A stretch of 64,000 nt of DNA. It comes from Candidatus Obscuribacteraceae bacterium (GTDB lineage: Bacteria > Cyanobacteriota > Vampirovibrionia > Obscuribacterales > Obscuribacteraceae). Below, in pieces: positions 1-64,000 of the stretch (positions within the stretch are counted from its first letter, which is position 1; each line of letters opens with the position of its first letter). The position numbers were made by a program, and so were the translations under genes. The notes beneath the pieces are model-generated. The model was not told where the DNA came from. It searched no databases and saw only the letters and a program-made list of their open reading frames with translations. The stretch lies in NCBI GenBank assembly GCA_044226015.1, contig JBGAHS010000003.1, positions 736,001-800,000 of the forward strand, given 5' to 3'.

Positions 1-2
1 TC

Positions 3-392
3 TGCGCCGGTCAGACGGCCGAACTCGACAAGGTCGCCGAGAAGTACAAGGACAAGGTCTTCTTCGTGCAGGTGAAGCCCTCGCAGGTCGCGCCGCTGCT
101 GCCGAAAATCGCGCAGCTGACGGGCGGTCGCCTGGCCTTCCCGATGCACTTCATCGACACCGGCAAGATGCCGCTGGTCGACGTGGGCATCAAGACCGCC
201 GACGAACTCGACAAGATGGTCGAGGTCGCCCTCAAGGTCAAGTCTGGCGAAATCCAGATTCAGTCGGCGCCCAGCAGCGACGACACCGCGCCGGCCAACA
301 AGGACGGCGATGCTTCTGCCAAACCCGAGACGCCCGCCAAGAAGGACGATGGCGCTCTCCCCGCAACCACGACTTCGCCCAACGGCAAGTAA
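3..392 (+). CDS. Thioredoxin-like protein with low-complexity C-terminal tail (5'-truncated by window edge)
   Basis: Frame open from nt 3: CAGQTAELDKVAEKYKDKVFFVQV...FPMHFI resembles the thioredoxin helix2-strand segment after CxxC; GC-rich codon style. Confidence 0.5.
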   Translation, partial: CAGQTAELDKVAEKYKDKVFFVQVKPSQVAPLLPKIAQLTGGRLAFPMHFIDTGKMPLVDVGIKTADELDKMVEVALKVKSGEIQIQSAPSSDDTAPANKDGDASAKPETPAKKDDGALPATTTSPNGK

Positions 393-423
393 GTCGAACT
401 GATATCCTGAAGGAGTCACTACA

Positions 424-2286
424 ATGTTGACCAATCCTGGCCTCATTCTGCTCGTCGTCGGTCTGCTCGGACTCGCCGGCATGTTCTGCTTCAACGACAA
501 GTTCCGCAAGGAGCTCGGTCGCACCGCGTTCAAGTGGCGCTGGATGTTCCTCATCCCCGCCAGCATCTACGCCGTCACCTCCATCTTCCTCGGCGTCGGC
601 ACCACCAACTCCCTCGTTCCCGGCGCCCTCGGTGCCGTCCTGCAGATCGTCATGATGATGTTCATGATGGTCATCCAGTGGGTCGCCATGATGTGGATCA
701 TGGCGCGTCCGAAGATCGACTGGTACATGCCGGGCGAAACCCTGGACAACCTGACCTGGGACGACTACGTCGGCAACGACGAGATCCGCGACAAGATGAA
801 GGACCTGATGGACTTCCTGCAGGACCCGGACAAGTTCCGCGCCAAGGGTGCGAAGCTGCCGAAGGGTATCCTGATGCGCGGTGAGCCCGGCGTCGGCAAG
901 ACCTACCTGGCCCGCATCATCGCCAACGAAGCCGGCGTTCCGATCGCCATCTGCGAGTCGAGCTCGATGCAGAGCCCGTTCGTCGCGGTCGGCGCCCTCA
1001 TGGTGAAGTCGCTCTACAAGAAGCTGCGCAAGCATGCTCTGACCTACGGTTCCGCCATCGTCTTCTTCGACGAAATCGATGCGATCGGCATGAGCCGTTC
1101 GCGTCAGGGTGGTGCTGGTGCTGCCATGTCCTTCATGGGTGGTGGCGCCGGCGGTGGCATCCTCAACGCGCTGCTCGGCGCGATGGATGGCATCAACTCC
1201 AACGAAGGCTTCATCGCCAAGACCGCTCGCCGCTTCGGCCTGCACAAGGCAAAGCCGGCCAACGCGACCGTCATCACCATCGGCGCCACCAACGCTCCTC
1301 TGGAAGCGCTGGACCCGGCTCTGATCCGTGAAGGTCGTCTGGACTGGAAGATCACCGTCACCTCCGCCGGTGACGAGGGTCGTGAGCAGCAGATCCGCTA
1401 CTTCCTCGGCAAGCGTCCGCACGACGAGTCCGTCGACGTGAAGGACCTGGTCTCGGACTTCCGTGGTGAGACCCCGGTCGCCATCGACACCTCGCTCAAC
1501 AACGCCATGATCCGCGCCATCCGTGCGGGTCGTGAGAAGATGAACTACAACGACGTCATCATGAGCCTCTGGGACCGCAACTTCGGCCTGCCGAGCCCCA
1601 TCACTCTGGGCGAGCTGGACAAGGAGCGCGTCGCCTACCACGAGGCTGGTCACGCTCTGGTCGCTGCTCTCTGGCCGATGACCGGCTGGAGCTGCTGGGG
1701 TGCGAGCATCCTGCCCCGCGACGGCGCCCTCGGCATGGTCATCACCAAGCCGTTCGCCGACGTGCACACCAACACCGAGGAAGACCTGTCCCGCCGCATC
1801 CTGCTGTCGGTCGCGTCCCGCGCGGTGGAGGAGCTGGTTCTGAAGATCAAGATGAACGGCTTCTCGGGCGACCTGCAGTCCGCGACCACGGTTGCGGTGC
1901 ACATGCTGTCGACCTACGGCATGGGCGAAGACCTGATCTCCTTCTCGGCGATCGGTCAGCAGACCTCGCCGGAAGTGCTCGCGCACGCCAAGCTCATCGT
2001 CAAGGCTCACCTCGAGCTGGCGAAGGAGCTGGTGACCGAGAACAAGGCCTGCGTCGAGGCGATCGCCAAGGGTCTGCTCGCTGAGCGTGACCTCGACGGC
2101 CACGCCGTGCGCAAGATCGCCGAAGCCACGGCGGTCACTTCCAAGGACATCGAAATCTGGCCGCGTGCGGCTGCGATCATCGAGCGTCTCAAGGAAGAGG
2201 CGAAGGCCAAGAAGGTGAAGGAGCGCATCGAGTTCGCCAAGGCCCTCAAGGCCGCCGGCGCCGATGACGCTTCGCTGCTCGGCTAA
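424..2286 (+). CDS. FtsH-like membrane AAA+ zinc metalloprotease (M41), divergent paralog
   Basis: N-terminal TM segments; Walker A GEPGVGKT; Walker B IVFFDEID; SRH TN...LDPALIREGRLD; HEAGH zinc motif; SD GAAGGAG. Confidence 0.92.
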   Translation: MLTNPGLILLVVGLLGLAGMFCFNDKFRKELGRTAFKWRWMFLIPASIYAVTSIFLGVGTTNSLVPGALGAVLQIVMMMFMMVIQWVAMMWIMARPKIDWYMPGETLDNLTWDDYVGNDEIRDKMKDLMDFLQDPDKFRAKGAKLPKGILMRGEPGVGKTYLARIIANEAGVPIAICESSSMQSPFVAVGALMVKSLYKKLRKHALTYGSAIVFFDEIDAIGMSRSRQGGAGAAMSFMGGGAGGGILNALLGAMDGINSNEGFIAKTARRFGLHKAKPANATVITIGATNAPLEALDPALIREGRLDWKITVTSAGDEGREQQIRYFLGKRPHDESVDVKDLVSDFRGETPVAIDTSLNNAMIRAIRAGREKMNYNDVIMSLWDRNFGLPSPITLGELDKERVAYHEAGHALVAALWPMTGWSCWGASILPRDGALGMVITKPFADVHTNTEEDLSRRILLSVASRAVEELVLKIKMNGFSGDLQSATTVAVHMLSTYGMGEDLISFSAIGQQTSPEVLAHAKLIVKAHLELAKELVTENKACVEAIAKGLLAERDLDGHAVRKIAEATAVTSKDIEIWPRAAAIIERLKEEAKAKKVKERIEFAKALKAAGADDASLLG

Positions 2287-2353
2287 TCACTGAGCACGAA
2301 CCGCTCACAGCGGGGACCGGGCAAACGCTCGGTCCCCGTTCACAACTATGGAG

Positions 2354-2391
2354 AGACGGAAAGCCCCAGTGGCTTTCCGTCTTCCTTTTTT
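2354..2391 (+). terminator. Intrinsic terminator after the FtsH-like unit
   Basis: AGACGGAAAGCC/GGCTTTCCGTCT stem followed by T-run; a second hairpin lies at about 2311-2338. Confidence 0.8.
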
Positions 2392-2483
2392 ACATTTTCG
2401 GCTTCTACTTCTAATAGTGAGTTTTGCCGAAACAGCCTGCATTTCTTTGCAGACTGCTTCGCTAAAGCTCCCGCGATCGCAGC

Positions 2484-2653
2484 GTGGAATTGATATCCAG
2501 GACTGTCGATATCTCAAACGAAAAACTCGAACACTTCAGTGTTCCTGTCTATCTTGCAAACGCATGTACAAAAACGAATTCGCAGAATTCGTCTGGACTG
2601 CGACATCTCCTGTCCTGGAGAGACGCGAGCAATGGTGCCCGCGTAGATTCCAC
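2484..2653 (+). promoter_or_regulatory. Structured 5' leader (multibranch fold) of the 2681-3537 unit
   Basis: GTGGAAT(2484)/ATTCCAC(2647), TCCAGGAC(2496)/GTCCTGGA(2612), inner hairpins GAACAC-TTCA-GTGTTC and ACGAATTC-GCA-GAATTCGT. Confidence 0.55.
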
Positions 2654-2680
2654 TCAAGCAACTGACCAAAGGAGGTCACT

Positions 2681-3037
2681 ATGTCTCGCTGCGATCAATA
2701 CGTCGGTCTGAACGCCTGGGCTAGCCGCTTTGTCACCCGCAAGGTCAAGGTTCGCGAACAGGGCGTGCGCTACTTCGCCGATGGTTCGAAGCAGAGCTTC
2801 AACCGTTGGCGGCGCATGCCTGTCGCGCGCTGCGAACACGCTGGTATCATCCGCGGTGCCTGGAAACCCGAAGTCGCGAAGCTTCACCGCTACACGATGC
2901 CGAACGGCGAAGTGTATGTGGAATTCGTGCAAGCTGCCCCCTGGTGCGGTGGTCCCAACTACTTCATCGCGCTCAAGGACAAGCACGGGCAGGTCGTTCA
3001 AGAGTCCCTCTGGACCGACGAGGAGATTCAGGGCTAG
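2681..3037 (+). CDS. Hypothetical protein, paralog of 28594-28857
   Basis: SD AAGGAGG; GC-rich codons; shares Y.GLN..A, L.RYT.P.G.VY.E..Q, YF..L.D..G and LWT..E with 28594-28857. Confidence 0.85.
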   Translation: MSRCDQYVGLNAWASRFVTRKVKVREQGVRYFADGSKQSFNRWRRMPVARCEHAGIIRGAWKPEVAKLHRYTMPNGEVYVEFVQAAPWCGGPNYFIALKDKHGQVVQESLWTDEEIQG

Positions 3038-3144
3038 CACCCTGGTCTTCTAAGGGAACTGCAGACAGGAGGGCGGTGTGCTTCGGCGCGCTGCCCTCCT
3101 GTTGTTTCGCCTCGCCAATTCGATCAATCTCAGAAGAGGGAAAT

Positions 3145-3537
3145 ATGGAAGAACTCATCAAGCGACTTTTCGCCGCATCTTTCGCGGCAGTTACGGCCGG
3201 CGCTCTTTTCGCCGTCTTCTACAACGGACTTTCCGGTCGCTACATGATCGGCTACGACTACGACAGCACCATCTGGATTGGCGCCGCCTTCGGACTGCTG
3301 ACCACCGCCGGGCTCGCCATCAGCGGGGCTCTGAAGAAAGGCGTGAAGTGGCCGCGCATCGTCTTCTCCGGCTTCGGCACGGGCGCTCTGCTCTATCTCG
3401 CCAACGTCTGGCTGAGCCTGAACGCCGGCTTCACGCTGAAGGGACTGGCGGTCGTCTCCGGCTACGGCGGATTCTGCGCGGCGTTCATCGCGCTTTTCCT
3501 CTGGTCGGTCTTCGCGCCGCTTCCTTCCCAGGAATAA
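3145..3537 (+). CDS. Small 4-TM membrane protein (130 aa)
   Basis: ATG at 3145 after GAGGG; four hydrophobic segments; upstream part of the 2806 ORF overlaps another gene and a hairpin. Confidence 0.8.
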   Translation: MEELIKRLFAASFAAVTAGALFAVFYNGLSGRYMIGYDYDSTIWIGAAFGLLTTAGLAISGALKKGVKWPRIVFSGFGTGALLYLANVWLSLNAGFTLKGLAVVSGYGGFCAAFIALFLWSVFAPLPSQE

Positions 3538-3544
3538 GCGCACG

Positions 3545-3581
3545 GAAAGTGGCAGTTGAGCGAAAGCTCTCTGTCACTTTT
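3545..3581 (+). terminator. 3' hairpin of the 2681-3537 unit
   Basis: GAAAGTGGCAG...CTGTCACTTTT with inner GAGC-GAAA-GCTC. Confidence 0.7.
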
Positions 3582-3653
3582 CGACTTTTAAATCACAAAA
3601 TTCGCGCATCTCAAACCCATTCTTGTCTTTTAAACGCCTTTTTGTCTTTTAAA
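3577..3653 (+). repeat. Three copies of tail motif CTTTTT-N4-TTTAAA
   Basis: CTTTTCGACTTTTAAA 3577-3592, ATTCTTGTCTTTTAAA 3619-3634, CTTTTTGTCTTTTAAA 3638-3653. Confidence 0.8.
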
Positions 3654-3654
3654 T

Positions 3655-6150
3655 TCACTCTGATTGACTGCCAGAATCTCGTCGGCTAGTCAGCAAAAGA
3701 GAGACGAACGCGCAAACGTAGAACAAGACGCCGCAAATAAATGAAAGTTGAATTCCAGCGAGCATTGCCACAATTATTGCCAGCACTGAGGTCCAAACTG
3801 ATGATGCACCGTTTATGCCCCAGAGCCACGGAGTAAGCGCCGGAGCCTGCTTGAGGGCGACTCTCATACCAGCAGGAAAGCCACTGCCAAGAGCCAGTCC
3901 GAGAGGAAAAAGCAAAGCAACGGCGCTAAGAATTCGCCCGCTGATTTGATATTCCACGCCAGCATCTAAAATGCCACCAGATACGCTGGCATACAAAACG
4001 AGCAAAAGCAGAATGATCGCTGGCGCTGCTACTGCTTGAATCTTGCCTTTGCTAATCCAAACCTCAGACAGAGCACTTCCTACTCCGGTAGAAAGTAAGA
4101 GAGCGAAAAGAACAACGGAAAGACCATAAACAGGATGCCCAAGGAAAATTGTCAGCCTCTCAATTTGAGACATCTCAATAAACATGAAGCCAGCACCGAT
4201 GCAAAAAAAGTATGCCAATAGATACTTCGAACTTTTGATCAGCTCTTTGTCGCTGCTCTGAAGATAGGGAATTCTGATGCAATAAACAGCGATGACAAAA
4301 GTTGCAAGTCCTGCCACAAGCAAAAGCAAGCCAGCCATTATATTGCTTATGTTCATGTTGCGTGCAAAAGCTTGCGGGTCAGTCAAATGAGCCAGACTGA
4401 TTGGCTGAAAGAAAAACGGACTATCATCCGTAGGAGCCTGCAGGTTGAAGGGCACGGAAGCAGCGGCCTTGGCGGGGTCTTCTCCTCTGGCTAAAGCAGC
4501 AAGTATTGGGTCTTTAGAATTATGCAAATCGTACATAAGTTCAAAGCCCATATCAGCTGCATACTGTTCTATCTTTTTGTAATCATCTTCTGAAAATGAG
4601 TCTGGAGAAAGAAGCAAGGTTCCCACACCATCGGGAATCATGTTTTCTTTCAAAGGCATATTGCGCAAAACAATGATGTGAGAAGAAGGATCCTTCCCTT
4701 GCAATTTCAAACTGTGTGCCGAAAGAGCCACAAGCCGGTAAAACTCTGATGGAATGCCGTGTGCGTACCATCGCGACACGGTCAAAACACCATGTGGCTT
4801 TAAGTGATTCAACAAAATTCGAAAAGACTCGACAGTATAGAGCCCATTTTCAGACAGAGTATAGGCACCGCTAGCAGTGGCAGCCCAGGTGTCAATCATC
4901 GACACCTGAATAATGTCAAACTTACTTTGAGTTCTGGTGATATAGCTGCGCGCCTCATCGTTTACTAGCGTAACGCGCGAGTTTGATTTCAGGTGGCCGC
5001 TGTAGTCCGCAAAGCGATCATGCACAGTGTTTAATATGTTTTCGTTGATATCGATCGCTGTCACATGACTATCACCAAATATCAGCGCAGACAGCAAATC
5101 TTTGCCGCCACCAGCTCCCACAATAGCGGTTTCAGACGCTGGGCGAATATAGTGCACCGCATTCGAGATTTCGTATTTAAGATGGTCTACTACACTTGCA
5201 TCTCCAGAAAATTTCAGTATGGGTGTTGCGGCCCCTCCATCAATGTCCAGATATAAGAACCTGGCTTTCACTCCCGCAACACGTGGGCTAAGTCCATAGG
5301 GATCGGCAACGCTCATTGCCTCTCCATCTCCGAAAACTCTCACACGCGAAAATGAATTCCAGAGATGATAAAGGTTCGCAGACTCTCTCAGTCCTTTTGT
5401 CCACCCAATCGTAATCAATGGGTGCTGGCTGCGGTATGTCATAGCTTGAACTGCTGTTCCTAAAGCGAAGAGCAGCGAACAAACAATTGCAAGCAAACTC
5501 AAGTTCTTGTTTTTTTCTGGACTTGAGCAATTGAACAGCAACGCTGCCAGAGACGCTACCGCTGAGATCATAAACACACAACTAATACCATCCATCAGCC
5601 TCAAGGCCCAGACCAGAGCCAAACACCCGAGGGCGGCGCCAACAAGGTCTGCAGCATATAGCGCAGCAACCTGTTTGGGAAAGCGCGTCAAACAAAGCGA
5701 AATCACAATTCCGCTTGCACTAAAGGCCGCTATGGTAAAAGGTATTGTCACAAGTAACGCCAGCACCATGATTACCGCAGCATTAGCATCACCAAGCAAA
5801 TAGGGAAAGTACAAATGCACAAGAATAGCTAGTGCAGCAAGAATGCTGAAGCCTGCAGAAAACAGAGACATATGTTCACTGCTGCGTTCTTGCGTGAAAA
5901 AAGCAGGGCGCAAATATACGGCGATGCCTCCAGCGGCAAGTCCAGTAATAGTCACAGAGATTGATAGAAAAGCAAAGTGATACCAGGTAGTAACACTAAA
6001 AATGCGGGTGAGCAAGACCTCATACATGAGCGTTGCCATAGCCAGCAAGAATAGACCCGCAAACGTGCGAAAATTTGCCACTTCGAAAACTCTTTCAGAT
6101 AGTAATACCGAACTAATCGATCTTACACGATAGGGATCTAAGTCGGCCAC
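3655..6150 (-). CDS. Membrane-bound spermidine synthase-like SAM-dependent transferase (multi-TM N- and C-termini)
   Basis: IVGAGGGKD SAM-binding loop, DEARSYI, FDIIQ, LYTVESF, APTDDSPFF motifs flanked by TM helices. Confidence 0.8.
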   Translation of the reverse strand: MADLDPYRVRSISSVLLSERVFEVANFRTFAGLFLLAMATLMYEVLLTRIFSVTTWYHFAFLSISVTITGLAAGGIAVYLRPAFFTQERSSEHMSLFSAGFSILAALAILVHLYFPYLLGDANAAVIMVLALLVTIPFTIAAFSASGIVISLCLTRFPKQVAALYAADLVGAALGCLALVWALRLMDGISCVFMISAVASLAALLFNCSSPEKNKNLSLLAIVCSLLFALGTAVQAMTYRSQHPLITIGWTKGLRESANLYHLWNSFSRVRVFGDGEAMSVADPYGLSPRVAGVKARFLYLDIDGGAATPILKFSGDASVVDHLKYEISNAVHYIRPASETAIVGAGGGKDLLSALIFGDSHVTAIDINENILNTVHDRFADYSGHLKSNSRVTLVNDEARSYITRTQSKFDIIQVSMIDTWAATASGAYTLSENGLYTVESFRILLNHLKPHGVLTVSRWYAHGIPSEFYRLVALSAHSLKLQGKDPSSHIIVLRNMPLKENMIPDGVGTLLLSPDSFSEDDYKKIEQYAADMGFELMYDLHNSKDPILAALARGEDPAKAAASVPFNLQAPTDDSPFFFQPISLAHLTDPQAFARNMNISNIMAGLLLLVAGLATFVIAVYCIRIPYLQSSDKELIKSSKYLLAYFFCIGAGFMFIEMSQIERLTIFLGHPVYGLSVVLFALLLSTGVGSALSEVWISKGKIQAVAAPAIILLLLVLYASVSGGILDAGVEYQISGRILSAVALLFPLGLALGSGFPAGMRVALKQAPALTPWLWGINGASSVWTSVLAIIVAMLAGIQLSFICGVLFYVCAFVSLLLTSRRDSGSQSE

Positions 6151-6461
6151 TTTACTAGGCCAGCAAACAGGTTTTGGGATTTTCCAATGATCCTAGCTCA
6201 AGCTAGCGCAGACTGGGCGAAACGAGCTATCGTAGGTTCCCATGCTTAGATCTGCAGTTCTGAATCGCAAAATTATCAGCAGCAAGACGTTGTTAGCAAC
6301 AGTGGTGCAGCGGCACTAATGATGTGCGGCCCGATTTTCTGTCTAATCTGGAAAGAAAGAGCCGCTAAACGCCCAAAACGTCCGCCTGGCGGGGTTACAT
6401 CTCACTCATCTACTTGCATGGCTGATGCACTGGTGGCTAAGGTGGTGGCGTCACTCCATAT

Positions 6462-6582
6462 TGCCGATCCGGTAAAGAACTCCCGAACACGCGCATAGCT
6501 CACACTCTTCATCACATCAAGCGAACCTGAGGTATCGCTAAGGAGAGTTGGCTTGCTGTTTGTTCTGGAATTCTTGTCGGCA
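6462..6582 (+). promoter_or_regulatory. Structured 5' leader of the aminopeptidase unit
   Basis: TGCCGA(6462)/TCGGCA(6577) and AAGAACTCCCGAACA/TGTTCTGGAATTCTT form a long imperfect stem. Confidence 0.5.
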
Positions 6583-6618
6583 GGGAAACATAACAAACCA
6601 ACGCAGAAAGGTTTTCTC

Positions 6619-7884
6619 ATGAATACCAAATCCGGTTCCGCTTCACCGCGGAAGCTTTCTCATGCCGCGCGTATCGACCGTCTCGGCAATGTTGCCGTGA
6701 ACGTCGGCCTCGGCCTTCAGCCCGGTCAGGAACTCATTCTCTCGGCCCCGGTCGAAGCGCTTCCTCTGGTTCGCGCCATCACCGAGCACGCCTACAAGGC
6801 GGGCGCTCCCGCGGTGCACACGTTCTACACGGACGAGCAATCGACGCTGGCGCGCTACAAGTTCGCTCACGACCACACCTTCGACCACGCGGCCACCTGG
6901 CTCGTCGACGGCATGGCCTCCGCCCTTCGCAACGGTGCGGCTCGCCTCTCCATCACCGGCAGCCACCCTTCGTTGCTCGCCGAACAAGACCCCAGCAAGG
7001 TGGGACGAGCCATGAAGGCTTCGTCTGCCGCCAGCCGCGGGGTCGCGAAAATCATCGGCGGCTTCGAGGTCAACTGGTCCATCGTGTCCTTCGCCAGCCC
7101 GGCCTGGGCCCGAATGGTCTTCCCGCACCTGCCCGAGAAGCAAGCCGTCAAGGCTCTTTGGGAAGCCATCTTCGCCGCATCGCGCGTCAACTGCGAAGAC
7201 CCGGTGGCCGAATGGAAGGCGCACAATAAGGCGCTCGCCACCCGCACCGCCTGGCTCAACGACAAGCGCTTCTCCACCCTGCACTTCAAGGGTCCCGGCA
7301 CCGACCTGAAGGTCGGCCTGGCCGACGACCACACCTGGTGCGGCGGCGCAGAGAAAGCAAGAAACGGTGTCGTCTGCAATCCGAACATCCCCACCGAGGA
7401 GGTGTTCACGACGCCGCACATGCTGCGCACCGAGGGCTACGTCAGCTCCACCAAGCCGCTCTCGAACAATGGCGCCCTCATGGACGGCATCCGCGTTCGA
7501 TTCGAAGGCGGTCGCATCGTCGAAGCGAGCGCAAGCAAGGGTCAGGACGCTCTCGATCGCATGATCAACGCGGACGAAGGCGCGCGCCGGCTGGGTGAAG
7601 TTGCCCTGGTGCCGCACTCCTCGCCCATCTCGGCCAGCGGCGTGCTGTTCTACAACACGCTCTACGACGAGAACGCCGCCAGCCACATCGCGCTGGGTCG
7701 TGCGTACAACACCTGCATCAGCAACGGCGGCAACATGAGCCAGGACGAGCTGAGCAGCCGTGGCTCGAACGACAGCGTCATTCACGTCGACTGGATGATC
7801 GGCTCTGACAAGGTCGACGTCGACGGCATCAACGCCGACGGCAGCGTCGAGCCGGTGATGCGCAAGGGTGAGTGGGCGCAGTAA
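6619..7884 (+). CDS. Aminopeptidase, peptidase family M29 (AmpS/PepS/AmpT type)
   Basis: NIPTEEVFT, LGEVALV, LYDENAASHIALG, SVIHVDWMIG motifs; ATG at 6619 after GAAAGG. Confidence 0.93.
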   Translation: MNTKSGSASPRKLSHAARIDRLGNVAVNVGLGLQPGQELILSAPVEALPLVRAITEHAYKAGAPAVHTFYTDEQSTLARYKFAHDHTFDHAATWLVDGMASALRNGAARLSITGSHPSLLAEQDPSKVGRAMKASSAASRGVAKIIGGFEVNWSIVSFASPAWARMVFPHLPEKQAVKALWEAIFAASRVNCEDPVAEWKAHNKALATRTAWLNDKRFSTLHFKGPGTDLKVGLADDHTWCGGAEKARNGVVCNPNIPTEEVFTTPHMLRTEGYVSSTKPLSNNGALMDGIRVRFEGGRIVEASASKGQDALDRMINADEGARRLGEVALVPHSSPISASGVLFYNTLYDENAASHIALGRAYNTCISNGGNMSQDELSSRGSNDSVIHVDWMIGSDKVDVDGINADGSVEPVMRKGEWAQ

Positions 7885-8029
7885 GGGTCAATTCCTGAAC
7901 AGGAGGTCCGCCATCATATCCGGTGCGCGGACCTCCTACTTTCCTAGCGTACCATCAGCAACTTTGGTGGCAGAACGGGTCTAACGATGCTGCTCTGCCA
8001 CCTTCCATGCTGATTCCCAAAAGGAGGAC

Positions 8030-8332
8030 ATGATGTCCTGGTACACCGGAAAAGTGCTTCAAATCCAAACGGAGGCGAAGTCAACCACCACAACCGAAAA
8101 ATCTCTGCTTTCGTGCAAGACCAGCACAACGACCGAAACGGTCTATTACCTGCTGATCCAAATCGAAGAACACAAGCAACCGATCGCCCTGCGAGGTTCC
8201 GCAAAATGGATGCCGGAACTTCCGCTTGTCCTGGTCGGCGACACCATCAGCTTCACCATTCCGCGCAACTCCGCGCAGTATGGATTTGCACAACTCAGCA
8301 TCCATTTCAACAAAAGAGAGCCCAACAAATGA
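8030..8332 (+). CDS. Hypothetical beta-rich protein (100 aa)
   Basis: SD AGGAGG; stop overlaps next start (ATGA). Confidence 0.7.
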   Translation: MMSWYTGKVLQIQTEAKSTTTTEKSLLSCKTSTTTETVYYLLIQIEEHKQPIALRGSAKWMPELPLVLVGDTISFTIPRNSAQYGFAQLSIHFNKREPNK

Positions 8333-8685
8333 AAACCCTCTACTCCTTCGTCGGCGGCATGGCTGCCTCCGCAGTCGCATTCCTCGCCGTCAACGAATTC
8401 GTCGTCAACAACGTCTTCACGTTCTGGCCCTCGCTTCTGGTCGGCGCCGCCTTCGGCTTCATCAGCAGCCTCGTCCTCGGCGTGACCGACACGACCAAGC
8501 TGGTGCCGGCCGGCATCACTTCCGGGCTGAGCCTCGCGGGCTTCATCGCCATTCTCGGCGGTATCGCTTCGCTGAGCGCTGGCGCCGGTGCAGGACTGCT
8601 CTCGCTGCCTGCCGCGATCGCCGTCTTCGGCTTTGTCGGTGTCATGGGAGGCATCGGTTACTCGCTCGGCAACAAGCTGGGCTGA
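8329..8685 (+). CDS. Small Gly/Ala-rich 4-TM membrane protein (118 aa)
   Basis: ATGA coupling to upstream gene; hydrophobic; C-ending codons. Confidence 0.8.
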   Translation: MKTLYSFVGGMAASAVAFLAVNEFVVNNVFTFWPSLLVGAAFGFISSLVLGVTDTTKLVPAGITSGLSLAGFIAILGGIASLSAGAGAGLLSLPAAIAVFGFVGVMGGIGYSLGNKLG

Positions 8686-8698
8686 GCCGACTTCTTGG

Positions 8699-8740
8699 GT
8701 GCTCAGGCATTGGGGAAACTCAGTGCCTGAGCACTTTTCT
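8699..8740 (+). terminator. 3' hairpin/terminator of the aminopeptidase unit
   Basis: GTGCTCAGGCATTG/CAGTGCCTGAGCAC then TTTTCT. Confidence 0.8.
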
Positions 8741-8809
8741 CGAACTCAGAGATTAAGATGAACTCCCTCAATCGCGTCCTCTTCGTAGCCATTTCATCCA
8801 TCTTTTTTT

Positions 8810-8825
8810 CTTTTTGCATTTTAAA
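8810..8825 (+). repeat. Tail motif copy
   Basis: CTTTTTGCATTTTAAA. Confidence 0.75.
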
Positions 8826-9010
8826 TATGCTGACACCATATACAATGGCACACAACACAACACCGAATATGACACCATCACGTTTCATTTGTTTTCACCC
8901 TCAGCTTGCTACCGACCATAGTAGATACACATGAAATTATTGAATCGCGCGAGTCCCCACGAGCAAGATCGGGTAGATCTTGCTAAGACAAATACTCTGC
9001 TGGAGCGTAA

Positions 9011-10642
9011 ATGAATAGACCGACAAAGCAAAATGTAAACACTAAGCTACCAATGATTTATCACACTCCAGGGCTGAAAGAGTTAAATCAAATGGCTCAA
9101 ATGGCACAGACCTACCCGGGCGAATTGATTGAGCAGAGCTGGATGATCGAACCCCAGGTTTTTATATTGACTGCTTTTCGTGGCGGCTCAGGCAACCGTG
9201 GAATCATGACCGCCAAAAAAACAAGCTCCAGTGAGACCACTTGGACTCTTACAAGCAAAGCATCAATCACGTCCCATACAAATCACGAATGGACTCAGGT
9301 AAGTTCTGACGTTGAATTTATCGACAATTTGCTCTCAGTTCTGCCAATAAGATCCGCAGCGACAGCTCCAGAAAACCCTCCGACGCAAGCGCAGCAGGGA
9401 CACGAGCCGTACAGGCAAGAACAAGGAATTACCCAGCAACAAAATGCAAATTCGGCGCCAATATCACAAGGCGGACAAGCTAACTTTGCGTCGTCTTTTG
9501 CGCAAACAGAATCACCCAACAATATAGCGCTTTCTGGCAACTTTCGTACAAGTGATTTGAGCGCGACTTTGCGCACCATTGTCATGTCACGTATGACCGG
9601 CTGTTTAGAAGTTCACGACAAACTTGACGAATTATCCTTGTTTTTTGAGGAAGGACTACTCGTACATGCACAGTACGAAAGCACACTTACTGGCGCAGTA
9701 GTTGCAGTTGGAGATCAAGTCTTGCTTGAGCTAATAGTTCGAGACAGCGGTGATTTTGATTTTCGCCCAGGAAAATGCGTTCCTGAGAGAACAATTCGTG
9801 CCACTTTCGAAGCACTTTTTGAGCAAGCGAAAGCAATTAAGACTTACTGGAAAGAACTGCAAACGAAAGGCATCGATATTGACTCGTCGCTGCAACGCAC
9901 CCAGAATCTGACTCGCGAGCAATTTGAAGCTGTTACAAGAAGAGGAATTCAAGTAAATCAGAATCTTCAAGCCGCGTTTTATCTCGAGTCCGCAAACAAG
10001 AAAACACTCGGAGATATTGCATCAAAACTGAATCTGACATTGACCACCTGGGTTCCAATTTTATACAACCTGATCAAACTCGAACTCGTTTCTGCAAGCA
10101 GTTCTCAAAATGCGGTGATGGATCGATCAGGAATTGTGATCGACGAAATCAAGGTAAATCATGCTCGAAACAACATTGTTCGTATCGAGTCAGGGATGAT
10201 CAGCTACGATTTGTTCATCCACTTTTTGCAGATGGAATTCGAAAGAGCAAAAAAGAGAGCTGATCATTTTTTCTCAGTGATTGTTTTCTCAATTCAAGAT
10301 ATGCATACCGGCGAACCACTATCTGTATTGAGCGTTGGGAAATTAACCGACACAATAGAAAGTGCCAAGGACAAGTTGGACCTCCTGGCACATTTCAGAG
10401 AACATGACTTTATTATTCTCAGTCCATTCTGCACAGCACAACAATGCGCTGCCCTGGCAGAAAAAATCGCAAGTTCAATTAAAGGAGCAAATCTGGAGGG
10501 AATACAGGGACGAGATTTGCGCCTGGCTCTGGGCGTTGCGTCTTATCCACAAAGCAATAATCTTGTTTCTTTGTTGGAAAACGCAGAAGCTGCAAAAAAC
10601 AAAGCCGCTCAAAACAATGTACTGGTTTCAATACACGCTTAG
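9011..10642 (+). CDS. DUF4388-like domain plus degenerate GGDEF-fold protein
   Basis: LSGNF...L...MTGCLEV...LFFEEGLLVHA (DUF4388-like); C-terminal EFERAKK..FSVIVF..DLLAHFREHDFIIL..ALGVASYP. Confidence 0.7.
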   Translation: MNRPTKQNVNTKLPMIYHTPGLKELNQMAQMAQTYPGELIEQSWMIEPQVFILTAFRGGSGNRGIMTAKKTSSSETTWTLTSKASITSHTNHEWTQVSSDVEFIDNLLSVLPIRSAATAPENPPTQAQQGHEPYRQEQGITQQQNANSAPISQGGQANFASSFAQTESPNNIALSGNFRTSDLSATLRTIVMSRMTGCLEVHDKLDELSLFFEEGLLVHAQYESTLTGAVVAVGDQVLLELIVRDSGDFDFRPGKCVPERTIRATFEALFEQAKAIKTYWKELQTKGIDIDSSLQRTQNLTREQFEAVTRRGIQVNQNLQAAFYLESANKKTLGDIASKLNLTLTTWVPILYNLIKLELVSASSSQNAVMDRSGIVIDEIKVNHARNNIVRIESGMISYDLFIHFLQMEFERAKKRADHFFSVIVFSIQDMHTGEPLSVLSVGKLTDTIESAKDKLDLLAHFREHDFIILSPFCTAQQCAALAEKIASSIKGANLEGIQGRDLRLALGVASYPQSNNLVSLLENAEAAKNKAAQNNVLVSIHA

Positions 10643-10651
10643 GCTAGCAAT

Positions 10652-11689
10652 CTATTTTTTCTTGGGTCCAAACCAGGTGAAATGAGGTCTGTCACCTGGC
10701 ACATTGTGAACAAAATTCTCTCTCGTTAGCGCTTCACGTACTTTGGGATCATCGTAATTATCAACATCAATGGAAATTCCATCTTCGTGCTGTGAATGTC
10801 GTTTTGCATGAGGCTGACCCGGCGCACATTTACTGATCAACTCCCGATCAATTGCTCTGCGTCCTGCGCCATTCATGTTTCTGAGTTGAATTGGATGGTT
10901 GCCATTATCGACCAGCCAGTGCTGAGCTCGCATCAATGCATCGGCCGTGCCTTTAGCTAGCCAAAATTCCTGCGTTTCTGGTTCGCACTTAGGAGTGCGC
11001 CGGAAGCCTTGTCCACCCTCAATATGTGAATTATCAATATATACAGCGTTTGGAACGACCTTAGTAACTATTGCTTGATCCTTCACTGGTCTCGTATCAA
11101 AAACAAGAGTGCCACCCTGAGGCTCTGCAAGATGTTTTTGAATTTCAAAGTTAAGACTCTTGCTTAGTTCGTCAATATGTCTCTCGCTAAAAGGTCCATC
11201 TTTTTTCTGGGCGAGTGCCTTCAAGAACAAGTCCAGCTCATTTTCATTTTTAGGCAAAAGCTCATCATGAACAGTCAGCTTGTCGGGATTCTTGCCTCTA
11301 TCCATTTGTAGAGCTCGGGCTGCAGCCGCCATAGCTTCAAGTTCATCAAGCTCAACCGCTCTTCCAAGAATGTCCTGGCCAACCCTTTTCATTACTTGTT
11401 GGTAGCCCTCACCTGGTTGTGGTCGGGAATTTTCCCTGCTTTCTTTAGTCCAGAAAAGGGGCTTACCTACTTCAAGGTGATCACTATCTTTGTCAGATTC
11501 AACTAGCTCTAAATTGCCTAGTTTTCCATCACTAGCTAAGTGTTTACTCTGCTCGGCTGATTGATTGAGCGACCCAGCCCTTTTGTTTTTGTCTTGTGCG
11601 GAAATCGACAGCTCGCTTCCAGCATCCGAAACAGCCTTATCATCTTGCCTTTCGGGCGCAGCAATAATTTGTCTTTCTCGTCCAGCCAT
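10652..11689 (-). CDS. Putative M15 (VanY-like) zinc peptidase domain protein
   Basis: C-terminal R...SQHEDGISIDV...DRPHF resembles the SxHxxGxAxD / ExxH pattern. Confidence 0.55.
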   Translation of the reverse strand: MAGRERQIIAAPERQDDKAVSDAGSELSISAQDKNKRAGSLNQSAEQSKHLASDGKLGNLELVESDKDSDHLEVGKPLFWTKESRENSRPQPGEGYQQVMKRVGQDILGRAVELDELEAMAAAARALQMDRGKNPDKLTVHDELLPKNENELDLFLKALAQKKDGPFSERHIDELSKSLNFEIQKHLAEPQGGTLVFDTRPVKDQAIVTKVVPNAVYIDNSHIEGGQGFRRTPKCEPETQEFWLAKGTADALMRAQHWLVDNGNHPIQLRNMNGAGRRAIDRELISKCAPGQPHAKRHSQHEDGISIDVDNYDDPKVREALTRENFVHNVPGDRPHFTWFGPKKK

Positions 11690-12015
11690 TCAAATCACCC
11701 CGTGTGGATCTGAATTTCAACACAAGACAATCTGATCACCAATCGTAAAAACCCGAAGCAAAGCGGCTCAAACAATTAATTCGCTCTCAACTGCGTCCCA
11801 AAAGTCTTCTGCTCACCAGTTTTTGGAACACGCATTTTTTTACTCTGACTGGAATTTCCAAATGAGCAGGTTCAAGAATCCCCGAGCTGATCCAATTCCT
11901 GGCGCCAAACGCAATGCAGTGGTTTGCATTTTTCCAGCACAAAGCTGTTGAGCCGATTCAAACACGCAAAATAATTCGTGTATGACAAAACATGCAAGCA
12001 GGCTAAAAGATCCCC

Positions 12016-12043
12016 AAAAGAAAACCCCGGGAACCCCGGGGTT
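12016..12043 (-). terminator. Intrinsic terminator of hup
   Basis: AACCCCGGG/CCCGGGGTT stem with T-run on minus strand. Confidence 0.8.
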
Positions 12044-12099
12044 GAATGGATGTTGGGACTGTTAGTTCCTAACCTAATCTCACCTAATTCTTGAAGAGA

Positions 12100-12510
12100 T
12101 TATCTCTTCTTTCCACCTTTTTTAGCTTTTTTAGCTGGCTTAGCAGCAGCCTTTTTGGCTGGCTTTGCAGCAGCTTTCTTAGCTGGCTTTTCAGCCTTTG
12201 CCTTAGCAACGAGGTTCAATGATGGTTGCTTAGCGCGGCCATTAACGATGTCCTTGAGTTCCTTGCCTGCACGGAAAGCCGGTACTTTAGCAGCAGCGAT
12301 CTTCAGCGGGGCGAGGGTACGAGGGTTACGGCCTGTGCGTGCTTTGCGTTGACGGCGCTCGAAGGTACCAAAACCAACAAGGGTCACCTTGTCGCCCTTG
12401 GAGAGAGCACCAGTAACTGCGTGGATAAATGCGGACAATGTACGTGTAACTTCGGACTTTGGTTGCTCAGTGAGTTTTGCCACTTGATCAACGAGCTCAG
12501 CTCGATTCAT
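12100..12510 (-). CDS. hup: DNA-binding protein HU with Lys/Ala-rich PAKK tail
   Basis: MNRAELV..VTLVGFGTF..RKARTGRNPRT..VPAFRAGKELK. Confidence 0.95.
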   Translation of the reverse strand: MNRAELVDQVAKLTEQPKSEVTRTLSAFIHAVTGALSKGDKVTLVGFGTFERRQRKARTGRNPRTLAPLKIAAAKVPAFRAGKELKDIVNGRAKQPSLNLVAKAKAEKPAKKAAAKPAKKAAAKPAKKAKKGGKKR

Positions 12511-12952
12511 TTACGTTCCTCCTTCGAGAATACTCATCCCGACCCATTCGCAAGAGAGAATATCATCACGATCACCTTTAGACAAGTGATTCTGACTGGA
12601 AATCATCAAATTTCTTTTTTCGTTATTCTCTCAAACGGACAGACCAAGGGCATCGCCACAAAGACCAAAAATGCCGCATACATAGACAGGGCATGGATAG
12701 CAGCGATCCGTAGCCATCTGATTCATCATTTAAGCAAAATGCGGATGCTGTCCGGTTTATATACTTCTGTGACAAAGACATATATGCTTAGACGCGCTGT
12801 CAAGAATGTGCGAAAAGGTCATTCCCAAGCCTCGCGACAAAAATAGCAGTTATAATAAACGCTGCGCCCGAGAACGCAAAAGACGCAAAAGGCTGATTCA
12901 CAGTGCCTTTAAGCTGTCACCCAAAATTTCCGAAAAGAGCTGGAGCATATAA

Positions 12953-14179
12953 ATGAATATGAAATCGTCAACAAAAATTTCCGAAATTTTGATCTCGAGC
13001 ACAATCTTTTTTTTCTCGGCAAATAATTTTGCCCTGGCAGCTGAGGGAACTGCCACTGCCAAGCAATTGCCTGCAACAAGCCAATCTAGCGCTGCCGACG
13101 TTAGCAACGGAGTTAGAAATACTCACCCCATTGTCACAAATGACTGGCTAATGTACCGTCAAAATCCCGACCATTGTTCCAGCATCTACGCAGATCAAAT
13201 CTTGCCGATGTCAGGAAAACTCAAATGGAGTTTTCCCGCCGAAGGGGGTATCGACTCAAGTGCAGCCATATTCCACGGAGTAATTTATGTTGGCTGCGAC
13301 GACTACTATCTTTACGCAATCGATTCAAAAACAAAGCAAGCGCTCTGGCACCAAAAATTAGGGTCGAGCATAAAGTCATCGCCCATGGTGATGAACAATG
13401 TAGTGTATGTAGGCTGTGAAGACGGAAAGCTTTATGCTCTAGATGCCCGAACAGGCAAAGAAATCTGGAATTTCGCCGCTACACAAAAAATTTCCTCTTC
13501 GCCAGTGCCCTGCTTAAACAATGTTCTGGTTGGTAGCTGGGACAATAACCTTTACGCAGTCGATATGAAAACAGGTCAGCTCAGTTTCAAATTTGAAACT
13601 CAAGGCAGAGTGGTAGCCTCACCTACTGTAGGACCAGATAATACAGTGTATGTGGCTTCTCACGACGGTAATGTCTACGCCATCAATGGACAAACCGGAG
13701 CTGAACTTTGGAAGTTTCATACTCAGAACAAAGTATATGCAACACCAATGCTAATGGATGGCTTGCTCTACTTCGGAAGCTGGGACAAAACCTTCTACGC
13801 CATCGAAGCTGCCAGCGGAAAACTCAAGTGGAAAGTAACAGGGGCTGAGACTTTCAGCATTTCAGCAGCAGGTGCCAGAGGCAAAGTCTACATCGGCAAC
13901 GACGACTTAAAAATGTATTGCTACGACGCTAAAACAAGCAAGCTTTTCTGGAAAACACCAATCAATAGCCCAATTCCGTTGCTTTCATCATCACCATCAC
14001 TGTCAGGTGGTTACCTCTATGTGGGTAGCTCTGATTCAAACGTGTATTGCCTCGATACCCACAATGGTGGCATTAAGTGGAAGTACAAAACTCAAAGACC
14101 TATTATCAGCTCACCAGCAATAGGTCAAAAGTTTTTAATAGTGGGCAGCCAGGATGGCAACCTATATTGTATTGAATAG
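12953..14179 (+). CDS. Secreted PQQ/BamB-like beta-propeller repeat protein
   Basis: Signal peptide; repeated SSP..VYVG..DG.LYA.DA.TG...W motifs. Confidence 0.9.
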   Translation: MNMKSSTKISEILISSTIFFFSANNFALAAEGTATAKQLPATSQSSAADVSNGVRNTHPIVTNDWLMYRQNPDHCSSIYADQILPMSGKLKWSFPAEGGIDSSAAIFHGVIYVGCDDYYLYAIDSKTKQALWHQKLGSSIKSSPMVMNNVVYVGCEDGKLYALDARTGKEIWNFAATQKISSSPVPCLNNVLVGSWDNNLYAVDMKTGQLSFKFETQGRVVASPTVGPDNTVYVASHDGNVYAINGQTGAELWKFHTQNKVYATPMLMDGLLYFGSWDKTFYAIEAASGKLKWKVTGAETFSISAAGARGKVYIGNDDLKMYCYDAKTSKLFWKTPINSPIPLLSSSPSLSGGYLYVGSSDSNVYCLDTHNGGIKWKYKTQRPIISSPAIGQKFLIVGSQDGNLYCIE

Positions 14180-14192
14180 GAACGCCAATAAT

Positions 14193-16169
14193 TTAGCTAG
14201 CAGCTTCTGGTTTGACGTCTAACTTCATGTCATCAATCTTCCAGTCATTTAGCTCTTTGTCTTTACCGATAACAAAAAGATCAAATCCAGAACCTTTATC
14301 ATAAAAAACTCTTCTATCTACTTTGATGACGACCTTCTGATCATCAGCCTGAACTACTCGAGTTGCTTCTGTGGGAATCAGAGTTTGTCCGTTCGGCAAA
14401 ACTGTCATTGGCACCGCTAGATTTAGTGCCGACTGATCACTGACCTCCCTGTAGTTAGTGAATTTGGCTTTGCTTAAGCTCTGAGCAAATTTCTTTCTCG
14501 ACTCTGTATCGGAGCCTGGAAAATTCTTTTTGATGTAACTGCTGCTGAGCACATCATACGCTTCGTCACATCCGCTCTCATCCTTCATAGACAGCTTGTC
14601 AAAATAATTGAGCACGATGTTGTTTGCCGCGGTCACATTAGCATCTTCTGCCAGGGCTGAGGGATCTTTTGTTTTGTTGACGTCTGGATTGAGGTTCTCA
14701 ACCAGGTCTCCGCCGCTAAGGTCACCCAGGTATTTCACATCCCAAATTGACCCTACAGAAAGAGCTTTCACGTTTATTTTGGCTTTATGCGTATTCGTTA
14801 AATGCACGACTTCATCGCCATTTTTTGCAGTTTCTGGATGTAAGTCGACTTCGGTAACGAAGATTTTTTTGTTAGCAGATTTTGTACGCAAGAAATAAAC
14901 GGTTCCCTTGCACCCCTGGGGCAGAACTTTGCTTCCAGATGAGGAAAACATGAAAAAGGCACCAACACCAAGTGCAGCAACCACTGCCAGGCCAGCTCCG
15001 ATCATCGCAATCGGCGGCTTTGATGCCGGCTCTGGAGAAGCGCCGCCTTGCCTGATTGTGCTTATACTTTGTGAGCCCGAGCGCAAAGTATCAAGGTCTG
15101 CTTTCTTCACTGGTTGAGTCGCATCAGCGCTCATTGCGGCTAGCATGTGGATACTCGCCTTACCCTGCCCAGTTATGGCATAGTTGAGATCTTCTTTGAA
15201 CTGCTGCATGCTGTGATAACGGTGTGAAACTTCTTTCTCAAGCGCCTTAAAAACCACACTTTGCAAATTAAGCGGCAGATTTAACTCAGGACAAAATGAC
15301 TCAAAAGTGGGCGGTGGATCAGATAGGTGCTTAGATGCCGTCTGAACAACGTTCTGCCCTTTGAAAGGAGGACGTCCTGTCAGCGACTCGAACAGCGTGA
15401 TTCCGAGTGAGTAAATATCAGAACTTGGCTCTAAGGGCTTACCCATACATTGTTCAGGACTCATGTAAATAGGGCTGCCGAAAACTTCACCAGTTTTCGT
15501 AAGGTGCTGAGATTCCTTGCCTGACCACGGCATCAACTTTGCCAATCCGAAATCAAGCACTTTGACTACTTCTTCGCCGTCATTAGTACTTGCAAGAAGA
15601 AGGATATTGCTTGGCTTGATATCACGATGAACTACACCTTTTTGATGCGCGTAGTGTAATCCATCCATCACCTGAGAAAAAATTCGCAAGCAACGCACAG
15701 GATTTAAAGGACCTTCACGTCTCAGTAATTCTGCCAGGCTCTCTCCCTGCAAATACTCCATCACTAGAAACGGCTGCTTGCCATCGACCATGCCATAGTC
15801 GAGTTGCGTTATCAGGTTTGGATGTTTCAAATCTGCTGCAGCACTCGCTTCTTGTTGAAATCGCTTTACACTGACCTTGTCTTCCGACAATTGAGCGTGC
15901 AACATTTTCACTGCAACAAAAGAATTTTTCTTGCTAATGTCTTCAGCCAGATAGACTTTCCCCATGCCTCCTTTGCCACAGAGTTCGAGGATTTTGTACT
16001 TATCCATAATCAGCGTATCTAAGTTCTCGTCACCACCGAACGGAACCAGATGTGTTCCATCATCAGGACACGTTGTTATCGCCCCGGTGAATGTCTTGTT
16101 GCAAGCCAGGCACATCTTTTGCAAAGATGCGTATTTGTCTCCTGGAGAAACTGAACCTGAAGAATCCAC
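14193..16169 (-). CDS. Transmembrane Hanks-type Ser/Thr protein kinase
   Basis: GKGGMGKV, VAVK, HRDIKPSN, DFG, YMSPEQ; N-terminal CxxC..CPxD motif; TM helix and extracellular domain; start approximate. Confidence 0.95.
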   Translation of the reverse strand: MDSSGSVSPGDKYASLQKMCLACNKTFTGAITTCPDDGTHLVPFGGDENLDTLIMDKYKILELCGKGGMGKVYLAEDISKKNSFVAVKMLHAQLSEDKVSVKRFQQEASAAADLKHPNLITQLDYGMVDGKQPFLVMEYLQGESLAELLRREGPLNPVRCLRIFSQVMDGLHYAHQKGVVHRDIKPSNILLLASTNDGEEVVKVLDFGLAKLMPWSGKESQHLTKTGEVFGSPIYMSPEQCMGKPLEPSSDIYSLGITLFESLTGRPPFKGQNVVQTASKHLSDPPPTFESFCPELNLPLNLQSVVFKALEKEVSHRYHSMQQFKEDLNYAITGQGKASIHMLAAMSADATQPVKKADLDTLRSGSQSISTIRQGGASPEPASKPPIAMIGAGLAVVAALGVGAFFMFSSSGSKVLPQGCKGTVYFLRTKSANKKIFVTEVDLHPETAKNGDEVVHLTNTHKAKINVKALSVGSIWDVKYLGDLSGGDLVENLNPDVNKTKDPSALAEDANVTAANNIVLNYFDKLSMKDESGCDEAYDVLSSSYIKKNFPGSDTESRKKFAQSLSKAKFTNYREVSDQSALNLAVPMTVLPNGQTLIPTEATRVVQADDQKVVIKVDRRVFYDKGSGFDLFVIGKDKELNDWKIDDMKLDVKPEAAS

Positions 16170-16234
16170 TGATACACCTGCTAATCACTGGCATGTTACA
16201 ACATGAGCACGAGTTTGGCTAACAAAAACAGCAA

Positions 16235-16936
16235 TTATTTTTTGTTAGCTGAGGGCGGAGCTGCTTCGTCCGAGCCTTCTTTTGGCAAATCCTCCTCGTC
16301 ATCAGCATTTCCTTTCTTTTCAGTCTGCTTTTTCTTGAAAGTCTCCGTATTTTGCTTGGCAGCAGCCTGCGCCCTGGCTGTCTTTAGAGCCGCAATGTAA
16401 TCTGGTACCTGCATCAAATAAGTCATTGGTTCAATATACTGGTTCGAATCGTGTTTAATCACTGTGTAGTGAACATGCACGCCCGTCGAACGGCCAGTAG
16501 AACCCGCAAAACCAATAACTTGACCTCTTCTCACCCACATACCCGGTTGCACAGCGTATGCATTCAAATGTCCTACGATTGTTCGTATGTTCGGATAGGG
16601 GTGATAAACCTCTACGGCAACCCCAAGGTTTCCTCTATAACCAACTCTAGTCACAATTCCATCAAGCAGGTTGAACACTTTATCGTTTAATTTTGCGCCA
16701 AGATCGACGCCATTATGAAAGTCACCCTTGCCAGTTACTGGATGAACACGAAACCCTGCTTTAGACGTGACCTGACCCATTCCCACAGGGGTGTAGACCT
16801 GATTGTCCAACATTGGTGAGACCAGAAAGCAGGGAACATAATAGCCTTCAAAATAATAAGCTGATGCCGGCGACGTGAAGCCCAGCAGAACGGCAAATAA
16901 CGCTAATAAGGCTGATTTATGCTTCCAGGTTGTCAT
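16235..16936 (-). CDS. Secreted M23 family metallopeptidase
   Basis: HNGVD, GHL, GSTGRSTGVHVHY; signal peptide. Confidence 0.9.
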   Translation of the reverse strand: MTTWKHKSALLALFAVLLGFTSPASAYYFEGYYVPCFLVSPMLDNQVYTPVGMGQVTSKAGFRVHPVTGKGDFHNGVDLGAKLNDKVFNLLDGIVTRVGYRGNLGVAVEVYHPYPNIRTIVGHLNAYAVQPGMWVRRGQVIGFAGSTGRSTGVHVHYTVIKHDSNQYIEPMTYLMQVPDYIAALKTARAQAAAKQNTETFKKKQTEKKGNADDEEDLPKEGSDEAAPPSANKK

Positions 16937-17046
16937 GACACCTCAAGAGCCTTAAGTACGAGAGATTCATACCACGATTGACAAAGTCGTATATAAGAAT
17001 GGCTCAGAACAAGAAATTTCGCGTGATAATTTACGCTTTGAAGAAA

Positions 17047-18495
17047 CTATGAGGACAACGCTTCATCCAGTAACTTATTCACAAGCTCGGTGTTAGCCTT
17101 GCCTTTGCTGGCTTTCATTATTGCTCCAACAAAAAATTGGCGCACCTTCACTTTACCACTCTTAAATTCTGCAAGCTGATTCGGGTTGTCGGCCAGAGCC
17201 TTGTTGATCATTTCCCGGAGTAAACCTTCGTCTGAAACTTGTGCCAACCCTTTTGCGGAAACATATGCAGAAATCGAAACAGGTTCGGCGTCGGCAGCCA
17301 TGGCTAATACGTCGAGCAGCACCTGCTTTCCGGTACTTGAATTTAAAAGACCCGAGCTTACATTGTCTACGATATCTTTCAAATTGAGCGGGCTCAGCCT
17401 TGTTTCACTGAGTGTTTTCTTCGCTTCATTTAGATAGCCCATGCAAGGACCAAGCAAAAGATTCGCAGTTTGTTTGGCAGCAGCGCCTTCCTTCACCGAA
17501 GCGTCATAGAAGTCAGCGAGTTCTTTATTTTCAACGAGCTGTCCAGCATCAGCAGCTGACAACGCATACTCGCTGACATAACGCTGCCGTCTGGCTTCTG
17601 GAAGTTCTGGAATAGTCTCCCTTATTGCTTGTACCAGGTCTCTGCTAATTAGCATCGGAACCAGGTCAGGCTCTGGAAAATATCTGTAATCATGAGCATC
17701 TTCTTTCGACCTCATTGGAAAAGTGGACTGTGTCCCCTCATTCCAAAGACGGGTTTCCTGAATCACTTTTTCGCCTTTGCTAAGCAGTGCAATCTGGCGA
17801 TCAATCTCAGATTGAATTGCCCTCTGCACGGCCTTAAAGCTATTCATGTTTTTGATTTCGGCCTTGGTGCCTAACTTTTCCTCGCCTTTTGGCCTTATGG
17901 AAACATTAGCGTCACAGCGAAAACTTCCTTCTTCTAAATTGCCATCACAAACATCGAGGTAGCGAAGAATAGTACGCAGCTCTGTCAGGTAGTCTCTGGC
18001 TTCCTCTGGTGTTCTCATGTCGGGTTCACTAACTATTTCAAGCAAAGGAACACCCGTGCGGTTGAAATCAGCAAGGCTGTAGTCAGAGCCATGTAAGCCA
18101 GCTGCACCTTGATGCACTAGCTTGCCAGCATCTTCTTCCAAATGGGCGCGATGAATTCTGACCTTACGCTCGCCCACTACCAAATAGCCGTTCTTGCAAA
18201 CCGGCTGATCGTACTGCGAGACTTGATAAGCTTTCGGCAGGTCAGCATAAAAGTAATTTTTTCTGTCGAATTTGCTATTTTCTGAAATTTCGCAATTGAG
18301 TGCGATACCACATTTGATACCATACTCCAGAGCTTTCCTATTCAGCACAGGCAGAACACCTGGCATACCCAAACAAACGGGGCAGACCTGCTCGTTAGGA
18401 CCTGCGCCAAATTCAGTTGAACAAGAACAGAAAATCTTTGACTTTGTTTTCAGTTGAGCATGTACTTCTAGCCCAATGACTGCTTCGAATTCCAT
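17047..18495 (-). CDS. gatB: Asp/Glu-tRNA amidotransferase subunit B
   Basis: MEFEAVIGLEVHAQL, FDRKNYFYADLPK, RCDANVS, YRYFPEPDL; ATG at 18495. Confidence 0.97.
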   Translation of the reverse strand: MEFEAVIGLEVHAQLKTKSKIFCSCSTEFGAGPNEQVCPVCLGMPGVLPVLNRKALEYGIKCGIALNCEISENSKFDRKNYFYADLPKAYQVSQYDQPVCKNGYLVVGERKVRIHRAHLEEDAGKLVHQGAAGLHGSDYSLADFNRTGVPLLEIVSEPDMRTPEEARDYLTELRTILRYLDVCDGNLEEGSFRCDANVSIRPKGEEKLGTKAEIKNMNSFKAVQRAIQSEIDRQIALLSKGEKVIQETRLWNEGTQSTFPMRSKEDAHDYRYFPEPDLVPMLISRDLVQAIRETIPELPEARRQRYVSEYALSAADAGQLVENKELADFYDASVKEGAAAKQTANLLLGPCMGYLNEAKKTLSETRLSPLNLKDIVDNVSSGLLNSSTGKQVLLDVLAMAADAEPVSISAYVSAKGLAQVSDEGLLREMINKALADNPNQLAEFKSGKVKVRQFFVGAIMKASKGKANTELVNKLLDEALSS

Positions 18496-18590
18496 AGAAT
18501 AGCCCCAAACCCGATAGAAGCCTATGAGTTTACTACTATTGCCTTGATTGATCTGCAACTCTTAAGCAATTCATCGAGAAAGATAGATTT

Positions 18591-19889
18591 TTAGTTGAAG
18601 CCGCCTGAGTTATTAACCGAGGTACCGTCCTGCAAAGTCTCTCTTGTCTTACCTTCCATTCCTGGCTTCATGAACATCATTTGGAACAAAGGAGCTCGCT
18701 TGCCCAGTATGTAGTGAAGCTGTTTAGCAGCGACATCAACGTCAGAAGCTGCGGTCTTCACTTTGTTCATTGTCTGCGTGAGATCAGCCTTGAATGCGGG
18801 GTCTGTCAACATGGTGTTAGCCTTGTTCATGGCTTCTTTTGCATTGTTCATCATGTCTTTCACGTCTGAACGTAAGCCCTGATCATCAGCCAGTTTGTTC
18901 ACAACTTGCATAGATTGTCTTATCTGCTCTGAGGAAGTTTGAATTTTTCCAAGCATGGTGAGCAAATCTTGGCGCAGTTCTTTGTCTTTCACACTTGAGT
19001 TCAAATCAGAAATCGCTGCCTGAACCGAGCTTGCTGTCTTATGCGCAAGCTCCACAGTATCCTTCAGGTCTTTAGTCAACGCAGGATTGTCGAGAATTTT
19101 ACTGACCTTACTGTTAGTTGTTGAAACACCGCGCGCAAGCTCAGTGACTGATTGAAAGCTGGTTTTACCCTCAGTCAGGAAAGCGTTTGCATTGTCTGTG
19201 ACTCTTTCCGCTCTTTCGGCAGTTTTTCCAAATTTATTGGCCATGGCTCCGACGTTATCTGAAGCTTTGCGAAGACTTGCAGTAACTGCAGGCATACTAT
19301 CGAGATTCTTGTCCAGCTTTTCTGCGGCCAGGGAAAGGTGCTTGACGGCTAATCCAGCCTCTTCAGGAGACAGCGATGAGGCTATACCATTGAGCTTTGT
19401 AGCAATGTTATTAACCACCAACTCGACTCTAACTGGGTCTTTCCCCTCAACGACAACATCTTTATTCATCGGAGGCGACTCGGCTGAGCCAAGCTGAGGA
19501 AGCGTGATCTCAATATATTTGGCACCAACAAGGCCGAGTGTTTGAATCGTGATTTCGGCGTTTTGTGGAATTGGGAGCTCCTTCAAACCAGTCACTTTCA
19601 TCTGAGCATAAACTTTCGGAAGCTTTGCTTCAGCTGCGGTGGCATCAGGAGGCTCCTTAAGCCCTTCTGGCAACTTAAAGCTAATCTGACTCACGGTGCC
19701 AACCCGCACCCCCTGGACATTCACCGTCGCGTTGTTGCTCAATCCAGCCAAGTCATGAAAGCGCACCCAAAATATTTGTGGTGGGTCAAAAAGGGAAAAA
19801 CTCTTCAGCCAGGCGAGTCCATAAAGGAGCATCATGATAGCGCCCAGGGCGAAAAATCCAACGCGAAGTTCAAAGTTCTCTCGTGCCAT
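18591..19889 (-). CDS. mlaD: MCE/MlaD family lipid-transport substrate-binding protein
   Basis: ELRVGFF TM anchor, GL...V...GVRVG.V, GLVGAKYIEI, long helical tail. Confidence 0.88.
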   Translation of the reverse strand: MARENFELRVGFFALGAIMMLLYGLAWLKSFSLFDPPQIFWVRFHDLAGLSNNATVNVQGVRVGTVSQISFKLPEGLKEPPDATAAEAKLPKVYAQMKVTGLKELPIPQNAEITIQTLGLVGAKYIEITLPQLGSAESPPMNKDVVVEGKDPVRVELVVNNIATKLNGIASSLSPEEAGLAVKHLSLAAEKLDKNLDSMPAVTASLRKASDNVGAMANKFGKTAERAERVTDNANAFLTEGKTSFQSVTELARGVSTTNSKVSKILDNPALTKDLKDTVELAHKTASSVQAAISDLNSSVKDKELRQDLLTMLGKIQTSSEQIRQSMQVVNKLADDQGLRSDVKDMMNNAKEAMNKANTMLTDPAFKADLTQTMNKVKTAASDVDVAAKQLHYILGKRAPLFQMMFMKPGMEGKTRETLQDGTSVNNSGGFN

Positions 19890-19901
19890 TAGTCCATCCT
19901 G

Positions 19902-20654
19902 TTATGCATCTAGCATTGGTCCTTCTTTTGTCGCGTGAGCAAACTGGTGAATATAGGGATTATTAGATTCCTGAGCATCCTCAGGAGTTCCTTCCCATAC
20001 TATTTTGCCAGCATGCATCATGATTATTCTCTCTGCAGTGCGAGTCCAAGTGGAAAATTGGTGAGTAACTACAATCGAAGCTGCGTGCAACTCCTTTTCT
20101 AGCTCAATAATATAATCTTCCACGATGGTTGACATTACAGGATCGAGTCCTGTGGTCGGTTCGTCATAGAGAATAATTTTAGGGTTATAAACCACAGCTC
20201 GCGCAAAGCTTGTACGCTTTTGCTGACCGCCCGATAGCTCGCTCGGGAAGTGGTCAAGGTGGTCGCCTAAACCCACAAGTTCCAGAGTCTTCTGAATCTG
20301 GGACGCCTTGTCAGCCTTGCTCATCTTACGCCCTCGCAGGGCAAGCTCAAGATTCTCACGAACCGTATATGAATTTAACAAGGCAGAACCCTGAAACACG
20401 AGCCCAATCTCGTTTTTGTCTACTTCAATCTCACCAGAGTCGGGCTCAAGCAAGCCACAGAGAATCTTGAGAATGGTCGACTTTCCACAACCAGAAGGTC
20501 CAATGATTCCCAGCGTTTCCCCGGGATATACCTCAAAGCTAATACCGCGTAGAACGGGACGCCCATCGAAACTCTTATGGACGTTTCGAAACACTATTGC
20601 CGGGCTAGCCTCTTTGTACTTTCCAGTCACAGAGCCATCCTCATCTCGGTGCAT
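19902..20654 (-). CDS. mlaF: MlaF-type ABC ATPase
   Basis: GPSGCGKS, LSGGQQKR, LYDEPTTGLDP; operon with mlaD/mlaE. Confidence 0.9.
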   Translation of the reverse strand: MHRDEDGSVTGKYKEASPAIVFRNVHKSFDGRPVLRGISFEVYPGETLGIIGPSGCGKSTILKILCGLLEPDSGEIEVDKNEIGLVFQGSALLNSYTVRENLELALRGRKMSKADKASQIQKTLELVGLGDHLDHFPSELSGGQQKRTSFARAVVYNPKIILYDEPTTGLDPVMSTIVEDYIIELEKELHAASIVVTHQFSTWTRTAERIIMMHAGKIVWEGTPEDAQESNNPYIHQFAHATKEGPMLDA

Positions 20655-21561
20655 AGGTCAGCGAAGTGACCACGAAATTGAAGATAAAGATCATCGTCAT
20701 TGTCCACACAATTGAGCGTGTAGTTGCGATGCCCACATCTTCTGCTCCCCCACGCGTACTCAAGCCAATGGCGCACGAGAAGATCGTGACTATGGTTCCG
20801 TTGATGAAGGCTTTGAGAAAATGAACGACAAAATCTCGCTCAAGAATTGTTTGCTTGACCGAGTCCAGAAATGTAGCTGGCGGAACATTAGCCGCACTGG
20901 CTGCAATGTTGATGCCGGCGATCAAACCAATAAACATTGCATATACCGAAAGTGCTGGCATCATGAGAATGCCGGCTAAATATCGAGGCACCACCAAAAA
21001 CTCGACAGGATCAATTCTCATAACATGCAGCGCATCGATTTGCTCTGTAATCATCATGGTCGTCAGCTCTGCAGCAATTGATGAGCCAACACGCCCAGCC
21101 ATCATGACTCCTGCGGTAATTGGTCCAATTTCACGAATGAGTGCCAGTGACACCACGCCGCCAATTGCGGTATCAGCTCCAAACAAAACAAGTTCTCTGG
21201 AAATCTGCAAAGACATTGCAAAACCGGTAAATAGAGCCGTCAGCCCGACAACGAGAAAGGACTTGAGCCCGATCATCTCGCACTGCCTTATGGTTTCTGC
21301 AAACTCAATTTTTCCTTTGAAAATTGCCACCCAGACTTTGACCAGCAAAATGATGGCAAGACCAATCATTCGCACGCCGCTGCCGAAGTACGCCTCAAGG
21401 AAAAGAAATGGGTTTGTTATCCGCTTCTTTTTTCTGGATTCGAATTTTGGGGCATCTACAGCCGATGAACCGTTTGACAACCAACAAACCCCGCGTCTCT
21501 TCGTAGTACGTTTTAGCAATTTCAAAACGCCTAGCATAACCAATGCATACAGTTTCTGCAC
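20641..21561 (-). CDS. mlaE: MlaE-type ABC permease (true start probably downstream)
   Basis: REIGPI..AGRVGSSIAAEL..TEQIDAL..LVVPR..GGAEDVG.ATT. Confidence 0.9.
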   Translation of the reverse strand: MQKLYALVMLGVLKLLKRTTKRRGVCWLSNGSSAVDAPKFESRKKKRITNPFLFLEAYFGSGVRMIGLAIILLVKVWVAIFKGKIEFAETIRQCEMIGLKSFLVVGLTALFTGFAMSLQISRELVLFGADTAIGGVVSLALIREIGPITAGVMMAGRVGSSIAAELTTMMITEQIDALHVMRIDPVEFLVVPRYLAGILMMPALSVYAMFIGLIAGINIAASAANVPPATFLDSVKQTILERDFVVHFLKAFINGTIVTIFSCAIGLSTRGGAEDVGIATTRSIVWTMTMIFIFNFVVTSLTYAPR

Positions 21562-21807
21562 TGTTTGCTTGTAAATCTGCGAGAGAAACTCTTTACTGGC
21601 GCCAATCTAACGGTTCTAGAATCTATTTCATCTAACTGGACAGCAGAAGTCTGAGCCAGTCAGGGGAAATTCCCCAGCATTCAAAACCTAACGCAGAAGC
21701 CCATTTTCCGCTCCTGTCGCCTTCATGCGTGATTTCCCCAGTGAATTTTAGCTTCAGTTAAGCTTAAATCCTTTCTGTAACGTTGGTCCGCTTAACGGCA
21801 TTTCGGC

Positions 21808-22482
21808 ATGAACCATCAAGACCCAGGCGATCTCAGTATCGAATCTCTTTTCTCAAGCAGAGGACCGCTAGATTTCAATAGCAGTGCTTTTAAAGCGTCC
21901 CCCGAGCTGAGAGAACTTCAAGAGCGATTCATCAAAGCCAAAAACGAAAAACAGAGCATGTCAATCATGGGCAGCTGCCTTGCCATGGCCAACCCCATCA
22001 TGCCGCTGGGTTTTCTCGCCACCTTGTTCCTTCTGGGCAAAATGGATGGAATGGATAAGGATCCCTTCGCCCTTGAAATGGGTGGAAACAAGACGCTCAA
22101 AGGAGAGATGGCACGAATCGCCGCTGCAGAAGCCTTGCTTCGCAAGCGCAAAGAAAGCGGAGAGGATCCTGAATCGAATGCCTATCTCAAATACGCATCC
22201 AGAGAACTGGCTATGCGTCCGTATAAATCAGCTTTGCGACCACTGAGAGCAAACGAAAAACGCGTAATTCCCAACAAACAATCGCGCGAAAACCTTGGCA
22301 CTAACAGTTTTTTCATCACCAAGGAAAAGCAAGCTAAAATGCGCGAGATAAAGAAGCAGAAAATTCTTCTTGAAAGTATTGCCCAGAAAGAAAGAGAAGA
22401 GCAGAATCTGGCTGAGGCTAGCCAGATTTCGCAAAAATTAGAGTTGCTAGACAAACTCTTGAACAAGATGGAAAAATCCTAA
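21808..22482 (+). CDS. Hypothetical protein (one hydrophobic segment, C-terminal coiled coil)
   Basis: 224-aa ATG ORF occupying an intergenic gap. Confidence 0.6.
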   Translation: MNHQDPGDLSIESLFSSRGPLDFNSSAFKASPELRELQERFIKAKNEKQSMSIMGSCLAMANPIMPLGFLATLFLLGKMDGMDKDPFALEMGGNKTLKGEMARIAAAEALLRKRKESGEDPESNAYLKYASRELAMRPYKSALRPLRANEKRVIPNKQSRENLGTNSFFITKEKQAKMREIKKQKILLESIAQKEREEQNLAEASQISQKLELLDKLLNKMEKS

Positions 22483-22664
22483 CCCTGCGAAGTCCAGGAT
22501 CCGCACCCAAGCAGAGCGAATCGGTTTGAAATATGGCCGGTCAATTATCTCCAGTCTTATGAACGCGAAACTTGACTGATTAATCTGAAATCGCCTACTT
22601 ATTCACCAATAGACCGCTTCAAACAGAAAATTTCTGGGTAAATCATGCAGCGTGGACATCTTTC

Positions 22665-23327
22665 GTGATGGAGACGGAAGTGCAGGACAATTACATTAAA
22701 GCGGGAAGTCCAGACACCCCCGCTGATGAATTGAGAGCTCTTATAGCTGACAACGACCCTTCGGTCAGGAGGCGACTTGCAGAAAACCCACACACTCCGG
22801 AAGATGTACTACTCAAACTAGCGGTAGACGAGAATACAGAGGTCAGATGCGCCGTGGCCGATCATGATAGTGCACCAAGAGAAGTACTTGAAAAACTAGT
22901 AAGCGACGATGATGTCCAGGTTCGCTATGCGGTCGCTGGTCAATACTCTTTGCCAGTAGACCTCCTGGAGAAGCTATCCACCAGTGATGAGAACCCCTAC
23001 GTGCGTGACCACGCCAGGCGAACACTGGAAGGAATTTTTCTTGAGCAAGCACTGAATGAAGCAGGCTTTGTTCCGAAAGCTGGCGCTAAAGAAAAGCTAG
23101 GAGACTTGCTCAGCGACGCCGGAGTCTTAACCGAAGAGCAAATTTTGGAACTTGTGAGAATTGCCGGAGAACGTGGCGTTCCTTTGGGGCACGCCCTGGT
23201 TGAATCGCGCTGCGTTAGCAGGTCGGTAGTTGTTGCTGCACTGAAAGCACAACTCAGCGTCAGAGATGGCAGCATGACGCACCAGGACGCTGTATACAAT
23301 GTCAAACACGTTTGGGGTAAGCCCTGA
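22665..23327 (+). CDS. HEAT/LRV-repeat protein with C-terminal GSPII_N/MshEN-like segment
   Basis: VRRRLAENPHTP.DVL..LA.D repeats; KLGDLLSDAGVLTEEQI...LGHALVE. Confidence 0.7.
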   Translation: MMETEVQDNYIKAGSPDTPADELRALIADNDPSVRRRLAENPHTPEDVLLKLAVDENTEVRCAVADHDSAPREVLEKLVSDDDVQVRYAVAGQYSLPVDLLEKLSTSDENPYVRDHARRTLEGIFLEQALNEAGFVPKAGAKEKLGDLLSDAGVLTEEQILELVRIAGERGVPLGHALVESRCVSRSVVVAALKAQLSVRDGSMTHQDAVYNVKHVWGKP

Positions 23328-23350
23328 GAACCAATTTAGTAAATCGTACT

Positions 23351-23390
23351 AAACAAAAGAGCCGACCTCGAAAGGTCGGCTCTTTTGTTT
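23351..23390. terminator. Bidirectional intrinsic terminator
   Basis: Perfect inverted repeat AAACAAAAGAGCCGACCT-CGAA-AGGTCGGCTCTTTTGTTT between convergent genes. Confidence 0.9.
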
Positions 23391-23403
23391 CACAAGGAAT
23401 CTC

Positions 23404-24804
23404 TCACGCGACAGAACCCTCAGGAAGTGCAGTTAGTTCAGGAACCTGGACATCACGATTACGATTCAAATTGGTGCCAACAACTTCACCGTTTGTTTCA
23501 GGAAGCCAGAATGCAGTAATGAATCCAATTCCATAAACCAGAGCGAGTGTAGCGCTGGCATAAGCATAAGAACCGTGATAGAAAGCAATGAGCTGAGCAC
23601 CAAAAAGTGCCAATACTGCCGCAAAAATTCTTCCAGCACCAAAACAAATACCCGTTGCAGTTGCTAAGACTGATGTTTTAAAAGCTTCTGGAATATAAAC
23701 TTGCAAGCCCGACCACTGCATGTTGATCAATGCGCCAGCAAGAGCGCACCAGATTAGCAATGGCGTTCCATAAGAATGAACGAGCAAAAACATGCTTATT
23801 GTTGCGAGCATGCCACCACCAAAGCCTATCTTAAAAGTGTTTGCACGGCCGAGCTTCTGCACCATAATCGGTGAAAGAAAACAACCAAGCAGACCACCAA
23901 GACTGAATATGGTGGTTGCCCAACTGCGTTCTTCAATGGCGAGAGTTCCAGATAATTGATTAACCCAGGCCGGTATCCACGCTACACATGCCCAATAGCC
24001 CACAACTGCTGATGAGCCCAGAACAGCTGTAAGCAATAGACGCTTGCGGTCTTCGCCTTGAATCAATTCGAGTATCGGATGACGAACCAGAGCTTGATCG
24101 TGCTCGTCCAAGTCTTCCTTCTTACGAGATTTAAGGCTCTTTCTCAACGCATCAACTTCTTCAAAAGAGTTCGATTCCTGCATGTTAGAGCGAATATATA
24201 AAGTCAACAAAGCAGGAATGACGCCAGCCACGAAGAGCCACCGCCATCCGTGCGGACCAAGCAACATGTTGGCCAATGCAGATAGCATCAAACCTACATT
24301 GAATGAACTTTCAAGCGCACAGGCGGCCCACAGCCGCCCCTTCTTGCTCCAGAACTCGGAGATCACAACACCACCAAGACAAATTTCGCCCCCGATTCCG
24401 CAGCCTACAAGAAAGCGACAAGCAGCGAACTCCACCCAGTTATGCGCCAGTGCGCAGAATCCGGTGGCTACAGAATAAATCAAAATTGTCAACATCATTG
24501 TCTTGCGACGACCAATTCGATCAGCAACTACTCCAAAACCGATTGCGCCGAAAAACCAACCGAGCATGAAGATTGCAAGCACAAGAGAGCCTGTCTGCCC
24601 GACCGCTATGTCTGACTTGTTATTGATGAGTTCCGAAATCGCTGGAACCAGAGCTATAAAATAAAGCGATGCATCCATCGCATCGAAAGCTTCACCGAGC
24701 CAGGCCGCTAGCAAAGCATGCCAGTGAGCATGTTTCTTGCCGCCTTCGATCTGTTCTTTCGCCTCTGCCAAACTCGAAATCGGTTTCTTGTCGCATGCAA
24801 TCAT
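23404..24804 (-). CDS. MFS transporter
   Basis: FDAMD, GVVADRIGRRKT (motif A), RFLVGCGIGGE, LPET; ATG 24804 after AGGAG. Confidence 0.92.
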   Translation of the reverse strand: MIACDKKPISSLAEAKEQIEGGKKHAHWHALLAAWLGEAFDAMDASLYFIALVPAISELINNKSDIAVGQTGSLVLAIFMLGWFFGAIGFGVVADRIGRRKTMMLTILIYSVATGFCALAHNWVEFAACRFLVGCGIGGEICLGGVVISEFWSKKGRLWAACALESSFNVGLMLSALANMLLGPHGWRWLFVAGVIPALLTLYIRSNMQESNSFEEVDALRKSLKSRKKEDLDEHDQALVRHPILELIQGEDRKRLLLTAVLGSSAVVGYWACVAWIPAWVNQLSGTLAIEERSWATTIFSLGGLLGCFLSPIMVQKLGRANTFKIGFGGGMLATISMFLLVHSYGTPLLIWCALAGALINMQWSGLQVYIPEAFKTSVLATATGICFGAGRIFAAVLALFGAQLIAFYHGSYAYASATLALVYGIGFITAFWLPETNGEVVGTNLNRNRDVQVPELTALPEGSVA

Positions 24805-24987
24805 GTGCTGACTATCTCCTCTAATGACCTTGCAATCATGAGGGAGGCTGCGTGACATATCCGTTGTAGGACTTGCGGAAAATACGAGCAACGAGCTGCA
24901 AAATGAGCAATTTAATCTTTAAAAGCAAACATGCCGCCTAAAACAGCAGCATGCCTTGCGCTATTCGTTGCCACTTTATTTGGTGGC

Positions 24988-26043
24988 TTATTTTTTCGGG
25001 TCCTTCCAGGACTCTTGACCAACACGAAATGCAATCAATGGCTTGGATGCGCCGTCTTGAACCACCCAGACCAGTGGTGGCTTGTCCATTTTGAAGGATC
25101 TCTCGATAGGAGCAAGACTTCTGGTCATTCCCATTCCCAACCCCTGTTTGATCTCAGCACCGTTTTGATCAAAATCTGCTGAAGTAAAAATCTTTGCCTG
25201 CGTCACTGAAAGTCCGCCATTGGCTTGCATTCCCAAGAGCTGAGGAACGTCTCCCTCATCTCGGACCTTCATCTTTGGAATAACAGCTTTCGAATACTCA
25301 TCACTCGGCGTGTTCTTGCCTGGCGTAAGCTCAAATGCGGCTTTATAAGCGGAATAGCCCTTCATGTCGCCATCTGCAGGGGACATGTACATCGTTATAC
25401 CTTTTGCATCATCTCTATAGACTTCAATTACGGTCTTACCATTTACATTAAACGACTTAACGCTCTTCTCGAAGGCATCAAACTCTTTGTCTTTGCCAGA
25501 CTCATCTTTGGCAGTCAGCTTCGTTTCCTTGCCCTTCCAGTCAGCCTTGAAGTCGAAAACGCCACCAGCAGCGACACCATCAGGACCAACATCTTTTAGC
25601 TTGATCGGGATGCCGTGTCGTGCAAACATTTCATTGACTTTGTCTGAGCCACCGGCTTGAGCCGCTCCATCCAACAAACCAAGTTTCTTCAGAGCATCTA
25701 CTTCTGGACCCAGAGAGGCTGACTGGTTTAACAACTCTCTCTGTGCTTTGTTAATTGGTTTCCAATTAGGATCTGTTTTGAGGTCACCCTTCATTGCCTC
25801 AGTAAGCGCAGCAAACACATAAGGACTAGGTGGCAAGGTGCCTGCACCGGCAACCTTATCACCCCAGGCAGGACCTTCCTTGGCACTATCGTTAACACGT
25901 GCTGGAGACTGTTTGTCAGTTGCAGGAATTCTATCTGCAGCAACTTTCGACCAGGGATTTTCTGTAGCCGTGTCCTTGCTTGGCTCAGCCTCTTTTTGCT
26001 GGAAAGGAGATGCTTTTCTGTGTTCTGCTGCTTCGCCGGCCAT
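24988..26043 (-). CDS. Divergent, shortened serpin-like protein
   Basis: SPY..AL, FDFKADW, IPKMKV, DFDQNGAE..MGMTRSL..FKMDKPPLVWV..LIAFRV follow the serpin motif order. Confidence 0.6.
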   Translation of the reverse strand: MAGEAAEHRKASPFQQKEAEPSKDTATENPWSKVAADRIPATDKQSPARVNDSAKEGPAWGDKVAGAGTLPPSPYVFAALTEAMKGDLKTDPNWKPINKAQRELLNQSASLGPEVDALKKLGLLDGAAQAGGSDKVNEMFARHGIPIKLKDVGPDGVAAGGVFDFKADWKGKETKLTAKDESGKDKEFDAFEKSVKSFNVNGKTVIEVYRDDAKGITMYMSPADGDMKGYSAYKAAFELTPGKNTPSDEYSKAVIPKMKVRDEGDVPQLLGMQANGGLSVTQAKIFTSADFDQNGAEIKQGLGMGMTRSLAPIERSFKMDKPPLVWVVQDGASKPLIAFRVGQESWKDPKK

Positions 26044-26207
26044 ACTCTTACCCCTCGTTACCAGAGCCTGAGCTCCAGATACTATTTACCCAATGACTCG
26101 CAACCCGATCGAAAACCTTAACTGGATCACATTTTGCGGGAATTTCATCGCAGAGTAACTGTGTATTAACGCAGAAATTAAGCTAGAACCTGCATTTTTA
26201 CTGGACC

Positions 26208-26336
26208 TTTAAAATACAAAAAGCGCTGGAAAAGCAGATGATTCGGTTGTTTCAACACGAACACGCCGCAATGGGCCAGAATATTTTGTAGCGGGCATAC
26301 CTCTAACGGATCCCCAACAGTTTAAAACTGAAAAAG
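26208..26336 (-). repeat. Two tail motif copies (minus-strand orientation)
   Basis: TTTAAAATACAAAAAG 26208-26223; TTTAAAACTGAAAAAG 26321-26336. Confidence 0.78.
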
Positions 26337-26348
26337 GTCGAAAAAGTA

Positions 26349-26376
26349 CAGAAAGGGGCTGAAAAGCCCCTCTCTG
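26349..26376 (-). terminator. 3' hairpin of the 26425-27063 unit
   Basis: CAGAAAGGGGCT-GAAA-AGCCCCTCTCTG followed by T-tracts on minus strand. Confidence 0.7.
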
Positions 26377-26424
26377 CATGGCGACACGTTCAGATGGATC
26401 CATCGTCATGCGTCACCCAGACAC

Positions 26425-27063
26425 TCAGTTCTTTAACCGGTCAAATGCCACTGCACCGTCCGCAAGAGCATCTTTCTTGCTACCCACTTTGCCAGTTTCC
26501 AGCACACAGGAACGGAGCAGTTTGTCCTGGACCCGGTAAGCGGCCCGAACTTCGTAGTAAAACCCACCGGCCACACCCCTTACCCACAACTGAGTTTCCT
26601 GCGTTCCCTTCAGTTCGCGCTTCACTAAGGCAAGGGTGTTATTTTCCTTCGGGTAGAGGTCTCGGAAGAACCTGGCGATGATTCTTGCGGGAAGAATCAG
26701 AACCAGACTGCAGGGAAGCGCGAGAATTGCAGTCACCGCCATGGTACAGAGCGTATCGAACACTCCCTCACCCGGGCGCCACCAGCTGCTCATGAGAATG
26801 CCGAGGCAGGCGAGGTAGCAAGCAGCAGCCAGAGAATCGAGATTGCTTGCCACACGAATCGGCAGGAAGACGGCCAGTCGAATCAGTAACGCGATGAGCA
26901 TCGAGCCGAAGAGCGAGATGAATGCAGCACAGCCAACCGTCAGAAGGAGGTCTGCAGCACCGTTAATTCCATCCCACCAGTTCCACAGCAGCAGCCCGAA
27001 GCAGAGCAGAAAAGAGAAAGCTGCCAGATTGAAGTGACCGCCCGTTTTAGCTTGCGCTCTCAA
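26425..27063 (-). CDS. Hypothetical 4-TM membrane protein with soluble C-terminal domain
   Basis: TTG start after SD AGGAG; four hydrophobic segments. Confidence 0.75.
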   Translation of the reverse strand: MRAQAKTGGHFNLAAFSFLLCFGLLLWNWWDGINGAADLLLTVGCAAFISLFGSMLIALLIRLAVFLPIRVASNLDSLAAACYLACLGILMSSWWRPGEGVFDTLCTMAVTAILALPCSLVLILPARIIARFFRDLYPKENNTLALVKRELKGTQETQLWVRGVAGGFYYEVRAAYRVQDKLLRSCVLETGKVGSKKDALADGAVAFDRLKN

Positions 27064-27303
27064 TGAAGTCTCCTATTTGAATTGTTTTCGAACGAGAGGA
27101 ACGAACAAATTCGTTCCAATCAAGATTGGTAAAGCAGTGATGGAGAATGCTCGTTAGCTAGATTTTGATGTAGTTCCTTTCTTTGGAGAGTGAATTAAAG
27201 TAAGGTATGCACACTCTCACTTCCCGAGACTGCTCTTCAAGCAAGAGTATGCGGAAGCTACCAGCAACTCCGGCCGAAATTCCTTGCTGAACTGCGCAAG
27301 CTT

Positions 27304-28374
27304 CTAAGGTTGATGCGTCGAAGCTGGTGTAGTCCTGTGCCCTGGCTGCAAAATGCTCCATCCCACCAAACACACAAACAACGCCAGAGCGATCAGTATG
27401 CAGCCGCTGATGACACTCATTAGCTTTGAGTCTTTTTGCTCATGGAGATTTTCTTCCTCGATTTGTTGAAGGTCTCTCTCAATGATGGCTTTCGCCATGC
27501 TCTCGTATTCATCAACTGGATGCGCTTTCACTTTGCCAGTTTCAACAAAACTCTCAATATCTGCAACTAATTCTGCAAAAGATTGATATCGATTAGCAGG
27601 ATTTTTCTGCAATGCTTTCCAACAAATCGATTCCAACGCCGGGCTGAATTGGCTACCAAACCTGGTTTCGTTAAAGCGCTTGGGATATTCGTTTACCTGC
27701 TTATACACAACAGCGTAGGGATCATCATCAGTGAAAGTCTTTTCTCCTGTGAGCATCTCATAGAAAACACAAGCAGCTACACATATCTCACTGCGTTGAT
27801 CAAGAGGCAGATGTCTTCCATGCTCTGGACTCATATAATGAACGAATTTGATCGACTCTTCAGCTTTCTTATCGATGAAAGCAGCCTTCTCTATTTCAAC
27901 TAAAACGGCGAAATCAGTCAGTTTCAGCTCGCCATCATCTTGCACCAGAATGCTTGCAGGAGAAAGCGCAGCGTGCATTCGACCGTTCTCATGCAAGTAT
28001 GCTAGTGCGCCTGCAATTTGCCGCATCTGAGCAACGATTTTTTCTTGAGATTGCGAGCCTTTTCTGATGATGCTCGCAAGACTTTCGGCAGAGACGAACT
28101 CACTCACTACAATTGGACTGCCACTATCCTCAACTCCCAGCTCGATTAGAGCTAAGAGGTTGGGATGACTCAATTTCTTGAGATCAGCAGTTTCGCTCTT
28201 AAATTTCGAAATTGAATCATCATCTTGTGCCTGGTAATCAGTGAGTTGCTTGAGTGCAAAAACATTTCCACTCAGTTCATCAAGCGCTTTGTGAGCAATT
28301 CCTGAGCCGTAATCTGTAAGAGAATCCAGCCGCCTGTAGCGATTAAGATAAAGCACCTTTTCCTGAGCTGACAT
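27304..28374 (-). CDS. Ser/Thr kinase-like protein, probable pseudokinase, with C-terminal TM anchor
   Basis: ALK, LSHPNL, YMSPE retained; catalytic loop reads HAALSPASIL and DFG reads DFA; ATG 28374. Confidence 0.85.
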   Translation of the reverse strand: MSAQEKVLYLNRYRRLDSLTDYGSGIAHKALDELSGNVFALKQLTDYQAQDDDSISKFKSETADLKKLSHPNLLALIELGVEDSGSPIVVSEFVSAESLASIIRKGSQSQEKIVAQMRQIAGALAYLHENGRMHAALSPASILVQDDGELKLTDFAVLVEIEKAAFIDKKAEESIKFVHYMSPEHGRHLPLDQRSEICVAACVFYEMLTGEKTFTDDDPYAVVYKQVNEYPKRFNETRFGSQFSPALESICWKALQKNPANRYQSFAELVADIESFVETGKVKAHPVDEYESMAKAIIERDLQQIEEENLHEQKDSKLMSVISGCILIALALFVCLVGWSILQPGHRTTPASTHQP

Positions 28375-28485
28375 ATTCTCTGCCTTGCTGTTTGCGAATA
28401 GAACAGTAGCAAAACAAGAAGCATCAATAAAGCTAGAGAGGCAAAAAAGATGAAAAAAGAACATAAAGCAGAACGAAAAAGCGCT

Positions 28486-28542
28486 TTTTAAAGTCAAAAA
28501 GTGGATGAAGAACTTTCCGCCAGTGCTTTAAAATGCGAAAAG
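28486..28542 (-). repeat. Two tail motif copies 41 bp apart
   Basis: TTTTAAAGTCAAAAAG 28486-28501; TTTAAAATGCGAAAAG 28527-28542. Confidence 0.78.
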
Positions 28543-28543
28543 A

Positions 28544-28571
28544 GGAGGGGAGCTATTGCTAGCCACCCTCC
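28544..28571 (-). terminator. 3' hairpin of the microprotein array
   Basis: GGAGGG..GCTA-TTGC-TAGC..CCCTCC. Confidence 0.6.
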
Positions 28572-28593
28572 CAAGTCCTTGTCCTTTCCTGCT

Positions 28594-28857
28594 TTACCAG
28601 GTTCTCATTTCGGCCGGTGTCCAGAGAAACTCTGTCGGCTTGTCGCCTTCCCGGTCGTGGAGAGATACGAAGTAGACGTTAGTGATGCTCTGCGCCACGT
28701 CCTGCAGATACTCGGTGTAAACCCGACCATCGGGCAGGGTGTAGCGACGCAGGGGCTCGAAGACCGCCGACAAGCTGCCGACGACCTCAACCTTGCAGGC
28801 GGTTTGAACGAGCTGCTTGGCGCATTCATTCAAACCTGCATAACGACTTCTTCTCAT
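28594..28857 (-). CDS. Hypothetical protein, paralog of 2681-3037
   Basis: SD GGAG; shared motifs YAGLN, LRRYTLPDGRVYTEYLQ, YFVSLHD, LWT..E. Confidence 0.85.
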   Translation of the reverse strand: MRRSRYAGLNECAKQLVQTACKVEVVGSLSAVFEPLRRYTLPDGRVYTEYLQDVAQSITNVYFVSLHDREGDKPTEFLWTPAEMRTW

Positions 28858-28899
28858 CAGAAAGCTCCGTTGTGAAAACCGAAGAGAGATTGCCCGAGC

Positions 28900-29073
28900 T
28901 TAGTGCTCGGAGCGCTTACCGGCGACGTTCATCAGAACGATGATGCCAAGGACGAGCCCTGCCGTCAGCACATTGCCGACGAACTGCTTGCCGCTCTTCA
29001 ACGCGCGGATGACGCGAGAACGCGGCGCGGTGGGCTCTTCGATGAGCGTGGGGTTCAGAATGATGTCGTGCAT
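28900..29073 (-). CDS. 57-aa single-TM microprotein MHDIILNPTL...GLVLGIIVLMNVAGKRSEH
   Basis: Hand-translated; SD GGAG; C-ending codons. Confidence 0.75.
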   Translation of the reverse strand: MHDIILNPTLIEEPTAPRSRVIRALKSGKQFVGNVLTAGLVLGIIVLMNVAGKRSEH

Positions 29074-29119
29074 AGGTTCATTTCTCCGTGTGGTGGTGAA
29101 GCGTTATCGTTCTTCGCGA

Positions 29120-29194
29120 TTAGCTGCGGATGTTGCGAGCACCGATCAGCATGATGGCGAAGATGATGAGGACGATGAAAGCGAGAGCTTCCAT
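29120..29194 (-). CDS. 24-aa TM microprotein MEALAFIVLIIFAIMLIGARNIRS
   Basis: Hand-translated; SD AAGGAG 7 nt upstream; ATC/GTC/TTC codon bias. Confidence 0.75.
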   Translation of the reverse strand: MEALAFIVLIIFAIMLIGARNIRS

Positions 29195-29230
29195 TTAGTT
29201 TCTCCTTGTTTGTTCGATAGACGAAATCCG

Positions 29231-29296
29231 CTATCTGCCGACCAATTGAATCAGCAGCAGAAAGAGGATCATGAGGAATACCAAAACTGCAGGCAT
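29231..29296 (-). CDS. 21-aa TM microprotein MPAVLVFLMILFLLLIQLVGR
   Basis: Hand-translated; SD AGGA. Confidence 0.6.
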   Translation of the reverse strand: MPAVLVFLMILFLLLIQLVGR

Positions 29297-29332
29297 TGGA
29301 TGTTTCCTGTACGACTTTCCTACGACTCGGTC

Positions 29333-29428
29333 TCAGCCTTTCTTGCGACGCTTGATCTCGCCGATGACGGCGACAACTCCGGCGCCGATGAAGAAGGCAA
29401 TGAGGACCGCTCCGATAACGTGTTCCAT
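29333..29428 (-). CDS. 31-aa TM microprotein MEHVIGAVLIAFFIGAGVVAVIGEIKRRKKG
   Basis: Hand-translated; SD AAGGAAAGG; TM helix plus basic tail. Confidence 0.75.
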   Translation of the reverse strand: MEHVIGAVLIAFFIGAGVVAVIGEIKRRKKG

Positions 29429-29469
29429 GCTAGTGACCTTTCCTTGTTTCTTGCTTGTTCAGTTGAATT

Positions 29470-29727
29470 TCAGTCCTTCCGGCAGATGCTACGCAGAACG
29501 TAGATCAGTGACTGCAGCGGAATCGAGAGCAGAAGCAGCCCGATGGCCACAATCCAGAAGCTGAAGAGCGAGTAGAAGGCAGCCAACACGGCGGTTCCGA
29601 AGAGCCCACCGAGGCTGTCAATTCCCGACCACATGCAGGACATCCAGAGGATGAACGTGATCAGGAACGAGAGAGGACCGAGAATGCTCTGGTGCCACTC
29701 TTTCTTCTCAGAAGAGTTCTGGTTCAT
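29470..29727 (-). CDS. 85-aa hydrophobic membrane protein
   Basis: ORF track; two to three hydrophobic segments; in array. Confidence 0.7.
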   Translation of the reverse strand: MNQNSSEKKEWHQSILGPLSFLITFILWMSCMWSGIDSLGGLFGTAVLAAFYSLFSFWIVAIGLLLLSIPLQSLIYVLRSICRKD

Positions 29728-29748
29728 TCAAGTTTCTTTGCGCTGAAA

Positions 29749-29826
29749 TCAGTTGATGTCGATTACTCGGGTTTTTGCACTGAGCTGGCGTGAGCCGAAG
29801 AGCAGATGCATGAGCTTGAGGAGCAT
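29749..29826 (-). CDS. 25-aa microprotein MLLKLMHLLFGSRQLSAKTRVIDIN
   Basis: Hand-translated; SD TAAGGA overlapping the upstream stop. Confidence 0.6.
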   Translation of the reverse strand: MLLKLMHLLFGSRQLSAKTRVIDIN

Positions 29827-29835
29827 GGCGATTCC

Positions 29836-30042
29836 TTACTTGCGCTTGCGGTTCTTCGTGCTGTACCTCTCCACGCCCATCATGTCGAGCATGCCCCAGA
29901 GGCTGACGAGCGCGGTGCCCATGAAGACAGCGCTGGTAGCACCCCAGAGTAGAACCTTCTGGGCGGGGTCCAGGTTGCCGAAAGCGTTGGTGAGCGCGGC
30001 GACGACAGCCAGGACGAAAAGAATGATCATGTTGATCTTCAT
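29836..30042 (-). CDS. 68-aa 2-TM protein with basic tail
   Basis: ORF track; SD AAGGG. Confidence 0.75.
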   Translation of the reverse strand: MKINMIILFVLAVVAALTNAFGNLDPAQKVLLWGATSAVFMGTALVSLWGMLDMMGVERYSTKNRKRK

Positions 30043-30138
30043 CTGTTACTTCCCTTTAGCAGGAGCCAGTGTGCTAGGCGAACTTACTTGAATCTGCCAG
30101 GAAGCGTGATCACGAGGACCACGCTTCCTGCAGCCGCT

Positions 30139-30489
30139 TCAGGTGCTGGACCTCGCGATCGCAGCAGCCTCTCGGGCGTAGCGGATGCCCTCCTGGCGCT
30201 TAGCCTTGATCATCCCAGCCGACACGACGAGACGGGTGCTGGCGCCGCTGAAATGCAAGCAATAGCGAGCAGTTTCGAGCAGGCGACGGCAGTCATCGTT
30301 GTGCGGCGCGTTGCGTCCGACGATCTCCTCGGCATCGCGAATCTCATTGCTGAGTTGCTCGCTGAGCTGGTGGATCTCTTCGGGAGTCGTGGTGTCCTTC
30401 TTCTGGGTCAACAGAAGATAGAGGAAACCAGCGATGACAACGCCGGCGATGAGGGCGGGCTGAATGAACTCAGGATGCGAAAGCAGCAT
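30139..30489 (-). CDS. 116-aa N-terminally anchored helical protein, first gene of array
   Basis: SD GAAGGA; TM helix then helical region. Confidence 0.75.
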   Translation of the reverse strand: MLLSHPEFIQPALIAGVVIAGFLYLLLTQKKDTTTPEEIHQLSEQLSNEIRDAEEIVGRNAPHNDDCRRLLETARYCLHFSGASTRLVVSAGMIKAKRQEGIRYAREAAAIARSST

Positions 30490-30986
30490 GACGCTGTTCC
30501 TTCATTTGTAGCTCGAAGCCTTCGGCCGTATTACCGATAGGCATCACATGCGAATGCTCTGGTAATTGAATTGACTTGGTATTAGCGACTTGAGGTTGTG
30601 CTTGATGTCTCGGTAGATGAGATTCGGATGTGATATCTCCAGTAAAATTAAAATGGCTTAGTAGAGTCAATGCCACCACATTTGGAGCTGAAAACAGCCC
30701 AATCTTGTGCTGTCTAGATGCCGGGGATACTGGGCCAGCTTATATTCTGCACAGAATCAACTCGTGCAGCTTGCGCAGTGCCAATTCTGGAACAATCAAA
30801 ACTAGTATTCGTTCGCGAAAAAAGACTTCGCTGGAACATGCACAGGTAGAGGCTTTTGCAATGGTTCTTTCAGCCAGCGTAGCGATCAACACCAAACCAA
30901 TCCTCCTCCCCACATGCAAAATTAGCACCGGAAGCAGGAACAGAGTGCTGAGCAAGAAAGCGAATTGAAAGCATCAAAAAGGACGT

Positions 30987-31002
30987 TTTAAAATGCAAAA
31001 AG
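30987..31002 (-). repeat. Tail motif copy downstream of pepF
   Basis: TTTAAAATGCAAAAAG; additional phased AAAAAG tracts at 31063-31096. Confidence 0.75.
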
Positions 31003-31100
31003 CAAACGAGATCTGAGACTGAAAAAAAATCGGATCCAAAAAACCACTACAACGCACACAGGCAAAAGGTCCAAAAAGTTCAAAAAGACTAAAAAGCCAA

Positions 31101-31134
31101 GTGGCTCAGGTGCTTTTAAGGCAACCCGAACCAC
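31101..31134 (-). terminator. 3' hairpin of pepF
   Basis: Minus strand GTGGTTCGGGTTGC-CTTAAAA-GCACCTGAGCCAC followed by repeated CTTTTT. Confidence 0.65.
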
Positions 31135-31162
31135 CCGGCAATTTAGCAGAACTACAGCCTGA

Positions 31163-32980
31163 TTACTTAGCCGGCTGCGCAGCCAAGTTCTCGAACTCCG
31201 CAATGTAGTTCTCGAAGACGTTCAGCGCCTGCTGAATTGGAGCCGGCGTGGAGAGATCCACACCTGCACCTTTGAGCAGGTCGAGACTGTACTGCGAAGA
31301 GCCACCCGAAAGGAAACGCAGATAGCGTTCCATGGCGGGCTTGCCTTCAGCGATGATTTGCTGAGACAAAGCCACTGCCGCCGAGATGCCCGTCGCATAC
31401 TGGTAGACGTAGAACGAGCTGTAGAAGTGGGGAATTCTCGCCCACTCAATCTCAACCAGGTCATCAACCTTCGCAACGGCACCGTAGTAGCGCTCGTTGA
31501 GGTCCTTGTACAGACCGCAGAGCAGCTCAGGAGTGAGAGCTTCGCCAGCTTCAGCGCGAGCGTGAGCTTCCTTCTCAAACTCGGCGAAAAGCGTCTGACG
31601 GAAGAGAGTTGCCCTGAAACCGTCGAGCGCATGATTGATGATGTACATCTTCAAGTTGCGGTCTTCGGTGTTCTTGAGCAGATAATCAGTCAGCAGCATC
31701 TCGTTGCAGATGGAAGCGACTTCTGCCACGAACAACGTGTAGTTGCCATAGCAGTAAGGCTGATTCTGCCGAGTCAGGAACGAGTGCATCGAGTGTCCGG
31801 CTTCGTGAATCAGCGTGAACATGGAATCCATGCTGTCCTGCCAGTTCAAAAGCATGAACGGATGTGTCGAGTACGAGCCCCAGCTGTACGCACCAGAACG
31901 CTTGTTGGCGTTTTCGTGCACGTCAACCCAGCGCTGATCGAAACCGCGCATCAGAGTGTCGACGTATTCCTTGCCCAGGGGAGCCAGCGCTTCGAGGCAC
32001 CTGGCGCGAGCATCGGCGTGGGAAATCTTGTAGTCGACTTCCTTGACCATCGGAACGTAGAGGTCGCAGATGCGCAACTCATCGACACCCAGAAGGCGCT
32101 TGCGCAGCTCCAGGTAACGATGCAGTTTGGGCAGGTTGGAGTTAACCGTCGAGACGAGATTGCCGTAGACATCTACCGGGATGTTGTGCGGACCGAGCGC
32201 AGCTTCCAGCGCCGAGCCGTACTTGTGCGCCCGGGCGAAGAAGATGTTGCCCTTCACCTGACCGGCATAGTTGGCCGCCAGCGTGTTACGCAACGCATTG
32301 TAGGACGAATGCATGCCGGTGAAGCCAGCAATACGCACGTCGCGATTCTGGCTTTCCAGGAAACGCGATGCATAGTTGCCGTGAGTGAGCTGAACGTCCT
32401 TGCCGTTCTCGTCCTTGAGCACGGGCAGTTTCAGGTCGGCGTTGTTGAGCATCTCGAAGACACGCTCTGGGGTCTGAGCCACTTCGGAAGCTTCCGCCAG
32501 AAGTTGTTCCAGCTCGGCACTCAGCACATGAGGACGCTGACGGTCGAGGTCATCGAACTCGTGCTGATAGAGCTTGAGCTCCTTGTCCGCCAGCATGTAA
32601 GCCTGAACGGTTTCCGGCGGGGTAGCAAGAAGCTCAGGGGTCATGTACGAGCTAGCGGAAGATACGCTCACGGAGAGTGTGCCAGCGCGAGAAGCCAGCG
32701 CCTGGTATTCAGCGACAGTCGTGTCCTGATGCAGACGCATGTTGGAGTAGCAGTACAGCCGCCCAACGATTTCGCCGATTTCATCGCGAAGCTTGAGCGC
32801 TGAAAGCAACGATGCCGCCGACTCTGCCAGTTTGCCCTTGAAAGCAGCAAGCTTGGGAATCAAGTCGGTAACTTTGGCGAAGTCTTTCTCCCAGTCGGCG
32901 TTGTTAGCGTAAACGCTTTCCAGGTCCCAGGTGTCCTCAACGGCGAGGTCTGTTCGTTTGGGAATTGTGTGAGAACTCAT
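31163..32980 (-). CDS. pepF: Oligoendopeptidase F (M3B)
   Basis: TWDLESVY, KRSGAYS, TLIHEAGHSMHS, FVAEVAS, WARIPHFY..FYVYQYATG; ATG 32980 after AAGGAG. Confidence 0.95.
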   Translation of the reverse strand: MSSHTIPKRTDLAVEDTWDLESVYANNADWEKDFAKVTDLIPKLAAFKGKLAESAASLLSALKLRDEIGEIVGRLYCYSNMRLHQDTTVAEYQALASRAGTLSVSVSSASSYMTPELLATPPETVQAYMLADKELKLYQHEFDDLDRQRPHVLSAELEQLLAEASEVAQTPERVFEMLNNADLKLPVLKDENGKDVQLTHGNYASRFLESQNRDVRIAGFTGMHSSYNALRNTLAANYAGQVKGNIFFARAHKYGSALEAALGPHNIPVDVYGNLVSTVNSNLPKLHRYLELRKRLLGVDELRICDLYVPMVKEVDYKISHADARARCLEALAPLGKEYVDTLMRGFDQRWVDVHENANKRSGAYSWGSYSTHPFMLLNWQDSMDSMFTLIHEAGHSMHSFLTRQNQPYCYGNYTLFVAEVASICNEMLLTDYLLKNTEDRNLKMYIINHALDGFRATLFRQTLFAEFEKEAHARAEAGEALTPELLCGLYKDLNERYYGAVAKVDDLVEIEWARIPHFYSSFYVYQYATGISAAVALSQQIIAEGKPAMERYLRFLSGGSSQYSLDLLKGAGVDLSTPAPIQQALNVFENYIAEFENLAAQPAK

Positions 32981-33020
32981 TTTGGTCTCCTTTTCTGTGT
33001 TCATGCGCGAAAGCGCGAAG

Positions 33021-33167
33021 AATCCACCCTGACAAAATGCTAGCAGCAGCAGGCGCCAGGGATAATAAACCACGATCCACTCCCCAACAAAACGGCACAA
33101 TCCAAACTGCATTGCAGTGTGATTTTCCAAAAACAATAAAACTCGTTCTGGGCGGTGTGTGTGGATT
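33021..33167 (-). promoter_or_regulatory. Structured 5' leader of pepF
   Basis: Closing pair AATCCAC/GTGGATT; inner ACTGCA/TGCAGT hairpin. Confidence 0.4.
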
Positions 33168-33408
33168 ACAGGGGATGGACTGTGGACGTCCACACGTTAC
33201 GGAGCTGGGCGAAGAGAAGTAAAGGGAGTTTTTTCTGAACAAACAAAGCCTACGCTCCCCTTGGCAGCCGGAATGCAAAGTATATTGGGCTTTCTGTCAA
33301 AGTCCCCGGAATTAGCTGGCTAGAATCTAACACCGAATATAGAATCAACAGATAGTAGAGCTGACAAAGCGCTGGATTTTATTGTCAATCACCAAGGCCA
33401 AACAACGA

Positions 33409-34266
33409 ATGAAAAAACAGATTCTCTCACTGCTTGCCCTATCATGCCTGAGCATATCCCTGGCTCTACCTGTGATTTCAGAACCAAGTCGCAGCTCGGA
33501 AAACGAAGCTGCGATTCCCAAGATTACTTTCCCTGAAACCGAATTCAATTTCGGAGTTTTGGAAGAAGGCATTGAAGCAAAGCATACTTTCAAAATCGAA
33601 AACCATGGCTCAAAAGAACTTATCATCAAAACAGTTTTCTCAACCTGCGGTTGCACAATTCCAACCATGAAAACTAAGCACATTGCACCTGGCACAAGTG
33701 CAGACATGGAAGTTGTGATGAACACATCGATGAAGCAGGGTGATGTGAAAAAACCGATTGAAGTCAGATCCAACGACCCGATCAACCCAGTCTCCACCCT
33801 GTATGTAACCGCCAAAGTCACAAGTCCTCATGCCAATCTTGGTGAAAATAAAATAGCAGCGATCTTCGAAGGAAAATGCGCCAGATGCCACGTAGCCGAC
33901 GGAATTGGCAAAGTGGGAGAAGAGCTTTACGCCGCTGATTGTGCTATGTGTCACGGGTACAGAGCAAAAGGAATTCCTTCAGTGGCACCAACGCTGATAC
34001 CATATGATTATCAAAACAAGGACTTCGCCGCTGCATTTAAACACATCATTGCTTTCGGAAGCGCCTCTCATCGCTCAATGCCTGGCTATGCTAAAGAAGC
34101 AGGTGGTCCACTGAACGACAAAGAGATAGATTCTCTAATTGACTTCCTGCAGAAAAAAAGTGAGGAAGAACGGCACTACCAGCAGCTTATGAAAGAACAG
34201 GCAGAAAAGGAACAGCAAAAAACAGAAGAAAGCAAGAAAAAAGACGAGCCACCTGCTTCGAAGTAA
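33409..34266 (+). CDS. Secreted DUF1573-type Ig-like domain fused to c-type cytochrome (two CxxCH)
   Basis: FNFG..HTFKIEN.G..L.I..V..TCGCT..IAPG; CARCH and CAMCH; SMPGY axial Met region. Confidence 0.82.
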   Translation: MKKQILSLLALSCLSISLALPVISEPSRSSENEAAIPKITFPETEFNFGVLEEGIEAKHTFKIENHGSKELIIKTVFSTCGCTIPTMKTKHIAPGTSADMEVVMNTSMKQGDVKKPIEVRSNDPINPVSTLYVTAKVTSPHANLGENKIAAIFEGKCARCHVADGIGKVGEELYAADCAMCHGYRAKGIPSVAPTLIPYDYQNKDFAAAFKHIIAFGSASHRSMPGYAKEAGGPLNDKEIDSLIDFLQKKSEEERHYQQLMKEQAEKEQQKTEESKKKDEPPASK

Positions 34267-34307
34267 TCTCACCGGCTATTCACACGGCACTTAAGCGGAC
34301 TGGGATT

Positions 34308-34862
34308 CTAGGATTCTTTCTGAAAGTCCTCCACTTTCAAATTTTCCGCATCCGTCTTATCAGCTTTGCGTTCCATTTCAAGCCACATTTCTTCATCTGG
34401 ATCTGGAACTTTGGAGAGATCCAACTCAGAAGTCTCTGTTCTCAAAGAACGATGCGGCACCGTTGCTCCAGAAATTGCAGCCGCCTCAAATTCCTCTTTC
34501 ACACTGTTTCGACCTATGACTATGAAAGTGAAAATTCCCAGCAAAAGCCCAAGAGGAAAGTTAAAACAGTTCAATGCTGAGGCAACGATGATGAGATTGC
34601 GATGCTTTCTGCGAGCAATACACTTTCCTGCTGCAATAATCAAAGCACCATAAGCCCAGCCGGAAATCATCATCAGCAGCCCCATCGCAGCCATGGTCAT
34701 TCCAATCGTTTCCTTGACGAAAAAAAGACCCGCGACTATGTGAAAAAGGAAAAAGCAAGAAAAAAGCATGGACATGCCACCGACGACATAGTGACAAATT
34801 CGGAGAATGTTGAGCTGCTCCGAATCTTTCGCGTCCTGGGGAAGGTCTACAAGATTTGCCAT
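34308..34862 (-). CDS. Hypothetical membrane protein
   Basis: Three to four hydrophobic segments, FPLGLLLGIFT. Confidence 0.7.
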   Translation of the reverse strand: MANLVDLPQDAKDSEQLNILRICHYVVGGMSMLFSCFFLFHIVAGLFFVKETIGMTMAAMGLLMMISGWAYGALIIAAGKCIARRKHRNLIIVASALNCFNFPLGLLLGIFTFIVIGRNSVKEEFEAAAISGATVPHRSLRTETSELDLSKVPDPDEEMWLEMERKADKTDAENLKVEDFQKES

Positions 34863-34944
34863 GGCTCTCCTCTACACCCAAATTACCCAGCTGCTAAGCA
34901 GCTTAAGCTGAGTGCAAGAAAGAGCTCAGAATTTCAGAGTACAC

Positions 34945-35772
34945 TTAGATGGAAAAGCTCTCCCCAGCAGGATAAATCGAGTAAATCATGTTCTGCACTC
35001 CGGCACACTGCCCCTCTGGGGTCGCATCCATCTGAGACTTAAAGTCATCTGCTCGACGATAAACGTGGGCGACTCCTTTGCCATGCACAGTGGCTTTGCC
35101 GTCCTTTATTTCAACAGCAGTATCCTCATCTAAGCCAATGCCTTTTGCCCCGGGAACCAGCGACAATGCGACCATCAATCTATCCTGCCGTGCACGAGCA
35201 CTGACATGGGTGTCAACGACATAACCGGGCAGCAGACCGAGTCCTTCAGTCATCAAAAGAGATTTTGACTTTGGCACTCCATCAGTCATGCCGCCGGCAA
35301 TCATTTTTGGAGCCATGATCGCGGCTCCCGCACTGGTTCCACCCACCAGGTTGCCAGCGCCAACAAATGCTCGCACTTCTGAAAGAAGAGCTGGCTCAGC
35401 TATTCTCATCATGCGGCTCTGATCTCCCCCGGTCATAAAAATTGCCGTCGCTTTGGGCAAAGAGCCCTTGAACTCACCCGGCATTATTACACTCGTGTCT
35501 TTGACACCAAGGGCCATAAAACTGTTCTGCAATTCTTCTACTGTTTCTTTCGGTTCAGAACTGGAGTGCGGAAGAATTAGAATTCGGGCTCTGTCTCCAC
35601 CTGCCAACTCAGCAAACCGGTACAGTGCGAAATCGGCAGCGCCACCGATGGGGTAGAGGGTGCCGCTGGACTTACCTGAAGCTGGCTGTGAGAGCGCCTT
35701 GTTGCAAGCAAGTAGCGACATAAATGCAAGCGCAAAACCACGTCGACTAAAGTTAACATTCCCAATATCCAT
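34945..35772 (-). CDS. Cyanophycinase-like S51 peptidase with twin-arginine signal
   Basis: IGGA, FMTGGDQSR, GGTSAGAA, VDTHV..RARQDRL, GIGLDEDTA; N-terminal SRRGF. Confidence 0.88.
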   Translation of the reverse strand: MDIGNVNFSRRGFALAFMSLLACNKALSQPASGKSSGTLYPIGGAADFALYRFAELAGGDRARILILPHSSSEPKETVEELQNSFMALGVKDTSVIMPGEFKGSLPKATAIFMTGGDQSRMMRIAEPALLSEVRAFVGAGNLVGGTSAGAAIMAPKMIAGGMTDGVPKSKSLLMTEGLGLLPGYVVDTHVSARARQDRLMVALSLVPGAKGIGLDEDTAVEIKDGKATVHGKGVAHVYRRADDFKSQMDATPEGQCAGVQNMIYSIYPAGESFSI

Positions 35773-35975
35773 AGAAAGACCTCTAATTGCATGCCAGCAA
35801 GACTTTTCAGCGAATCAGGATAGCATGACGGACTGGCCTGCGGATCTGCCGACTGCATAATTGTGCAGTTGCCAATACCTTCTTGCACATTACACAGCTG
35901 CCTGTAGCAACATAAGATACCTGTGGGGTTGTTGGGCGGATATCGCAGGTTCATTCACCTAGGATCCGACCAATC

Positions 35976-36515
35976 ATGCAGACACAAGACACGTTCTGGA
36001 CCACTTATGTGGACCTTGGCGCAAATGCTCAGAAACTTGGACATACAGAAATAGCCGACAAGATGCTTGGGGCAGCTCTTGAGGAATCAAGGCGCTTGGG
36101 ACACTTGAACTTGCCACCACCGGCGGTGTTCAACAAATTGGCCGCGGCTTTTTATGAAAAGAGTGATTTCAAAAAGGCAGAGGCCGTTTATAAGAGCGCA
36201 CTGGCAACTTACGAGAAAAGACTTACTGAAGATCATCCACATCTCAGCAACGTACTTCTAAACCTGGCTGAACTATATTTTTCGCAGGGCAAGTACGGTA
36301 TGGCAGAGCCTCTATTTGAGCGCACCTTGCTCATCGATGAAAGAAAATTTGGAGGACTTCACCCCTGCATGTATCGCCGCATGCTTAAGCTCTCATGGAT
36401 TTATTGCACACTGAACAAGCACAGCGACGCTTATGCATTGTTGAAGAGAGCACAAGAACTAAAAGAGAAAAATGAAGACCTACAACCAGAAGCTTTTATT
36501 CTAGCGACAGTATAG
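35976..36515 (+). CDS. TPR protein
   Basis: LNLAELYFSQGKYGMAEPLFERTL kinesin-light-chain-type TPRs. Confidence 0.88.
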   Translation: MQTQDTFWTTYVDLGANAQKLGHTEIADKMLGAALEESRRLGHLNLPPPAVFNKLAAAFYEKSDFKKAEAVYKSALATYEKRLTEDHPHLSNVLLNLAELYFSQGKYGMAEPLFERTLLIDERKFGGLHPCMYRRMLKLSWIYCTLNKHSDAYALLKRAQELKEKNEDLQPEAFILATV

Positions 36516-36572
36516 TAGAGACCGCAGAGCCATTCAGATAAAGCTTAAAGCTACGAGGACAGGAAACTGTCC

Positions 36573-37322
36573 TCATTCTTTTGGGTCGAGTTTCTCCAGA
36601 TACTCCAGATCTTTCTTACTCAAAGCAACTTTTGAAAGCAAATCGGGGCGGCGTTCCTTTGTTCGCTTCAACGCCTGCTCACGACGCCACTTCTCTATGA
36701 GTTTGTGATTTCCAGAAAGCAATACTTCCGGCACATCCATGCCCCGATAATTTGCGGGCTTAGTGTATTGAGGACCCTCAAGAAGGTTTTCAACGAAGCT
36801 TTCCTGGGCCAGAGAAATGCTTTTTCCAATAACTCCGGGAATCAACCTTCCGACTGCATCGATGACAATCAATGCTGGCAATTCGCCACCAGTTAAAACG
36901 TAGTCTCCAACAGAAAACTCATGTGTGGCTAGGGAACAAATGCGCTCATCAAACCCCTCATAGTGCCCGCAAATCAAAACGATATCTTGCTCTTTGCTCC
37001 AGCTCCAGGCATCGTCCTGGTGCAATGGCTTTCCTTGCGGGCTTGTTAGCAAAATGGGAATATTAGTGTTGTCCGGTGTCGCGCCAATTTGAGCAAGAAT
37101 GTCTTCATAGGCAGCAAAGAACGGTTCTGGTTTTAACACCATTCCAGCGCCGCCACCATAGGGAGTATCATCTACTTTTCTGTACTTGTCCTGGCAATAG
37201 TCGCGAGGATTGTATGTTTTTACAGCAAACTCGCCCTTTTCAATGCCACGTTTCACGATGCTGACCGAGCAATAACGCTCGATTAATTCAGGAAAGAGGG
37301 TGATTACATGAAAAGTAAGCAA
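36573..37322 (-). CDS. trmD: tRNA (guanine-37-N1) methyltransferase
   Basis: VITLFPE, VDDTPYGGGAGM, CGHYEGFDER, GDYVLTGGE. Confidence 0.97.
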   Translation of the reverse strand: MLTFHVITLFPELIERYCSVSIVKRGIEKGEFAVKTYNPRDYCQDKYRKVDDTPYGGGAGMVLKPEPFFAAYEDILAQIGATPDNTNIPILLTSPQGKPLHQDDAWSWSKEQDIVLICGHYEGFDERICSLATHEFSVGDYVLTGGELPALIVIDAVGRLIPGVIGKSISLAQESFVENLLEGPQYTKPANYRGMDVPEVLLSGNHKLIEKWRREQALKRTKERRPDLLSKVALSKKDLEYLEKLDPKE

Positions 37323-37339
37323 GATGTCCTCAAAGAATT

Positions 37340-37682
37340 GCGAAGTGGTCCATAAGCCGGGTTCTGTTTAGACCGCCATCTATCTGGGAGCTTGATTACT
37401 CAAGCCCTCAAGCGGCATCGGCAGTTCGAGTTGGCGGGCCACCAATGTTTCGACCTATACCTTAGCCTTGCACCTTTAGTGGGGTTTACCTAGCCAGTGC
37501 CTCTCGACACTGCTGGTGACGCTTTTACCGCACCGTTGCACCCTTACCAGGAAAAACCTGGCGGTATTCATTTCTGTGGCACTATCCTCACGCTCACGCG
37601 CACTGGGTATTACCCAGCGACCAGCCCTATGGCGCCCGGACTTTCCTCATCCTTTCGGACGCGGCGGTCTGAACCACTTCGC
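37340..37682 (-). ncRNA. rnpB: RNase P RNA (type A)
   Basis: Minus strand GAGGAAAGTCCGGGC near 5' end and AACAGAACCCGGCTTAT near 3' end; P1 ends GCGAAGTGGTTC/GGACCACTTCGC. Confidence 0.97.
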
Positions 37683-38084
37683 GATCAGCCATTATAACAA
37701 ACCTGGTAATCAAGACTAGAACGCTCGCAATGCTTCGCTAGAGCGTCTTTATGGGATGCTACCAGGCTTCGACTCTTAGAGAACTAGCGCGAGGATCAAT
37801 GAATAACGGCAGTTTCGTGCAGAGGGGCAGCTTTGGACCGAAAAGCACTAGAGAAAGATTAGAACTGGCTAACGCACGCTAGTTCTGTCCACAACCCTGA
37901 GCTTTGTTAGTTTGAAAAAACCAAGTCATTTCTCGTAATGAAGCAACCCGCACTGTAAGCATTCAAGCAAAGCAACCCTAAATCAAATTGAATTCACTAG
38001 CCAGCTGCTTGTGTGTTCATTGCTTGCTGCGGCGTCTTCCTTCGAGCGATGCGAGTTCCAATTCTTCAGAAGGTAGGTTGATTT

Positions 38085-39254
38085 ATGTCAAAAAAATTCA
38101 ATCCTAAAAAACGTATTCCCATGCTGATGCCAAACGATCAAAGCGCCATGATTGCGCCGGACATTCATGTTCCAGCAGAACAACAAATCGACTACGAATA
38201 CATGAGCATCTACCATGAACTCATGTACTCACCTGCTCTTTCAACGCCTGCTGTAAAAAGCAAAATCAGTGGCGAAGTAATCAGTTCCACTAAGTCAGGC
38301 TATTGGGTTGCCTACGGTGGTAAGACAGAGGGCTTCGCGCGAAAAGAAGAACAGGGCAATGAGCGCTTGAACGTCGGCGAAATTTGCCTCTTCGACGTGG
38401 TCAGTGTTGAAAGCGAAACAGGCTGTGTTTTTCTCAGTCGCCGAGGCGGTGAAAGTTGGGAGCAGCTAATAGCGGCAAAAGAAAACAACGCAACCGTCAC
38501 TGTTGAGGTGATGCAAATCGCAAGAAAATTCAACAAAATCTCTCACGTCAAAGTACGCTTCAACGCCGTCACCGGCATTGTGCCCTTCTCTTTACTGGGA
38601 ATTTCAGTGGAGAAGGTTCAGCAGTTGATTAACGAAAAACTTGAGGTGAGAGTGCATGAGATTTGCTCCAAGACAGGCAGGCTTGTGTTCAATCACCGCA
38701 TCATCAAAAACGAAGAGAGCCTGCGCAGAGAGTACTATTTGAATTCTCTGAACCCTGGTGACCTGCTTCAGGACGTCGAGGTCATCGGCATCTTGAGCAA
38801 TAATGCCGGCTCGAAAATCGGTGTTATCGTTCAAGCTGGAGAATGTAGGGGGTTGATTCACCACTCTGAAATCTCTAGGGCACATTTCCGCAATTCCTTG
38901 AGTGAATCGTTTCCGCCTGGCAAGAAACTTGATGCTATCGTACTTCCCTTCCGGGTTCGTGACGACGGCAAGAGAGAACTTGCACTCTCGCTCAAAGGCG
39001 TACAAGAGCTGCGAGCAAGCGAGTTTTTCGCAACGCGAAAGCTTGGCGATAGACTAGAAGGCACGGTTCAACGAAAGGTCGGATACGGTTTATTCGTCTC
39101 TCTCTGCGAAAGTGGTGAAGTAGACGGACTCTTGCACAACTCCCAGTTTTCCCGAGAGAAAGAGCCAACTATCGGAAGCAAAATCTGCGTTGAGATAATT
39201 GCTATCAACAAAGAGAGACGAACAGTCGGGCTCTCGATCGGTTCGTCGACTTAG
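38085..39254 (+). CDS. Divergent multi-S1-domain RNA-binding protein (RpsA-like)
   Basis: About four S1 repeats: G.VI...KSGYWV.YGGKTEGF, GLIHHSEIS..LALSLK, GTV.RKVGYGLFV..DGLLHNSQFS..VGLSI. Confidence 0.85.
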   Translation: MSKKFNPKKRIPMLMPNDQSAMIAPDIHVPAEQQIDYEYMSIYHELMYSPALSTPAVKSKISGEVISSTKSGYWVAYGGKTEGFARKEEQGNERLNVGEICLFDVVSVESETGCVFLSRRGGESWEQLIAAKENNATVTVEVMQIARKFNKISHVKVRFNAVTGIVPFSLLGISVEKVQQLINEKLEVRVHEICSKTGRLVFNHRIIKNEESLRREYYLNSLNPGDLLQDVEVIGILSNNAGSKIGVIVQAGECRGLIHHSEISRAHFRNSLSESFPPGKKLDAIVLPFRVRDDGKRELALSLKGVQELRASEFFATRKLGDRLEGTVQRKVGYGLFVSLCESGEVDGLLHNSQFSREKEPTIGSKICVEIIAINKERRTVGLSIGSST

Positions 39255-39266
39255 CGCACTATGACC

Positions 39267-39300
39267 GAAAAGAAAGGGACCAAAAGTCCCTTCTCTTTTT
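39267..39300 (+). terminator. Intrinsic terminator
   Basis: AAGGGAC-CAAAA-GTCCCTT then CTCTTTTT. Confidence 0.75.
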
Positions 39301-39351
39301 CATGCCAGCTCTACTACAAGCCATCGCAGTTCAGAGCTCTGGCTCTCGACC

Positions 39352-40032
39352 TTATTTTGCCTTTTTCGGATAAGCGCAGTCCATTGTGAGTTCTACTGCA
39401 CTGATACCAAGGCGCGTTACCATCGCTCCAATCAAGAAGGGTGCTCTGTATTTAGCAATGGTTGGATTATTTGAGAGATAGCTCAACGAACCCGCCACAA
39501 CACCAACGTCTGCAACGAGTCCCGCTGTTGGCAGAACAGCTTCACCTAGACTTTCACATCTGCTCAAACGCATGATGTCTTTGGTTCCTTGAAGAGCACC
39601 CAGAGCACCAAAAGCACCAACACCGTAAGACCTGTTAGCGCTGAGGCCACTTCCAGCAAAGCGAAGCACAAATGCATCAGCGTGCAGGCTCGCAACATCA
39701 ACCAATAGTTGCTTGCCATTATCCGTCATTTGAATCGATCTACTCAAAGCACTGTTGATGTCAGACTTGAGCTTTGCGACGCGGTTTGCATCGTCTTTGA
39801 GGTCACTTGCAACAATCTTGAGCTGAGTTTCAAATTCCCCACGATCTGCTTCTTTCTTAATATCGAGAGCTGCTGTTTTCAGCTCGGGCATCGATGATCT
39901 CATAGCCTCTAACAGCTCTCGCTGCAGGGGAGGAATAGGGGCAGCTGGCTGCTCCGCACTCTCTTCCTTATTCGCAAACAAGTCATGTCTGTGTTTGATT
40001 GGATCGGCTTTTTCCTGTTCCACAACGTCCAT
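39352..40032 (-). CDS. Hypothetical protein with C-terminal hydrophobic segments
   Basis: 226-aa ORF; SD GAGGG. Confidence 0.65.
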   Translation of the reverse strand: MDVVEQEKADPIKHRHDLFANKEESAEQPAAPIPPLQRELLEAMRSSMPELKTAALDIKKEADRGEFETQLKIVASDLKDDANRVAKLKSDINSALSRSIQMTDNGKQLLVDVASLHADAFVLRFAGSGLSANRSYGVGAFGALGALQGTKDIMRLSRCESLGEAVLPTAGLVADVGVVAGSLSYLSNNPTIAKYRAPFLIGAMVTRLGISAVELTMDCAYPKKAK

Positions 40033-40493
40033 TTCTAATTCCCTCGTCCTTCGCTAAACAAAGTAAACAGGACGGCGTTGACATATTAGTAACCTCTACT
40101 AATGAATTGTCCGGGCGATTTCCAAACCCAATCTCGTTTCTCGATCATGAATTCGCCTTCAAATTTGGCTGCTTCGGCCACCTGCGCAAAGCTGAAATCT
40201 GAGAGTTCAATTTACTGGTAGCGGGAGGGGAAAGCTGGATACACAGTACTGACAGGCATTTCCAGGCTGGATGCTCTAATTGAATGATTGAACCTCAACT
40301 CAATTTTATTGTTGACGTTGGAATTCAATACAGCGAATGTCTTATTTTGCCGATAGATTCCGTCACATCATCACACCTCATCAGAACAAGCACAAAAACA
40401 AAGAAAACTCTTTCTCGTCGAAGACACGTTGGGTGTAGGAAAAGGAATCGCAACACGTAAATCAAGCGTGCCTAACTAACTGAGGATCTCACC

Positions 40494-41336
40494 ATGACCC
40501 TCCCGAAAAGATTGCGGCAGTTCCTGCTGCAACACAAAAGGAGCGCTGACTCTTTCTTGTTTCTTCTCTCGTGCCTGGCGCTGGGAATATTCGTCAGCAA
40601 CGAATTCTTCGCACTGAAGCCGAACGCTCTTATGATTGAGCCGGCCCAGTGGGTTTCGTTGCAGATGATTGCGCGTACAAGCATCTGGCTCTGTTTTGTA
40701 GCTCACTTCACTGTGTACGGGATGCTCAGCGGCAGCCTGTTTCGCTACATCAAAGAGCACTTTGTCGAATTACTAATCTGCATCACGTGGTTTCCACACC
40801 ACAACGTCAGTCTCCTGCAGGACTTCACCAGAGTTCTCTCCGTTGAGACTGTCCAGCTAGTGGGCATGCTCGCTAACGGCTTGCTGGTGGTTCGTCACAT
40901 CGTAAGAAGTGTAGCGACGCATCCAGTAATCGTGACGGGCTCTGTCTTTTTGCTGGTAATCATTTCTGCGTCAGAGCTGTTGATGCAGGTGGAACCGCAA
41001 ACGTTCCCGAACTTGTTCGACGCCATCTGGTATTCCGTGGTGACGACGACAACGATCGGTTACGGGGACATAGTGCCGCACACCTTCGCTGGTCGATGCA
41101 TCGGCATCGGGCTGATGATTACTGGTATCTCACTTGCCGGTACTTTCATCGCAATCGTTTCGCAATCACTTCAACGTCGCTTTGGTCAACAAGGCGACAA
41201 ACAAGAGATAGCGAATATGCAAGAGCGCCTGCGCGACCTGGAAGCACAAAATGCAAAGCTTACTGCTGCTCTCGAGCGCGACAATGAGCTTAAGCAAAAG
41301 CTGCTGGAAGCCCTCCAGAAGCAAGAAAACAAATAG
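40494..41336 (+). CDS. Potassium channel (6-TM-like, C-terminal coiled coil)
   Basis: Selectivity filter TTIGYGD; DAIWYSVVT; SD GAGG. Confidence 0.92.
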   Translation: MTLPKRLRQFLLQHKRSADSFLFLLSCLALGIFVSNEFFALKPNALMIEPAQWVSLQMIARTSIWLCFVAHFTVYGMLSGSLFRYIKEHFVELLICITWFPHHNVSLLQDFTRVLSVETVQLVGMLANGLLVVRHIVRSVATHPVIVTGSVFLLVIISASELLMQVEPQTFPNLFDAIWYSVVTTTTIGYGDIVPHTFAGRCIGIGLMITGISLAGTFIAIVSQSLQRRFGQQGDKQEIANMQERLRDLEAQNAKLTAALERDNELKQKLLEALQKQENK

Positions 41337-41350
41337 GATGCAGACGACTT

Positions 41351-41396
41351 AAGAGCTGGAGCTGGCAATTCAAAGCCTCTCCAGCTCTTTGTTTTT
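41351..41396 (+). terminator. Terminator of K+ channel gene
   Basis: AAGAGCTGGAG/CTCCAGCTCTT then TGTTTTT. Confidence 0.75.
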
Positions 41397-41610
41397 GCCA
41401 GCCACCTACTACCGGCACTCGTAGGGCGTAGCGAAAGGCGAAAGGCGAAACTCATCCAAGACCCGTCCAGAACACAAAGTTGATGCACATATAAAGTTGC
41501 ACTGATTGCTTCTGGTCATAGCAACGCTACCACTCGGCATAGTACGAAGAGCCGAAAAAAAAGAGTTCCCACGCCACGTACTTGCAAAAAAGTGCCAAAA
41601 AGACAAGAAA

Positions 41611-41647
41611 GCGGTCGAAAATCAGGTCTCCCTGATAATTCGACCGC
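41611..41647 (-). terminator. 3' hairpin of the 41659-42594 gene pair
   Basis: GCGGTCGAA..ATCAGG/CCTGAT..TTCGACCGC followed by repeated CTTTTT on minus strand. Confidence 0.7.
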
Positions 41648-41658
41648 CCCTTGCGCAA

Positions 41659-42057
41659 TCACTTCACGCGCCGCCGAGACACCGAGAAACGACCGCCAGA
41701 GCGATTGTGAATCTCCGTGTAGGTGACTGCGAAGTTACGTTCGCGAAGCAGCTTGATTGCGCCCTTGCGAACGTTTTCGTGCGGAACCTTCACGACGTGA
41801 ATCAGCGCTTCGGATTCACCGAAATGCCGCGACACGTATTCGTGATACTGAGCCTGAACCCAGTCGGCGAGCTCCAGCACCGCGCGTTCCTCCCGATTGA
41901 GATAGGGACCATTCGAGATGACGCGATGCTTCTTGAGAAAAGCACGCTTCAAGCCCAAACGGCTGTGGAACACCGCAGGCGTGTAACCCGGGTTCTCGAC
42001 GACCACACGAAGCTCAGGCTTCGTGCTTTTGCTCTTGCTTGTCAAAACCAAAGTCAT
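41659..42057 (-). CDS. Hypothetical basic protein, paralog of 42136-42594
   Basis: SD AAGGAG; VENPGYTPAVF, ELADWV..HEY..RH. Confidence 0.8.
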   Translation of the reverse strand: MTLVLTSKSKSTKPELRVVVENPGYTPAVFHSRLGLKRAFLKKHRVISNGPYLNREERAVLELADWVQAQYHEYVSRHFGESEALIHVVKVPHENVRKGAIKLLRERNFAVTYTEIHNRSGGRFSVSRRRVK

Positions 42058-42135
42058 TTGCTGACTCCTTTCATGCTAAGCGTCCCTATCCTTATCAGGG
42101 ACTGCAATTGAGGAGTCAGCCAGATGACTGCTCCT

Positions 42136-42594
42136 CTACGACCAGCGACGCACCATGAAGAAACTGGTGCCTCTGTCGCTGTGCCTCGTTTTCACGGCGA
42201 TGCCGCGAGACTGCATTGTCCGAATCGATTCGGCGATGACCGCATCGGACGGAACGCAATCGGTGAAGGCGACCGATTCGAGCTGCGCGACATGTCGGGC
42301 GCAATGCTCATTGTGGCTTTGTTCGAGCCAATTGGCGAACTCCACCGCAGAGACCCGAGCACTCGGTTTGGAACCGGTGCGGGCGAAGCCGATGACGTTC
42401 TGCATCACTCTTCTGTCCGCCCCATGCAACGCCGCAACACGCGGGTCATACGGGACAGGAAGCTGATTCCGAACGAGTCGGAACTTCGCCTCGAAAGCGC
42501 GACGGCGCTTCAACCCGCTCTCAAAAACCGCAGGACGAAACCCAGGGTTGTCGACGGCGAGATATATTCCAGAAGTGATGGCTCCTGAGTTCAT
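42136..42594 (-). CDS. Hypothetical basic protein, paralog of 41659-42057
   Basis: SD GGAG; VDNPGFRPAVF, EFANWL..NEH..RH. Confidence 0.8.
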   Translation of the reverse strand: MNSGAITSGIYLAVDNPGFRPAVFESGLKRRRAFEAKFRLVRNQLPVPYDPRVAALHGADRRVMQNVIGFARTGSKPSARVSAVEFANWLEQSHNEHCARHVAQLESVAFTDCVPSDAVIAESIRTMQSRGIAVKTRHSDRGTSFFMVRRWS

Positions 42595-42605
42595 TCCGTT
42601 CTCCG

Positions 42606-42621
42606 TTTAAAAGCCAAAAAA
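42606..42621 (-). repeat. Tail motif copy after the M4 gene
   Basis: TTTAAAAGCCAAAAAA. Confidence 0.65.
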
Positions 42622-42626
42622 AAATA

Positions 42627-42673
42627 GGGTGCTGGAGCCCAATGCAGCGAACTGCATCAGAACTCCAGCACCC
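42627..42673 (-). terminator. 3' hairpin/terminator of the M4 peptidase gene
   Basis: GGGTGCTGGAG/CTCCAGCACCC with inner ATGCAG/CTGCAT, T9 run on minus strand. Confidence 0.8.
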
Positions 42674-42705
42674 ACGAACTCAGTTACTCAGTCCGGAAGC
42701 GGAAC

Positions 42706-43728
42706 TTACGACTTCGACGGAACGACGCCGACCGCGTCCCAGGCCTTCTTCAGCGACGACTCGAGCGAGCCGAAGCCGAGCGGACCGCAGGCCGCGATGG
42801 TGTCGTGGGCGAACTTGGCGAAGTCCGGCTTCGAACCCGACGTGGCGCGAGCCGCGTACCAGATCTTGCCGGCCTTCTCCCAGGCGTAGCCGCCGACATC
42901 CGTGGCGAACAGCGCGAACGCGCGGTTCGGAATGCCGGAGTTGTAGTGGACGCCGCCGTTGTCGTCCCAGGTCTTGACGAAGTCCTTCATGTGCGCCGGC
43001 TGCGGGTCACGGCCGAGCTTCGGGTCGTTGTAGGCCGTGCCGGGCTTCATCATGTTGCGGATGCCTTCGCCCTTGATGCCGGGAACGAAGATGCCGCGAC
43101 CGAGCACCCAGTCGATCTGGTCGACCGTCTGCTTCTTCGAGTAGGCCTCGATGAGCTTGCCGAACACGTCCGAGTGGCTCTCGTTGAGGGCGCCGGACTG
43201 GTAGGAGTACTCGAGGTTCGACTCGAACTCGGTGACGCCGTGCGTGATCTCGTGACCGCACACGTCGAGGATGACGAACGACGAGAAGATCGTGCCGTCA
43301 CCGTCGCCGTAGGTCATCTGGGAGCCGTCCCAGTAGGCGTTGTCGTAGTCCTGGTCGTAGTGGACGGTCGAAACGAGCGCCATGCCCTTGTTGTCGATCG
43401 AGTTGCGGCCGTGGACGTTCGTGTAGAAGTCGCGCACGAAGCCGGTGAAGTCGTAGGCCTTGTTCACGACCTCGTCCTTCGTCGGAGCATCGCCCTCGAA
43501 ACGAGCCTTCACGCCGGGACGGCTGGTGCCGTTCTGCGCGTCGTAGACCTGGCGAGCGGAGTCGCCGGTGACACGGGGACGGATGCGCGAGCGGAACAGA
43601 CCCTGGGTCTTGGCGAGGGTGTTCAGCGCGGACAGGTTGTTGGCATCGCGGCTCGCGATCTGCAGCAGCAGGTGCGAAGGAACGATACCGGTGAGACGGC
43701 GAACGCCATTGGTGGGAAGCTGAGACAT
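42706..43728 (-). CDS. Protealysin-like M4 metalloprotease (short propeptide, no signal peptide)
   Basis: IVPSHLL propeptide motif, NAYWDG, HEITHG, GALNESHSD, GGVHYNSGIPN. Confidence 0.93.
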   Translation of the reverse strand: MSQLPTNGVRRLTGIVPSHLLLQIASRDANNLSALNTLAKTQGLFRSRIRPRVTGDSARQVYDAQNGTSRPGVKARFEGDAPTKDEVVNKAYDFTGFVRDFYTNVHGRNSIDNKGMALVSTVHYDQDYDNAYWDGSQMTYGDGDGTIFSSFVILDVCGHEITHGVTEFESNLEYSYQSGALNESHSDVFGKLIEAYSKKQTVDQIDWVLGRGIFVPGIKGEGIRNMMKPGTAYNDPKLGRDPQPAHMKDFVKTWDDNGGVHYNSGIPNRAFALFATDVGGYAWEKAGKIWYAARATSGSKPDFAKFAHDTIAACGPLGFGSLESSLKKAWDAVGVVPSKS

Positions 43729-43800
43729 AGTTTTCAGTCCTTTCTTGTGACGAATTAACGTCGGGTTATGGAGAATTCATCAGACACACGCACACAAGAA

Positions 43801-43897
43801 CACCCAGGCTCGAGACATATACAGTTCCACTCGACCGAAATCGATAGAGGGAAAGAGCTAATTGCTGCTGCTGTATGTGTTGGTTGAGACCTGGGTG
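43801..43897 (-). promoter_or_regulatory. Structured 5' leader of the M4 gene
   Basis: CACCCAGG/CCTGGGTG, ACATACAG/CTGTATATGT and an inner TTCC-CTC..GAG-TGGAA hairpin. Confidence 0.55.
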
Positions 43898-44277
43898 ATT
43901 TGAAATGCGAAACTGATGACATCTAGAACTTCGTCGATCTGACCTGTCCAACACAAGGAAATACAGCGTGTTTTCCCCGCTCGGCACAGAAAGGTGCCTA
44001 GCGGGACTGAACTAGGGTTACCCTAGCTGCGCAAAGCACTAATAATCCCCGCTGCAGTACCGATTTCGGTGCATTAGTGTTCAGCTGGTCTCTGGAAAAC
44101 CTAGCAGACACTCACTGCTAACCTCACACTTTCTTTCATGTTAGCTACCGCAAGCATCGAATTTAGGAGACAGCTGGGCCAGAACCACCCTTCTGACACT
44201 TGATCACGGTTATTATTTCGCAACAGTATTGCAAAGCAATAAAGCATGGTCTGCGCTAAGATTTAGGCATCGTTGAG

Positions 44278-45099
44278 GTGCTTATGTCCAAGATTTTCAT
44301 GGCAGTTCTGCTAGCGCTGCTTATCGCAGGTGGAGCCTATTGGTATTGGACGGGCACACCTCAGTACAGCATGCTGAAAATATTCGAAGCTGTAAAATCC
44401 CACGACCTGGAAAAATTCAGGACGTACTTCGACGTTGAAACGGTGGCTAGCCATGCAGTGGATGACCTTAGCTCTAGCTCTTCTAATACCCAAGATATTG
44501 GCGGACCTGGTCTGCTAGCTAGACTGCTAGGACGAACACTAGGTGGACTTCTTAAACCCGAGTTAAGTCACGCCCTTGCAAACAAGATCAACAACTACGT
44601 TGCTGGCGAAGCAAAGGACTCACAGCAGACAAAAGCCGAAAATAAGGGCAGCACGCAGTCAGAAGAGTCGAATTCAGAGAATGACAATGACGGCATTTCG
44701 CTTGCAATCAAAAGTAGCAAGGACGACGGGCAAACATCTGTCGATGTGCCTGGAATAGTTTCAATATCAACAAACCAGCAAGACAACTCTATTTCCGTAA
44801 AAAGCAAGAGCATCAAAGGGCTAGTCACAGGTTTCCTCCACAAAATTGGAGATGTTGTGAAATTCCCAAGCTTGCGGGACTTACTCCAGGAAATCGGACT
44901 TACAAGAGAAAGTTATCGCGGTCTTAGCGCGTTTCAAACAGATGGCGAGTTTTCGCATGTTTCTTTGCGCTTTCAGCCTGCCGACCGACCAGAAATTCTG
45001 GTTGAACTTGAGCTGCTAGAATCTGAGCACCACTGGCGAGTTGTCAGGTTTTCCAATTTAGCCCAGCTGTCAAAGACAGTGCCCGGATTTTATATTTAA
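44278..45099 (+). CDS. DUF2939-like membrane-anchored protein
   Basis: YWYWTGTPQYS...AV..HD...F..Y.D; paralog of next gene. Confidence 0.7.
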   Translation: MLMSKIFMAVLLALLIAGGAYWYWTGTPQYSMLKIFEAVKSHDLEKFRTYFDVETVASHAVDDLSSSSSNTQDIGGPGLLARLLGRTLGGLLKPELSHALANKINNYVAGEAKDSQQTKAENKGSTQSEESNSENDNDGISLAIKSSKDDGQTSVDVPGIVSISTNQQDNSISVKSKSIKGLVTGFLHKIGDVVKFPSLRDLLQEIGLTRESYRGLSAFQTDGEFSHVSLRFQPADRPEILVELELLESEHHWRVVRFSNLAQLSKTVPGFYI

Positions 45100-45158
45100 C
45101 CCAAACAGCCCTGCATAGGGAATAATAGTCATAGAGCCCCGCATGCAGTTATTCTCTC

Positions 45159-45974
45159 TTGATTAGACTAGTAGAGCGTTTAATCTACCCCCTTTTCTTC
45201 GTGACCGTGGTCCTCGGTTTGGCGTATTGGTATTGGACGACAACTCCAACTTACGCGCTTTCTCAGATAGTTGCAGCCGTAAAAAACAAAGATTCAGAGA
45301 CTTTCGAAAAATACGTAGACATCGAGAGCATCGCTTTTCGCGCAATCGACGATGTACTCCATGGACCAGCGCGCGAGTCAGGCATGCTGGGAAACTTTGA
45401 CAGCATGATTGGCGTTGGTATTATCGGTATTTTTAAGCCTGAAATTGCAGAGATTGCAAAAACTCAGGTGCTGAAATTTATCGAAGCTGGCACACTCGTC
45501 AATGCGATAAACGAAGGAAAAAAGCAACTTAGCGGCAATGCCCCTGCGACGCAACCGGCACAGCTCGCGAGCAACCCACCACAACAGGCTGTGCTGCCTG
45601 TTTCGGATGATAAGCCGCCGGAAAGCTCTCCTGTTTCCGACTCAATAGTGGGTAAGTACACTAAAAAACTCAAGCTAAACAAACAACTCAAGGCTTACGG
45701 CATTTCCGCAAAGGGCTTCAAAGGCATCGATTATATAAAAACTGATGGACCAACAGCCCTGATTGGCTTCAAATTTCACAGCGAGCAATTCAATCGCAAC
45801 ATAATTATCGAACTTAAAATGGAAGAAGCTGGCGGCTATTGGAGAGTGACCGAGCTTTCCAATCTCAATGACTTGATCAACATTTATCTGGAAACAAAGG
45901 ATAAGCTTGAGTCGTCAGCCTTGCCACAGAATGTGATTTTGCAAATATCCAAGACTCAATATTTGATCGCTTAG
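45159..45974 (+). CDS. DUF2939-like membrane-anchored protein
   Basis: YWYWTTTPTYAL...AV..KD...FEKYVD; WRV..LSNL. Confidence 0.7.
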   Translation: MIRLVERLIYPLFFVTVVLGLAYWYWTTTPTYALSQIVAAVKNKDSETFEKYVDIESIAFRAIDDVLHGPARESGMLGNFDSMIGVGIIGIFKPEIAEIAKTQVLKFIEAGTLVNAINEGKKQLSGNAPATQPAQLASNPPQQAVLPVSDDKPPESSPVSDSIVGKYTKKLKLNKQLKAYGISAKGFKGIDYIKTDGPTALIGFKFHSEQFNRNIIIELKMEEAGGYWRVTELSNLNDLINIYLETKDKLESSALPQNVILQISKTQYLIA

Positions 45975-45988
45975 TTTGATTCGATTCG

Positions 45989-48145
45989 CTAGCTATTCAA
46001 ATAAAACTTCTCGCGGTCAGAAGCTTTCTTGCGCAGAAGATCGCAGGGCTTATACCGAGAGCCTTCGACTTGGGCCAGGAGTTCAAGCTTATCACAAAGA
46101 GAACGGATTCCTTTGCTATCGGCATAGCGCAAAATACCTCCTTCAAACGGAGGAAAGCCAGTCCCGAAAATCAAAGCCAGGTCGAGCAGCGCCGGTTCTT
46201 CAACAATCTTTTCTTCAAGACATCTTACTGCTTCATTTAGCATAAGCAATACCAAACGATCCTGAATCTGCGACTTCTGAAGCTTTCGAACTGGTGCTTT
46301 GATACAAGCCTGAAAATCAGGGTTCACCGTAATTTTTAGCCGTCCCTTTCTTTTGGGATCGTCTTCGTAAACGTAAATTCCACGTCCTGATTTTTTTCCC
46401 AGGAGTTTCAAATCCTTAATCGATTTCATAACAACAGGCTCTGCAAGCCGCTCGCCGAGAGCCTCATACATAACATGTATAACTTTGCCTGCTATATCAA
46501 GCCCAACTTCATCAAGTAAAGCCATCGGACCCATAGGCATTCCAAAGGCTTTCATAGCCTTATCAATGTCTTCTACAGGTACACCTTCTTGAGCCAAAAT
46601 AGCGGCTTCACGCATGTACGGCGCCAGAATTCTATTAACAACAAAGCCTGGTGCATCCGCTGTCACCACGCAGGTCTTATCGAGTTCCATCGCGAAATTC
46701 ATCGCTAACGCTACAGTCTTATCATCAGTCTTTTGCCCACGTACTACTTCTACCAGAGGCATTTTGTGCACAGGATTGAAGAAGTGAATGCCCACCACAG
46801 ACGAAGGATTTTTTGCGGACTCTGCCATCTTATCGATGGAGAGAGAGGAGGTGTTTGAAGCAAAGACAAAAGATTTGCTGATTACCTTTTCAAGTTCCTG
46901 CAAGACCTGTCTTTTTGCATCAAGGTCTTCGATTACCGCTTCAATTACAAGATCGCAGTCTGCCAGCGGTGCATACTCTGTCGTAAAAACCATTTCCGAC
47001 ATGTGCTTGTCCATTTCGCTCTGCTGCATACGGTGTTTCTCAACCAACGAAGAAAACAATTTCTTGATAGTGTCACGTCCCTTCTCAACAAACTCAGGCT
47101 TCACGTCTTTGACGAACACCTTGAAACCAGCTTTAGCAGCGGCTTGCGCTATGCCTGCCCCCATAACCCCTGCGCCAAGCACGGCGACTGTTTTGATAGC
47201 ACCTTTTTCGATTTCAATTGGTACTTTTTTGCTTTCTTGCTGGGCAAAAAAGATGCCTACCAGATTTCGCGAAACATCTGTCATTGCTAGCTTAGCGAAG
47301 CCAGCCGACTCCATTTCGTAAACCTTGCTTGCCGGTTTCAGCGCAGACGCAATAATCACATCTAACGCTTCTTTTGGCGCCGGATATTTTCCTTTTGTTT
47401 GAGTCATAATGCCTTTCAAAGCCATGGTTTTAATTACGCTCAAACCATATTTATTTGTTTCCAAAATTTGTTTTTGCAGCTTTTGCTGAAACTTCAAAAC
47501 TGGCTGCGGCTTGACTGCGCCTTCACGAGCAATTTGCATCGCGCGAGCATCAAGATCCTTACTCTCAACGACATCAACAAGCAGTCCCAGTTTCTTAGCC
47601 TTTTCGGCGTTTATAACCTTGCCCCCGAGAATCAAATCCAGAGCCGTAGCAATTCCTAATAGCTTGGGCATGCGAACACAACCACCCCATCCAGGAATAA
47701 AGCCCAGCTTAATCTCTGGCAAGCCCATTTTTGCATTCCTAGAAGCTACTCGATACTTGCAAGACAGAGCGAGTTCCATGCCACCGCCCAGACAGACACC
47801 ATTGATAGCCGCAACGGTGTTAAAAGGCAAATTCTCAATTTTTTGAAAGAGCGCCTTTCCTAGCTGAGACGCGTGGTAAGCATCATCGATCGACTTCGTC
47901 TGAATAGACTGAATTTCCTTTACGTCGGCTCCTGCTATAAAACTATCGTCCTTGCCCGAAGCAATCACAAGTCCTTTTACATTAGAACTTGAGCGCACTT
48001 TTTCTATCAGCTCTTCCAACTCGGCCATAGATTCTGAGCCAAGAGTATTCACCTTTGAGTTGCGCATATCAATGCGTATACAAGCAATTCCGGAATCAAG
48101 AATATCCAGCTGCATGTGTTTTTCAACGTCTGTATGAGTGCTCAT
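45989..48145 (-). CDS. fadJ: Fatty acid oxidation complex alpha subunit (enoyl-CoA hydratase / 3-hydroxyacyl-CoA dehydrogenase)
   Basis: FIAGADV, CLGGGMELAL, GLPEIKLG, GAGVMGAG, HFFNPVHKMPLVE. Confidence 0.9.
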   Translation of the reverse strand: MSTHTDVEKHMQLDILDSGIACIRIDMRNSKVNTLGSESMAELEELIEKVRSSSNVKGLVIASGKDDSFIAGADVKEIQSIQTKSIDDAYHASQLGKALFQKIENLPFNTVAAINGVCLGGGMELALSCKYRVASRNAKMGLPEIKLGFIPGWGGCVRMPKLLGIATALDLILGGKVINAEKAKKLGLLVDVVESKDLDARAMQIAREGAVKPQPVLKFQQKLQKQILETNKYGLSVIKTMALKGIMTQTKGKYPAPKEALDVIIASALKPASKVYEMESAGFAKLAMTDVSRNLVGIFFAQQESKKVPIEIEKGAIKTVAVLGAGVMGAGIAQAAAKAGFKVFVKDVKPEFVEKGRDTIKKLFSSLVEKHRMQQSEMDKHMSEMVFTTEYAPLADCDLVIEAVIEDLDAKRQVLQELEKVISKSFVFASNTSSLSIDKMAESAKNPSSVVGIHFFNPVHKMPLVEVVRGQKTDDKTVALAMNFAMELDKTCVVTADAPGFVVNRILAPYMREAAILAQEGVPVEDIDKAMKAFGMPMGPMALLDEVGLDIAGKVIHVMYEALGERLAEPVVMKSIKDLKLLGKKSGRGIYVYEDDPKRKGRLKITVNPDFQACIKAPVRKLQKSQIQDRLVLLMLNEAVRCLEEKIVEEPALLDLALIFGTGFPPFEGGILRYADSKGIRSLCDKLELLAQVEGSRYKPCDLLRKKASDREKFYLNS

Positions 48146-49407
48146 CAGTGCACCTCCAGCAAAGTCGCTATTCCCATACCGCCACCTATGCAGAGAGAGG
48201 CTATGCCTCTGCGCAGCTTACGCGCTTTCAACTCATGAGCCAGTGTCAAAATCAGCCTTGCACCAGACATTCCAATGGGGTGACCCAGCGCGATAGCACC
48301 ACCATTAACATTTACTCTCTCGCGATCAAGCGCCAGAAGTTTCTCGCAAGCGAGGTATTGAGCTGCAAAAGCTTCATTGATCTCGAAAAGATCAATATCG
48401 CGCAATCCCAAATTATTTCGCTCTAGCAAAGCACCAATTGCGAAAACCGGTCCCAACCCCATTTGATCGGGGTCCACACCAACAACAACACTGTCGACAA
48501 GCTCACACAAAGGCTCTGCACTAATTCTCTCGACACATTCCTCATTCGCCAGAGCGAGCACACAGGCACCATCATTGATACCAGAACTATTTCCTGCAGT
48601 AATATCTGTTGTTCGAGCTTCCGGTGGCTTCATACCAAGAAACTTAAGCGCAGTCTTATTGAGCTTCATGCCGCCTTTCAAACTCGCAAGTTTTTCAAGG
48701 GATGTCTCGCGAATGTGCTCATCTTGATCAAACAGTCCGCGACCTTTTACAACAATGCCTTCAATTTCTTTCTTGAATCGGCCATCATTGCGAGCCTTCG
48801 CGGCCAGCTGCTGGGAACGAAATGCATACGCATCTGCGTCTTGCCTGCTAATGCCGTAAGTGTCAGCCAAACGTTGCGCCGTAGCCGCCATGAAAGCTGT
48901 TCTCGTGTCAAAAACGGTGTCTCCTGGTACGAGTCCATCATCGGCAATAGCTCCAGTGACAAGCCGAGGCCCATATGGAAAGTATTGAGCCAGTGGTCCG
49001 GTATAACGTAGTTTAGCCGGAAGAAGGTAAGGCACTCCGGACATCGACTCAGCACCACCAGCCAGATAAAGATATCCGTTTCCCAGAGCGATTTCCTTCA
49101 TGGCAAGATTAACAGCTTCCATGCCAGATCCACATTGACGCTGAACTGTCATAGACGGAATGCTGGAAGGTAACCCTGCAGCAAGAGCCGCACAGCGAGC
49201 CGTGTTCGGAGCATAAGAAGACTGATACCCATGGCCAAGAATAAAGCCCTGTATCTCTTCTGTTGATACCTTAGCTCTTCTAAGACAGGCGTTTATGGCT
49301 TCTTGTGTAAGTGTCTGTACCGGAACACTGCGCAGCGATTTCTTGAAGCTGCCGATCGCCGTCCTTGCACCTGTCAGCAGCCACGACCTGTGCCGTTTCG
49401 ATGTCAT
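48145..49407 (-). CDS. Acetyl-CoA C-acyltransferase (thiolase)
   Basis: QCGSG, NEAFAAQ, GHPIGMSG, CIGGGMG; coupled to fadJ; start 49407 or 49440. Confidence 0.93.
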   Translation of the reverse strand: MTSKRHRSWLLTGARTAIGSFKKSLRSVPVQTLTQEAINACLRRAKVSTEEIQGFILGHGYQSSYAPNTARCAALAAGLPSSIPSMTVQRQCGSGMEAVNLAMKEIALGNGYLYLAGGAESMSGVPYLLPAKLRYTGPLAQYFPYGPRLVTGAIADDGLVPGDTVFDTRTAFMAATAQRLADTYGISRQDADAYAFRSQQLAAKARNDGRFKKEIEGIVVKGRGLFDQDEHIRETSLEKLASLKGGMKLNKTALKFLGMKPPEARTTDITAGNSSGINDGACVLALANEECVERISAEPLCELVDSVVVGVDPDQMGLGPVFAIGALLERNNLGLRDIDLFEINEAFAAQYLACEKLLALDRERVNVNGGAIALGHPIGMSGARLILTLAHELKARKLRRGIASLCIGGGMGIATLLEVH

Positions 49408-49673
49408 AGCACCCCCATCCGCCCAAGCCTCAACACTCAATTTATAGCATCAAGCGAAACTTTCAGCCTTCACCCTGACAACAGCCCAAACAAATCTTAT
49501 GAAATGCATCTCATTACATCGGGAAAGACTTTTGTCTCCTGTCCCCCGGCTGCAGCACAGGCAGCACAGGCACCATATACGGTGCATAAGAAAGATCCTG
49601 TTTGCTAATAAATTTGCCGCAAGCAAAAGAGAGAAGTCGCTTAGAACAGCACAAGAAGCAAGAAATACACCCA

Positions 49674-49771
49674 TTTAAACGTGAAAAAGGCGAAAAAGAT
49701 TCTGAGATTCGCACTTTAAACGACAAAAAGAAATTGGTAAAAGACGCAATTTGTTTTTAAAAGTCAAAAAG
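49674..49771 (-). repeat. Three tail motif copies at exact 41-bp period
   Basis: TTTAAACGTGAAAAAG 49674, TTTAAACGACAAAAAG 49715, TTTAAAAGTCAAAAAG 49756. Confidence 0.85.
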
Positions 49772-49786
49772 GAAAAAAAGACGCAG

Positions 49787-49820
49787 AGAGCGGGCGATGA
49801 ATTGCTTCATCACCCGCTCT
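49787..49820 (-). terminator. 3' hairpin of the patatin unit
   Basis: AGAGCGGGCGATGAA/TTCATCACCCGCTCT. Confidence 0.8.
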
Positions 49821-49833
49821 TGCGCTCATGCGA

Positions 49834-50049
49834 TCAGGACTCGTAGTCCTTCTCGCCAGCCCACTGGTACTCGCCGTTGATGACGAGATAGACGACCGCA
49901 GTGCCCTTTCCGGCGGGAAGTTCGACATCCCACTCGTACTTCTGATCGGCCTTCACGTCTTGCGAGAAGACCTCGACATCGTTGTAGAGCACCTTGACCG
50001 TCATATCTTCGTCCGGCTTCACACCGAGCTTCAAGATTTTCTTACTCAT
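49834..50049 (-). CDS. 71-aa acidic beta-rich hypothetical protein
   Basis: SD AAGGGAG; C-ending codons. Confidence 0.75.
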   Translation of the reverse strand: MSKKILKLGVKPDEDMTVKVLYNDVEVFSQDVKADQKYEWDVELPAGKGTAVVYLVINGEYQWAGEKDYES

Positions 50050-50082
50050 AGTTCTCCCTTTCTGAGAGTTTGAAGAGCGCGA

Positions 50083-51027
50083 CTAGAGCGCGCCCTTCGC
50101 CTTTGCCTCACGCAGAACATTCAGCGTGAGATTCGTAGAATCCTTGACCATCGCATCTTGCGTTTTGGTCGAGATGCCGAAGCTCATGCCGGCGACGCGA
50201 GGCGACTTCATGTCGACCACGAGATGGCCGGCAGAAGTATCGACCTCGTGACGCTGGTAGTGAGTCAGCCCGAGCATTTCACGAACGTGACCGATGAACT
50301 CGATGGGCGAAAGCAGTTCGTTCGGCATAGCAGAGGCGAACCCCAGCTTGCTGACCAGACCCTTGCCCTTGCAGAAGTCCACCGGGTTGCGGTGATACAT
50401 CGCGCCGTCGATCAGCAGCCCACGACCATCCGGGTTGACGACCGGACGGAAAGCCCCAGGCAGCGCGCAGCTAGCCGTGAGCGCGAGAGCCAGGTCATAG
50501 TCCCTGCCCTCGAAGAGCACAGGCTTGCGCTGAATCGCATCGAACGCAAGCACCTTGAGCTGCTCGGTCGGCTTGAGAGAAAGTTCCTTCACCATGTCGC
50601 GCATGGATTCGAGCAGGTCCGGATACCAGGCGGACAGACTCTGAACCGCAAGGCGCAGGTCGGTGAACTCACTCTCGTGAAACGCGGCTTCCTCGCCCGG
50701 TGCCCCGATGGAACGGAAAGCAGCAGCCAGAAGAGGGTGACGCGGACCCAGAAGCTTCGTGAGCAGAGTGAACGTGCTCATGTCAGCGGGAAATGCCCGG
50801 GCAGCCTGGGTCAGGCGGCTGCGAAGGCGTTCGGCGAAGATGACTCGGATTTCCTCAGGACTGTAACCGTTGCAGTGAAGCGCGGCGACCAGCGACCCGA
50901 CGGAAACTCCGAGGAGGGTGCTGAAGCTGACGTTTTCTTCGCGGCAGGCTTTGAGGAAACCGATGTGACAGAAGCCTTTGACGCCTCCACCACCGAGTAC
51001 ACCTTCCACTGTGAAGTGGTTGGTCAT
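50083..51027 (-). CDS. Patatin-like phospholipase
   Basis: GGGGVKG oxyanion motif, GVSVG nucleophile, ASCALPG, DGA; ATG 51027 after GGAG. Confidence 0.88.
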   Translation of the reverse strand: MTNHFTVEGVLGGGGVKGFCHIGFLKACREENVSFSTLLGVSVGSLVAALHCNGYSPEEIRVIFAERLRSRLTQAARAFPADMSTFTLLTKLLGPRHPLLAAAFRSIGAPGEEAAFHESEFTDLRLAVQSLSAWYPDLLESMRDMVKELSLKPTEQLKVLAFDAIQRKPVLFEGRDYDLALALTASCALPGAFRPVVNPDGRGLLIDGAMYHRNPVDFCKGKGLVSKLGFASAMPNELLSPIEFIGHVREMLGLTHYQRHEVDTSAGHLVVDMKSPRVAGMSFGISTKTQDAMVKDSTNLTLNVLREAKAKGAL

Positions 51028-51093
51028 TTGGAAGTCTCCATCAGTTGCGTGCAGAATTCCCGGCAGATCTGGTCGGCCTCGAACATGCACTAG

Positions 51094-51201
51094 CCTGGTG
51101 AATTGGTGTTCAAACTCCGAACTACTACCCTCCAGAGAAACTGGAAGTTAAAGAAGCGGGGAGAGAGTTCTGAGCAGAATTTGAACGCCAATTGCACCAG
51201 G
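51094..51201 (-). promoter_or_regulatory. Structured 5' leader of the patatin unit (about 26-bp stem)
   Basis: Minus strand CCTGGTGCAATTGGCGTTCAAATTCTG pairs with CGGAGTTTGAACACCAATTCACCAGG. Confidence 0.65.
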
Positions 51202-51418
51202 GATGTGTGAAATAGAAAATGTGCCCTCACCCTACGTAAGCGCATAGGCGTGGAGGCAAGGGGCTAGTGTGGATACTACGAAGGCTCTGCGCGTAAATAT
51301 CTCACGCACTTGCGCAAGCACTGCGAACCAAGAGCCCACAGGGCGAGGCAGCAGCGCCCCAGATTAACCGCGCTTAACTTTGGTATCAGATACAGTGCTC
51401 TATCCTAGTTCGCGCGAT

Positions 51419-52981
51419 TTATTTACGCATCTTTGTTTTGGAGCTAAGCGCTCGGAAGGCGGCGGCAAGCCTGTCTCTAATCGACGGACGGTGCAAGAGA
51501 TCCATCCCAGCCTCAACATAATCTCGCCCTGCAGAAGAATACGGATAATGCCAGTCACGCATACCCTGCGAACTTACTCCAATGTTCTTGATGCAGACCA
51601 TGTCTAACAGCTCATACTCTGAATGAGCTTTTCCGAAACCTGAATACTTGATGCCTCCCCACGGTGCATCAGGACAAACATGCGAAAAAAGTCCATCATT
51701 GAGCCAAACAATTCCAGCATCAATTCTTCGAGCCAGCTCTTCGCCAAGTTCGAGATCCGCCGTCCACACCGAAGAAGCCAGACCAAGCTCCGAATTGTTT
51801 GCGACTTGCAGAGCCTCCTCAACGCTATCGACCACAAGCACAGGAAGCAATGGCCCAAAAATCTCCTCCTTGAGCACTCTCATTTCCGGCTTCAAATCAG
51901 TTAGCACAGTGGGCTCAAAAAAATAGCCTCCGAGATCTTCCCGAGCAGAACCTCCGCAGAGAATCTTTGCCCCTTTCGACTTAGCATCTTCAACCAGGTC
52001 TTTTACACGCTGAAGCTGCTCCTCATCAATCAGAGGACCAACATCAATATCTGTACTCATTCCCTCACCAAGACGCAGTTTAGAAGCACGTTCCACGATT
52101 TTGTTGAGGACTTTTCCGTCCGCAGGTTCTACTAAAATCAATCTGTCAATCGAAGCACAGGCCTGACCGCCATTCGTGAATGCGCTCCACGTGACACCCG
52201 AAGCACACTTGTCTGCATCAACGTCCGGAAGCACAATTGCGGGGTGCTTGCCACCGAGCTCAAGAGTAACTGGCACGAGATGCTCGGAGGCAATTTTCAT
52301 TATTGCCTTGCCACCACCAACAGAACCAGTGAAAACAACTCTGTTTACTCCAGAGAGAATCAATTTTTCACACTCTTCCCTGTCACCTTGCACCAGACCA
52401 ACGAGACCCTCGGGGAATCCCAGCTCTTCGAAGATGTTAACCAGACGCTGCGCTATCATGGGCGTCTTAGGAGATGGTTTCACAACGGCACCATTTCCCG
52501 CTACAATCGCAAGCAAAATCGAAGTTGCGGGAATCGAAAATGGATAGTTCCATGGTGAAACTATGCCAATTACGCCGAGGGGCTGGAAACAGTTGTACGA
52601 GCGTTTGCCTTGAAAAAACACACCGTTCAATTCGACATTCTTGTCGTCTAACAAGTAAGGCGCCTTTTCATCAAGCCACTGACAGGTTTCTAACACTGCA
52701 AAAATTTCCGAGACAATAGCTTCGGTGAAGGGCTTTCCTGCTTCCTCCGTGATCAGCTTGCCTAGTGCATCGCGATTGAGCGAAAGATAATTTCGAAATC
52801 TCTGAATCAACTCTAGACGGTGCTCAAGGCTCTCCCTTCTCCAGGAAATTGATGCACTCCGAGCCGCTTCGACAATCTTCGGAATTTGCTCAAGCTCTGT
52901 TCGTGCAGTTTCCCCAATCACGTTCTTATTGGCAGGATTACGAGAAACAAGAGATAGCTGATTTCCCAGCTCTGTAGCCAT
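51419..52981 (-). CDS. Aldehyde dehydrogenase
   Basis: SPWNYP, FTGS, LELGGK, GQACAS, EEIFGP; ATG 52981. Confidence 0.95.
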   Translation of the reverse strand: MATELGNQLSLVSRNPANKNVIGETARTELEQIPKIVEAARSASISWRRESLEHRLELIQRFRNYLSLNRDALGKLITEEAGKPFTEAIVSEIFAVLETCQWLDEKAPYLLDDKNVELNGVFFQGKRSYNCFQPLGVIGIVSPWNYPFSIPATSILLAIVAGNGAVVKPSPKTPMIAQRLVNIFEELGFPEGLVGLVQGDREECEKLILSGVNRVVFTGSVGGGKAIMKIASEHLVPVTLELGGKHPAIVLPDVDADKCASGVTWSAFTNGGQACASIDRLILVEPADGKVLNKIVERASKLRLGEGMSTDIDVGPLIDEEQLQRVKDLVEDAKSKGAKILCGGSAREDLGGYFFEPTVLTDLKPEMRVLKEEIFGPLLPVLVVDSVEEALQVANNSELGLASSVWTADLELGEELARRIDAGIVWLNDGLFSHVCPDAPWGGIKYSGFGKAHSEYELLDMVCIKNIGVSSQGMRDWHYPYSSAGRDYVEAGMDLLHRPSIRDRLAAAFRALSSKTKMRK

Positions 52982-53091
52982 TTCGATATTTCCTTCATGT
53001 GTCTCAGCTACTTTCCAATAAGCTGGACGATCTGCTTTCTCTAGTATTATACAGGCGTACAAACTCCTCCGTTTAACTGAGACATCTAGCA

Positions 53092-53997
53092 ATGAGTTAT
53101 ACAATCGGCATCGATCTGGGCGGAACGAATATCAAATGTGTCGCAATGGACATGGCCGGGGAGAAACTTTTCGAAGACACGAGATCCACAAGGGATAACT
53201 GCGAACAGGAAAAAACAAGCCCAAACTGGGCTCAGGAAATCAAGCAAGTTCTTGAAGACGTAAAACGCAAATTGGGAGAGCATCCTTCCCACGTCGGTTT
53301 CTGTGCTCCGGGACTAGCCGCTGCAGATGGACGCTCCATTGCATACATGCCGGGAAGATTACAGGGACTGGAAGGCTTCGACTGGTCCGCTTTTCTACAG
53401 GAAGACGTTTATGTTGTTGACGACGCAAAAGCAGCGCTGCTCGGAGAAATTTGGAAGGGAAGTGCGCAAGGTTTGCAGGACGTTATCATGATTACTCTTG
53501 GCACCGGTGTTGGTGGCGCCATTTTTGCAAACAACCAACTCGTGAGAGGACATATTGGACGAGCCGGAAACCTTGGTCACATTTCTCTAGACACCTCTGG
53601 AGACCCAGATGTATCAGGCATGCCCGGTAGTCTCGAAAATGCGATAGGCAACTGCACGATTAAAAGCCGAAGCAATAATCGATTTACGTCAACAAAAGAA
53701 CTGGTTGAAGCTGCGAAAAACGGCGACCGGGAGGCTGAGCAAATCTGGGATTTATCAATGCGCAAGCTAGCTTGTGCCTGCGCTGCTTATATAAACATTC
53801 TCGACCCAGAAGCAATCATTATTGGTGGTGGCATCGCGAAGGCAGGCGGATTTCTCTTCGAAAAACTCAATCGCGAGTTGGAAAAGGTAGAATGGCGGCC
53901 AAACAATTATGCTGTAAAAATACTTCCTGCCGAGCTGGGAGAATGGGCCGGCGCAATGGGCGCAGCCTATAATGCCATTCTTGAAGCCTCAGCTTAG
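53092..53997 (+). CDS. ROK family sugar kinase
   Basis: GIDLGGT, DAKAALLGE, TLGTGVGG, GNLGH. Confidence 0.92.
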   Translation: MSYTIGIDLGGTNIKCVAMDMAGEKLFEDTRSTRDNCEQEKTSPNWAQEIKQVLEDVKRKLGEHPSHVGFCAPGLAAADGRSIAYMPGRLQGLEGFDWSAFLQEDVYVVDDAKAALLGEIWKGSAQGLQDVIMITLGTGVGGAIFANNQLVRGHIGRAGNLGHISLDTSGDPDVSGMPGSLENAIGNCTIKSRSNNRFTSTKELVEAAKNGDREAEQIWDLSMRKLACACAAYINILDPEAIIIGGGIAKAGGFLFEKLNRELEKVEWRPNNYAVKILPAELGEWAGAMGAAYNAILEASA

Positions 53998-54019
53998 AAA
54001 GACTGGAAACTGCCACTTC

Positions 54020-54724
54020 TCATGGAAGATCCGTATACAACTCAAGGTCTGGATGCAGCCATAAGAAAGAGCCCGGAAATTTGGGGTCAATTTTAGCTTC
54101 GAGAAAGCGCGCCAGCTGCGCTTTCTTTTGTTCTCCATTCACCAGAAAAATGATCCTCTTCGACGACAAGATCTCTCTCATACCCATCGTATAACCAAAC
54201 TCCATTTTCTTTCCACTCGAAGCAATCATCGAGTGCTGCTGCGATTGCGAGCTTAAAGTGGCTATATGTGCGTACGGCTGCAAATATTCAGCAGGCTCAT
54301 TGAATCCCAAATGTCCATTCAAACCCAGCCCGAGAACGCAGATATCAATTGGCGTTTCCTTCGCCAACGCACTCCTCACTCGTGCACACTCCAGCTCGGG
54401 CTCGGCGGCGTCGCCAGCAAAACTAAGAAACGTACTTGTATCTATCTTAAGCGGCTCGATAAAATAATTGCGAATGTAATGCTCGCAACTTCCCTCATCA
54501 GTCCCGCTAAGACCGCCCCACTCATCAAGTTTTACCACCTGCACTCGCTTGAAAGAAGTGCCCGAATGAGAGGCTTTCTCTGCTACCTTTTCATAACACA
54601 GCCTGGGTGACGAACCTGTCGCCAAGCAAATTTTCAGCGTAGGATTTCCAATGACTGCCATGACGATTTGCTCTGCTGCTGCATTGCTCATTGATTCGTA
54701 ATCAGCATATCGAAAAATCTTCAT
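54020..54724 (-). CDS. Glucosamine/galactosamine-6-phosphate isomerase (NagB family)
   Basis: LATGSSP, LDEW, LGLGLNGHLGFNEP. Confidence 0.9.
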   Translation of the reverse strand: MKIFRYADYESMSNAAAEQIVMAVIGNPTLKICLATGSSPRLCYEKVAEKASHSGTSFKRVQVVKLDEWGGLSGTDEGSCEHYIRNYFIEPLKIDTSTFLSFAGDAAEPELECARVRSALAKETPIDICVLGLGLNGHLGFNEPAEYLQPYAHIATLSSQSQQHSMIASSGKKMEFGYTMGMREILSSKRIIFLVNGEQKKAQLARFLEAKIDPKFPGSFLWLHPDLELYTDLP

Positions 54725-54741
54725 TACTCTTTCCCTTCTAC

Positions 54742-55014
54742 TTACCCTTCTTCAAACGAATTTGCTTTAGAAATTTCGCTATTTGACGCTGCGTGCAATT
54801 GCTTTCTCTTATCCATTTGAATAAGACCAAACATGATGCATGCAAAACAAAACATACTAATTCCACAGGTCAAATCCAGATTCAAACGAAGCCTCTGTAC
54901 TGGCTCTACAACCAACTCCAATATGGTGATTTGGGGATCAACCAGCCCATAAATTATGAGCATGGCGCCGACAATAATGAAAAGATATGCGATTGGTTTT
55001 TTCACATCGAGCAT
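54742..55014 (-). CDS. Small 2-TM protein associated with the SSS transporter
   Basis: MLDVKKPI..LF...G pattern directly after symporter. Confidence 0.7.
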   Translation of the reverse strand: MLDVKKPIAYLFIIVGAMLIIYGLVDPQITILELVVEPVQRLRLNLDLTCGISMFCFACIMFGLIQMDKRKQLHAASNSEISKANSFEEG

Positions 55015-55018
55015 TTCT

Positions 55019-56635
55019 TCACCAGAACCAGATATTTAGCGCAATAGTCAATAGTGAAACCGAGACTGCCAGAACTACCGGGCGTTGGTACCACGCAAGA
55101 GTACTGACAGGCGGAGAGTCCGAAAGACCCCAGCACAAGCCATAAAGCTCTGACTCAGGCTTCTTCTTAGTGAAAAACGAAATCAAAACTGTAGTCACAA
55201 AACAAACACACCAGGCGATTGTAGCCCGCCAAAAATTACCAGCCATTATAGATGGATAGTGAATTGTATTATTTACCGTCAAATAATAATGCACTACCGC
55301 AGAAATGATACCAATTAGCAAGCCCCAGAAAGCTCCCCAAGGACTGCATTTTTTCCAGAACATACCCAGCAAGAAGGTCGCAAACAGGGGCGCGTTAAAG
55401 AAAGAGAAAATCAGCTGCATATAGTCCATAATACTGGGGAAACCCATTACAAGATAAGCCGTCGCGATGCTTATTAAGATACCACCTGCGGTGGCAATAC
55501 GCCCCATCTGAAGATAATGTTGATCGCTCTTGTTTTTTGCAATGTAGCTTTGGTAGAGGTCATAAGTCCAAACCGTGTTGAATGCAGTCACATTGCCAGC
55601 CATACCTGACATGAAGCTAGCCAGCATGGCAGTTAAACCAAGTCCCAACATTCCGCTGGGATATAGCTTTCCTAGAAGAAGCGGCAAGGCCATGTTGTAA
55701 GAGAGAGTATCATTGTTGGAACCTATGCCTTTTATCATCACGACAGCCATTAGCCCCGGCAATACTGTCACAAAAGGAAAAAGGGCTTGCGGAAAAGCAG
55801 CTATGAGCGGGGTTCGTTGCGCCGCAGGTAAACTCTCGGCAGCAAGTGCGCGCTGCACCACAAGAAAGTCAGTGCACCAATAGCCGAACGAAAGTACAAA
55901 ACCCAATCCCGATAGCAGTCCGTAAATATCCACCCCCATGGGATTGTTCGAACTCAGAGTACCTGTCCAGAGGTGCATAAAAGCGGGATCAGGCATGGCT
56001 TTTGCCAAGCCGTCCATTCCTCCAAATTTGATCAACCCTAAAATAGAAATTGGAGCAAGGCCGAATACTATTAGAAAAAACTGCACAACCTCATTGTAAA
56101 TGGATGAAGCAAGACCGCCAAGCATGGTGTACACAAGCACTACACCGGCGGCAACAAGAATGGACATGTTCATGTCCCATCCCAACAAGAGCTGAAAAAC
56201 CAGCGCCATCGCGTAAAGATTGATGCCGGACATCAAAACTGTCATTACAGTAAAAGAGATCGCGTTCAAGGCTCTAGTGGGCTCATTGAAGCGCATCTTC
56301 AAATATTCAGGCACGCTACGAACGCGTGAACCATAATAAAATGGCATCATAAAAAGCGCCAGGAAAATCATAGCGGGAATGCCACCGATCCAGAAAAAAT
56401 GAGCAGTCATAATGCCATACTGAACACCATTTGCGGCCATACCCATAACCTCGAGAGCACCCAGGTTAGCCGACATCAGTGCAATTCCTGTAACCCAACT
56501 GGGAATTTTGTGGCCCGCCAGAAAAAAGTCCTCGCTCGACTTCATCTGACTCCTCAGCACAAAACCGACTGCTATTACGAATACGAAGTATATGGCAACG
56601 ATTGCATAGTCAACAATGCCAATCTGAATGTGCAA
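55019..56635 (-). CDS. Sodium:solute symporter (sugar type)
   Basis: EDFFLAG, SANLGALE, SVPEYLKMRF, YWCTDFLVVQRALAA. Confidence 0.95.
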   Translation of the reverse strand: MHIQIGIVDYAIVAIYFVFVIAVGFVLRSQMKSSEDFFLAGHKIPSWVTGIALMSANLGALEVMGMAANGVQYGIMTAHFFWIGGIPAMIFLALFMMPFYYGSRVRSVPEYLKMRFNEPTRALNAISFTVMTVLMSGINLYAMALVFQLLLGWDMNMSILVAAGVVLVYTMLGGLASSIYNEVVQFFLIVFGLAPISILGLIKFGGMDGLAKAMPDPAFMHLWTGTLSSNNPMGVDIYGLLSGLGFVLSFGYWCTDFLVVQRALAAESLPAAQRTPLIAAFPQALFPFVTVLPGLMAVVMIKGIGSNNDTLSYNMALPLLLGKLYPSGMLGLGLTAMLASFMSGMAGNVTAFNTVWTYDLYQSYIAKNKSDQHYLQMGRIATAGGILISIATAYLVMGFPSIMDYMQLIFSFFNAPLFATFLLGMFWKKCSPWGAFWGLLIGIISAVVHYYLTVNNTIHYPSIMAGNFWRATIAWCVCFVTTVLISFFTKKKPESELYGLCWGLSDSPPVSTLAWYQRPVVLAVSVSLLTIALNIWFW

Positions 56636-56777
56636 ACCCGCGTTCTCCAGAAACTATGGAAATTATTGATCTCCAGACGCTCAAGAGCTATGCGAAATCT
56701 ACGATTGCAAACTTATCTATGTGTAATACATACAGTTTTGCGGTCATTCACAGTAGAGACTGTTGAGATTAACGCCG

Positions 56778-57674
56778 TTACTTGAATGCCAATGACGCAG
56801 GCACCGCTGGGTCGATCAACCTGGCTCTATCAAGGTCTGCCCGAGCTGAGCTCTCATGGTTCATCTGATGATACAAGAACGCTCGGGCTAGAAGATACTT
56901 AGAACTGCTAGAATCGAGGCTTATCGATTCACCAAATTCTTCAGCGGCTTTTGGATATTTCTTTTCCTGCTGCAAAGCTAATGCGTAGTTAAAATGAACG
57001 CTTGCCTCACGAGGATTGCTCTCAAGTGATTTGCGGCAAGACAAAATGGTTCCTTTGCTGTCCGCTAGAATCTTGTCCAGCCCCTCTGGATGCAAAAAAG
57101 GGGTCTTCAAATCGTCGGGGAACTCAGGGCGCACGATGCCACTAAATACAGTACCAGGAGCAAATTCAGCTTTTCGATTTTCTGAAACTATTTTTGCGGC
57201 TTCCAAATAATTCTGCACTGATTGCTCATTTTGAGGTCCCTTAGCAGCGGCATTCGCCTCCTGCGGAGTGGCTTTCGATGCCGATTGCAGCAGCGATGGA
57301 TCAAGCCTCAGCGCCTCTTCGTAATCCATAATCGAATGTGGATTGTCACCGGTTTTGCAGTAAGTAGCACCTCTCCAGAGATAAAACTCTGCATTTTTCG
57401 CATCCACTAAAATCGCAGAGCTAAAATCATCAAGTGCAAGTTTCATATTGCGCAAATAATAGAAGCACTGCCCTCTTTTGAAGTAGCCTTTTGCATTGCG
57501 GGTATTGGCTCCTACAACTTGATTGAATGAGAGTATTGCCCCATCGAAATCGCGCCGGGACATTCTTTCAAGACCCTCGGTATAAGAGGGAACATCATAG
57601 TCCGCAAAAGCAGAAAATGGCACGAACACATTAGTTAAGAGTGCAATTATCGCTACAGTAAGTTTCTTGTTCAT
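56778..57674 (-). CDS. Secreted TPR protein
   Basis: Signal peptide; YFKRG..A..DFS.AI, DYEEALRLDP. Confidence 0.85.
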   Translation of the reverse strand: MNKKLTVAIIALLTNVFVPFSAFADYDVPSYTEGLERMSRRDFDGAILSFNQVVGANTRNAKGYFKRGQCFYYLRNMKLALDDFSSAILVDAKNAEFYLWRGATYCKTGDNPHSIMDYEEALRLDPSLLQSASKATPQEANAAAKGPQNEQSVQNYLEAAKIVSENRKAEFAPGTVFSGIVRPEFPDDLKTPFLHPEGLDKILADSKGTILSCRKSLESNPREASVHFNYALALQQEKKYPKAAEEFGESISLDSSSSKYLLARAFLYHQMNHESSARADLDRARLIDPAVPASLAFK

Positions 57675-57677
57675 CTC

Positions 57678-58493
57678 TCAGTGACGATGGATTTTGGAAA
57701 GCGCCGCCGAAACTAGTTGTTTAAGCTTGTCGTCCTTCGCATGATTCAAGGCAAGCCTATATTCTGACTCCGCATCATCATATTTTTTTGTGCTCGCTAA
57801 TGCAACCCCCAACACATAGTGTGCCTGTGCATTATCTGGAGATTTCTGCAGCAATGCTTGCAAGCGAGTGATTGCATCTGCATACTTAGCAGCAGCAATT
57901 TCTGCGCTCGCTAACGAAATCTCGGATGGCTTTGGTGGCACCGGAGTTCCATCAGACTTAAGCGCCACACCTAGAAGGCCAGCTACTGTGCTTTTCATAG
58001 TAGCGAACTCTTTCTCTTCGTATCCCATCGAAGCAAAAGCAACTTTTCCTGTCTTATCAATCACAAAATTTCTTGGGATGCCTTTATTGGCGTAGAGATC
58101 GAACACGGTTCGTTTAGTGTCCGCCAAAATAGGCATAGTGAGCTTCGAGGACTCCTTGAACTGCTTCATCTCCTCGACACTATGCTCACGCCCAAGAACC
58201 AGAACCACCAACCCCCTATCCTTCATCGGCGCCCAGACTTCTGACTCAAGGTGCGGTAATTCTGCCCGACATGGTCCGCACCAGGTCGCAAAGAAATCGA
58301 GAACGACTACTTTTCCTTTGAAATCAGACAAAGACACCTTGGTTCCATCACTAGCCATCAAAGAAAAGCTAGGAGCCACTTGCCCTACCTTAACTCTGGC
58401 TTCCATACCAGGTTCCTCAACTGCCAGTGTGGGGACAGCTGACGCCGTGAAAATGGAAACAAATGTGCATAAAAGAAAACACTTTTTGCGCAT
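57678..58493 (-). CDS. TlpA/ResA-like thiol-disulfide oxidoreductase with C-terminal TPR
   Basis: APSFSL, FFATWCGPCRAELP, GIPRNFVID; AHYVLGVAL. Confidence 0.9.
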   Translation of the reverse strand: MRKKCFLLCTFVSIFTASAVPTLAVEEPGMEARVKVGQVAPSFSLMASDGTKVSLSDFKGKVVVLDFFATWCGPCRAELPHLESEVWAPMKDRGLVVLVLGREHSVEEMKQFKESSKLTMPILADTKRTVFDLYANKGIPRNFVIDKTGKVAFASMGYEEKEFATMKSTVAGLLGVALKSDGTPVPPKPSEISLASAEIAAAKYADAITRLQALLQKSPDNAQAHYVLGVALASTKKYDDAESEYRLALNHAKDDKLKQLVSAALSKIHRH

Positions 58494-58560
58494 GATGAAT
58501 ACCTCCTACAAATTCTTTCCCTTTGTAGGCAAAAATCTGCGGCAGCTCGCAAAAATCACA

Positions 58561-58586
58561 AAAGAAAAGTGCCCCTTTCGGGGCAC
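58561..58586 (-). terminator. Terminator of clpC
   Basis: Minus strand GTGCCCC-GAAA-GGGGCAC then TTTTCTTT. Confidence 0.85.
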
Positions 58587-58610
58587 CTTGAGATTTGTAC
58601 GGCAAGAAGC

Positions 58611-61157
58611 TTACTTGTCGTCGGAATCGCCTTTTCCTTCTTTGGCTTCAGCTTTATCCTCAGACTTGTCTTTCTTGCTGCTCTTTGCAGTTGCTGCGAC
58701 TTCTTTCTTTTCTGGAGCTTTTTCGAAGCGGAATGCATCGGAATCCAGAACCGTATGAATGGTATCACCTTCTTTGAAGCGACCCGCCAGAACTTGTTCG
58801 GCAAGTGCATCTTCCAACAAACGTTGAATAGAACGACGTAGTGGTCTTGCTCCGTAGGTTGGGTTGTAGCCATCTTTTGCGATAAAGTCTTTGCAATCGT
58901 CGGTGATGACAAGTTCCATTCCTTGAGCTTTGAGACGGCTTTGCAAATCTGCAGTCATGATATCGACAATTCTGCGGATTTCTTCCTTCGTAAGCTGTTG
59001 GAATACGATGATTTCATCGATTCTGTTCAAGAACTCTGGTCTGAATGTCTTCTTCATAGAATCCATGACGAGATCGCGAATCTTCTTGTAACGCTCGGAG
59101 TGCTCTTGCTTCGTGTCAGCAAGCTGGAAGCCTACGGTCAACGATGACTTATCAATGAACTGAGCACCAACGTTGGAGGTCATAATGATGATCGCGTTCT
59201 TGAAGTCAACCGTGCGTCCCTTACTGTCAGACAAACGACCATCGTCGAGAATCTGGAGCAACACGTTAAATACATCTGGGTGCGCTTTTTCAATTTCATC
59301 GAACAGCACAACTGAGTATGGCTTTCTGCGTACTGCTTCAGTAAGCTGACCGCCTTCCTGGTAGCCGACGTATCCTGGAGGTGAACCAATCAACTTCGAT
59401 GTTGTGTGGTGCTCCATGAACTCAGACATGTCGATACGGATCATGTTGTCTTCGGAACCAAAGAAATAACCTGCCAGAGCCTTCGCCAACTCGGTTTTAC
59501 CTACACCAGTAGGACCTGAGAAGATGAAGCTACCGATTGGACGGTTCGGATTTTTCAAGCCAACGCGCGAACGGCGAATAGCCTTACAAACAGCTTCAAC
59601 AGCATCGTCTTGACCGATAACTCTCTGGTGCAAAACGTCTGACATGTGCAGCAATCTTTCTGATTCGCCTTCGGTAAGTTTCAGAAGCGGAATGCCTGTC
59701 CAGGTGCTTACTACGTGAGCTACTTCCTCGCCAGTAACAACCGGCTTTTCGGTTTCCTGTTTTGCTTTCCATGCTGCCTGAATGTCGCGAATTTTTTCTG
59801 AAAGCTTGGTTTCAGATTCACGCAATGAGGCTGCTTTTTCGAACTCTTGATTGCGAATTGCAGTTTCCTTGTCGCGACGAACTTTGCGCAATTCGCGGTC
59901 AACTTCCTTGCCTTCTGGTGGCAATGAACTGGCTCTCAAGCGAACGCGTGATGAAGCTTCGTCAATAATATCGATAGCTTTGTCTGGAAGAAAACGATCG
60001 CTGATGTATCTATCGGAAAGCTTGGTAGCATGTTCGATAGCCTCATCAGAGATAATCAAACGATGGTGCTCTTCATACTTCGAGCGCAAGCCACGAAGAA
60101 TTTCGATTGTTTCGTCCACGCTCGGTGGGTCGATGATAACAGGCTGGAATCTGCGTTCCAATGCGGCATCACGCTCGATGTGCTTACGATATTCATCCAT
60201 CGTTGTAGCACCGATACACTGCAGTTCGCCTCTCGACAGAGCTGGTTTCAAGATGTTAGCCGCGTCGATTGCGCCTTCTGCTGCACCAGCACCAATCAAT
60301 GTGTGCAACTCGTCGATAACAAGCATAACGTTGCCTGCACCGCGAATTTCATCCATGATTTTCTTGAGACGCTCTTCAAACTCGCCTCTGTACTTGGTTC
60401 CAGCGACCAACAAACCGATGTCTAACTGAACAATTTTCTTGTCCATCAAAATGTCTGGAACATCAGCATTCGAAATGCGAATAGCCAGACCTTCTGCGAT
60501 AGCGGTTTTACCTACGCCAGGCTCACCGATCAGAACAGGATTATTCTTTGTTCTACGACCGAGAATTTGGATCACACGCTCGATTTCTTTCTCGCGTCCG
60601 ACTACCGGGTCGAGGCGTCCTTCTTGTGCAGCCTGAGTCAGATTGACACCAAACTCATCGAGGGTTGGTGTTTTTGATCTGCCCGTACCAGCAGATGTGG
60701 TAGCACCCGCGGTGGCAGCTCCACTTTCACCGAGAAGGCGAATCACATGGCTTCTGACCTTTGTCAAGTCGACTCCGAGGTTTTCCAACACTCTAGCGGC
60801 GACCCCTTCTCCTTCTCTAATCAGTCCGAGTAAGAGATGTTCAGTACCGATGTAGTTATGACCTAGCTGTCTGGCTTCATCCCAGGATAGTTCCAGAACG
60901 CGCTTAGCACGCGGTGTAAATGGAATTTCTACTGCAACAAATCCAGAACCCCGGCCGATAATTTTCTCAACTTCGACACGAGCATCCTTCAGGTTCACGC
61001 CCATTGACTTCAATGTCTTGGCAGCGATCCCTGTTCCCTCGCCGATTAGACCCAAAAGGATTTGCTCAGTACCCACGAAGTTGTGCCCCAATCTGCGGGC
61101 TTCTTCCTGGGCAAGCATAATCACTTTGATTGCCTTCTCTGTGAAACGCTCAAACAT
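58611..61157 (-). CDS. clpC: ATP-dependent Clp protease ATPase ClpC
   Basis: [32 protein letters not shown]; two AAA modules; UVR domain. Confidence 0.98.
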
Positions 61158-61325
61158 GGCGAATTACGCCTCCCGTAACAGCTTAATGTAATTCATTCTA
61201 ACACTATGTTTATGGTCAATAGCCCGGAAAGCTCCAAAAAATCGAGCACAAGCCTGATTTTTAGTTTCAGCCCGTTAAGCTATTGATAATGATTTTTTCC
61301 ACGTACTGCGGCAACTCATGCGTCG

Positions 61326-63650
61326 TCAAGCGTGAGTTTCTTTTCCTTCAGCAAGTTGCGAAAAGTCACATTCCTTGTTGGAGCAAGCGATTTGGTCGCC
61401 ACGCTTCAAGGTCTTGTAAAGCAGCAAGCTTTCGCATTTCGGACAAGTTGTCTTGCCATTTGGTCCATCAGAAAGCAGCGGTGGATACCAGTACGCGGAA
61501 GGACACTGATTCAGACCATAATTGCTGCAGCCGTAGAACATTTTTCCACGTCTTGACTTCTTCTCTACGATGTCTCCACCGCAGCCTTCACGCGGGCACA
61601 CAACACCAGTCGTCTTCACGATAGGTCGCTGTGCATTACATTCAGGATTGCTGCCTGTGTTGGTGCAATGCAAGTAATCTCCATAGCGCCCGTAGCGAAT
61701 GACCATAGGCGCAGTGCATTGCTTGCAGAGCTCTTCTGAGGGTCTATCAGGCGGAACAGGCAAACCTTCTTTTGTGAGTTTGACTGTGCTCTTGCATTCT
61801 GGATATCCAGTACATCCAAGAAAAGGACCGTAGCGTGATGATTTGACTGCCATCTGCAAACCGCAAAGAGGACAGTTTTGGTCAGAGAGGATGACTATTT
61901 TGTTCATGCTCTCTTCTGCTTTCTTCAGAGTCTCGCCGAATGGCTTGTAGAACTCTTTCAGCATGCCATGCCAATCGACCTTATCGTCTTCGATCTGGTC
62001 AAGTTTGGCTTCCATTTCAGCTGTAAAGCCGACATCAACGATGTTGCCGAAATGTTCGACAAGCATTTCGTTGACAGCTCTTCCAAGCTTTGTTGGAACA
62101 AGAGTTTTGTTCTGGCGCTCAACATATTTGCGATCGATAATCGTCGCTACAGTTGCCACATATGTTGACGGTCTTCCAATTCCAAGTTCCTCAAGAGTCT
62201 TAACAAGACTTGCTTCGCTGAATCTCGGAGGTGGCTGAGTGAAGTGTTGCTTTGGATCAAGATCCTTCAACTTGAGAGAATCTTTCTTGTCCAACTCTGG
62301 GAGATGAGCCGTATCTTCATTATCTTCGTCATCAGATTCTTTTGACTCACGATTGAGAACAATGGTATATCCAGCAAAAGTTATCTCCGAAGCCGATGCT
62401 CTGAAAACTGCTTTGCCAGCGGTTATTTCAACCGTTCTTGTGGATAGTTCTGCCGAAGCCATCTGGCTTGCGACAAATCTTTCCCAGATCAATTTATATA
62501 CTTTGTATTGATCAGCCGAAAGATGTGACTTGATTGACTCTGGTGTCTTGTAAACGCTCGTAGGACGAATAGCTTCGTGCGCGTCCTGCATGCTCTTTGC
62601 TTTTCTTTCGTAAACGCGTGGCTTTTCAGGATAATACTTTTTGCCATGCTTTTCGAGAATGTACTCTTTTGCTTCGTCTTGAGCTTGTTGAGCAACACGA
62701 GTCGAGTCAGTTCTCATGTAAGTGATAAGACCTGATGGACCTTGTGTTCCAAGTTCCACACCTTCGTACAAAGACTGCGCAACTTGCATGGTCTTTTTGA
62801 CTGTAAAACCTAGAGCATTTGCAGCTTCTCTCTGCAAGGTAGATGTAATAAACGGAGCCTGAGGTTGTCTCTGGCTGCTCTTGGTGGTTACAGAACTAAC
62901 TACAAAGTCTTCTGACTCAATTGCCTTTGTGATTTTCTTGCACTCTTTTTCAGAGTCAATCGTCATCGTTCCACTGCCACCCTTATCGGAGGCAGAGATG
63001 ATGCGCTTCCCGTCCCACTTCACAAGGTTAGCTTTGAAGCCTTGCTTTGAACGAGCCTTCGAAAATTCGCCTTTCAAAGTCCAATATTCTATTGGGACAA
63101 AACTTTCGATTTCGACTTCGCGTTCACAAATGATGCGCACGGCCACGCTCTGCACACGACCGGCAGATCTGCCGTTAATTCTGCGCCATAGCAACGGGCT
63201 GATTTTATAACCTACAAGACGATCTAGCAGACGACGAGCTTGTTGAGCGTCTACAAGCTGTCCTTTTATATGACGCGGCTTTTTCATTGCCGCAAGAACT
63301 GCTTCTTTTGTAATTTCGTTGAACTCTACTCTGTGCAACTTCTTCGGTGGCACATCTAGAATCTCAGAAAGATGCCATGCAATTGCTTCCCCTTCTCGGT
63401 CAGGGTCAGGCGCGAGATAAACGTGATCAGCTTTCTCTGCTGCTTCTCTTAGTTCTTTTACGATCGGTTCTTTATCGCGCAAAATCTCGTACTGAGGTTC
63501 GAAGTTCTTGCGCACGTTTACGCCTAACTTGTTCTTTGGTAGGTCACGTACGTGGCCGATACTGGCTTTGACCTGGAACTCTTGACCGAGGATCTTGGAA
63601 ATCGTCTTGGCTTTTGCCGGAGACTCAACTATAACGAGAGATTTTCCCAT
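61326..63650 (-). CDS. topA: DNA topoisomerase I
   Basis: LVIVESPAKAKTI, DPDREGE, SAGRVQS, LITYMRTDS, C-terminal zinc ribbons. Confidence 0.98.
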   Translation of the reverse strand: MGKSLVIVESPAKAKTISKILGQEFQVKASIGHVRDLPKNKLGVNVRKNFEPQYEILRDKEPIVKELREAAEKADHVYLAPDPDREGEAIAWHLSEILDVPPKKLHRVEFNEITKEAVLAAMKKPRHIKGQLVDAQQARRLLDRLVGYKISPLLWRRINGRSAGRVQSVAVRIICEREVEIESFVPIEYWTLKGEFSKARSKQGFKANLVKWDGKRIISASDKGGSGTMTIDSEKECKKITKAIESEDFVVSSVTTKSSQRQPQAPFITSTLQREAANALGFTVKKTMQVAQSLYEGVELGTQGPSGLITYMRTDSTRVAQQAQDEAKEYILEKHGKKYYPEKPRVYERKAKSMQDAHEAIRPTSVYKTPESIKSHLSADQYKVYKLIWERFVASQMASAELSTRTVEITAGKAVFRASASEITFAGYTIVLNRESKESDDEDNEDTAHLPELDKKDSLKLKDLDPKQHFTQPPPRFSEASLVKTLEELGIGRPSTYVATVATIIDRKYVERQNKTLVPTKLGRAVNEMLVEHFGNIVDVGFTAEMEAKLDQIEDDKVDWHGMLKEFYKPFGETLKKAEESMNKIVILSDQNCPLCGLQMAVKSSRYGPFLGCTGYPECKSTVKLTKEGLPVPPDRPSEELCKQCTAPMVIRYGRYGDYLHCTNTGSNPECNAQRPIVKTTGVVCPREGCGGDIVEKKSRRGKMFYGCSNYGLNQCPSAYWYPPLLSDGPNGKTTCPKCESLLLYKTLKRGDQIACSNKECDFSQLAEGKETHA

Positions 63651-64000
63651 GCGTTGCTTACTGCTGTGTTGTGAAGAGGGAGTTACGAGTTATTCAAAAT
63701 GACACGTTTTCTGGCTGCCGACAAGCCAAGAAAACCGATTAGGCTTCTGAAGACCTGTCAAGAACCTTATGAGCGGTGAGTATAACACGCTCATCTTTTT
63801 ATATATGATTTGCCATAATTTCTTCTGCCCAAATTTCCACCCTGCGCTTGATCTTTCAGCCAAATGAAAAGGTGATGTCAAGACGACTGTTTAAGCGTAT
63901 CTTGCCATCTTGTCACGATTGTGCGAATTTCCAGCGCTAAACATTGCCGCACAGGGCATTAGCAGGTTTTATGTTTTTTGGAAGATAAATTCGCAAATTT

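Follow-up and report, generated by a model that had tools for sequence, protein, structure and literature searches.

The stretch of DNA analysed here, a 64-kb window of a Candidatus Obscuribacterales genome (an order of uncultured bacteria related to cyanobacteria), carries GC-rich gene units interleaved with genes of different codon usage. The sequence-only reading had described such units, and on re-analysis they were located where it had placed them, with GC3 of 0.60-0.91 against 0.36-0.49 in neighbouring genes (clpC 0.46, hup 0.43) and, as it had stated, no integrase or transposase among the 54 open reading frames of the window. At the left edge (1-2286, + strand) lie a partial 213-aa protein and an FtsH-like AAA/M41 protease (424-2286), with GC3 of 0.86-0.87; ten relatives of the protease share 52-84% identity with it, the remainder 40% or less, and the named ones among the latter are mostly from Bacillales. 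Two tandem terminator-type hairpins with a T tract follow (2290-2395, +; -58.9 kcal/mol), and then a structured leader, a 118-aa orphan (2681-3037; paralogs at 28594 and outside the window) and a 130-aa membrane protein (3145-3537), together spanning 2484-3537 (+), closed by a terminator and a TTTAAA-type tail with sites ending at 3592 and 3653 (3540-3653, +). Positions 1-2391 and 2484-3653 had been taken for separate units; both turned out to be the end of a single 13-gene co-oriented run, beginning 11 kb left of the window.

The next unit opens with a predicted promoter (TTGCAT ... AAGGTGGTG) and a long self-pairing leader (6415-6618, +), encodes an M29 aminopeptidase (6619-7884) and two small orphan proteins (6619-8685, +), and ends in a terminator, a TTTAAA site (8810-8825) and the palindrome TGCTA-N7-TAGTA (8907-8923; 8686-8923 in all, +). 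Its best matches in the plasmid collection, at 61%, are in Alphaproteobacteria. Three units on the - strand follow: a 212-aa membrane orphan (26425-27063) with a terminator and TTTAAA sites at 26321-26336 and 26208-26223 (26208-27200); at least five small orphan genes (GC3 0.75-0.85) with a terminator and two looser TTTAAA sites 40 bp apart (28486-30489); and oligopeptidase F (31163-33004) with a predicted promoter (33191-33223), structured leader, terminator and TTTAAA site (30987-31002; 30987-33223 in all). Two units previously graded as weaker each proved to carry the palindrome (at 39312 and 41407). One holds a fast-evolving S1-domain paralog (GC3 0.52) with a terminator and palindrome (39312-39328; 38085-39328 in all, +), which shares 31-38% identity with syntenic orthologs in the genus and belongs with these units through its tail, its codons not being of their type. 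The other holds a potassium-channel gene (40494-41336, GC3 0.62) and a terminator and ends with the palindrome TACTA-N7-TCGTA (41407-41423; 40350-41423 in all, +). On the - strand, 41528-43900 comprises a structured leader, an M4 metalloprotease (42706-43728, GC3 0.91), two orphans, a terminator and a palindrome (41528-41544), with syntenic GC-rich orthologs in genomes G002 and G005. The last unit (49674-51259, -) has a predicted promoter, TTGCCT-N19-TAGGGTGAG, at 51226-51259, a structured leader, a patatin (50083-51027), a 71-aa orphan, a terminator and three TTTAAA sites 41 bp apart, and is syntenic in G007.

These units belong to a second gene class, some 250 genes in size, that extends well past the window. 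The class occupies 8% of the chromosome, most of it surrounding oriC in an asymmetric domain, and is arranged as roughly 70-90 dispersed units with GC3 of 0.65-0.94, compared with 0.45 for the rest of the genome (hereafter host genes). Its products include peptidases, enzymes of lipid catabolism (beta-oxidation), importers and other transporters, membrane proteins, patatins, two 4-TMS holin-like proteins, a GH25 muramidase without an evident signal peptide, and PspA-like, SPFH and PrkA-DUF444-SpoVR proteins. The recurrence of paralogs between units, already remarked upon from the window, holds for 111 of 247 class proteins, and gene content differs slot by slot among members of the genus. No sigma factor, integrase, capsid, replication, anti-restriction or SSB family was found among the 206 class proteins scanned, and no regulator family in the class. 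A prophage or gene transfer agent remnant was considered and rejected: 96 of 99 class orphans had no PHROG match, and the single orphan searched had no relatives on viral contigs. Since independent contigs from two runs cross both host and class genes (62 kb in run X1, 24.8 kb in run X2), the arrangement is not an assembly chimera. A literature search found no earlier description of such a gene class.

Examining the starts of the units revealed a sigma-70-shaped promoter consensus, TTGnnT-N18-TAGGGT, at 28 of 74 unit starts and 4 of 2,610 host starts, scored with a matrix trained on those same unit starts. Many tRNA genes have TATAAT, TAGAAT or TACAAT upstream, unlike the units. We take TAGRRT to be a form of the actinobacterial -10 element. 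The class promoter fits the S. coelicolor motifs in the available text of PMC4895711 (for housekeeping genes, a TANNNT -10 with an NTGACC-like -35), which are too loose to name a recipient. Single-strand folding of the 28 unit promoters gave a median z of -0.31, that is, no Frpo-type fold. The self-complementary leaders, strong Shine-Dalgarno (SD) sites and 3' hairpins noticed earlier were borne out: leader folding had a median z of -1.76 in the class (n=74) and -0.41 in host genes (n=60; p=1e-6), an SD match of at least 5 nt precedes 56% of 192 class genes and 22-24% of host genes under a gene-caller SD bonus identical for both, and each of the 11 unit ends tested gave a terminator hairpin (-16 to -59 kcal/mol).

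Past the terminator, units end in a TTTAAA tail or in a palindrome, TA(C/T)TA-N7-T(A/C)GTA; one or the other is present at 49 of 74 unit ends, compared with 20 of 2,180 host ends. The oriented tail CTTTTT-N4-TTTAAA had been seen from the window, where its 8 copies (0.07 expected under a second-order Markov model) all lie on the unit's sense strand downstream of the terminator, and its proposed genome-wide association with the outlier genes is confirmed by 21 of 26 copies falling within the 8% of the genome occupied by the class. As a general mark the tail did not stand, being found at just 12 of 74 unit ends, and the palindrome, present alone at 39 of 74 3' ends versus 2 of 71 5' ends, had been missed. 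When a palindrome matrix trained on the present genome alone was applied to ten relatives, it recovered 37 of 63 high-GC3 unit ends and 36 of 311 other ends. The gene class, its origin-proximal position and the palindrome recur in other genera; in G067 the class is shifted, yet the palindrome is at 0 of 3 ends. The sequence-only reading had offered two interpretations. A cassette-capture system found no support, with sites at 3' ends only, no conserved site between genes inside long arrays (three arrays), no excision joints in the contigs examined, and syntenic orthologs that keep the bias across genera. An integron was likewise rejected, there being no such site and no integrase among the 206 class proteins; integrons share long co-oriented arrays of small orphans with variable content, but here there is no attC-like repeat between genes and no IntI in the class, and units have their own promoters and terminators. 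Its second suggestion, a separately transcribed and translated gene set, is supported by the class's own promoter consensus, codon optimum and 3' sites.

The codon bias is synonymous: GC3 is 0.72-0.83 in the class and 0.45 in host genes, while GC2 is 0.42 in both and GARP 0.28 and 0.26. Resemblance to ribosomal protein genes, named beforehand as the outcome that would speak against a distinct class, was not found. The codon distance to ribosomal and elongation-factor genes is 0.74 (EF-Tu GC3 0.48, EF-G 0.50). The same class lies at a distance of 0.13-0.27 in five other sets from the family, and samples of Sinorhizobium and Rhodococcus lie at 0.23 and 0.25; for AAG and CAG the class reaches 0.94 and 0.93, where ribosomal genes have 0.53 and 0.38. 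Between members of the genus, host four-fold sites have 19-48% identity, and host synonymous sites are saturated. M4 protease orthologs have high GC4 on both sides (0.89/0.81 and 0.91/0.94), pepF orthologs have 0.65/0.66, and the oligopeptidase F ortholog has GC3 of at least 0.65 in 25 of 30 family loci, with no GC shift in G094, G095 and G081. Because the bias outlasts saturation and differs from ribosomal bias, neither recent capture nor high expression of a housekeeping class explains it, and these comparisons indicate that it is actively maintained. Overall, the class is vertically inherited, lies near oriC, and is set apart by promoter, codon optimum and 3' palindrome.

Outside the window, the chromosome carries an operon of a PF13814 relaxase, VirD4, VirB4, PrgI-like and TrbL-like genes; the TrbL-like protein resembles Bacillota clusters, which is a lead only. 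We take the relaxase motif to be D-x-E-x-D/E. The relaxase (PF13814 match E=4.9e-12; predicted structure model pLDDT 82.7) has acidic catalytic-type residues, D175 being invariant and E193 and D195 present in 20 of 21 aligned sequences (two acidic residues are missing in G067), and, with its Replic_Relax domain and adjoining VirD4, it is predicted to be a MOBC relaxase. Essentially single-copy, it occurs in 99 of 107 genomes of the order and in 0 of 111 from the class's other orders; VirD4 occurs in 95 of 104 genomes of the family and in 0 of 120 from elsewhere in the phylum. Seven relatives have the operon flanked by the same housekeeping genes, and no neighbouring integrase was recognised. 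PF13814 is MobC, and relaxase-VirD4 modules of this type are described in IMEs and plasmids in the available text of PMC5357655; the present operon shares the adjoining VirD4 but is near-universal, essentially single-copy and syntenic across the order. A relaxase fixed on the chromosome would need a chromosomal substrate.

We propose, with a probability of roughly 40%, that the units are T-DNA-like candidate cargo, to be expressed in GC-rich bacteria serving as prey or host. The MobC-type relaxase that is core to the order would nick units at their 3' sites, the palindrome (or TTTAAA tail) acting as nick or entry site, and the VirD4/VirB4 machine would pass them into a bacterial cell, presumably GC-rich. 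Transfer would run from the 3' site to the promoter, so that the template strand would enter first, as for plasmid leading-region genes; the recipient's polymerase and ribosomes would then express the units, digesting it from within. Obscuribacterales bacteria would be predators or parasites, and we advance more tentatively the fuller picture of conjugative predators whose MobC/VirD4/VirB4 machine, domesticated throughout the order, would inject dozens of origin-proximal units, each entered at its 3' palindrome, into GC-rich bacteria, which would then run a 250-gene self-digestion programme to the attacker's benefit. The genome does hold a relaxase, coupling protein and VirB4, and the units' expression signals are unlike the carrier's; two direct-repeat borders are lacking, given the palindrome counts at 3' and 5' ends. 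Counted in favour were the synonymous and maintained codon bias, an optimum that is not the cell's own, the sigma-70-shaped promoters, the digestive gene content, the orientation of units towards their own 3' site, the core operon, and the Vampirovibrio and plasmid precedents described below. Counted on the other side, nothing in the analysis ties the relaxase to the palindrome or tail, the stretch around the relaxase operon of the present genome has no palindrome, and the operon also occurs in G022 and G086, where the second class is absent from the origin-proximal stretches examined (4 and 2, respectively). Further points against are that importers and beta-oxidation suit an eating cell at least as well as an eaten one, that the S1 paralog has the tail but GC3 of 0.42-0.52, that the cell's own nine group 1/2-sized sigma factors could read a special promoter, that unit promoters do not fold like Frpo, that the scanned class proteins include no anti-restriction or SSB family, and the exceptions given above for G067 (palindrome and relaxase residues) and for pepF in G094, G095 and G081. 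We know of no culture of Obscuribacterales, and the papers found in the literature search did not show predation by them.

A close rival, and a real possibility, is a phase-specific regulon that the cell uses for itself, during feeding, in dormancy or in a terminal cell type that lyses. It would be read by a group 2 sigma factor and translated with a different tRNA pool, and a protein bound to the 3' palindrome would insulate the units or hold them in place within the origin domain. The importers and the beta-oxidation, PspA-like, SPFH and PrkA-DUF444-SpoVR proteins fit a scavenging or dormant cell; the nine sigma factors are available; the S1 paralog belongs through its tail; and the domain's asymmetry around oriC recalls that of forespore-trapped genes in Bacillus. 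GAA is retained (0.41), and tRNA-Glu(CUC) was not found in this 92% complete genome. The tRNA-Ala(CGC) was not found there either, although the class favours GCG, and the 18-tRNA array has mostly U34/G34 anticodons, not the favoured C34 set. The class holds no regulator or sigma family, and Spo0A_C (PF08769) was not found in the 92% complete genome, which led us to reject an endospore-type developmental regulon. To our knowledge no bacterium shifts its codon optimum so far in one cytoplasm, and the core relaxase would be left without a substrate.

Less probable is that the class is transcribed in Obscuribacterales and translated by foreign ribosomes, through mRNA export, a shared cytoplasm or a GC-rich host. 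Transcripts would gain stability from the long 5' stems that follow the predicted start and from the strong hairpins at their 3' ends, and the foreign codon optimum and the importers would be accounted for jointly, but a conserved DNA palindrome outside the transcript and the clustering at oriC are left unexplained, and we know of no RNA export by such a T4SS. It is improbable that the units are foreign cassettes, derived from GC-rich donors and integrated in trans by a tyrosine recombinase at sites with 7-bp spacers; as an account of the bias, this model is already largely refuted. The slot-by-slot differences, 19 tyrosine-recombinase matches in the genome (one at the domain edge), array spacers of 52% GC versus 44% and the 5-7-5 inverted repeat, presumably resembling a recombinase core site, would suit it; against it stand sites at 3' ends only and missing between array genes, a bias not ameliorated despite saturated host synonymous sites, host-like amino-acid composition, an FtsH-like gene whose closest named relatives outside are mostly low-GC Bacillales, the 96 of 99 orphans without PHROG matches, and the lack of excision joints. 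Least credible is a local mutational regime, whether GC-biased gene conversion or another, that affects genes which recombine often and leaves their site of expression unchanged: the spacers are somewhat GC-rich too and strain differences lie mostly in class units on one stretch, but on a second they are distributed across both classes, the composition of four-fold sites is asymmetric between strands and depends on the amino acid (A 0.02, T 0.16; GAA 0.41, AAA 0.06), and neither the distinct promoter nor SD strength is predicted.

If the units are cargo, polydnavirus segments of parasitoid wasps offer a likeness, being dispersed, vertically inherited and meant for another organism; those belong to eukaryotes, are cut out at direct repeats on either side and travel in virions, and in the present genome no sheath and no more than a marginal terminase match were found. 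Agrobacterium T-DNA and its VirB-VirD4 system, within the available text of PMC4451040, share cargo signals unlike the carrier's, a relaxase, coupling protein and VirB4 in the carrier cell and, were the units cargo, service to the carrier's nutrition. The differences are about 250 chromosomal genes in dispersed units near oriC, bacterial promoters and SD sites, one 3' site instead of two direct-repeat borders, a PF13814 (MobC) relaxase instead of VirD2, and a transfer that is proposed. For Vampirovibrio chlorellavorus, of the same bacterial class, the available text of Soo et al. 2015 (PMC4451040) proposes the same idea of T-strand delivery to prey, by a T-type T4SS largely on plasmids, described there without hydrolase cargo, and aimed at an alga; searches of the class's other orders did not turn up the present operon. 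Conjugative plasmid leading regions are likewise GC-rich, codon-adapted to the recipient and on the first-entering strand (PMC11541004, PMC13478746, in their available text), whereas the units are chromosomal, with many candidate entry sites, no Frpo fold and no anti-defence families found. MOBC leading regions show no anti-defence enrichment in the available text of PMC11541004, which was counted against cargo.

Both leading readings are directly testable, because the promoter, palindrome, candidate relaxase and gene list are defined. Under either, one bacterial chromosome has long kept two expression languages that differ in promoters, codons and end signals, with a fixed location around oriC. 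A regulon used within the cell would imply a cell state not known before, with a different translation optimum. If the units are cargo, they would represent a new mode of bacterial predation and a bacterium-to-bacterium counterpart of T-DNA, supplying the cargo missing from the 2015 Vampirovibrio proposal; this would predict a lifestyle for a widespread uncultured order and account for its possible resistance to pure culture.

Among the 6,529 genes called in the genome under study (8.19 Mb, 47% GC), with a codon-model caller of our own that is only approximate for starts and small genes, the synonymous-codon score was bimodal, and the upper mode comprised 255 genes. The units, hairpins, SD sites, leaders, paralogs and tail motif that the sequence-only reading had described were each confirmed on re-examination, and this second gene class is real. 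Its members occupy 398-842 kb of contig C6, which carries the window (at 736,001-800,000), 1,141-1,276 kb of C1, and an array spanning the end of C8 and the start of C9; these regions combined make up 8% of the genome. Since dnaA lies at C6:815,684, 16 kb to the right of the window, and the sign of the GC skew flips there, the window adjoins oriC. Going by its skew, the part on C1 is most likely a continuation of the right arm beyond C6; the domain would then reach about 420 kb to the left and 185 kb to the right of oriC, and the array on C8/C9 would lie 110-170 kb ahead of the skew switch on C9. Both joins, C6-C1 and C8-C9, are based solely on GC skew and gene continuity. Long contigs of two separate studies cover class genes together with the remaining (“host”) genes. 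The C8/C9 array (C8:713.8-735.1 kb and C9:1-38 kb; stretches L034-L037) holds about 65 class genes in about 58 kb, nearly all on the minus strand.

Class and host genes have the same GC2 (0.42) and similar GARP (0.28 vs 0.26), and GC3 is 0.72-0.83 in the class vs 0.45 in the host. At four-fold sites, the strongest class genes have A at 0.02, C at 0.50, G at 0.32 and T at 0.16. Among genus members, host four-fold identity is 19-48%, and syntenic class orthologs are GC-rich in both partners. The oligopeptidase F gene pepF (window 31163-33004, minus strand) was found in 49 of 104 family genomes and had a GC3 of at least 0.65 at 25 of 30 loci (exceptions: G001, G077, G094, G095 and G081); some of the positive loci may come from genomes GC-rich throughout. 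In GTDB, seven loci of Ca. Obscuribacterales or Melainabacteria are its nearest relatives, at 54-81% identity, and Chloroflexota come next (52-60%). Codon-table distances of the class are 0.13-0.27 to its counterparts in five other family sets, 0.23-0.35 to six named GC-rich bacteria (each a 30-kb sample, unable to name a prey), 0.74 to the ribosomal and elongation-factor genes of the same cell, and 0.82 to the average of the host genes. The class bias is maintained, and it is not the cell's own optimum. Class units were enriched for strain differences in one stretch and not in a second, and the idea was dropped.

The class is family-wide and origin-proximal. In the closed genome of a relative (G065), nine stretches between 580 kb left and 140 kb right of dnaA hold 142 genes, 40 of which have a GC3 of at least 0.65, vs 1 of 193 genes in eleven other stretches. 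With a cut of at least 0.60, origin-proximal counts were 38/61 vs 0/17 elsewhere in G041 and 26/103 vs 0/126 in G016, and the shift was also present in G091, G109 and G067. It was not seen in four stretches of G022, two of G086, and one each of G011, G025 and G081. Gene content differs slot by slot among relatives, while the backbone is constant.

TAGGGTG occurred upstream of 12 of 74 unit starts vs 19 of 2,610 host starts. The refined class promoter consensus, TTG(A/C)NT-N18-TAGGGTGAGG followed by a G-poor stretch, was found at 28 of the 74 unit starts (its own training set) vs 4 of the 2,610 host starts. Many tRNA genes carry TATAAT, TAGAAT or TACAAT in its place. The folded leader region lies downstream of the predicted start, not at the promoter; a single-strand (Frpo) promoter model was unsupported, with no Frpo fold around class promoters. 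RNase P RNA was the sole Rfam match in the window, and the leaders are therefore not known riboswitches at the gathering threshold. This RNase P RNA (class A; 37337-37681, minus strand), with a TGnTATAAT promoter immediately upstream, provides a housekeeping reference within the region. At C10:356.3-358.6 kb, 18 tRNA genes with mostly U34/G34 anticodons form an array that resembles cyanobacterial trn arrays.

Two motifs mark the 3' ends of units; 49 of 74 class 3' ends carry either, and only 2 carry both. The TTTAAA tail (CTTTTT-N4-TTTAAA) is oriented, commonly repeated at 20, 32, 41 or 52 bp, and present at just 12 of 74 unit ends. The palindrome, TA(C/T)TA-N7-T(A/C)GTA, sits directly beyond the terminator, and some convergent unit pairs have one in common. 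The pattern TAC(T/G)A-N7-T(A/C)GTA occurs 35 times in the genome, 29 of them inside the 8% region, where control spacers of N4, N5, N6, N8, N9 and N10 gave 3, 0, 0, 1, 1 and 6 matches. By matrix, the palindrome was found at 39/74 class vs 14/2,180 host 3' ends, at 7/70 host 3' ends within the region, and at 2/71 class 5' ends. A matrix built from this genome only recovered it at 37 of 63 high-GC3 unit ends vs 36 of 311 other ends in ten relatives, which are kin and hence not independent; no p-value is given. When patterns were counted over 41 genomes, the tool's reversed control was always equally high or nearly so. A bidirectional sigma-70 promoter was rejected as a general explanation of the palindrome, as its conserved positions in this genome mismatch T-12/A-11/T-7; many of the relatives' sites contain TATAGT.

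Several individual sites were also recorded. One palindrome, at C8:713,657, closes the C8/C9 array, which is distant from oriC and ahead of the likely terminus. A complete inverted pair of TTTAAA half-sites lies at C6:698,465-698,515, and further complete sites resembling it at C6:698,215, C6:739,590 and C7:606,290. In one contig of sequencing run X3, the M29 aminopeptidase unit lacks 70 bp (window 8733-8804) from the interval that separates its terminator and its TTTAAA site. Two strict palindrome matches are intergenic at C11:1,181-1,197 kb, where phage-like head and tail genes adjoin a tyrosine recombinase.

We surveyed the Pfam content of 206 class proteins of at least 100 aa from outside the window. 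These included peptidases (M4, M17, M41, M48, M50, S41, TldD/PmbA, rhomboid, ClpX-like), lipid genes (patatins, acyltransferases, acyl-CoA synthetases and dehydrogenases, hydratases, thiolase), peptide, amino-acid and nucleoside transporters, nucleotide salvage enzymes, PrkA-DUF444-SpoVR, MoxR-DUF58-VWA, SPFH and PTH2, one GH25 muramidase, and two holin-like proteins. None of the 206 belonged to a family of integrases, transposases, reverse transcriptases, capsid proteins or sigma factors. The window's class genes add M3, M4, M29, M41, a patatin, a channel and an S1 paralog. About half of the 206 had no Pfam family; 96 of 99 orphans searched against PHROG had no match, and a triplicated orphan may resemble PspA/IM30. 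The class M4 genes (window 42706-43728, minus strand, and three others) encode protealysin-like proteases, and Pfam revealed no emfourin-type inhibitor in the small ORFs tested beside these four. Three paralogous lipid operons (C1:1,171-1,178 kb, C6:649-657 kb and C9:8-14 kb; 40-56% identity) share the order acyl-CoA synthetase, hydratase, acyltransferase, patatin, acyltransferase-like; at C6:665-674 kb, two PrkA genes are followed by DUF444 and SpoVR, every one in the second codon class. The genome also holds giant ORFs of 14,391, 10,968, about 5,100 (two), 4,557 and 3,621 aa (C12:174-251 kb, C9:40-71 kb, C3:280-305 kb). Predatory bacteria have been linked with giant proteins.

A candidate transfer machine lies at C10:63-72 kb, with genes for a PF13814 relaxase (C10:63035-63886), VirD4, a membrane protein of 215 aa and VirB4, and a PrgI-like gene; a possibly TrbL-like protein of 1,388 aa, encoded upstream, has a 1,061-aa paralog at C1:171 kb. 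PF13814 is described as the MobC relaxase family, paired with VirD4, in PMC5357655. A VirD4 ortholog was present in 95 of 104 family genomes (among high-quality ones, in 37 of 38) and in 0 of 120 sampled genomes elsewhere in the phylum, and the relaxase in 99 of 107 genomes of the order and 0 of 111 genomes of the taxonomic class's other orders. In seven relatives, the operon's gene order and housekeeping neighbours are kept and no integrase was recognised beside it; it behaves as a core locus rather than as an ICE. Searches did not find the classical VirB4 family PF03135 or a phage sheath, and a terminase match was only marginal. The relaxase's MobC fold is predicted solely from Pfam and residues; a single-sequence structure model was unusable (pLDDT 42), another model was good (pLDDT 82.7), and the relaxase profile matched no solved structure by sequence. 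Elsewhere, another VirB4, broken into frames of 699 and 193 aa, lies with a PrgI-like gene beside TadE-like pseudopilins (L132:5274-8376; C1:183-186 kb). A distinct NikA-MobP relaxase-VirD4 module, as typical of mobilisable elements, occurs on C2 (L134:2024-6737), with a partial second copy at C12:328-330 kb.

Where selection maintains a codon optimum and promoter that are not the cell's own, the simplest explanation is expression elsewhere, in another cell. We favour, with a probability of about 0.4, that class units are cargo delivered into a GC-rich bacterium and expressed there. A core relaxase and coupling protein would require a chromosomal substrate, and units that each point to a conserved 3' site are laid out as would be expected for entry led by the template strand; taken with the foreign optimum, these considerations favour delivery. 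Such transfer was proposed for Vampirovibrio by Soo et al., who found no hydrolase cargo (PMC4451040); high GC and codon adaptation are described for the leading regions of plasmids in PMC13478746. However, the Frpo fold is absent, no anti-defence family was found among class proteins, importers and beta-oxidation fit the feeding cell, and the S1 paralog, fast-evolving (31-38% identity within the genus), has the tail without class codons. No tie between relaxase and motifs was found: neither motif is near the relaxase operon in this genome, and the operon is present in G022 and G086, where no class was seen in four and two stretches, respectively. Given the points against delivery, and nine group 1/2-sized sigma factors that could read TAGGGT at home, a phase regulon expressed inside the cell itself is a close rival, if a somewhat less probable one. 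RNA export or a shared cytoplasm appears improbable. By the respective membership tests, the class belongs to neither islands, integrons, prophages nor the highly expressed class; cassette capture, one of the two options that the sequence-only reading had put forward, is more doubtful still, and biased conversion is the least credible of all.

No description of a two-class genome, these motifs or a core operon in this order was found in open-licence literature text, where Obscuribacter, conjugation and VirB4 co-occur solely in PMC4451040. T-DNA is closest to the class in its working, a likeness drawn on steps that we infer, with the transfer itself only putative. If delivery indeed runs from motif to nick, transfer and foreign expression, a GC-rich recipient would make proteases, lipases and lysis proteins to the attacker's benefit.

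Follow-up and report, generated by a model that had tools for sequence, protein, structure and literature searches.

A bacterial chromosome is usually viewed as being served by one core RNA polymerase and written in one compositional style, recent imports aside. Roadblock terminators are known from eukaryotic RNA polymerase I and from mitochondria (TTF-I at the Sal box, Reb1, and mTERF), and sites of origin and terminus domains include parS, ram, matS, KOPS, and Ter. The cores used by tyrosine recombinases consist of two half-sites around a spacer. The T-DNA of Agrobacterium is a set of self-contained expression units of foreign-like composition, bounded by a polar site at the end and served in trans by a type IV system. 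Among MOBC conjugation systems, the prototype TraX binds direct repeats 70 to 120 bp downstream of the nic site, as given in the relevant part of PMC12857230.

The DNA analyzed here is a 64,000-nt window (the term is used for the whole stretch, GCA_044226015.1 JBGAHS010000003.1:736001-800000) from Candidatus Obscuribacteraceae bacterium, an uncultured, non-photosynthetic cyanobacterial relative. The whole family writes about 250 genes, here termed the K class, in a second style; these genes have promoter and end sites of their own and alternate, gene by gene, with housekeeping genes. The family also has a second, deeply divergent beta subunit of RNA polymerase and a domesticated conjugation core. 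Two end sites are considered: site A, a 16-base motif (CTTTTTG-NN-TTTTAAA), and site B, a palindrome (TACTA-N7-TCGTA) found family-wide that closes most K units. Our preferred reading, to which we assign a probability of about 0.45, is that site A, bound by a protein, marks the boundary at which K transcription ends. Like the RNA polymerase I and mitochondrial roadblocks, A is a polar, specific DNA site at a set place past the release point, is often tandem, and would concern one polymerase form; unlike them, it is bacterial, lies behind an intrinsic hairpin, has a second site as an alternative, and has a putative binder. The papers listed by a literature search included no native bacterial roadblock terminator. 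Either this reading, a native roadblock or insulator serving a second polymerase, or the delivery of genes into prey considered below would be new if true.

Site A and the ends of K units

The initial annotation listed 13 copies of A in the window, and our recheck confirmed every coordinate and strand. The exact pattern CTTTTT-N4-TTTAAA is present in 8 of the 13 and at most one mismatch separates 12 from it, the copy at 3619 having two. As claimed, G opens the central 4 nt in 11/13 and T closes them in 11/13. No exact match arose in 100 dinucleotide shuffles of the window, versus 8 in the real sequence. Across the whole genome (8.19 Mb) there are 26 exact matches, of which 21 fall on the window's contig; altering the spacer length between CTTTTT and TTTAAA yields 0 to 7 matches genome-wide. 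In held-out tests, which excluded the window and used a matrix score of at least 19, intergenic DNA of the origin domain (near oriC) contained 17 sites in 113 kb versus 2 in 962 kb elsewhere, with AT contents of 52% and 55%, respectively; equal and random occurrence in AT-rich intergenic DNA was therefore not observed. The CTTTTT arm accompanies 13/36 TTTAAA cores inside the origin domain and 2/185 outside it, and the hup, clpC, and 23351 ends, described as free of the motif, have no score of 14 or more. Site A was found in all same-genus genomes (7/7). The motif is real, and it is genus-specific. An Rfam scan of the window matched RNase P only, with no known RNA family at site A.

K genes have a GC3 of 0.65 to 0.95 versus 0.45, encode peptidases, lipases, and proteins of β-oxidation and nutrient uptake, and alternate with housekeeping genes around the replication origin. 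A unit comprises a promoter-like site (TTG-18 bp-TAGGGT), a leader of ~200 nt, the K genes, a hairpin, and then A or B. On the plus strand of the window, a run that begins about 11 kb upstream of it ends with genes for an FtsH-like AAA/M41 protease (GC3, 0.88), a 118-amino-acid Obscuribacterales protein, and a small membrane protein (424..3537). The first A behind this run (3577..3592; score, 24.6) overlaps the U-tract of the unit-end hairpin; a degenerate copy (3619..3634) follows 42 bp on, and a third (3638..3653), another 19 bp on, stops 1 bp short of the stop codon of a convergent host gene (3655-6150). The second plus-strand unit (6619..8685) joins an M29 aminopeptidase gene (GC3, 0.83) to two small ones; its −10 hexamer, in the pattern TTG..-18 bp-TA[AG]GGT, lies at 6438..6443, and behind the unit stand A (8810..8825) and a weak B (8907..8923; score, 12.4), making this the sole end with both sites.

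The remaining units are on the minus strand. A K or intermediate membrane-protein gene (26425..27063; GC3, 0.62) is followed by A 13 nt past its hairpin (26321..26336) and by another copy 113 bp farther on (26208..26223). An array of small, mostly membrane proteins (28594..30489; GC3, 0.74 to 0.87) has one A immediately past its hairpin (28527..28542) and a second 41 bp beyond (28486..28501). The M3 oligopeptidase F gene (31163..32980; GC3, 0.70; −10 hexamer, 33194..33199) has a single A behind it (30987..31002), and a unit of a patatin gene (GC3, 0.72) and a 71-amino-acid gene (49834..51027; −10 hexamer, 51229..51234) ends in a triplet of A at 49756, 49715, and 49674 (49674..49771) with 41-bp spacing. 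In the thermolysin run (41659..43728), the M4 gene (GC3, 0.91) precedes an A (42606..42621), two paralogous small genes, and then B. A B lies between converging ends (41407..41423), with weaker copies at 41528-41544 and 39312-39328. The A at 42606 is thus not the last element of its run: a codirectional K-type gene (42136-42594) starts 11 bp later, a gap that leaves no room for a promoter.

The proposal that the motif marks cassette 3' ends holds for position and orientation, but A is present at only 8/54 unit ends: A stands alone at 7, B alone at 37, both at 1, and neither at 9. Held-out A sites follow a K or intermediate gene, in the sense direction, in 12/23 cases in this genome, with 6 of the misses being outside the origin domain, and in 31/43 cases in same-genus loci (score of at least 19; base rate, 17.5%). 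At the same threshold, A was found at 0/5,039 host-gene ends and 0/84 K starts. It occurs at 3/159 internal K-gene ends, so that the sites close units rather than single genes. Orientation tracks the transcription unit and not replication (11 plus and 15 minus on one arm), which dismisses a replication-polar site such as Ter or KOPS. The first A lies −2 to 20 nt behind the hairpin in 11/18 ends and 41 to 89 nt past it in the other 7, and the first B lies 12 to 25 nt behind it in 31/55. The hairpins have ordinary U-tracts (mean of 4.3 to 5.5 T in 10 nt). An intrinsic terminator alone does not account for A, given these seven distant first copies and the lack of A at host ends. A sigma-70 promoter element within A (TTGNNN) was likewise rejected, as the flank profile of 60 held-out sites contains no conserved −10.

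Site geometry and a putative boundary protein

Tandem A copies (n = 28 spacings) are 19 bp apart in seven cases and 40 to 42 bp apart in another seven. The spacings match a period of 10.0 to 10.7, a fit equaled by 0 of 5,000 uniform draws (P = 0.011 when each of the 17 distinct values is counted once). In converging pairs, the TTTAAA, which forms the sharp outer edge of A, is common to both copies, with an offset of 10 in 6/6. Site B replaces A at orthologous units, so the two appear interchangeable: the MoxR-vWA run ends in B in this genome and in three copies of A in G003, and the orthologous M3 oligopeptidase tail has A in G003 as well as in G005, with B following the unit of the orthologue in G002, G009, and G012. 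The family-wide status of B is based on its position in the fetched loci rather than on pattern counts, which are weakly above or not above the control in most genomes. Taken together, helical phasing, the fixed head-to-head overlap, and substitution by palindrome B point to a DNA-bound protein rather than an RNA signal. Of the three functions suggested in the initial annotation, a site bound by a termination or insulator protein is accordingly the best fit, although the search for a binder was empty: neither winged-helix candidate had genus-specific changes in the recognition helix, and a third paralogue is absent. The A and B sites can serve as pulldown baits, and the programme can be mapped in any genome of this uncultured group.

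Under the boundary reading, A would be a polar DNA boundary at which a putative bound protein stops or clears RNA polymerase at the end of a K unit. A genus-specific protein would recognize the arm CTTTTTG-NN-T and the TTTAAA core, in phased arrays or head to head, and a different protein would do the equivalent job at B throughout the family. More tentatively, the K class could be a feeding or scavenging programme transcribed by a polymerase with the second beta subunit.

The gene for this subunit, rpoB2, is 42% identical to the first rpoB and occurs in 21/24 family genomes and in 0/13 outside the order; its clade has no relative above 47% identity outside itself. It lies within a fixed five-gene operon that also holds a nuclease-dead paralogue of a MOBC-like relaxase. 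The canonical IKE stretch of RpoB, which we take to be the contact for Mfd, reads LRK in the paralogue. Mfd is present in the genome, and Rho was not found there. With no Rho and a second subunit lacking the Mfd surface, K units would need a dedicated DNA-bound stop that shields the interleaved host genes. The link between rpoB2 and the K class is one of co-occurrence among related genomes, by which the second subunit may run the K programme; G011 has rpoB2 and no K class within the 20 kb sampled. Actinomycetes, as portrayed in the relevant portion of PMC5431353, likewise have two beta-subunit genes per genome and an alternative polymerase form. Unlike the Nonomuraea rpoB(S)/rpoB(R) and Nocardia rpoB2 genes, which that portion places a six-residue deletion and five substitutions apart, rpoB2 here is at 42% identity, in an isolated clade and a fixed operon. 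An rpoB(R)-type paralogue, for which near identity with differences in the rif clusters is expected, was therefore rejected.

Several observations count against a boundary. The ordinary U-tracts of the hairpins mean that an extra stop is not obviously needed. The 9 ends with neither site, the three held-out sites in opposite sense, the K-type gene 11 bp after the 42606 copy, and the empty binder search also fit it poorly. The replichore bias of B (27:7; P = 0.0008, or 0.014 with skew allowed for) is a further feature that it leaves unexplained.

Alternative functions of the sites

An unlikely but bold alternative treats A and B as T-DNA-like borders, or as sites for a relaxase: the domesticated conjugation core would process K units and send them into prey or a host, where their expression would digest that cell from within. 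A single-copy MOBC-like relaxase is present in 22/24 family genomes, 3/3 other genomes of the order, and 0/13 outside it. In this genome its gene (C10:63035, with a paralogue at C11:710795) adjoins those of a coupling ATPase and VirB4, and a coupling protein occurs in 12/26 relaxase loci (1.5-kb flanks). The D..ExD motif is intact in 21/26 relaxases and decayed in five small genomes, of which the four sampled near dnaA showed no K class. The nuclease-dead relaxase paralogue within the rpoB2 operon and the resemblance of K DNA to that of a high-GC bacterium, in codons and noncoding DNA alike, also favor delivery. In its fullest form, which we consider quite unlikely, Obscuribacterales would be predators or parasites that inject K cassettes written in the high-GC style of their prey, cut by the relaxase at A or B and pumped by the coupling ATPase and VirB4, with RpoB2 (coencoded with the dead relaxase paralogue) serving their transcription. 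T-strand delivery into prey has been proposed for Vampirovibrio (PMC4451040). The papers searched contained no demonstration of predation in Obscuribacterales.

The locus resembles MOBC oriT systems (pAD1 TraX and CloDF13 MobC), as these are outlined in parts of PMC12857230 and PMC5935869, in having a winged-helix plus restriction-nuclease relaxase beside a coupling protein and direct repeats downstream of an inverted repeat, the hairpin and tandem A copies recalling the TraX layout. It differs in being chromosomal, single copy, and order-wide, with candidate sites that number in the dozens and lie far from the relaxase, and with no shared nic sequence. A relaxase with a nuclease motif and a coupling protein are present, while a site beside the relaxase operon with a conserved nic is not: near the relaxase (C10:40-105 kb) there is no A or B except for one weak match. 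The GGGTG likeness to the CloDF13 nic, as given in part of PMC5935869, is part of the −35/−10 promoter, and TAGGGTG was rejected as a nic site because it belongs to the K promoter. A MOBL relaxase was also rejected, since the HUH three-histidine motif and catalytic tyrosine described in the pertinent part of PMC5313138 are absent from the alignment. The structural model of the winged-helix protein has a pLDDT below 50 at the N terminus and offers only hints of a nuclease fold, and no sequence match was found in the PDB. Further points against borders are a relaxase helix that is invariant in the family, whereas A is genus-specific; hairpins that resemble RNA terminators; many K enzymes of ordinary cytoplasmic catabolism; a host-class homologue for only 53/154 K genes; and no excision joints seen in contigs, which drop rare forms. 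Like Agrobacterium T-DNA, K units are self-contained, odd in composition, and polar at the end, with type IV genes in trans; unlike it, they bear a site at a single end, use bacterial ribosome-binding sites, and alternate with housekeeping genes.

It is improbable that A is a recombination or insertion end, integron- or Tn916-like, for the capture and shuffling of K genes, a function that the initial annotation had also offered. K genes are reshuffled among units from species to species, and 87/154 have K paralogues. The TTTAAA edge abuts or overlaps the next convergent gene (within 6 bp) in 6/18 cases versus 0/40 for B, converging arms have a common core, a 250-bp segment (C6:698,230-698,482) lies between two full palindromes, and B itself comprises two half-sites around a free 7-bp spacer, in the manner of tyrosine-recombinase cores. 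A partner site at the 5' end is nevertheless missing: the inverted arm occurs at 0/84 K starts, and TTTAAA there is not strongly enriched (0.33 versus 0.19 per kb), which argues against a Tn916-like transposon or ICE end. An integron attC cassette fails on the 3/159 internal ends with A and on the lack of a tyrosine recombinase within K arrays, with an XerC/D-sized gene at C6:408 kb as the nearest. Over the covered stretches, the contigs of a second strain run collinear with this genome, and they contain no joint at any site.

It is also distinctly improbable that A and B seed or delimit the binding of an AT-binding nucleoid protein, or of a factor that organizes the chromosome in the origin domain, with any effect on transcription being secondary. 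The sites keep to the origin domain, ParB was not found in the genome, TA steps and AT runs are lacking from K DNA right up to the end site, and B is replichore biased. As with parS, ram, matS, KOPS, and Ter, there are many copies in one chromosome domain and B is partly replichore-polar; unlike those sites, A is tied to the transcription unit and has no sequence likeness to them. A B at C8:713,655 closes a 58-kb K array far from the origin, and the constant spacing between site and hairpin points to a tie with transcription. Finally, an RNA element in the 3' tail (fail-safe U-tracts or a nuclease or processing site) is highly improbable: the sense orientation is strict and the T-run of A doubles as a terminator U-tract in several copies, but phasing, fixed overlap, and substitution by a palindrome are poorly explained by RNA, and many copies lie 40 to 170 nt past the terminator.

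Inheritance and composition of the K class

The K class is vertically inherited in Obscuribacteraceae, and the cassettes are not recent foreign inserts. An assembly chimera or contamination was ruled out, as contigs assembled in another study (run X2), 24.8 and 15.2 kb long, span K/host junctions and relatives have the same K/host mosaic. Recent horizontal import is countered by orthologues that keep the style at 45 to 80% protein identity and by the avoidance of GGCC and GATC in K DNA as in the host (rho, 0.73). A prophage origin was rejected because a viral scan yielded only FtsH relatives at 25 to 29% identity, with no phage hallmark among the 190 of 192 K and intermediate proteins scanned.

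On both strands, unit DNA is poor in AT runs and in words that resemble a −10 element; spacers have a GC content of 54% versus 43%, with AT runs 10-fold rarer. Plain high expression does not explain the style, given that ribosomal genes have the host style, and the high GC of K DNA but not of ribosomal protein genes is left unexplained by the boundary reading. The K promoter has an 18-bp spacer in 18/27 cases, marking a separate promoter class; its genome-wide pattern count is no higher than the control and is thus uninformative. A literature search located no printed source for the actinobacterial −10 consensus. Flanking host genes show no GC gradient (0.46, 0.45, and 0.46). Excess polymorphism in K DNA was rejected: a first stretch had 20 changes in 6.0 kb versus 3 in 7.4 kb of host DNA, a host figure that omits a 16-change cluster in and just before trmD and becomes 19 in 7.9 kb with it, and a second stretch did not repeat the excess, with 4 changes in 6.1 kb of K DNA versus 11 in 13.9 kb of host DNA.

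Site A and the genes it follows

In general, site A proved to be a genuine and genus-conserved element. The initial annotation had placed 13 copies of this 16-bp tail motif at cassette ends; all 13 positions were recovered, with 8 matching CTTTTT-N4-TTTAAA exactly and 12 lying within one mismatch, while 100 shuffles of the window yielded no match. The proposed enrichment also held up. Using a scoring matrix derived from these 13 sites, with the window held out, scores of at least 19 occurred 17 times in 113 kb of origin-domain intergenic DNA versus twice in 962 kb elsewhere. The 60 held-out sites refined the consensus to CTTTTTG-[ACT][AC]-TTTTAAA, with no conserved flank around them. The genome (8.19 Mb, 92% complete) contains 26 exact copies, 21 of which are on the window's contig. 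The 14-base pattern was present in all seven same-genus genomes (1 to 23 copies each; reversed control, 0 to 1), with 2 matches in total across 17 other genera of the family. The closest homologues belong to Candidatus Obscuribacterales or Melainabacteria.

The origin domain covers C6:390-853 kb, with dnaA at C6:816 kb, where the GC skew turns, and the last 157 kb of contig C1, which may continue C6 judging from GC skew. Against a base rate of 17.5%, 12 of the 23 held-out sites in this genome lie sense-downstream of a GC-rich (K) or intermediate gene, as do 31 of 43 in relatives' loci, which were picked for containing a match. The 11 misses in this genome comprise six sites outside the domain, three that are antisense, one after three tiny uncalled K-type ORFs, and one after a gene of GC3 0.54. 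The outer limit of site A at TTTAAA is sharp, with a convergent gene following within 6 bp in 6/18 cases, versus 0/40 for the second unit-end site (site B). At C6 ∼695170-695550 (L128), three tandem, near-identical K-style genes ahead of site A encode hydrophobic peptides of 26 to 28 aa, and at C6:474002-474691 (L117), a K-class PD-(D/E)XK nuclease gene precedes tandem sites, in this genome and in G002 alike.

Composition and content of the K class

Genes were assigned by a codon model built in this analysis; because it was seeded on window genes, the class edges are approximate. The genome contains 5,091 host genes (GC3 ∼0.45), 170 intermediate genes, and 250 K genes. The last are divided among two parts of the domain (153 and 31), an array of 55 genes (∼58 kb), and other locations (n = 11). 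The array runs on one strand across the C8/C9 contig ends, away from the origin (C8:713813-735115 and C9:1-38441; L141-L144), with a single site B at its far end. A-ending codons are avoided in K genes (A3, 0.06 versus 0.26) and are not avoided in ribosomal protein genes. The shift extends to noncoding DNA: K and host spacers differ in GC content (54% versus 43%) and in AT runs of 8 or more (0.36 versus 3.5 per kb), and −10-like words on both strands occur at 0.3 to 0.46 of expectation in K DNA versus 0.7 to 0.83 in host DNA. Host genes flanking K units are not shifted in composition, and palindrome avoidance is common to K and host DNA.

Pfam analysis covered the K and intermediate proteins of the window together with 190/192 of those of at least 150 aa from the rest of the genome. 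These included peptidases (M3, M4, M17, M24, M29, M41, M48, M50, S41, and TldD/E), transporters (peptide, amino acid, and nucleoside), patatins, acyltransferases, beta-oxidation enzymes, deaminases, serpins, MoxR-vWA, and PrkA-SpoVR. The K class is passed on by descent. Its style persists in orthologues from other genera, offset from each genome's own background. K genes are reshuffled between units across genomes, and a second strain (X2) is collinear with this genome over K/host junctions. Separately, 16 differences from X2 cluster in and just before trmD (window 36431-36837), probably a recombination tract. The Lys/Ala-rich repeat protein at window 12100-12510, called hup in the initial annotation, is 94% identical in G003.

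Site B and the K promoter

Site B is TAC[TG]A-N7-T[AC]GTA, with a 7-bp spacer in 22 of 66 K tails versus 0 to 3 at other spacers. Thirty of its 35 strict copies are at K regions. Of 54 K unit ends, 7 carry A alone and 37 carry B alone; both sites occur at 1 end and neither at 9, although the B counts are not independent because the B matrix was trained on those tails. Site B also follows K-type genes in loci of 12 related genomes (G001, G002, G004, G006, G007, G009, G012, G013, G016, G017, G022, and G023); the preferred end site is A in G003 and B in G004. A replichore bias was seen for B (27:7, TACGA half toward the origin; window 41407-41423 and ∼60 sites in the domain).

A TAGGGTG-type site lies upstream of 23/61 K starts, mostly 176 to 290 nt ahead of the start codon, and is preceded in 18 of 27 by a TT[GT] box at a spacing of 18 bp; the leader that follows is C-rich and G-poor. 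Judged by eye, many tRNA promoters have TATAAT-like boxes instead. An array of 17 tRNA genes lies at C10:356333-358584. The K promoter is less conserved in relatives, as just 3 of 45 starts score at least 11.

Candidate machinery and models of site A

A second rpoB (C11:704340-708179; L154:2341-6180) encodes a 1,279-aa protein, RpoB2, that is 42% identical to the first and retains all six Pfam domains; no second rpoC or rpoA was found in this genome. It occurs in 21/24 family genomes (the three misses are only 58, 65, and 85% complete), 1/3 other order genomes, and 0/13 beyond the order, with no relative above 47% outside its own clade. The order TPR protein, rpoB2, two uncharacterised exported/membrane proteins, and winged-helix protein recurs in 19/20 loci. 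A NarL-type regulator is nearby in 12/20; that adjoining the operon here (C11:694765-695592; L153), 82 to 93% identical across the family, is a candidate for a regulatory or B-binding role. In this genome (92% complete), nine group 1/2 sigma factors were detected, and Rho and ParB were not found.

A single-copy Replic_Relax protein (C10:63,035) is paralogous to the winged-helix protein of the rpoB2 operon, in which the nuclease is dead. The Replic_Relax protein, a MOBC-like relaxase, adjoins a coupling ATPase and VirB4 and is present in 25/27 order genomes; its chromosomal region (C10:63035-71022 and 82065-90121; L243, L244) also contains pilin-like genes. The nuclease motif of this relaxase is intact in 21/26, its decay being confined to five small genomes. 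Four of these were sampled near dnaA (6 to 20 kb each), and no K class was seen, a weak test. In G019, the same searches found neither candidate protein, and 35 kb contained no B.

The observations to be accommodated are the position, polarity, and phasing of site A, its exchange with B, and the promoter, gene class, and co-occurring proteins. Site A was not matched to any known family on all of that family's defining features. No description of these sites, the K class, or the rpoB paralogue was found in the literature covered, which took in only part of the subscription journals; genome-survey supplements could mention a duplicate rpoB. Site A is the outward sign of a chromosome written in two styles, previously undescribed in that literature. 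We tentatively favor (probability, roughly 0.45) a role as the end boundary of K transcription, because the copies follow ordinary terminators at a short, constant spacing and are oriented toward the unit. Site A would be bound by a protein that stops the polymerase, and K units may be transcribed by a polymerase containing RpoB2. Counted against such a boundary are the normal U-tracts at unit-end hairpins, the internal copy at window 42606, and the K composition, which it leaves unexplained. That composition and the conserved relaxase would be accounted for if A and B were T-DNA-like borders for transfer into prey; however, no second border or nic sequence was found and no sign of excision was seen, and we consider this unlikely. 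A recombination site is less likely again, followed by a site of nucleoid organisation.

An RNA signal is the least probable alternative, as the spacing period, shared TTTAAA, and sharp edge suggest that A acts as DNA. The 28 distances between tandem copies group at 19, 32, 40 to 42, 52 to 53, 113, 123, 144, and 167 to 168 bp and fit a period of 10.0 to 10.7 (P = 0.011 on distinct values, those from related genomes not being independent); a second peak, with a phase offset, falls at 11.5. All six converging pairs overlap by TTTAAA, forming a 26-bp palindrome. At C6:698205-698507 (L128), two full head-to-head palindromes of this kind enclose 250 bp of DNA in which there is a single small ORF.
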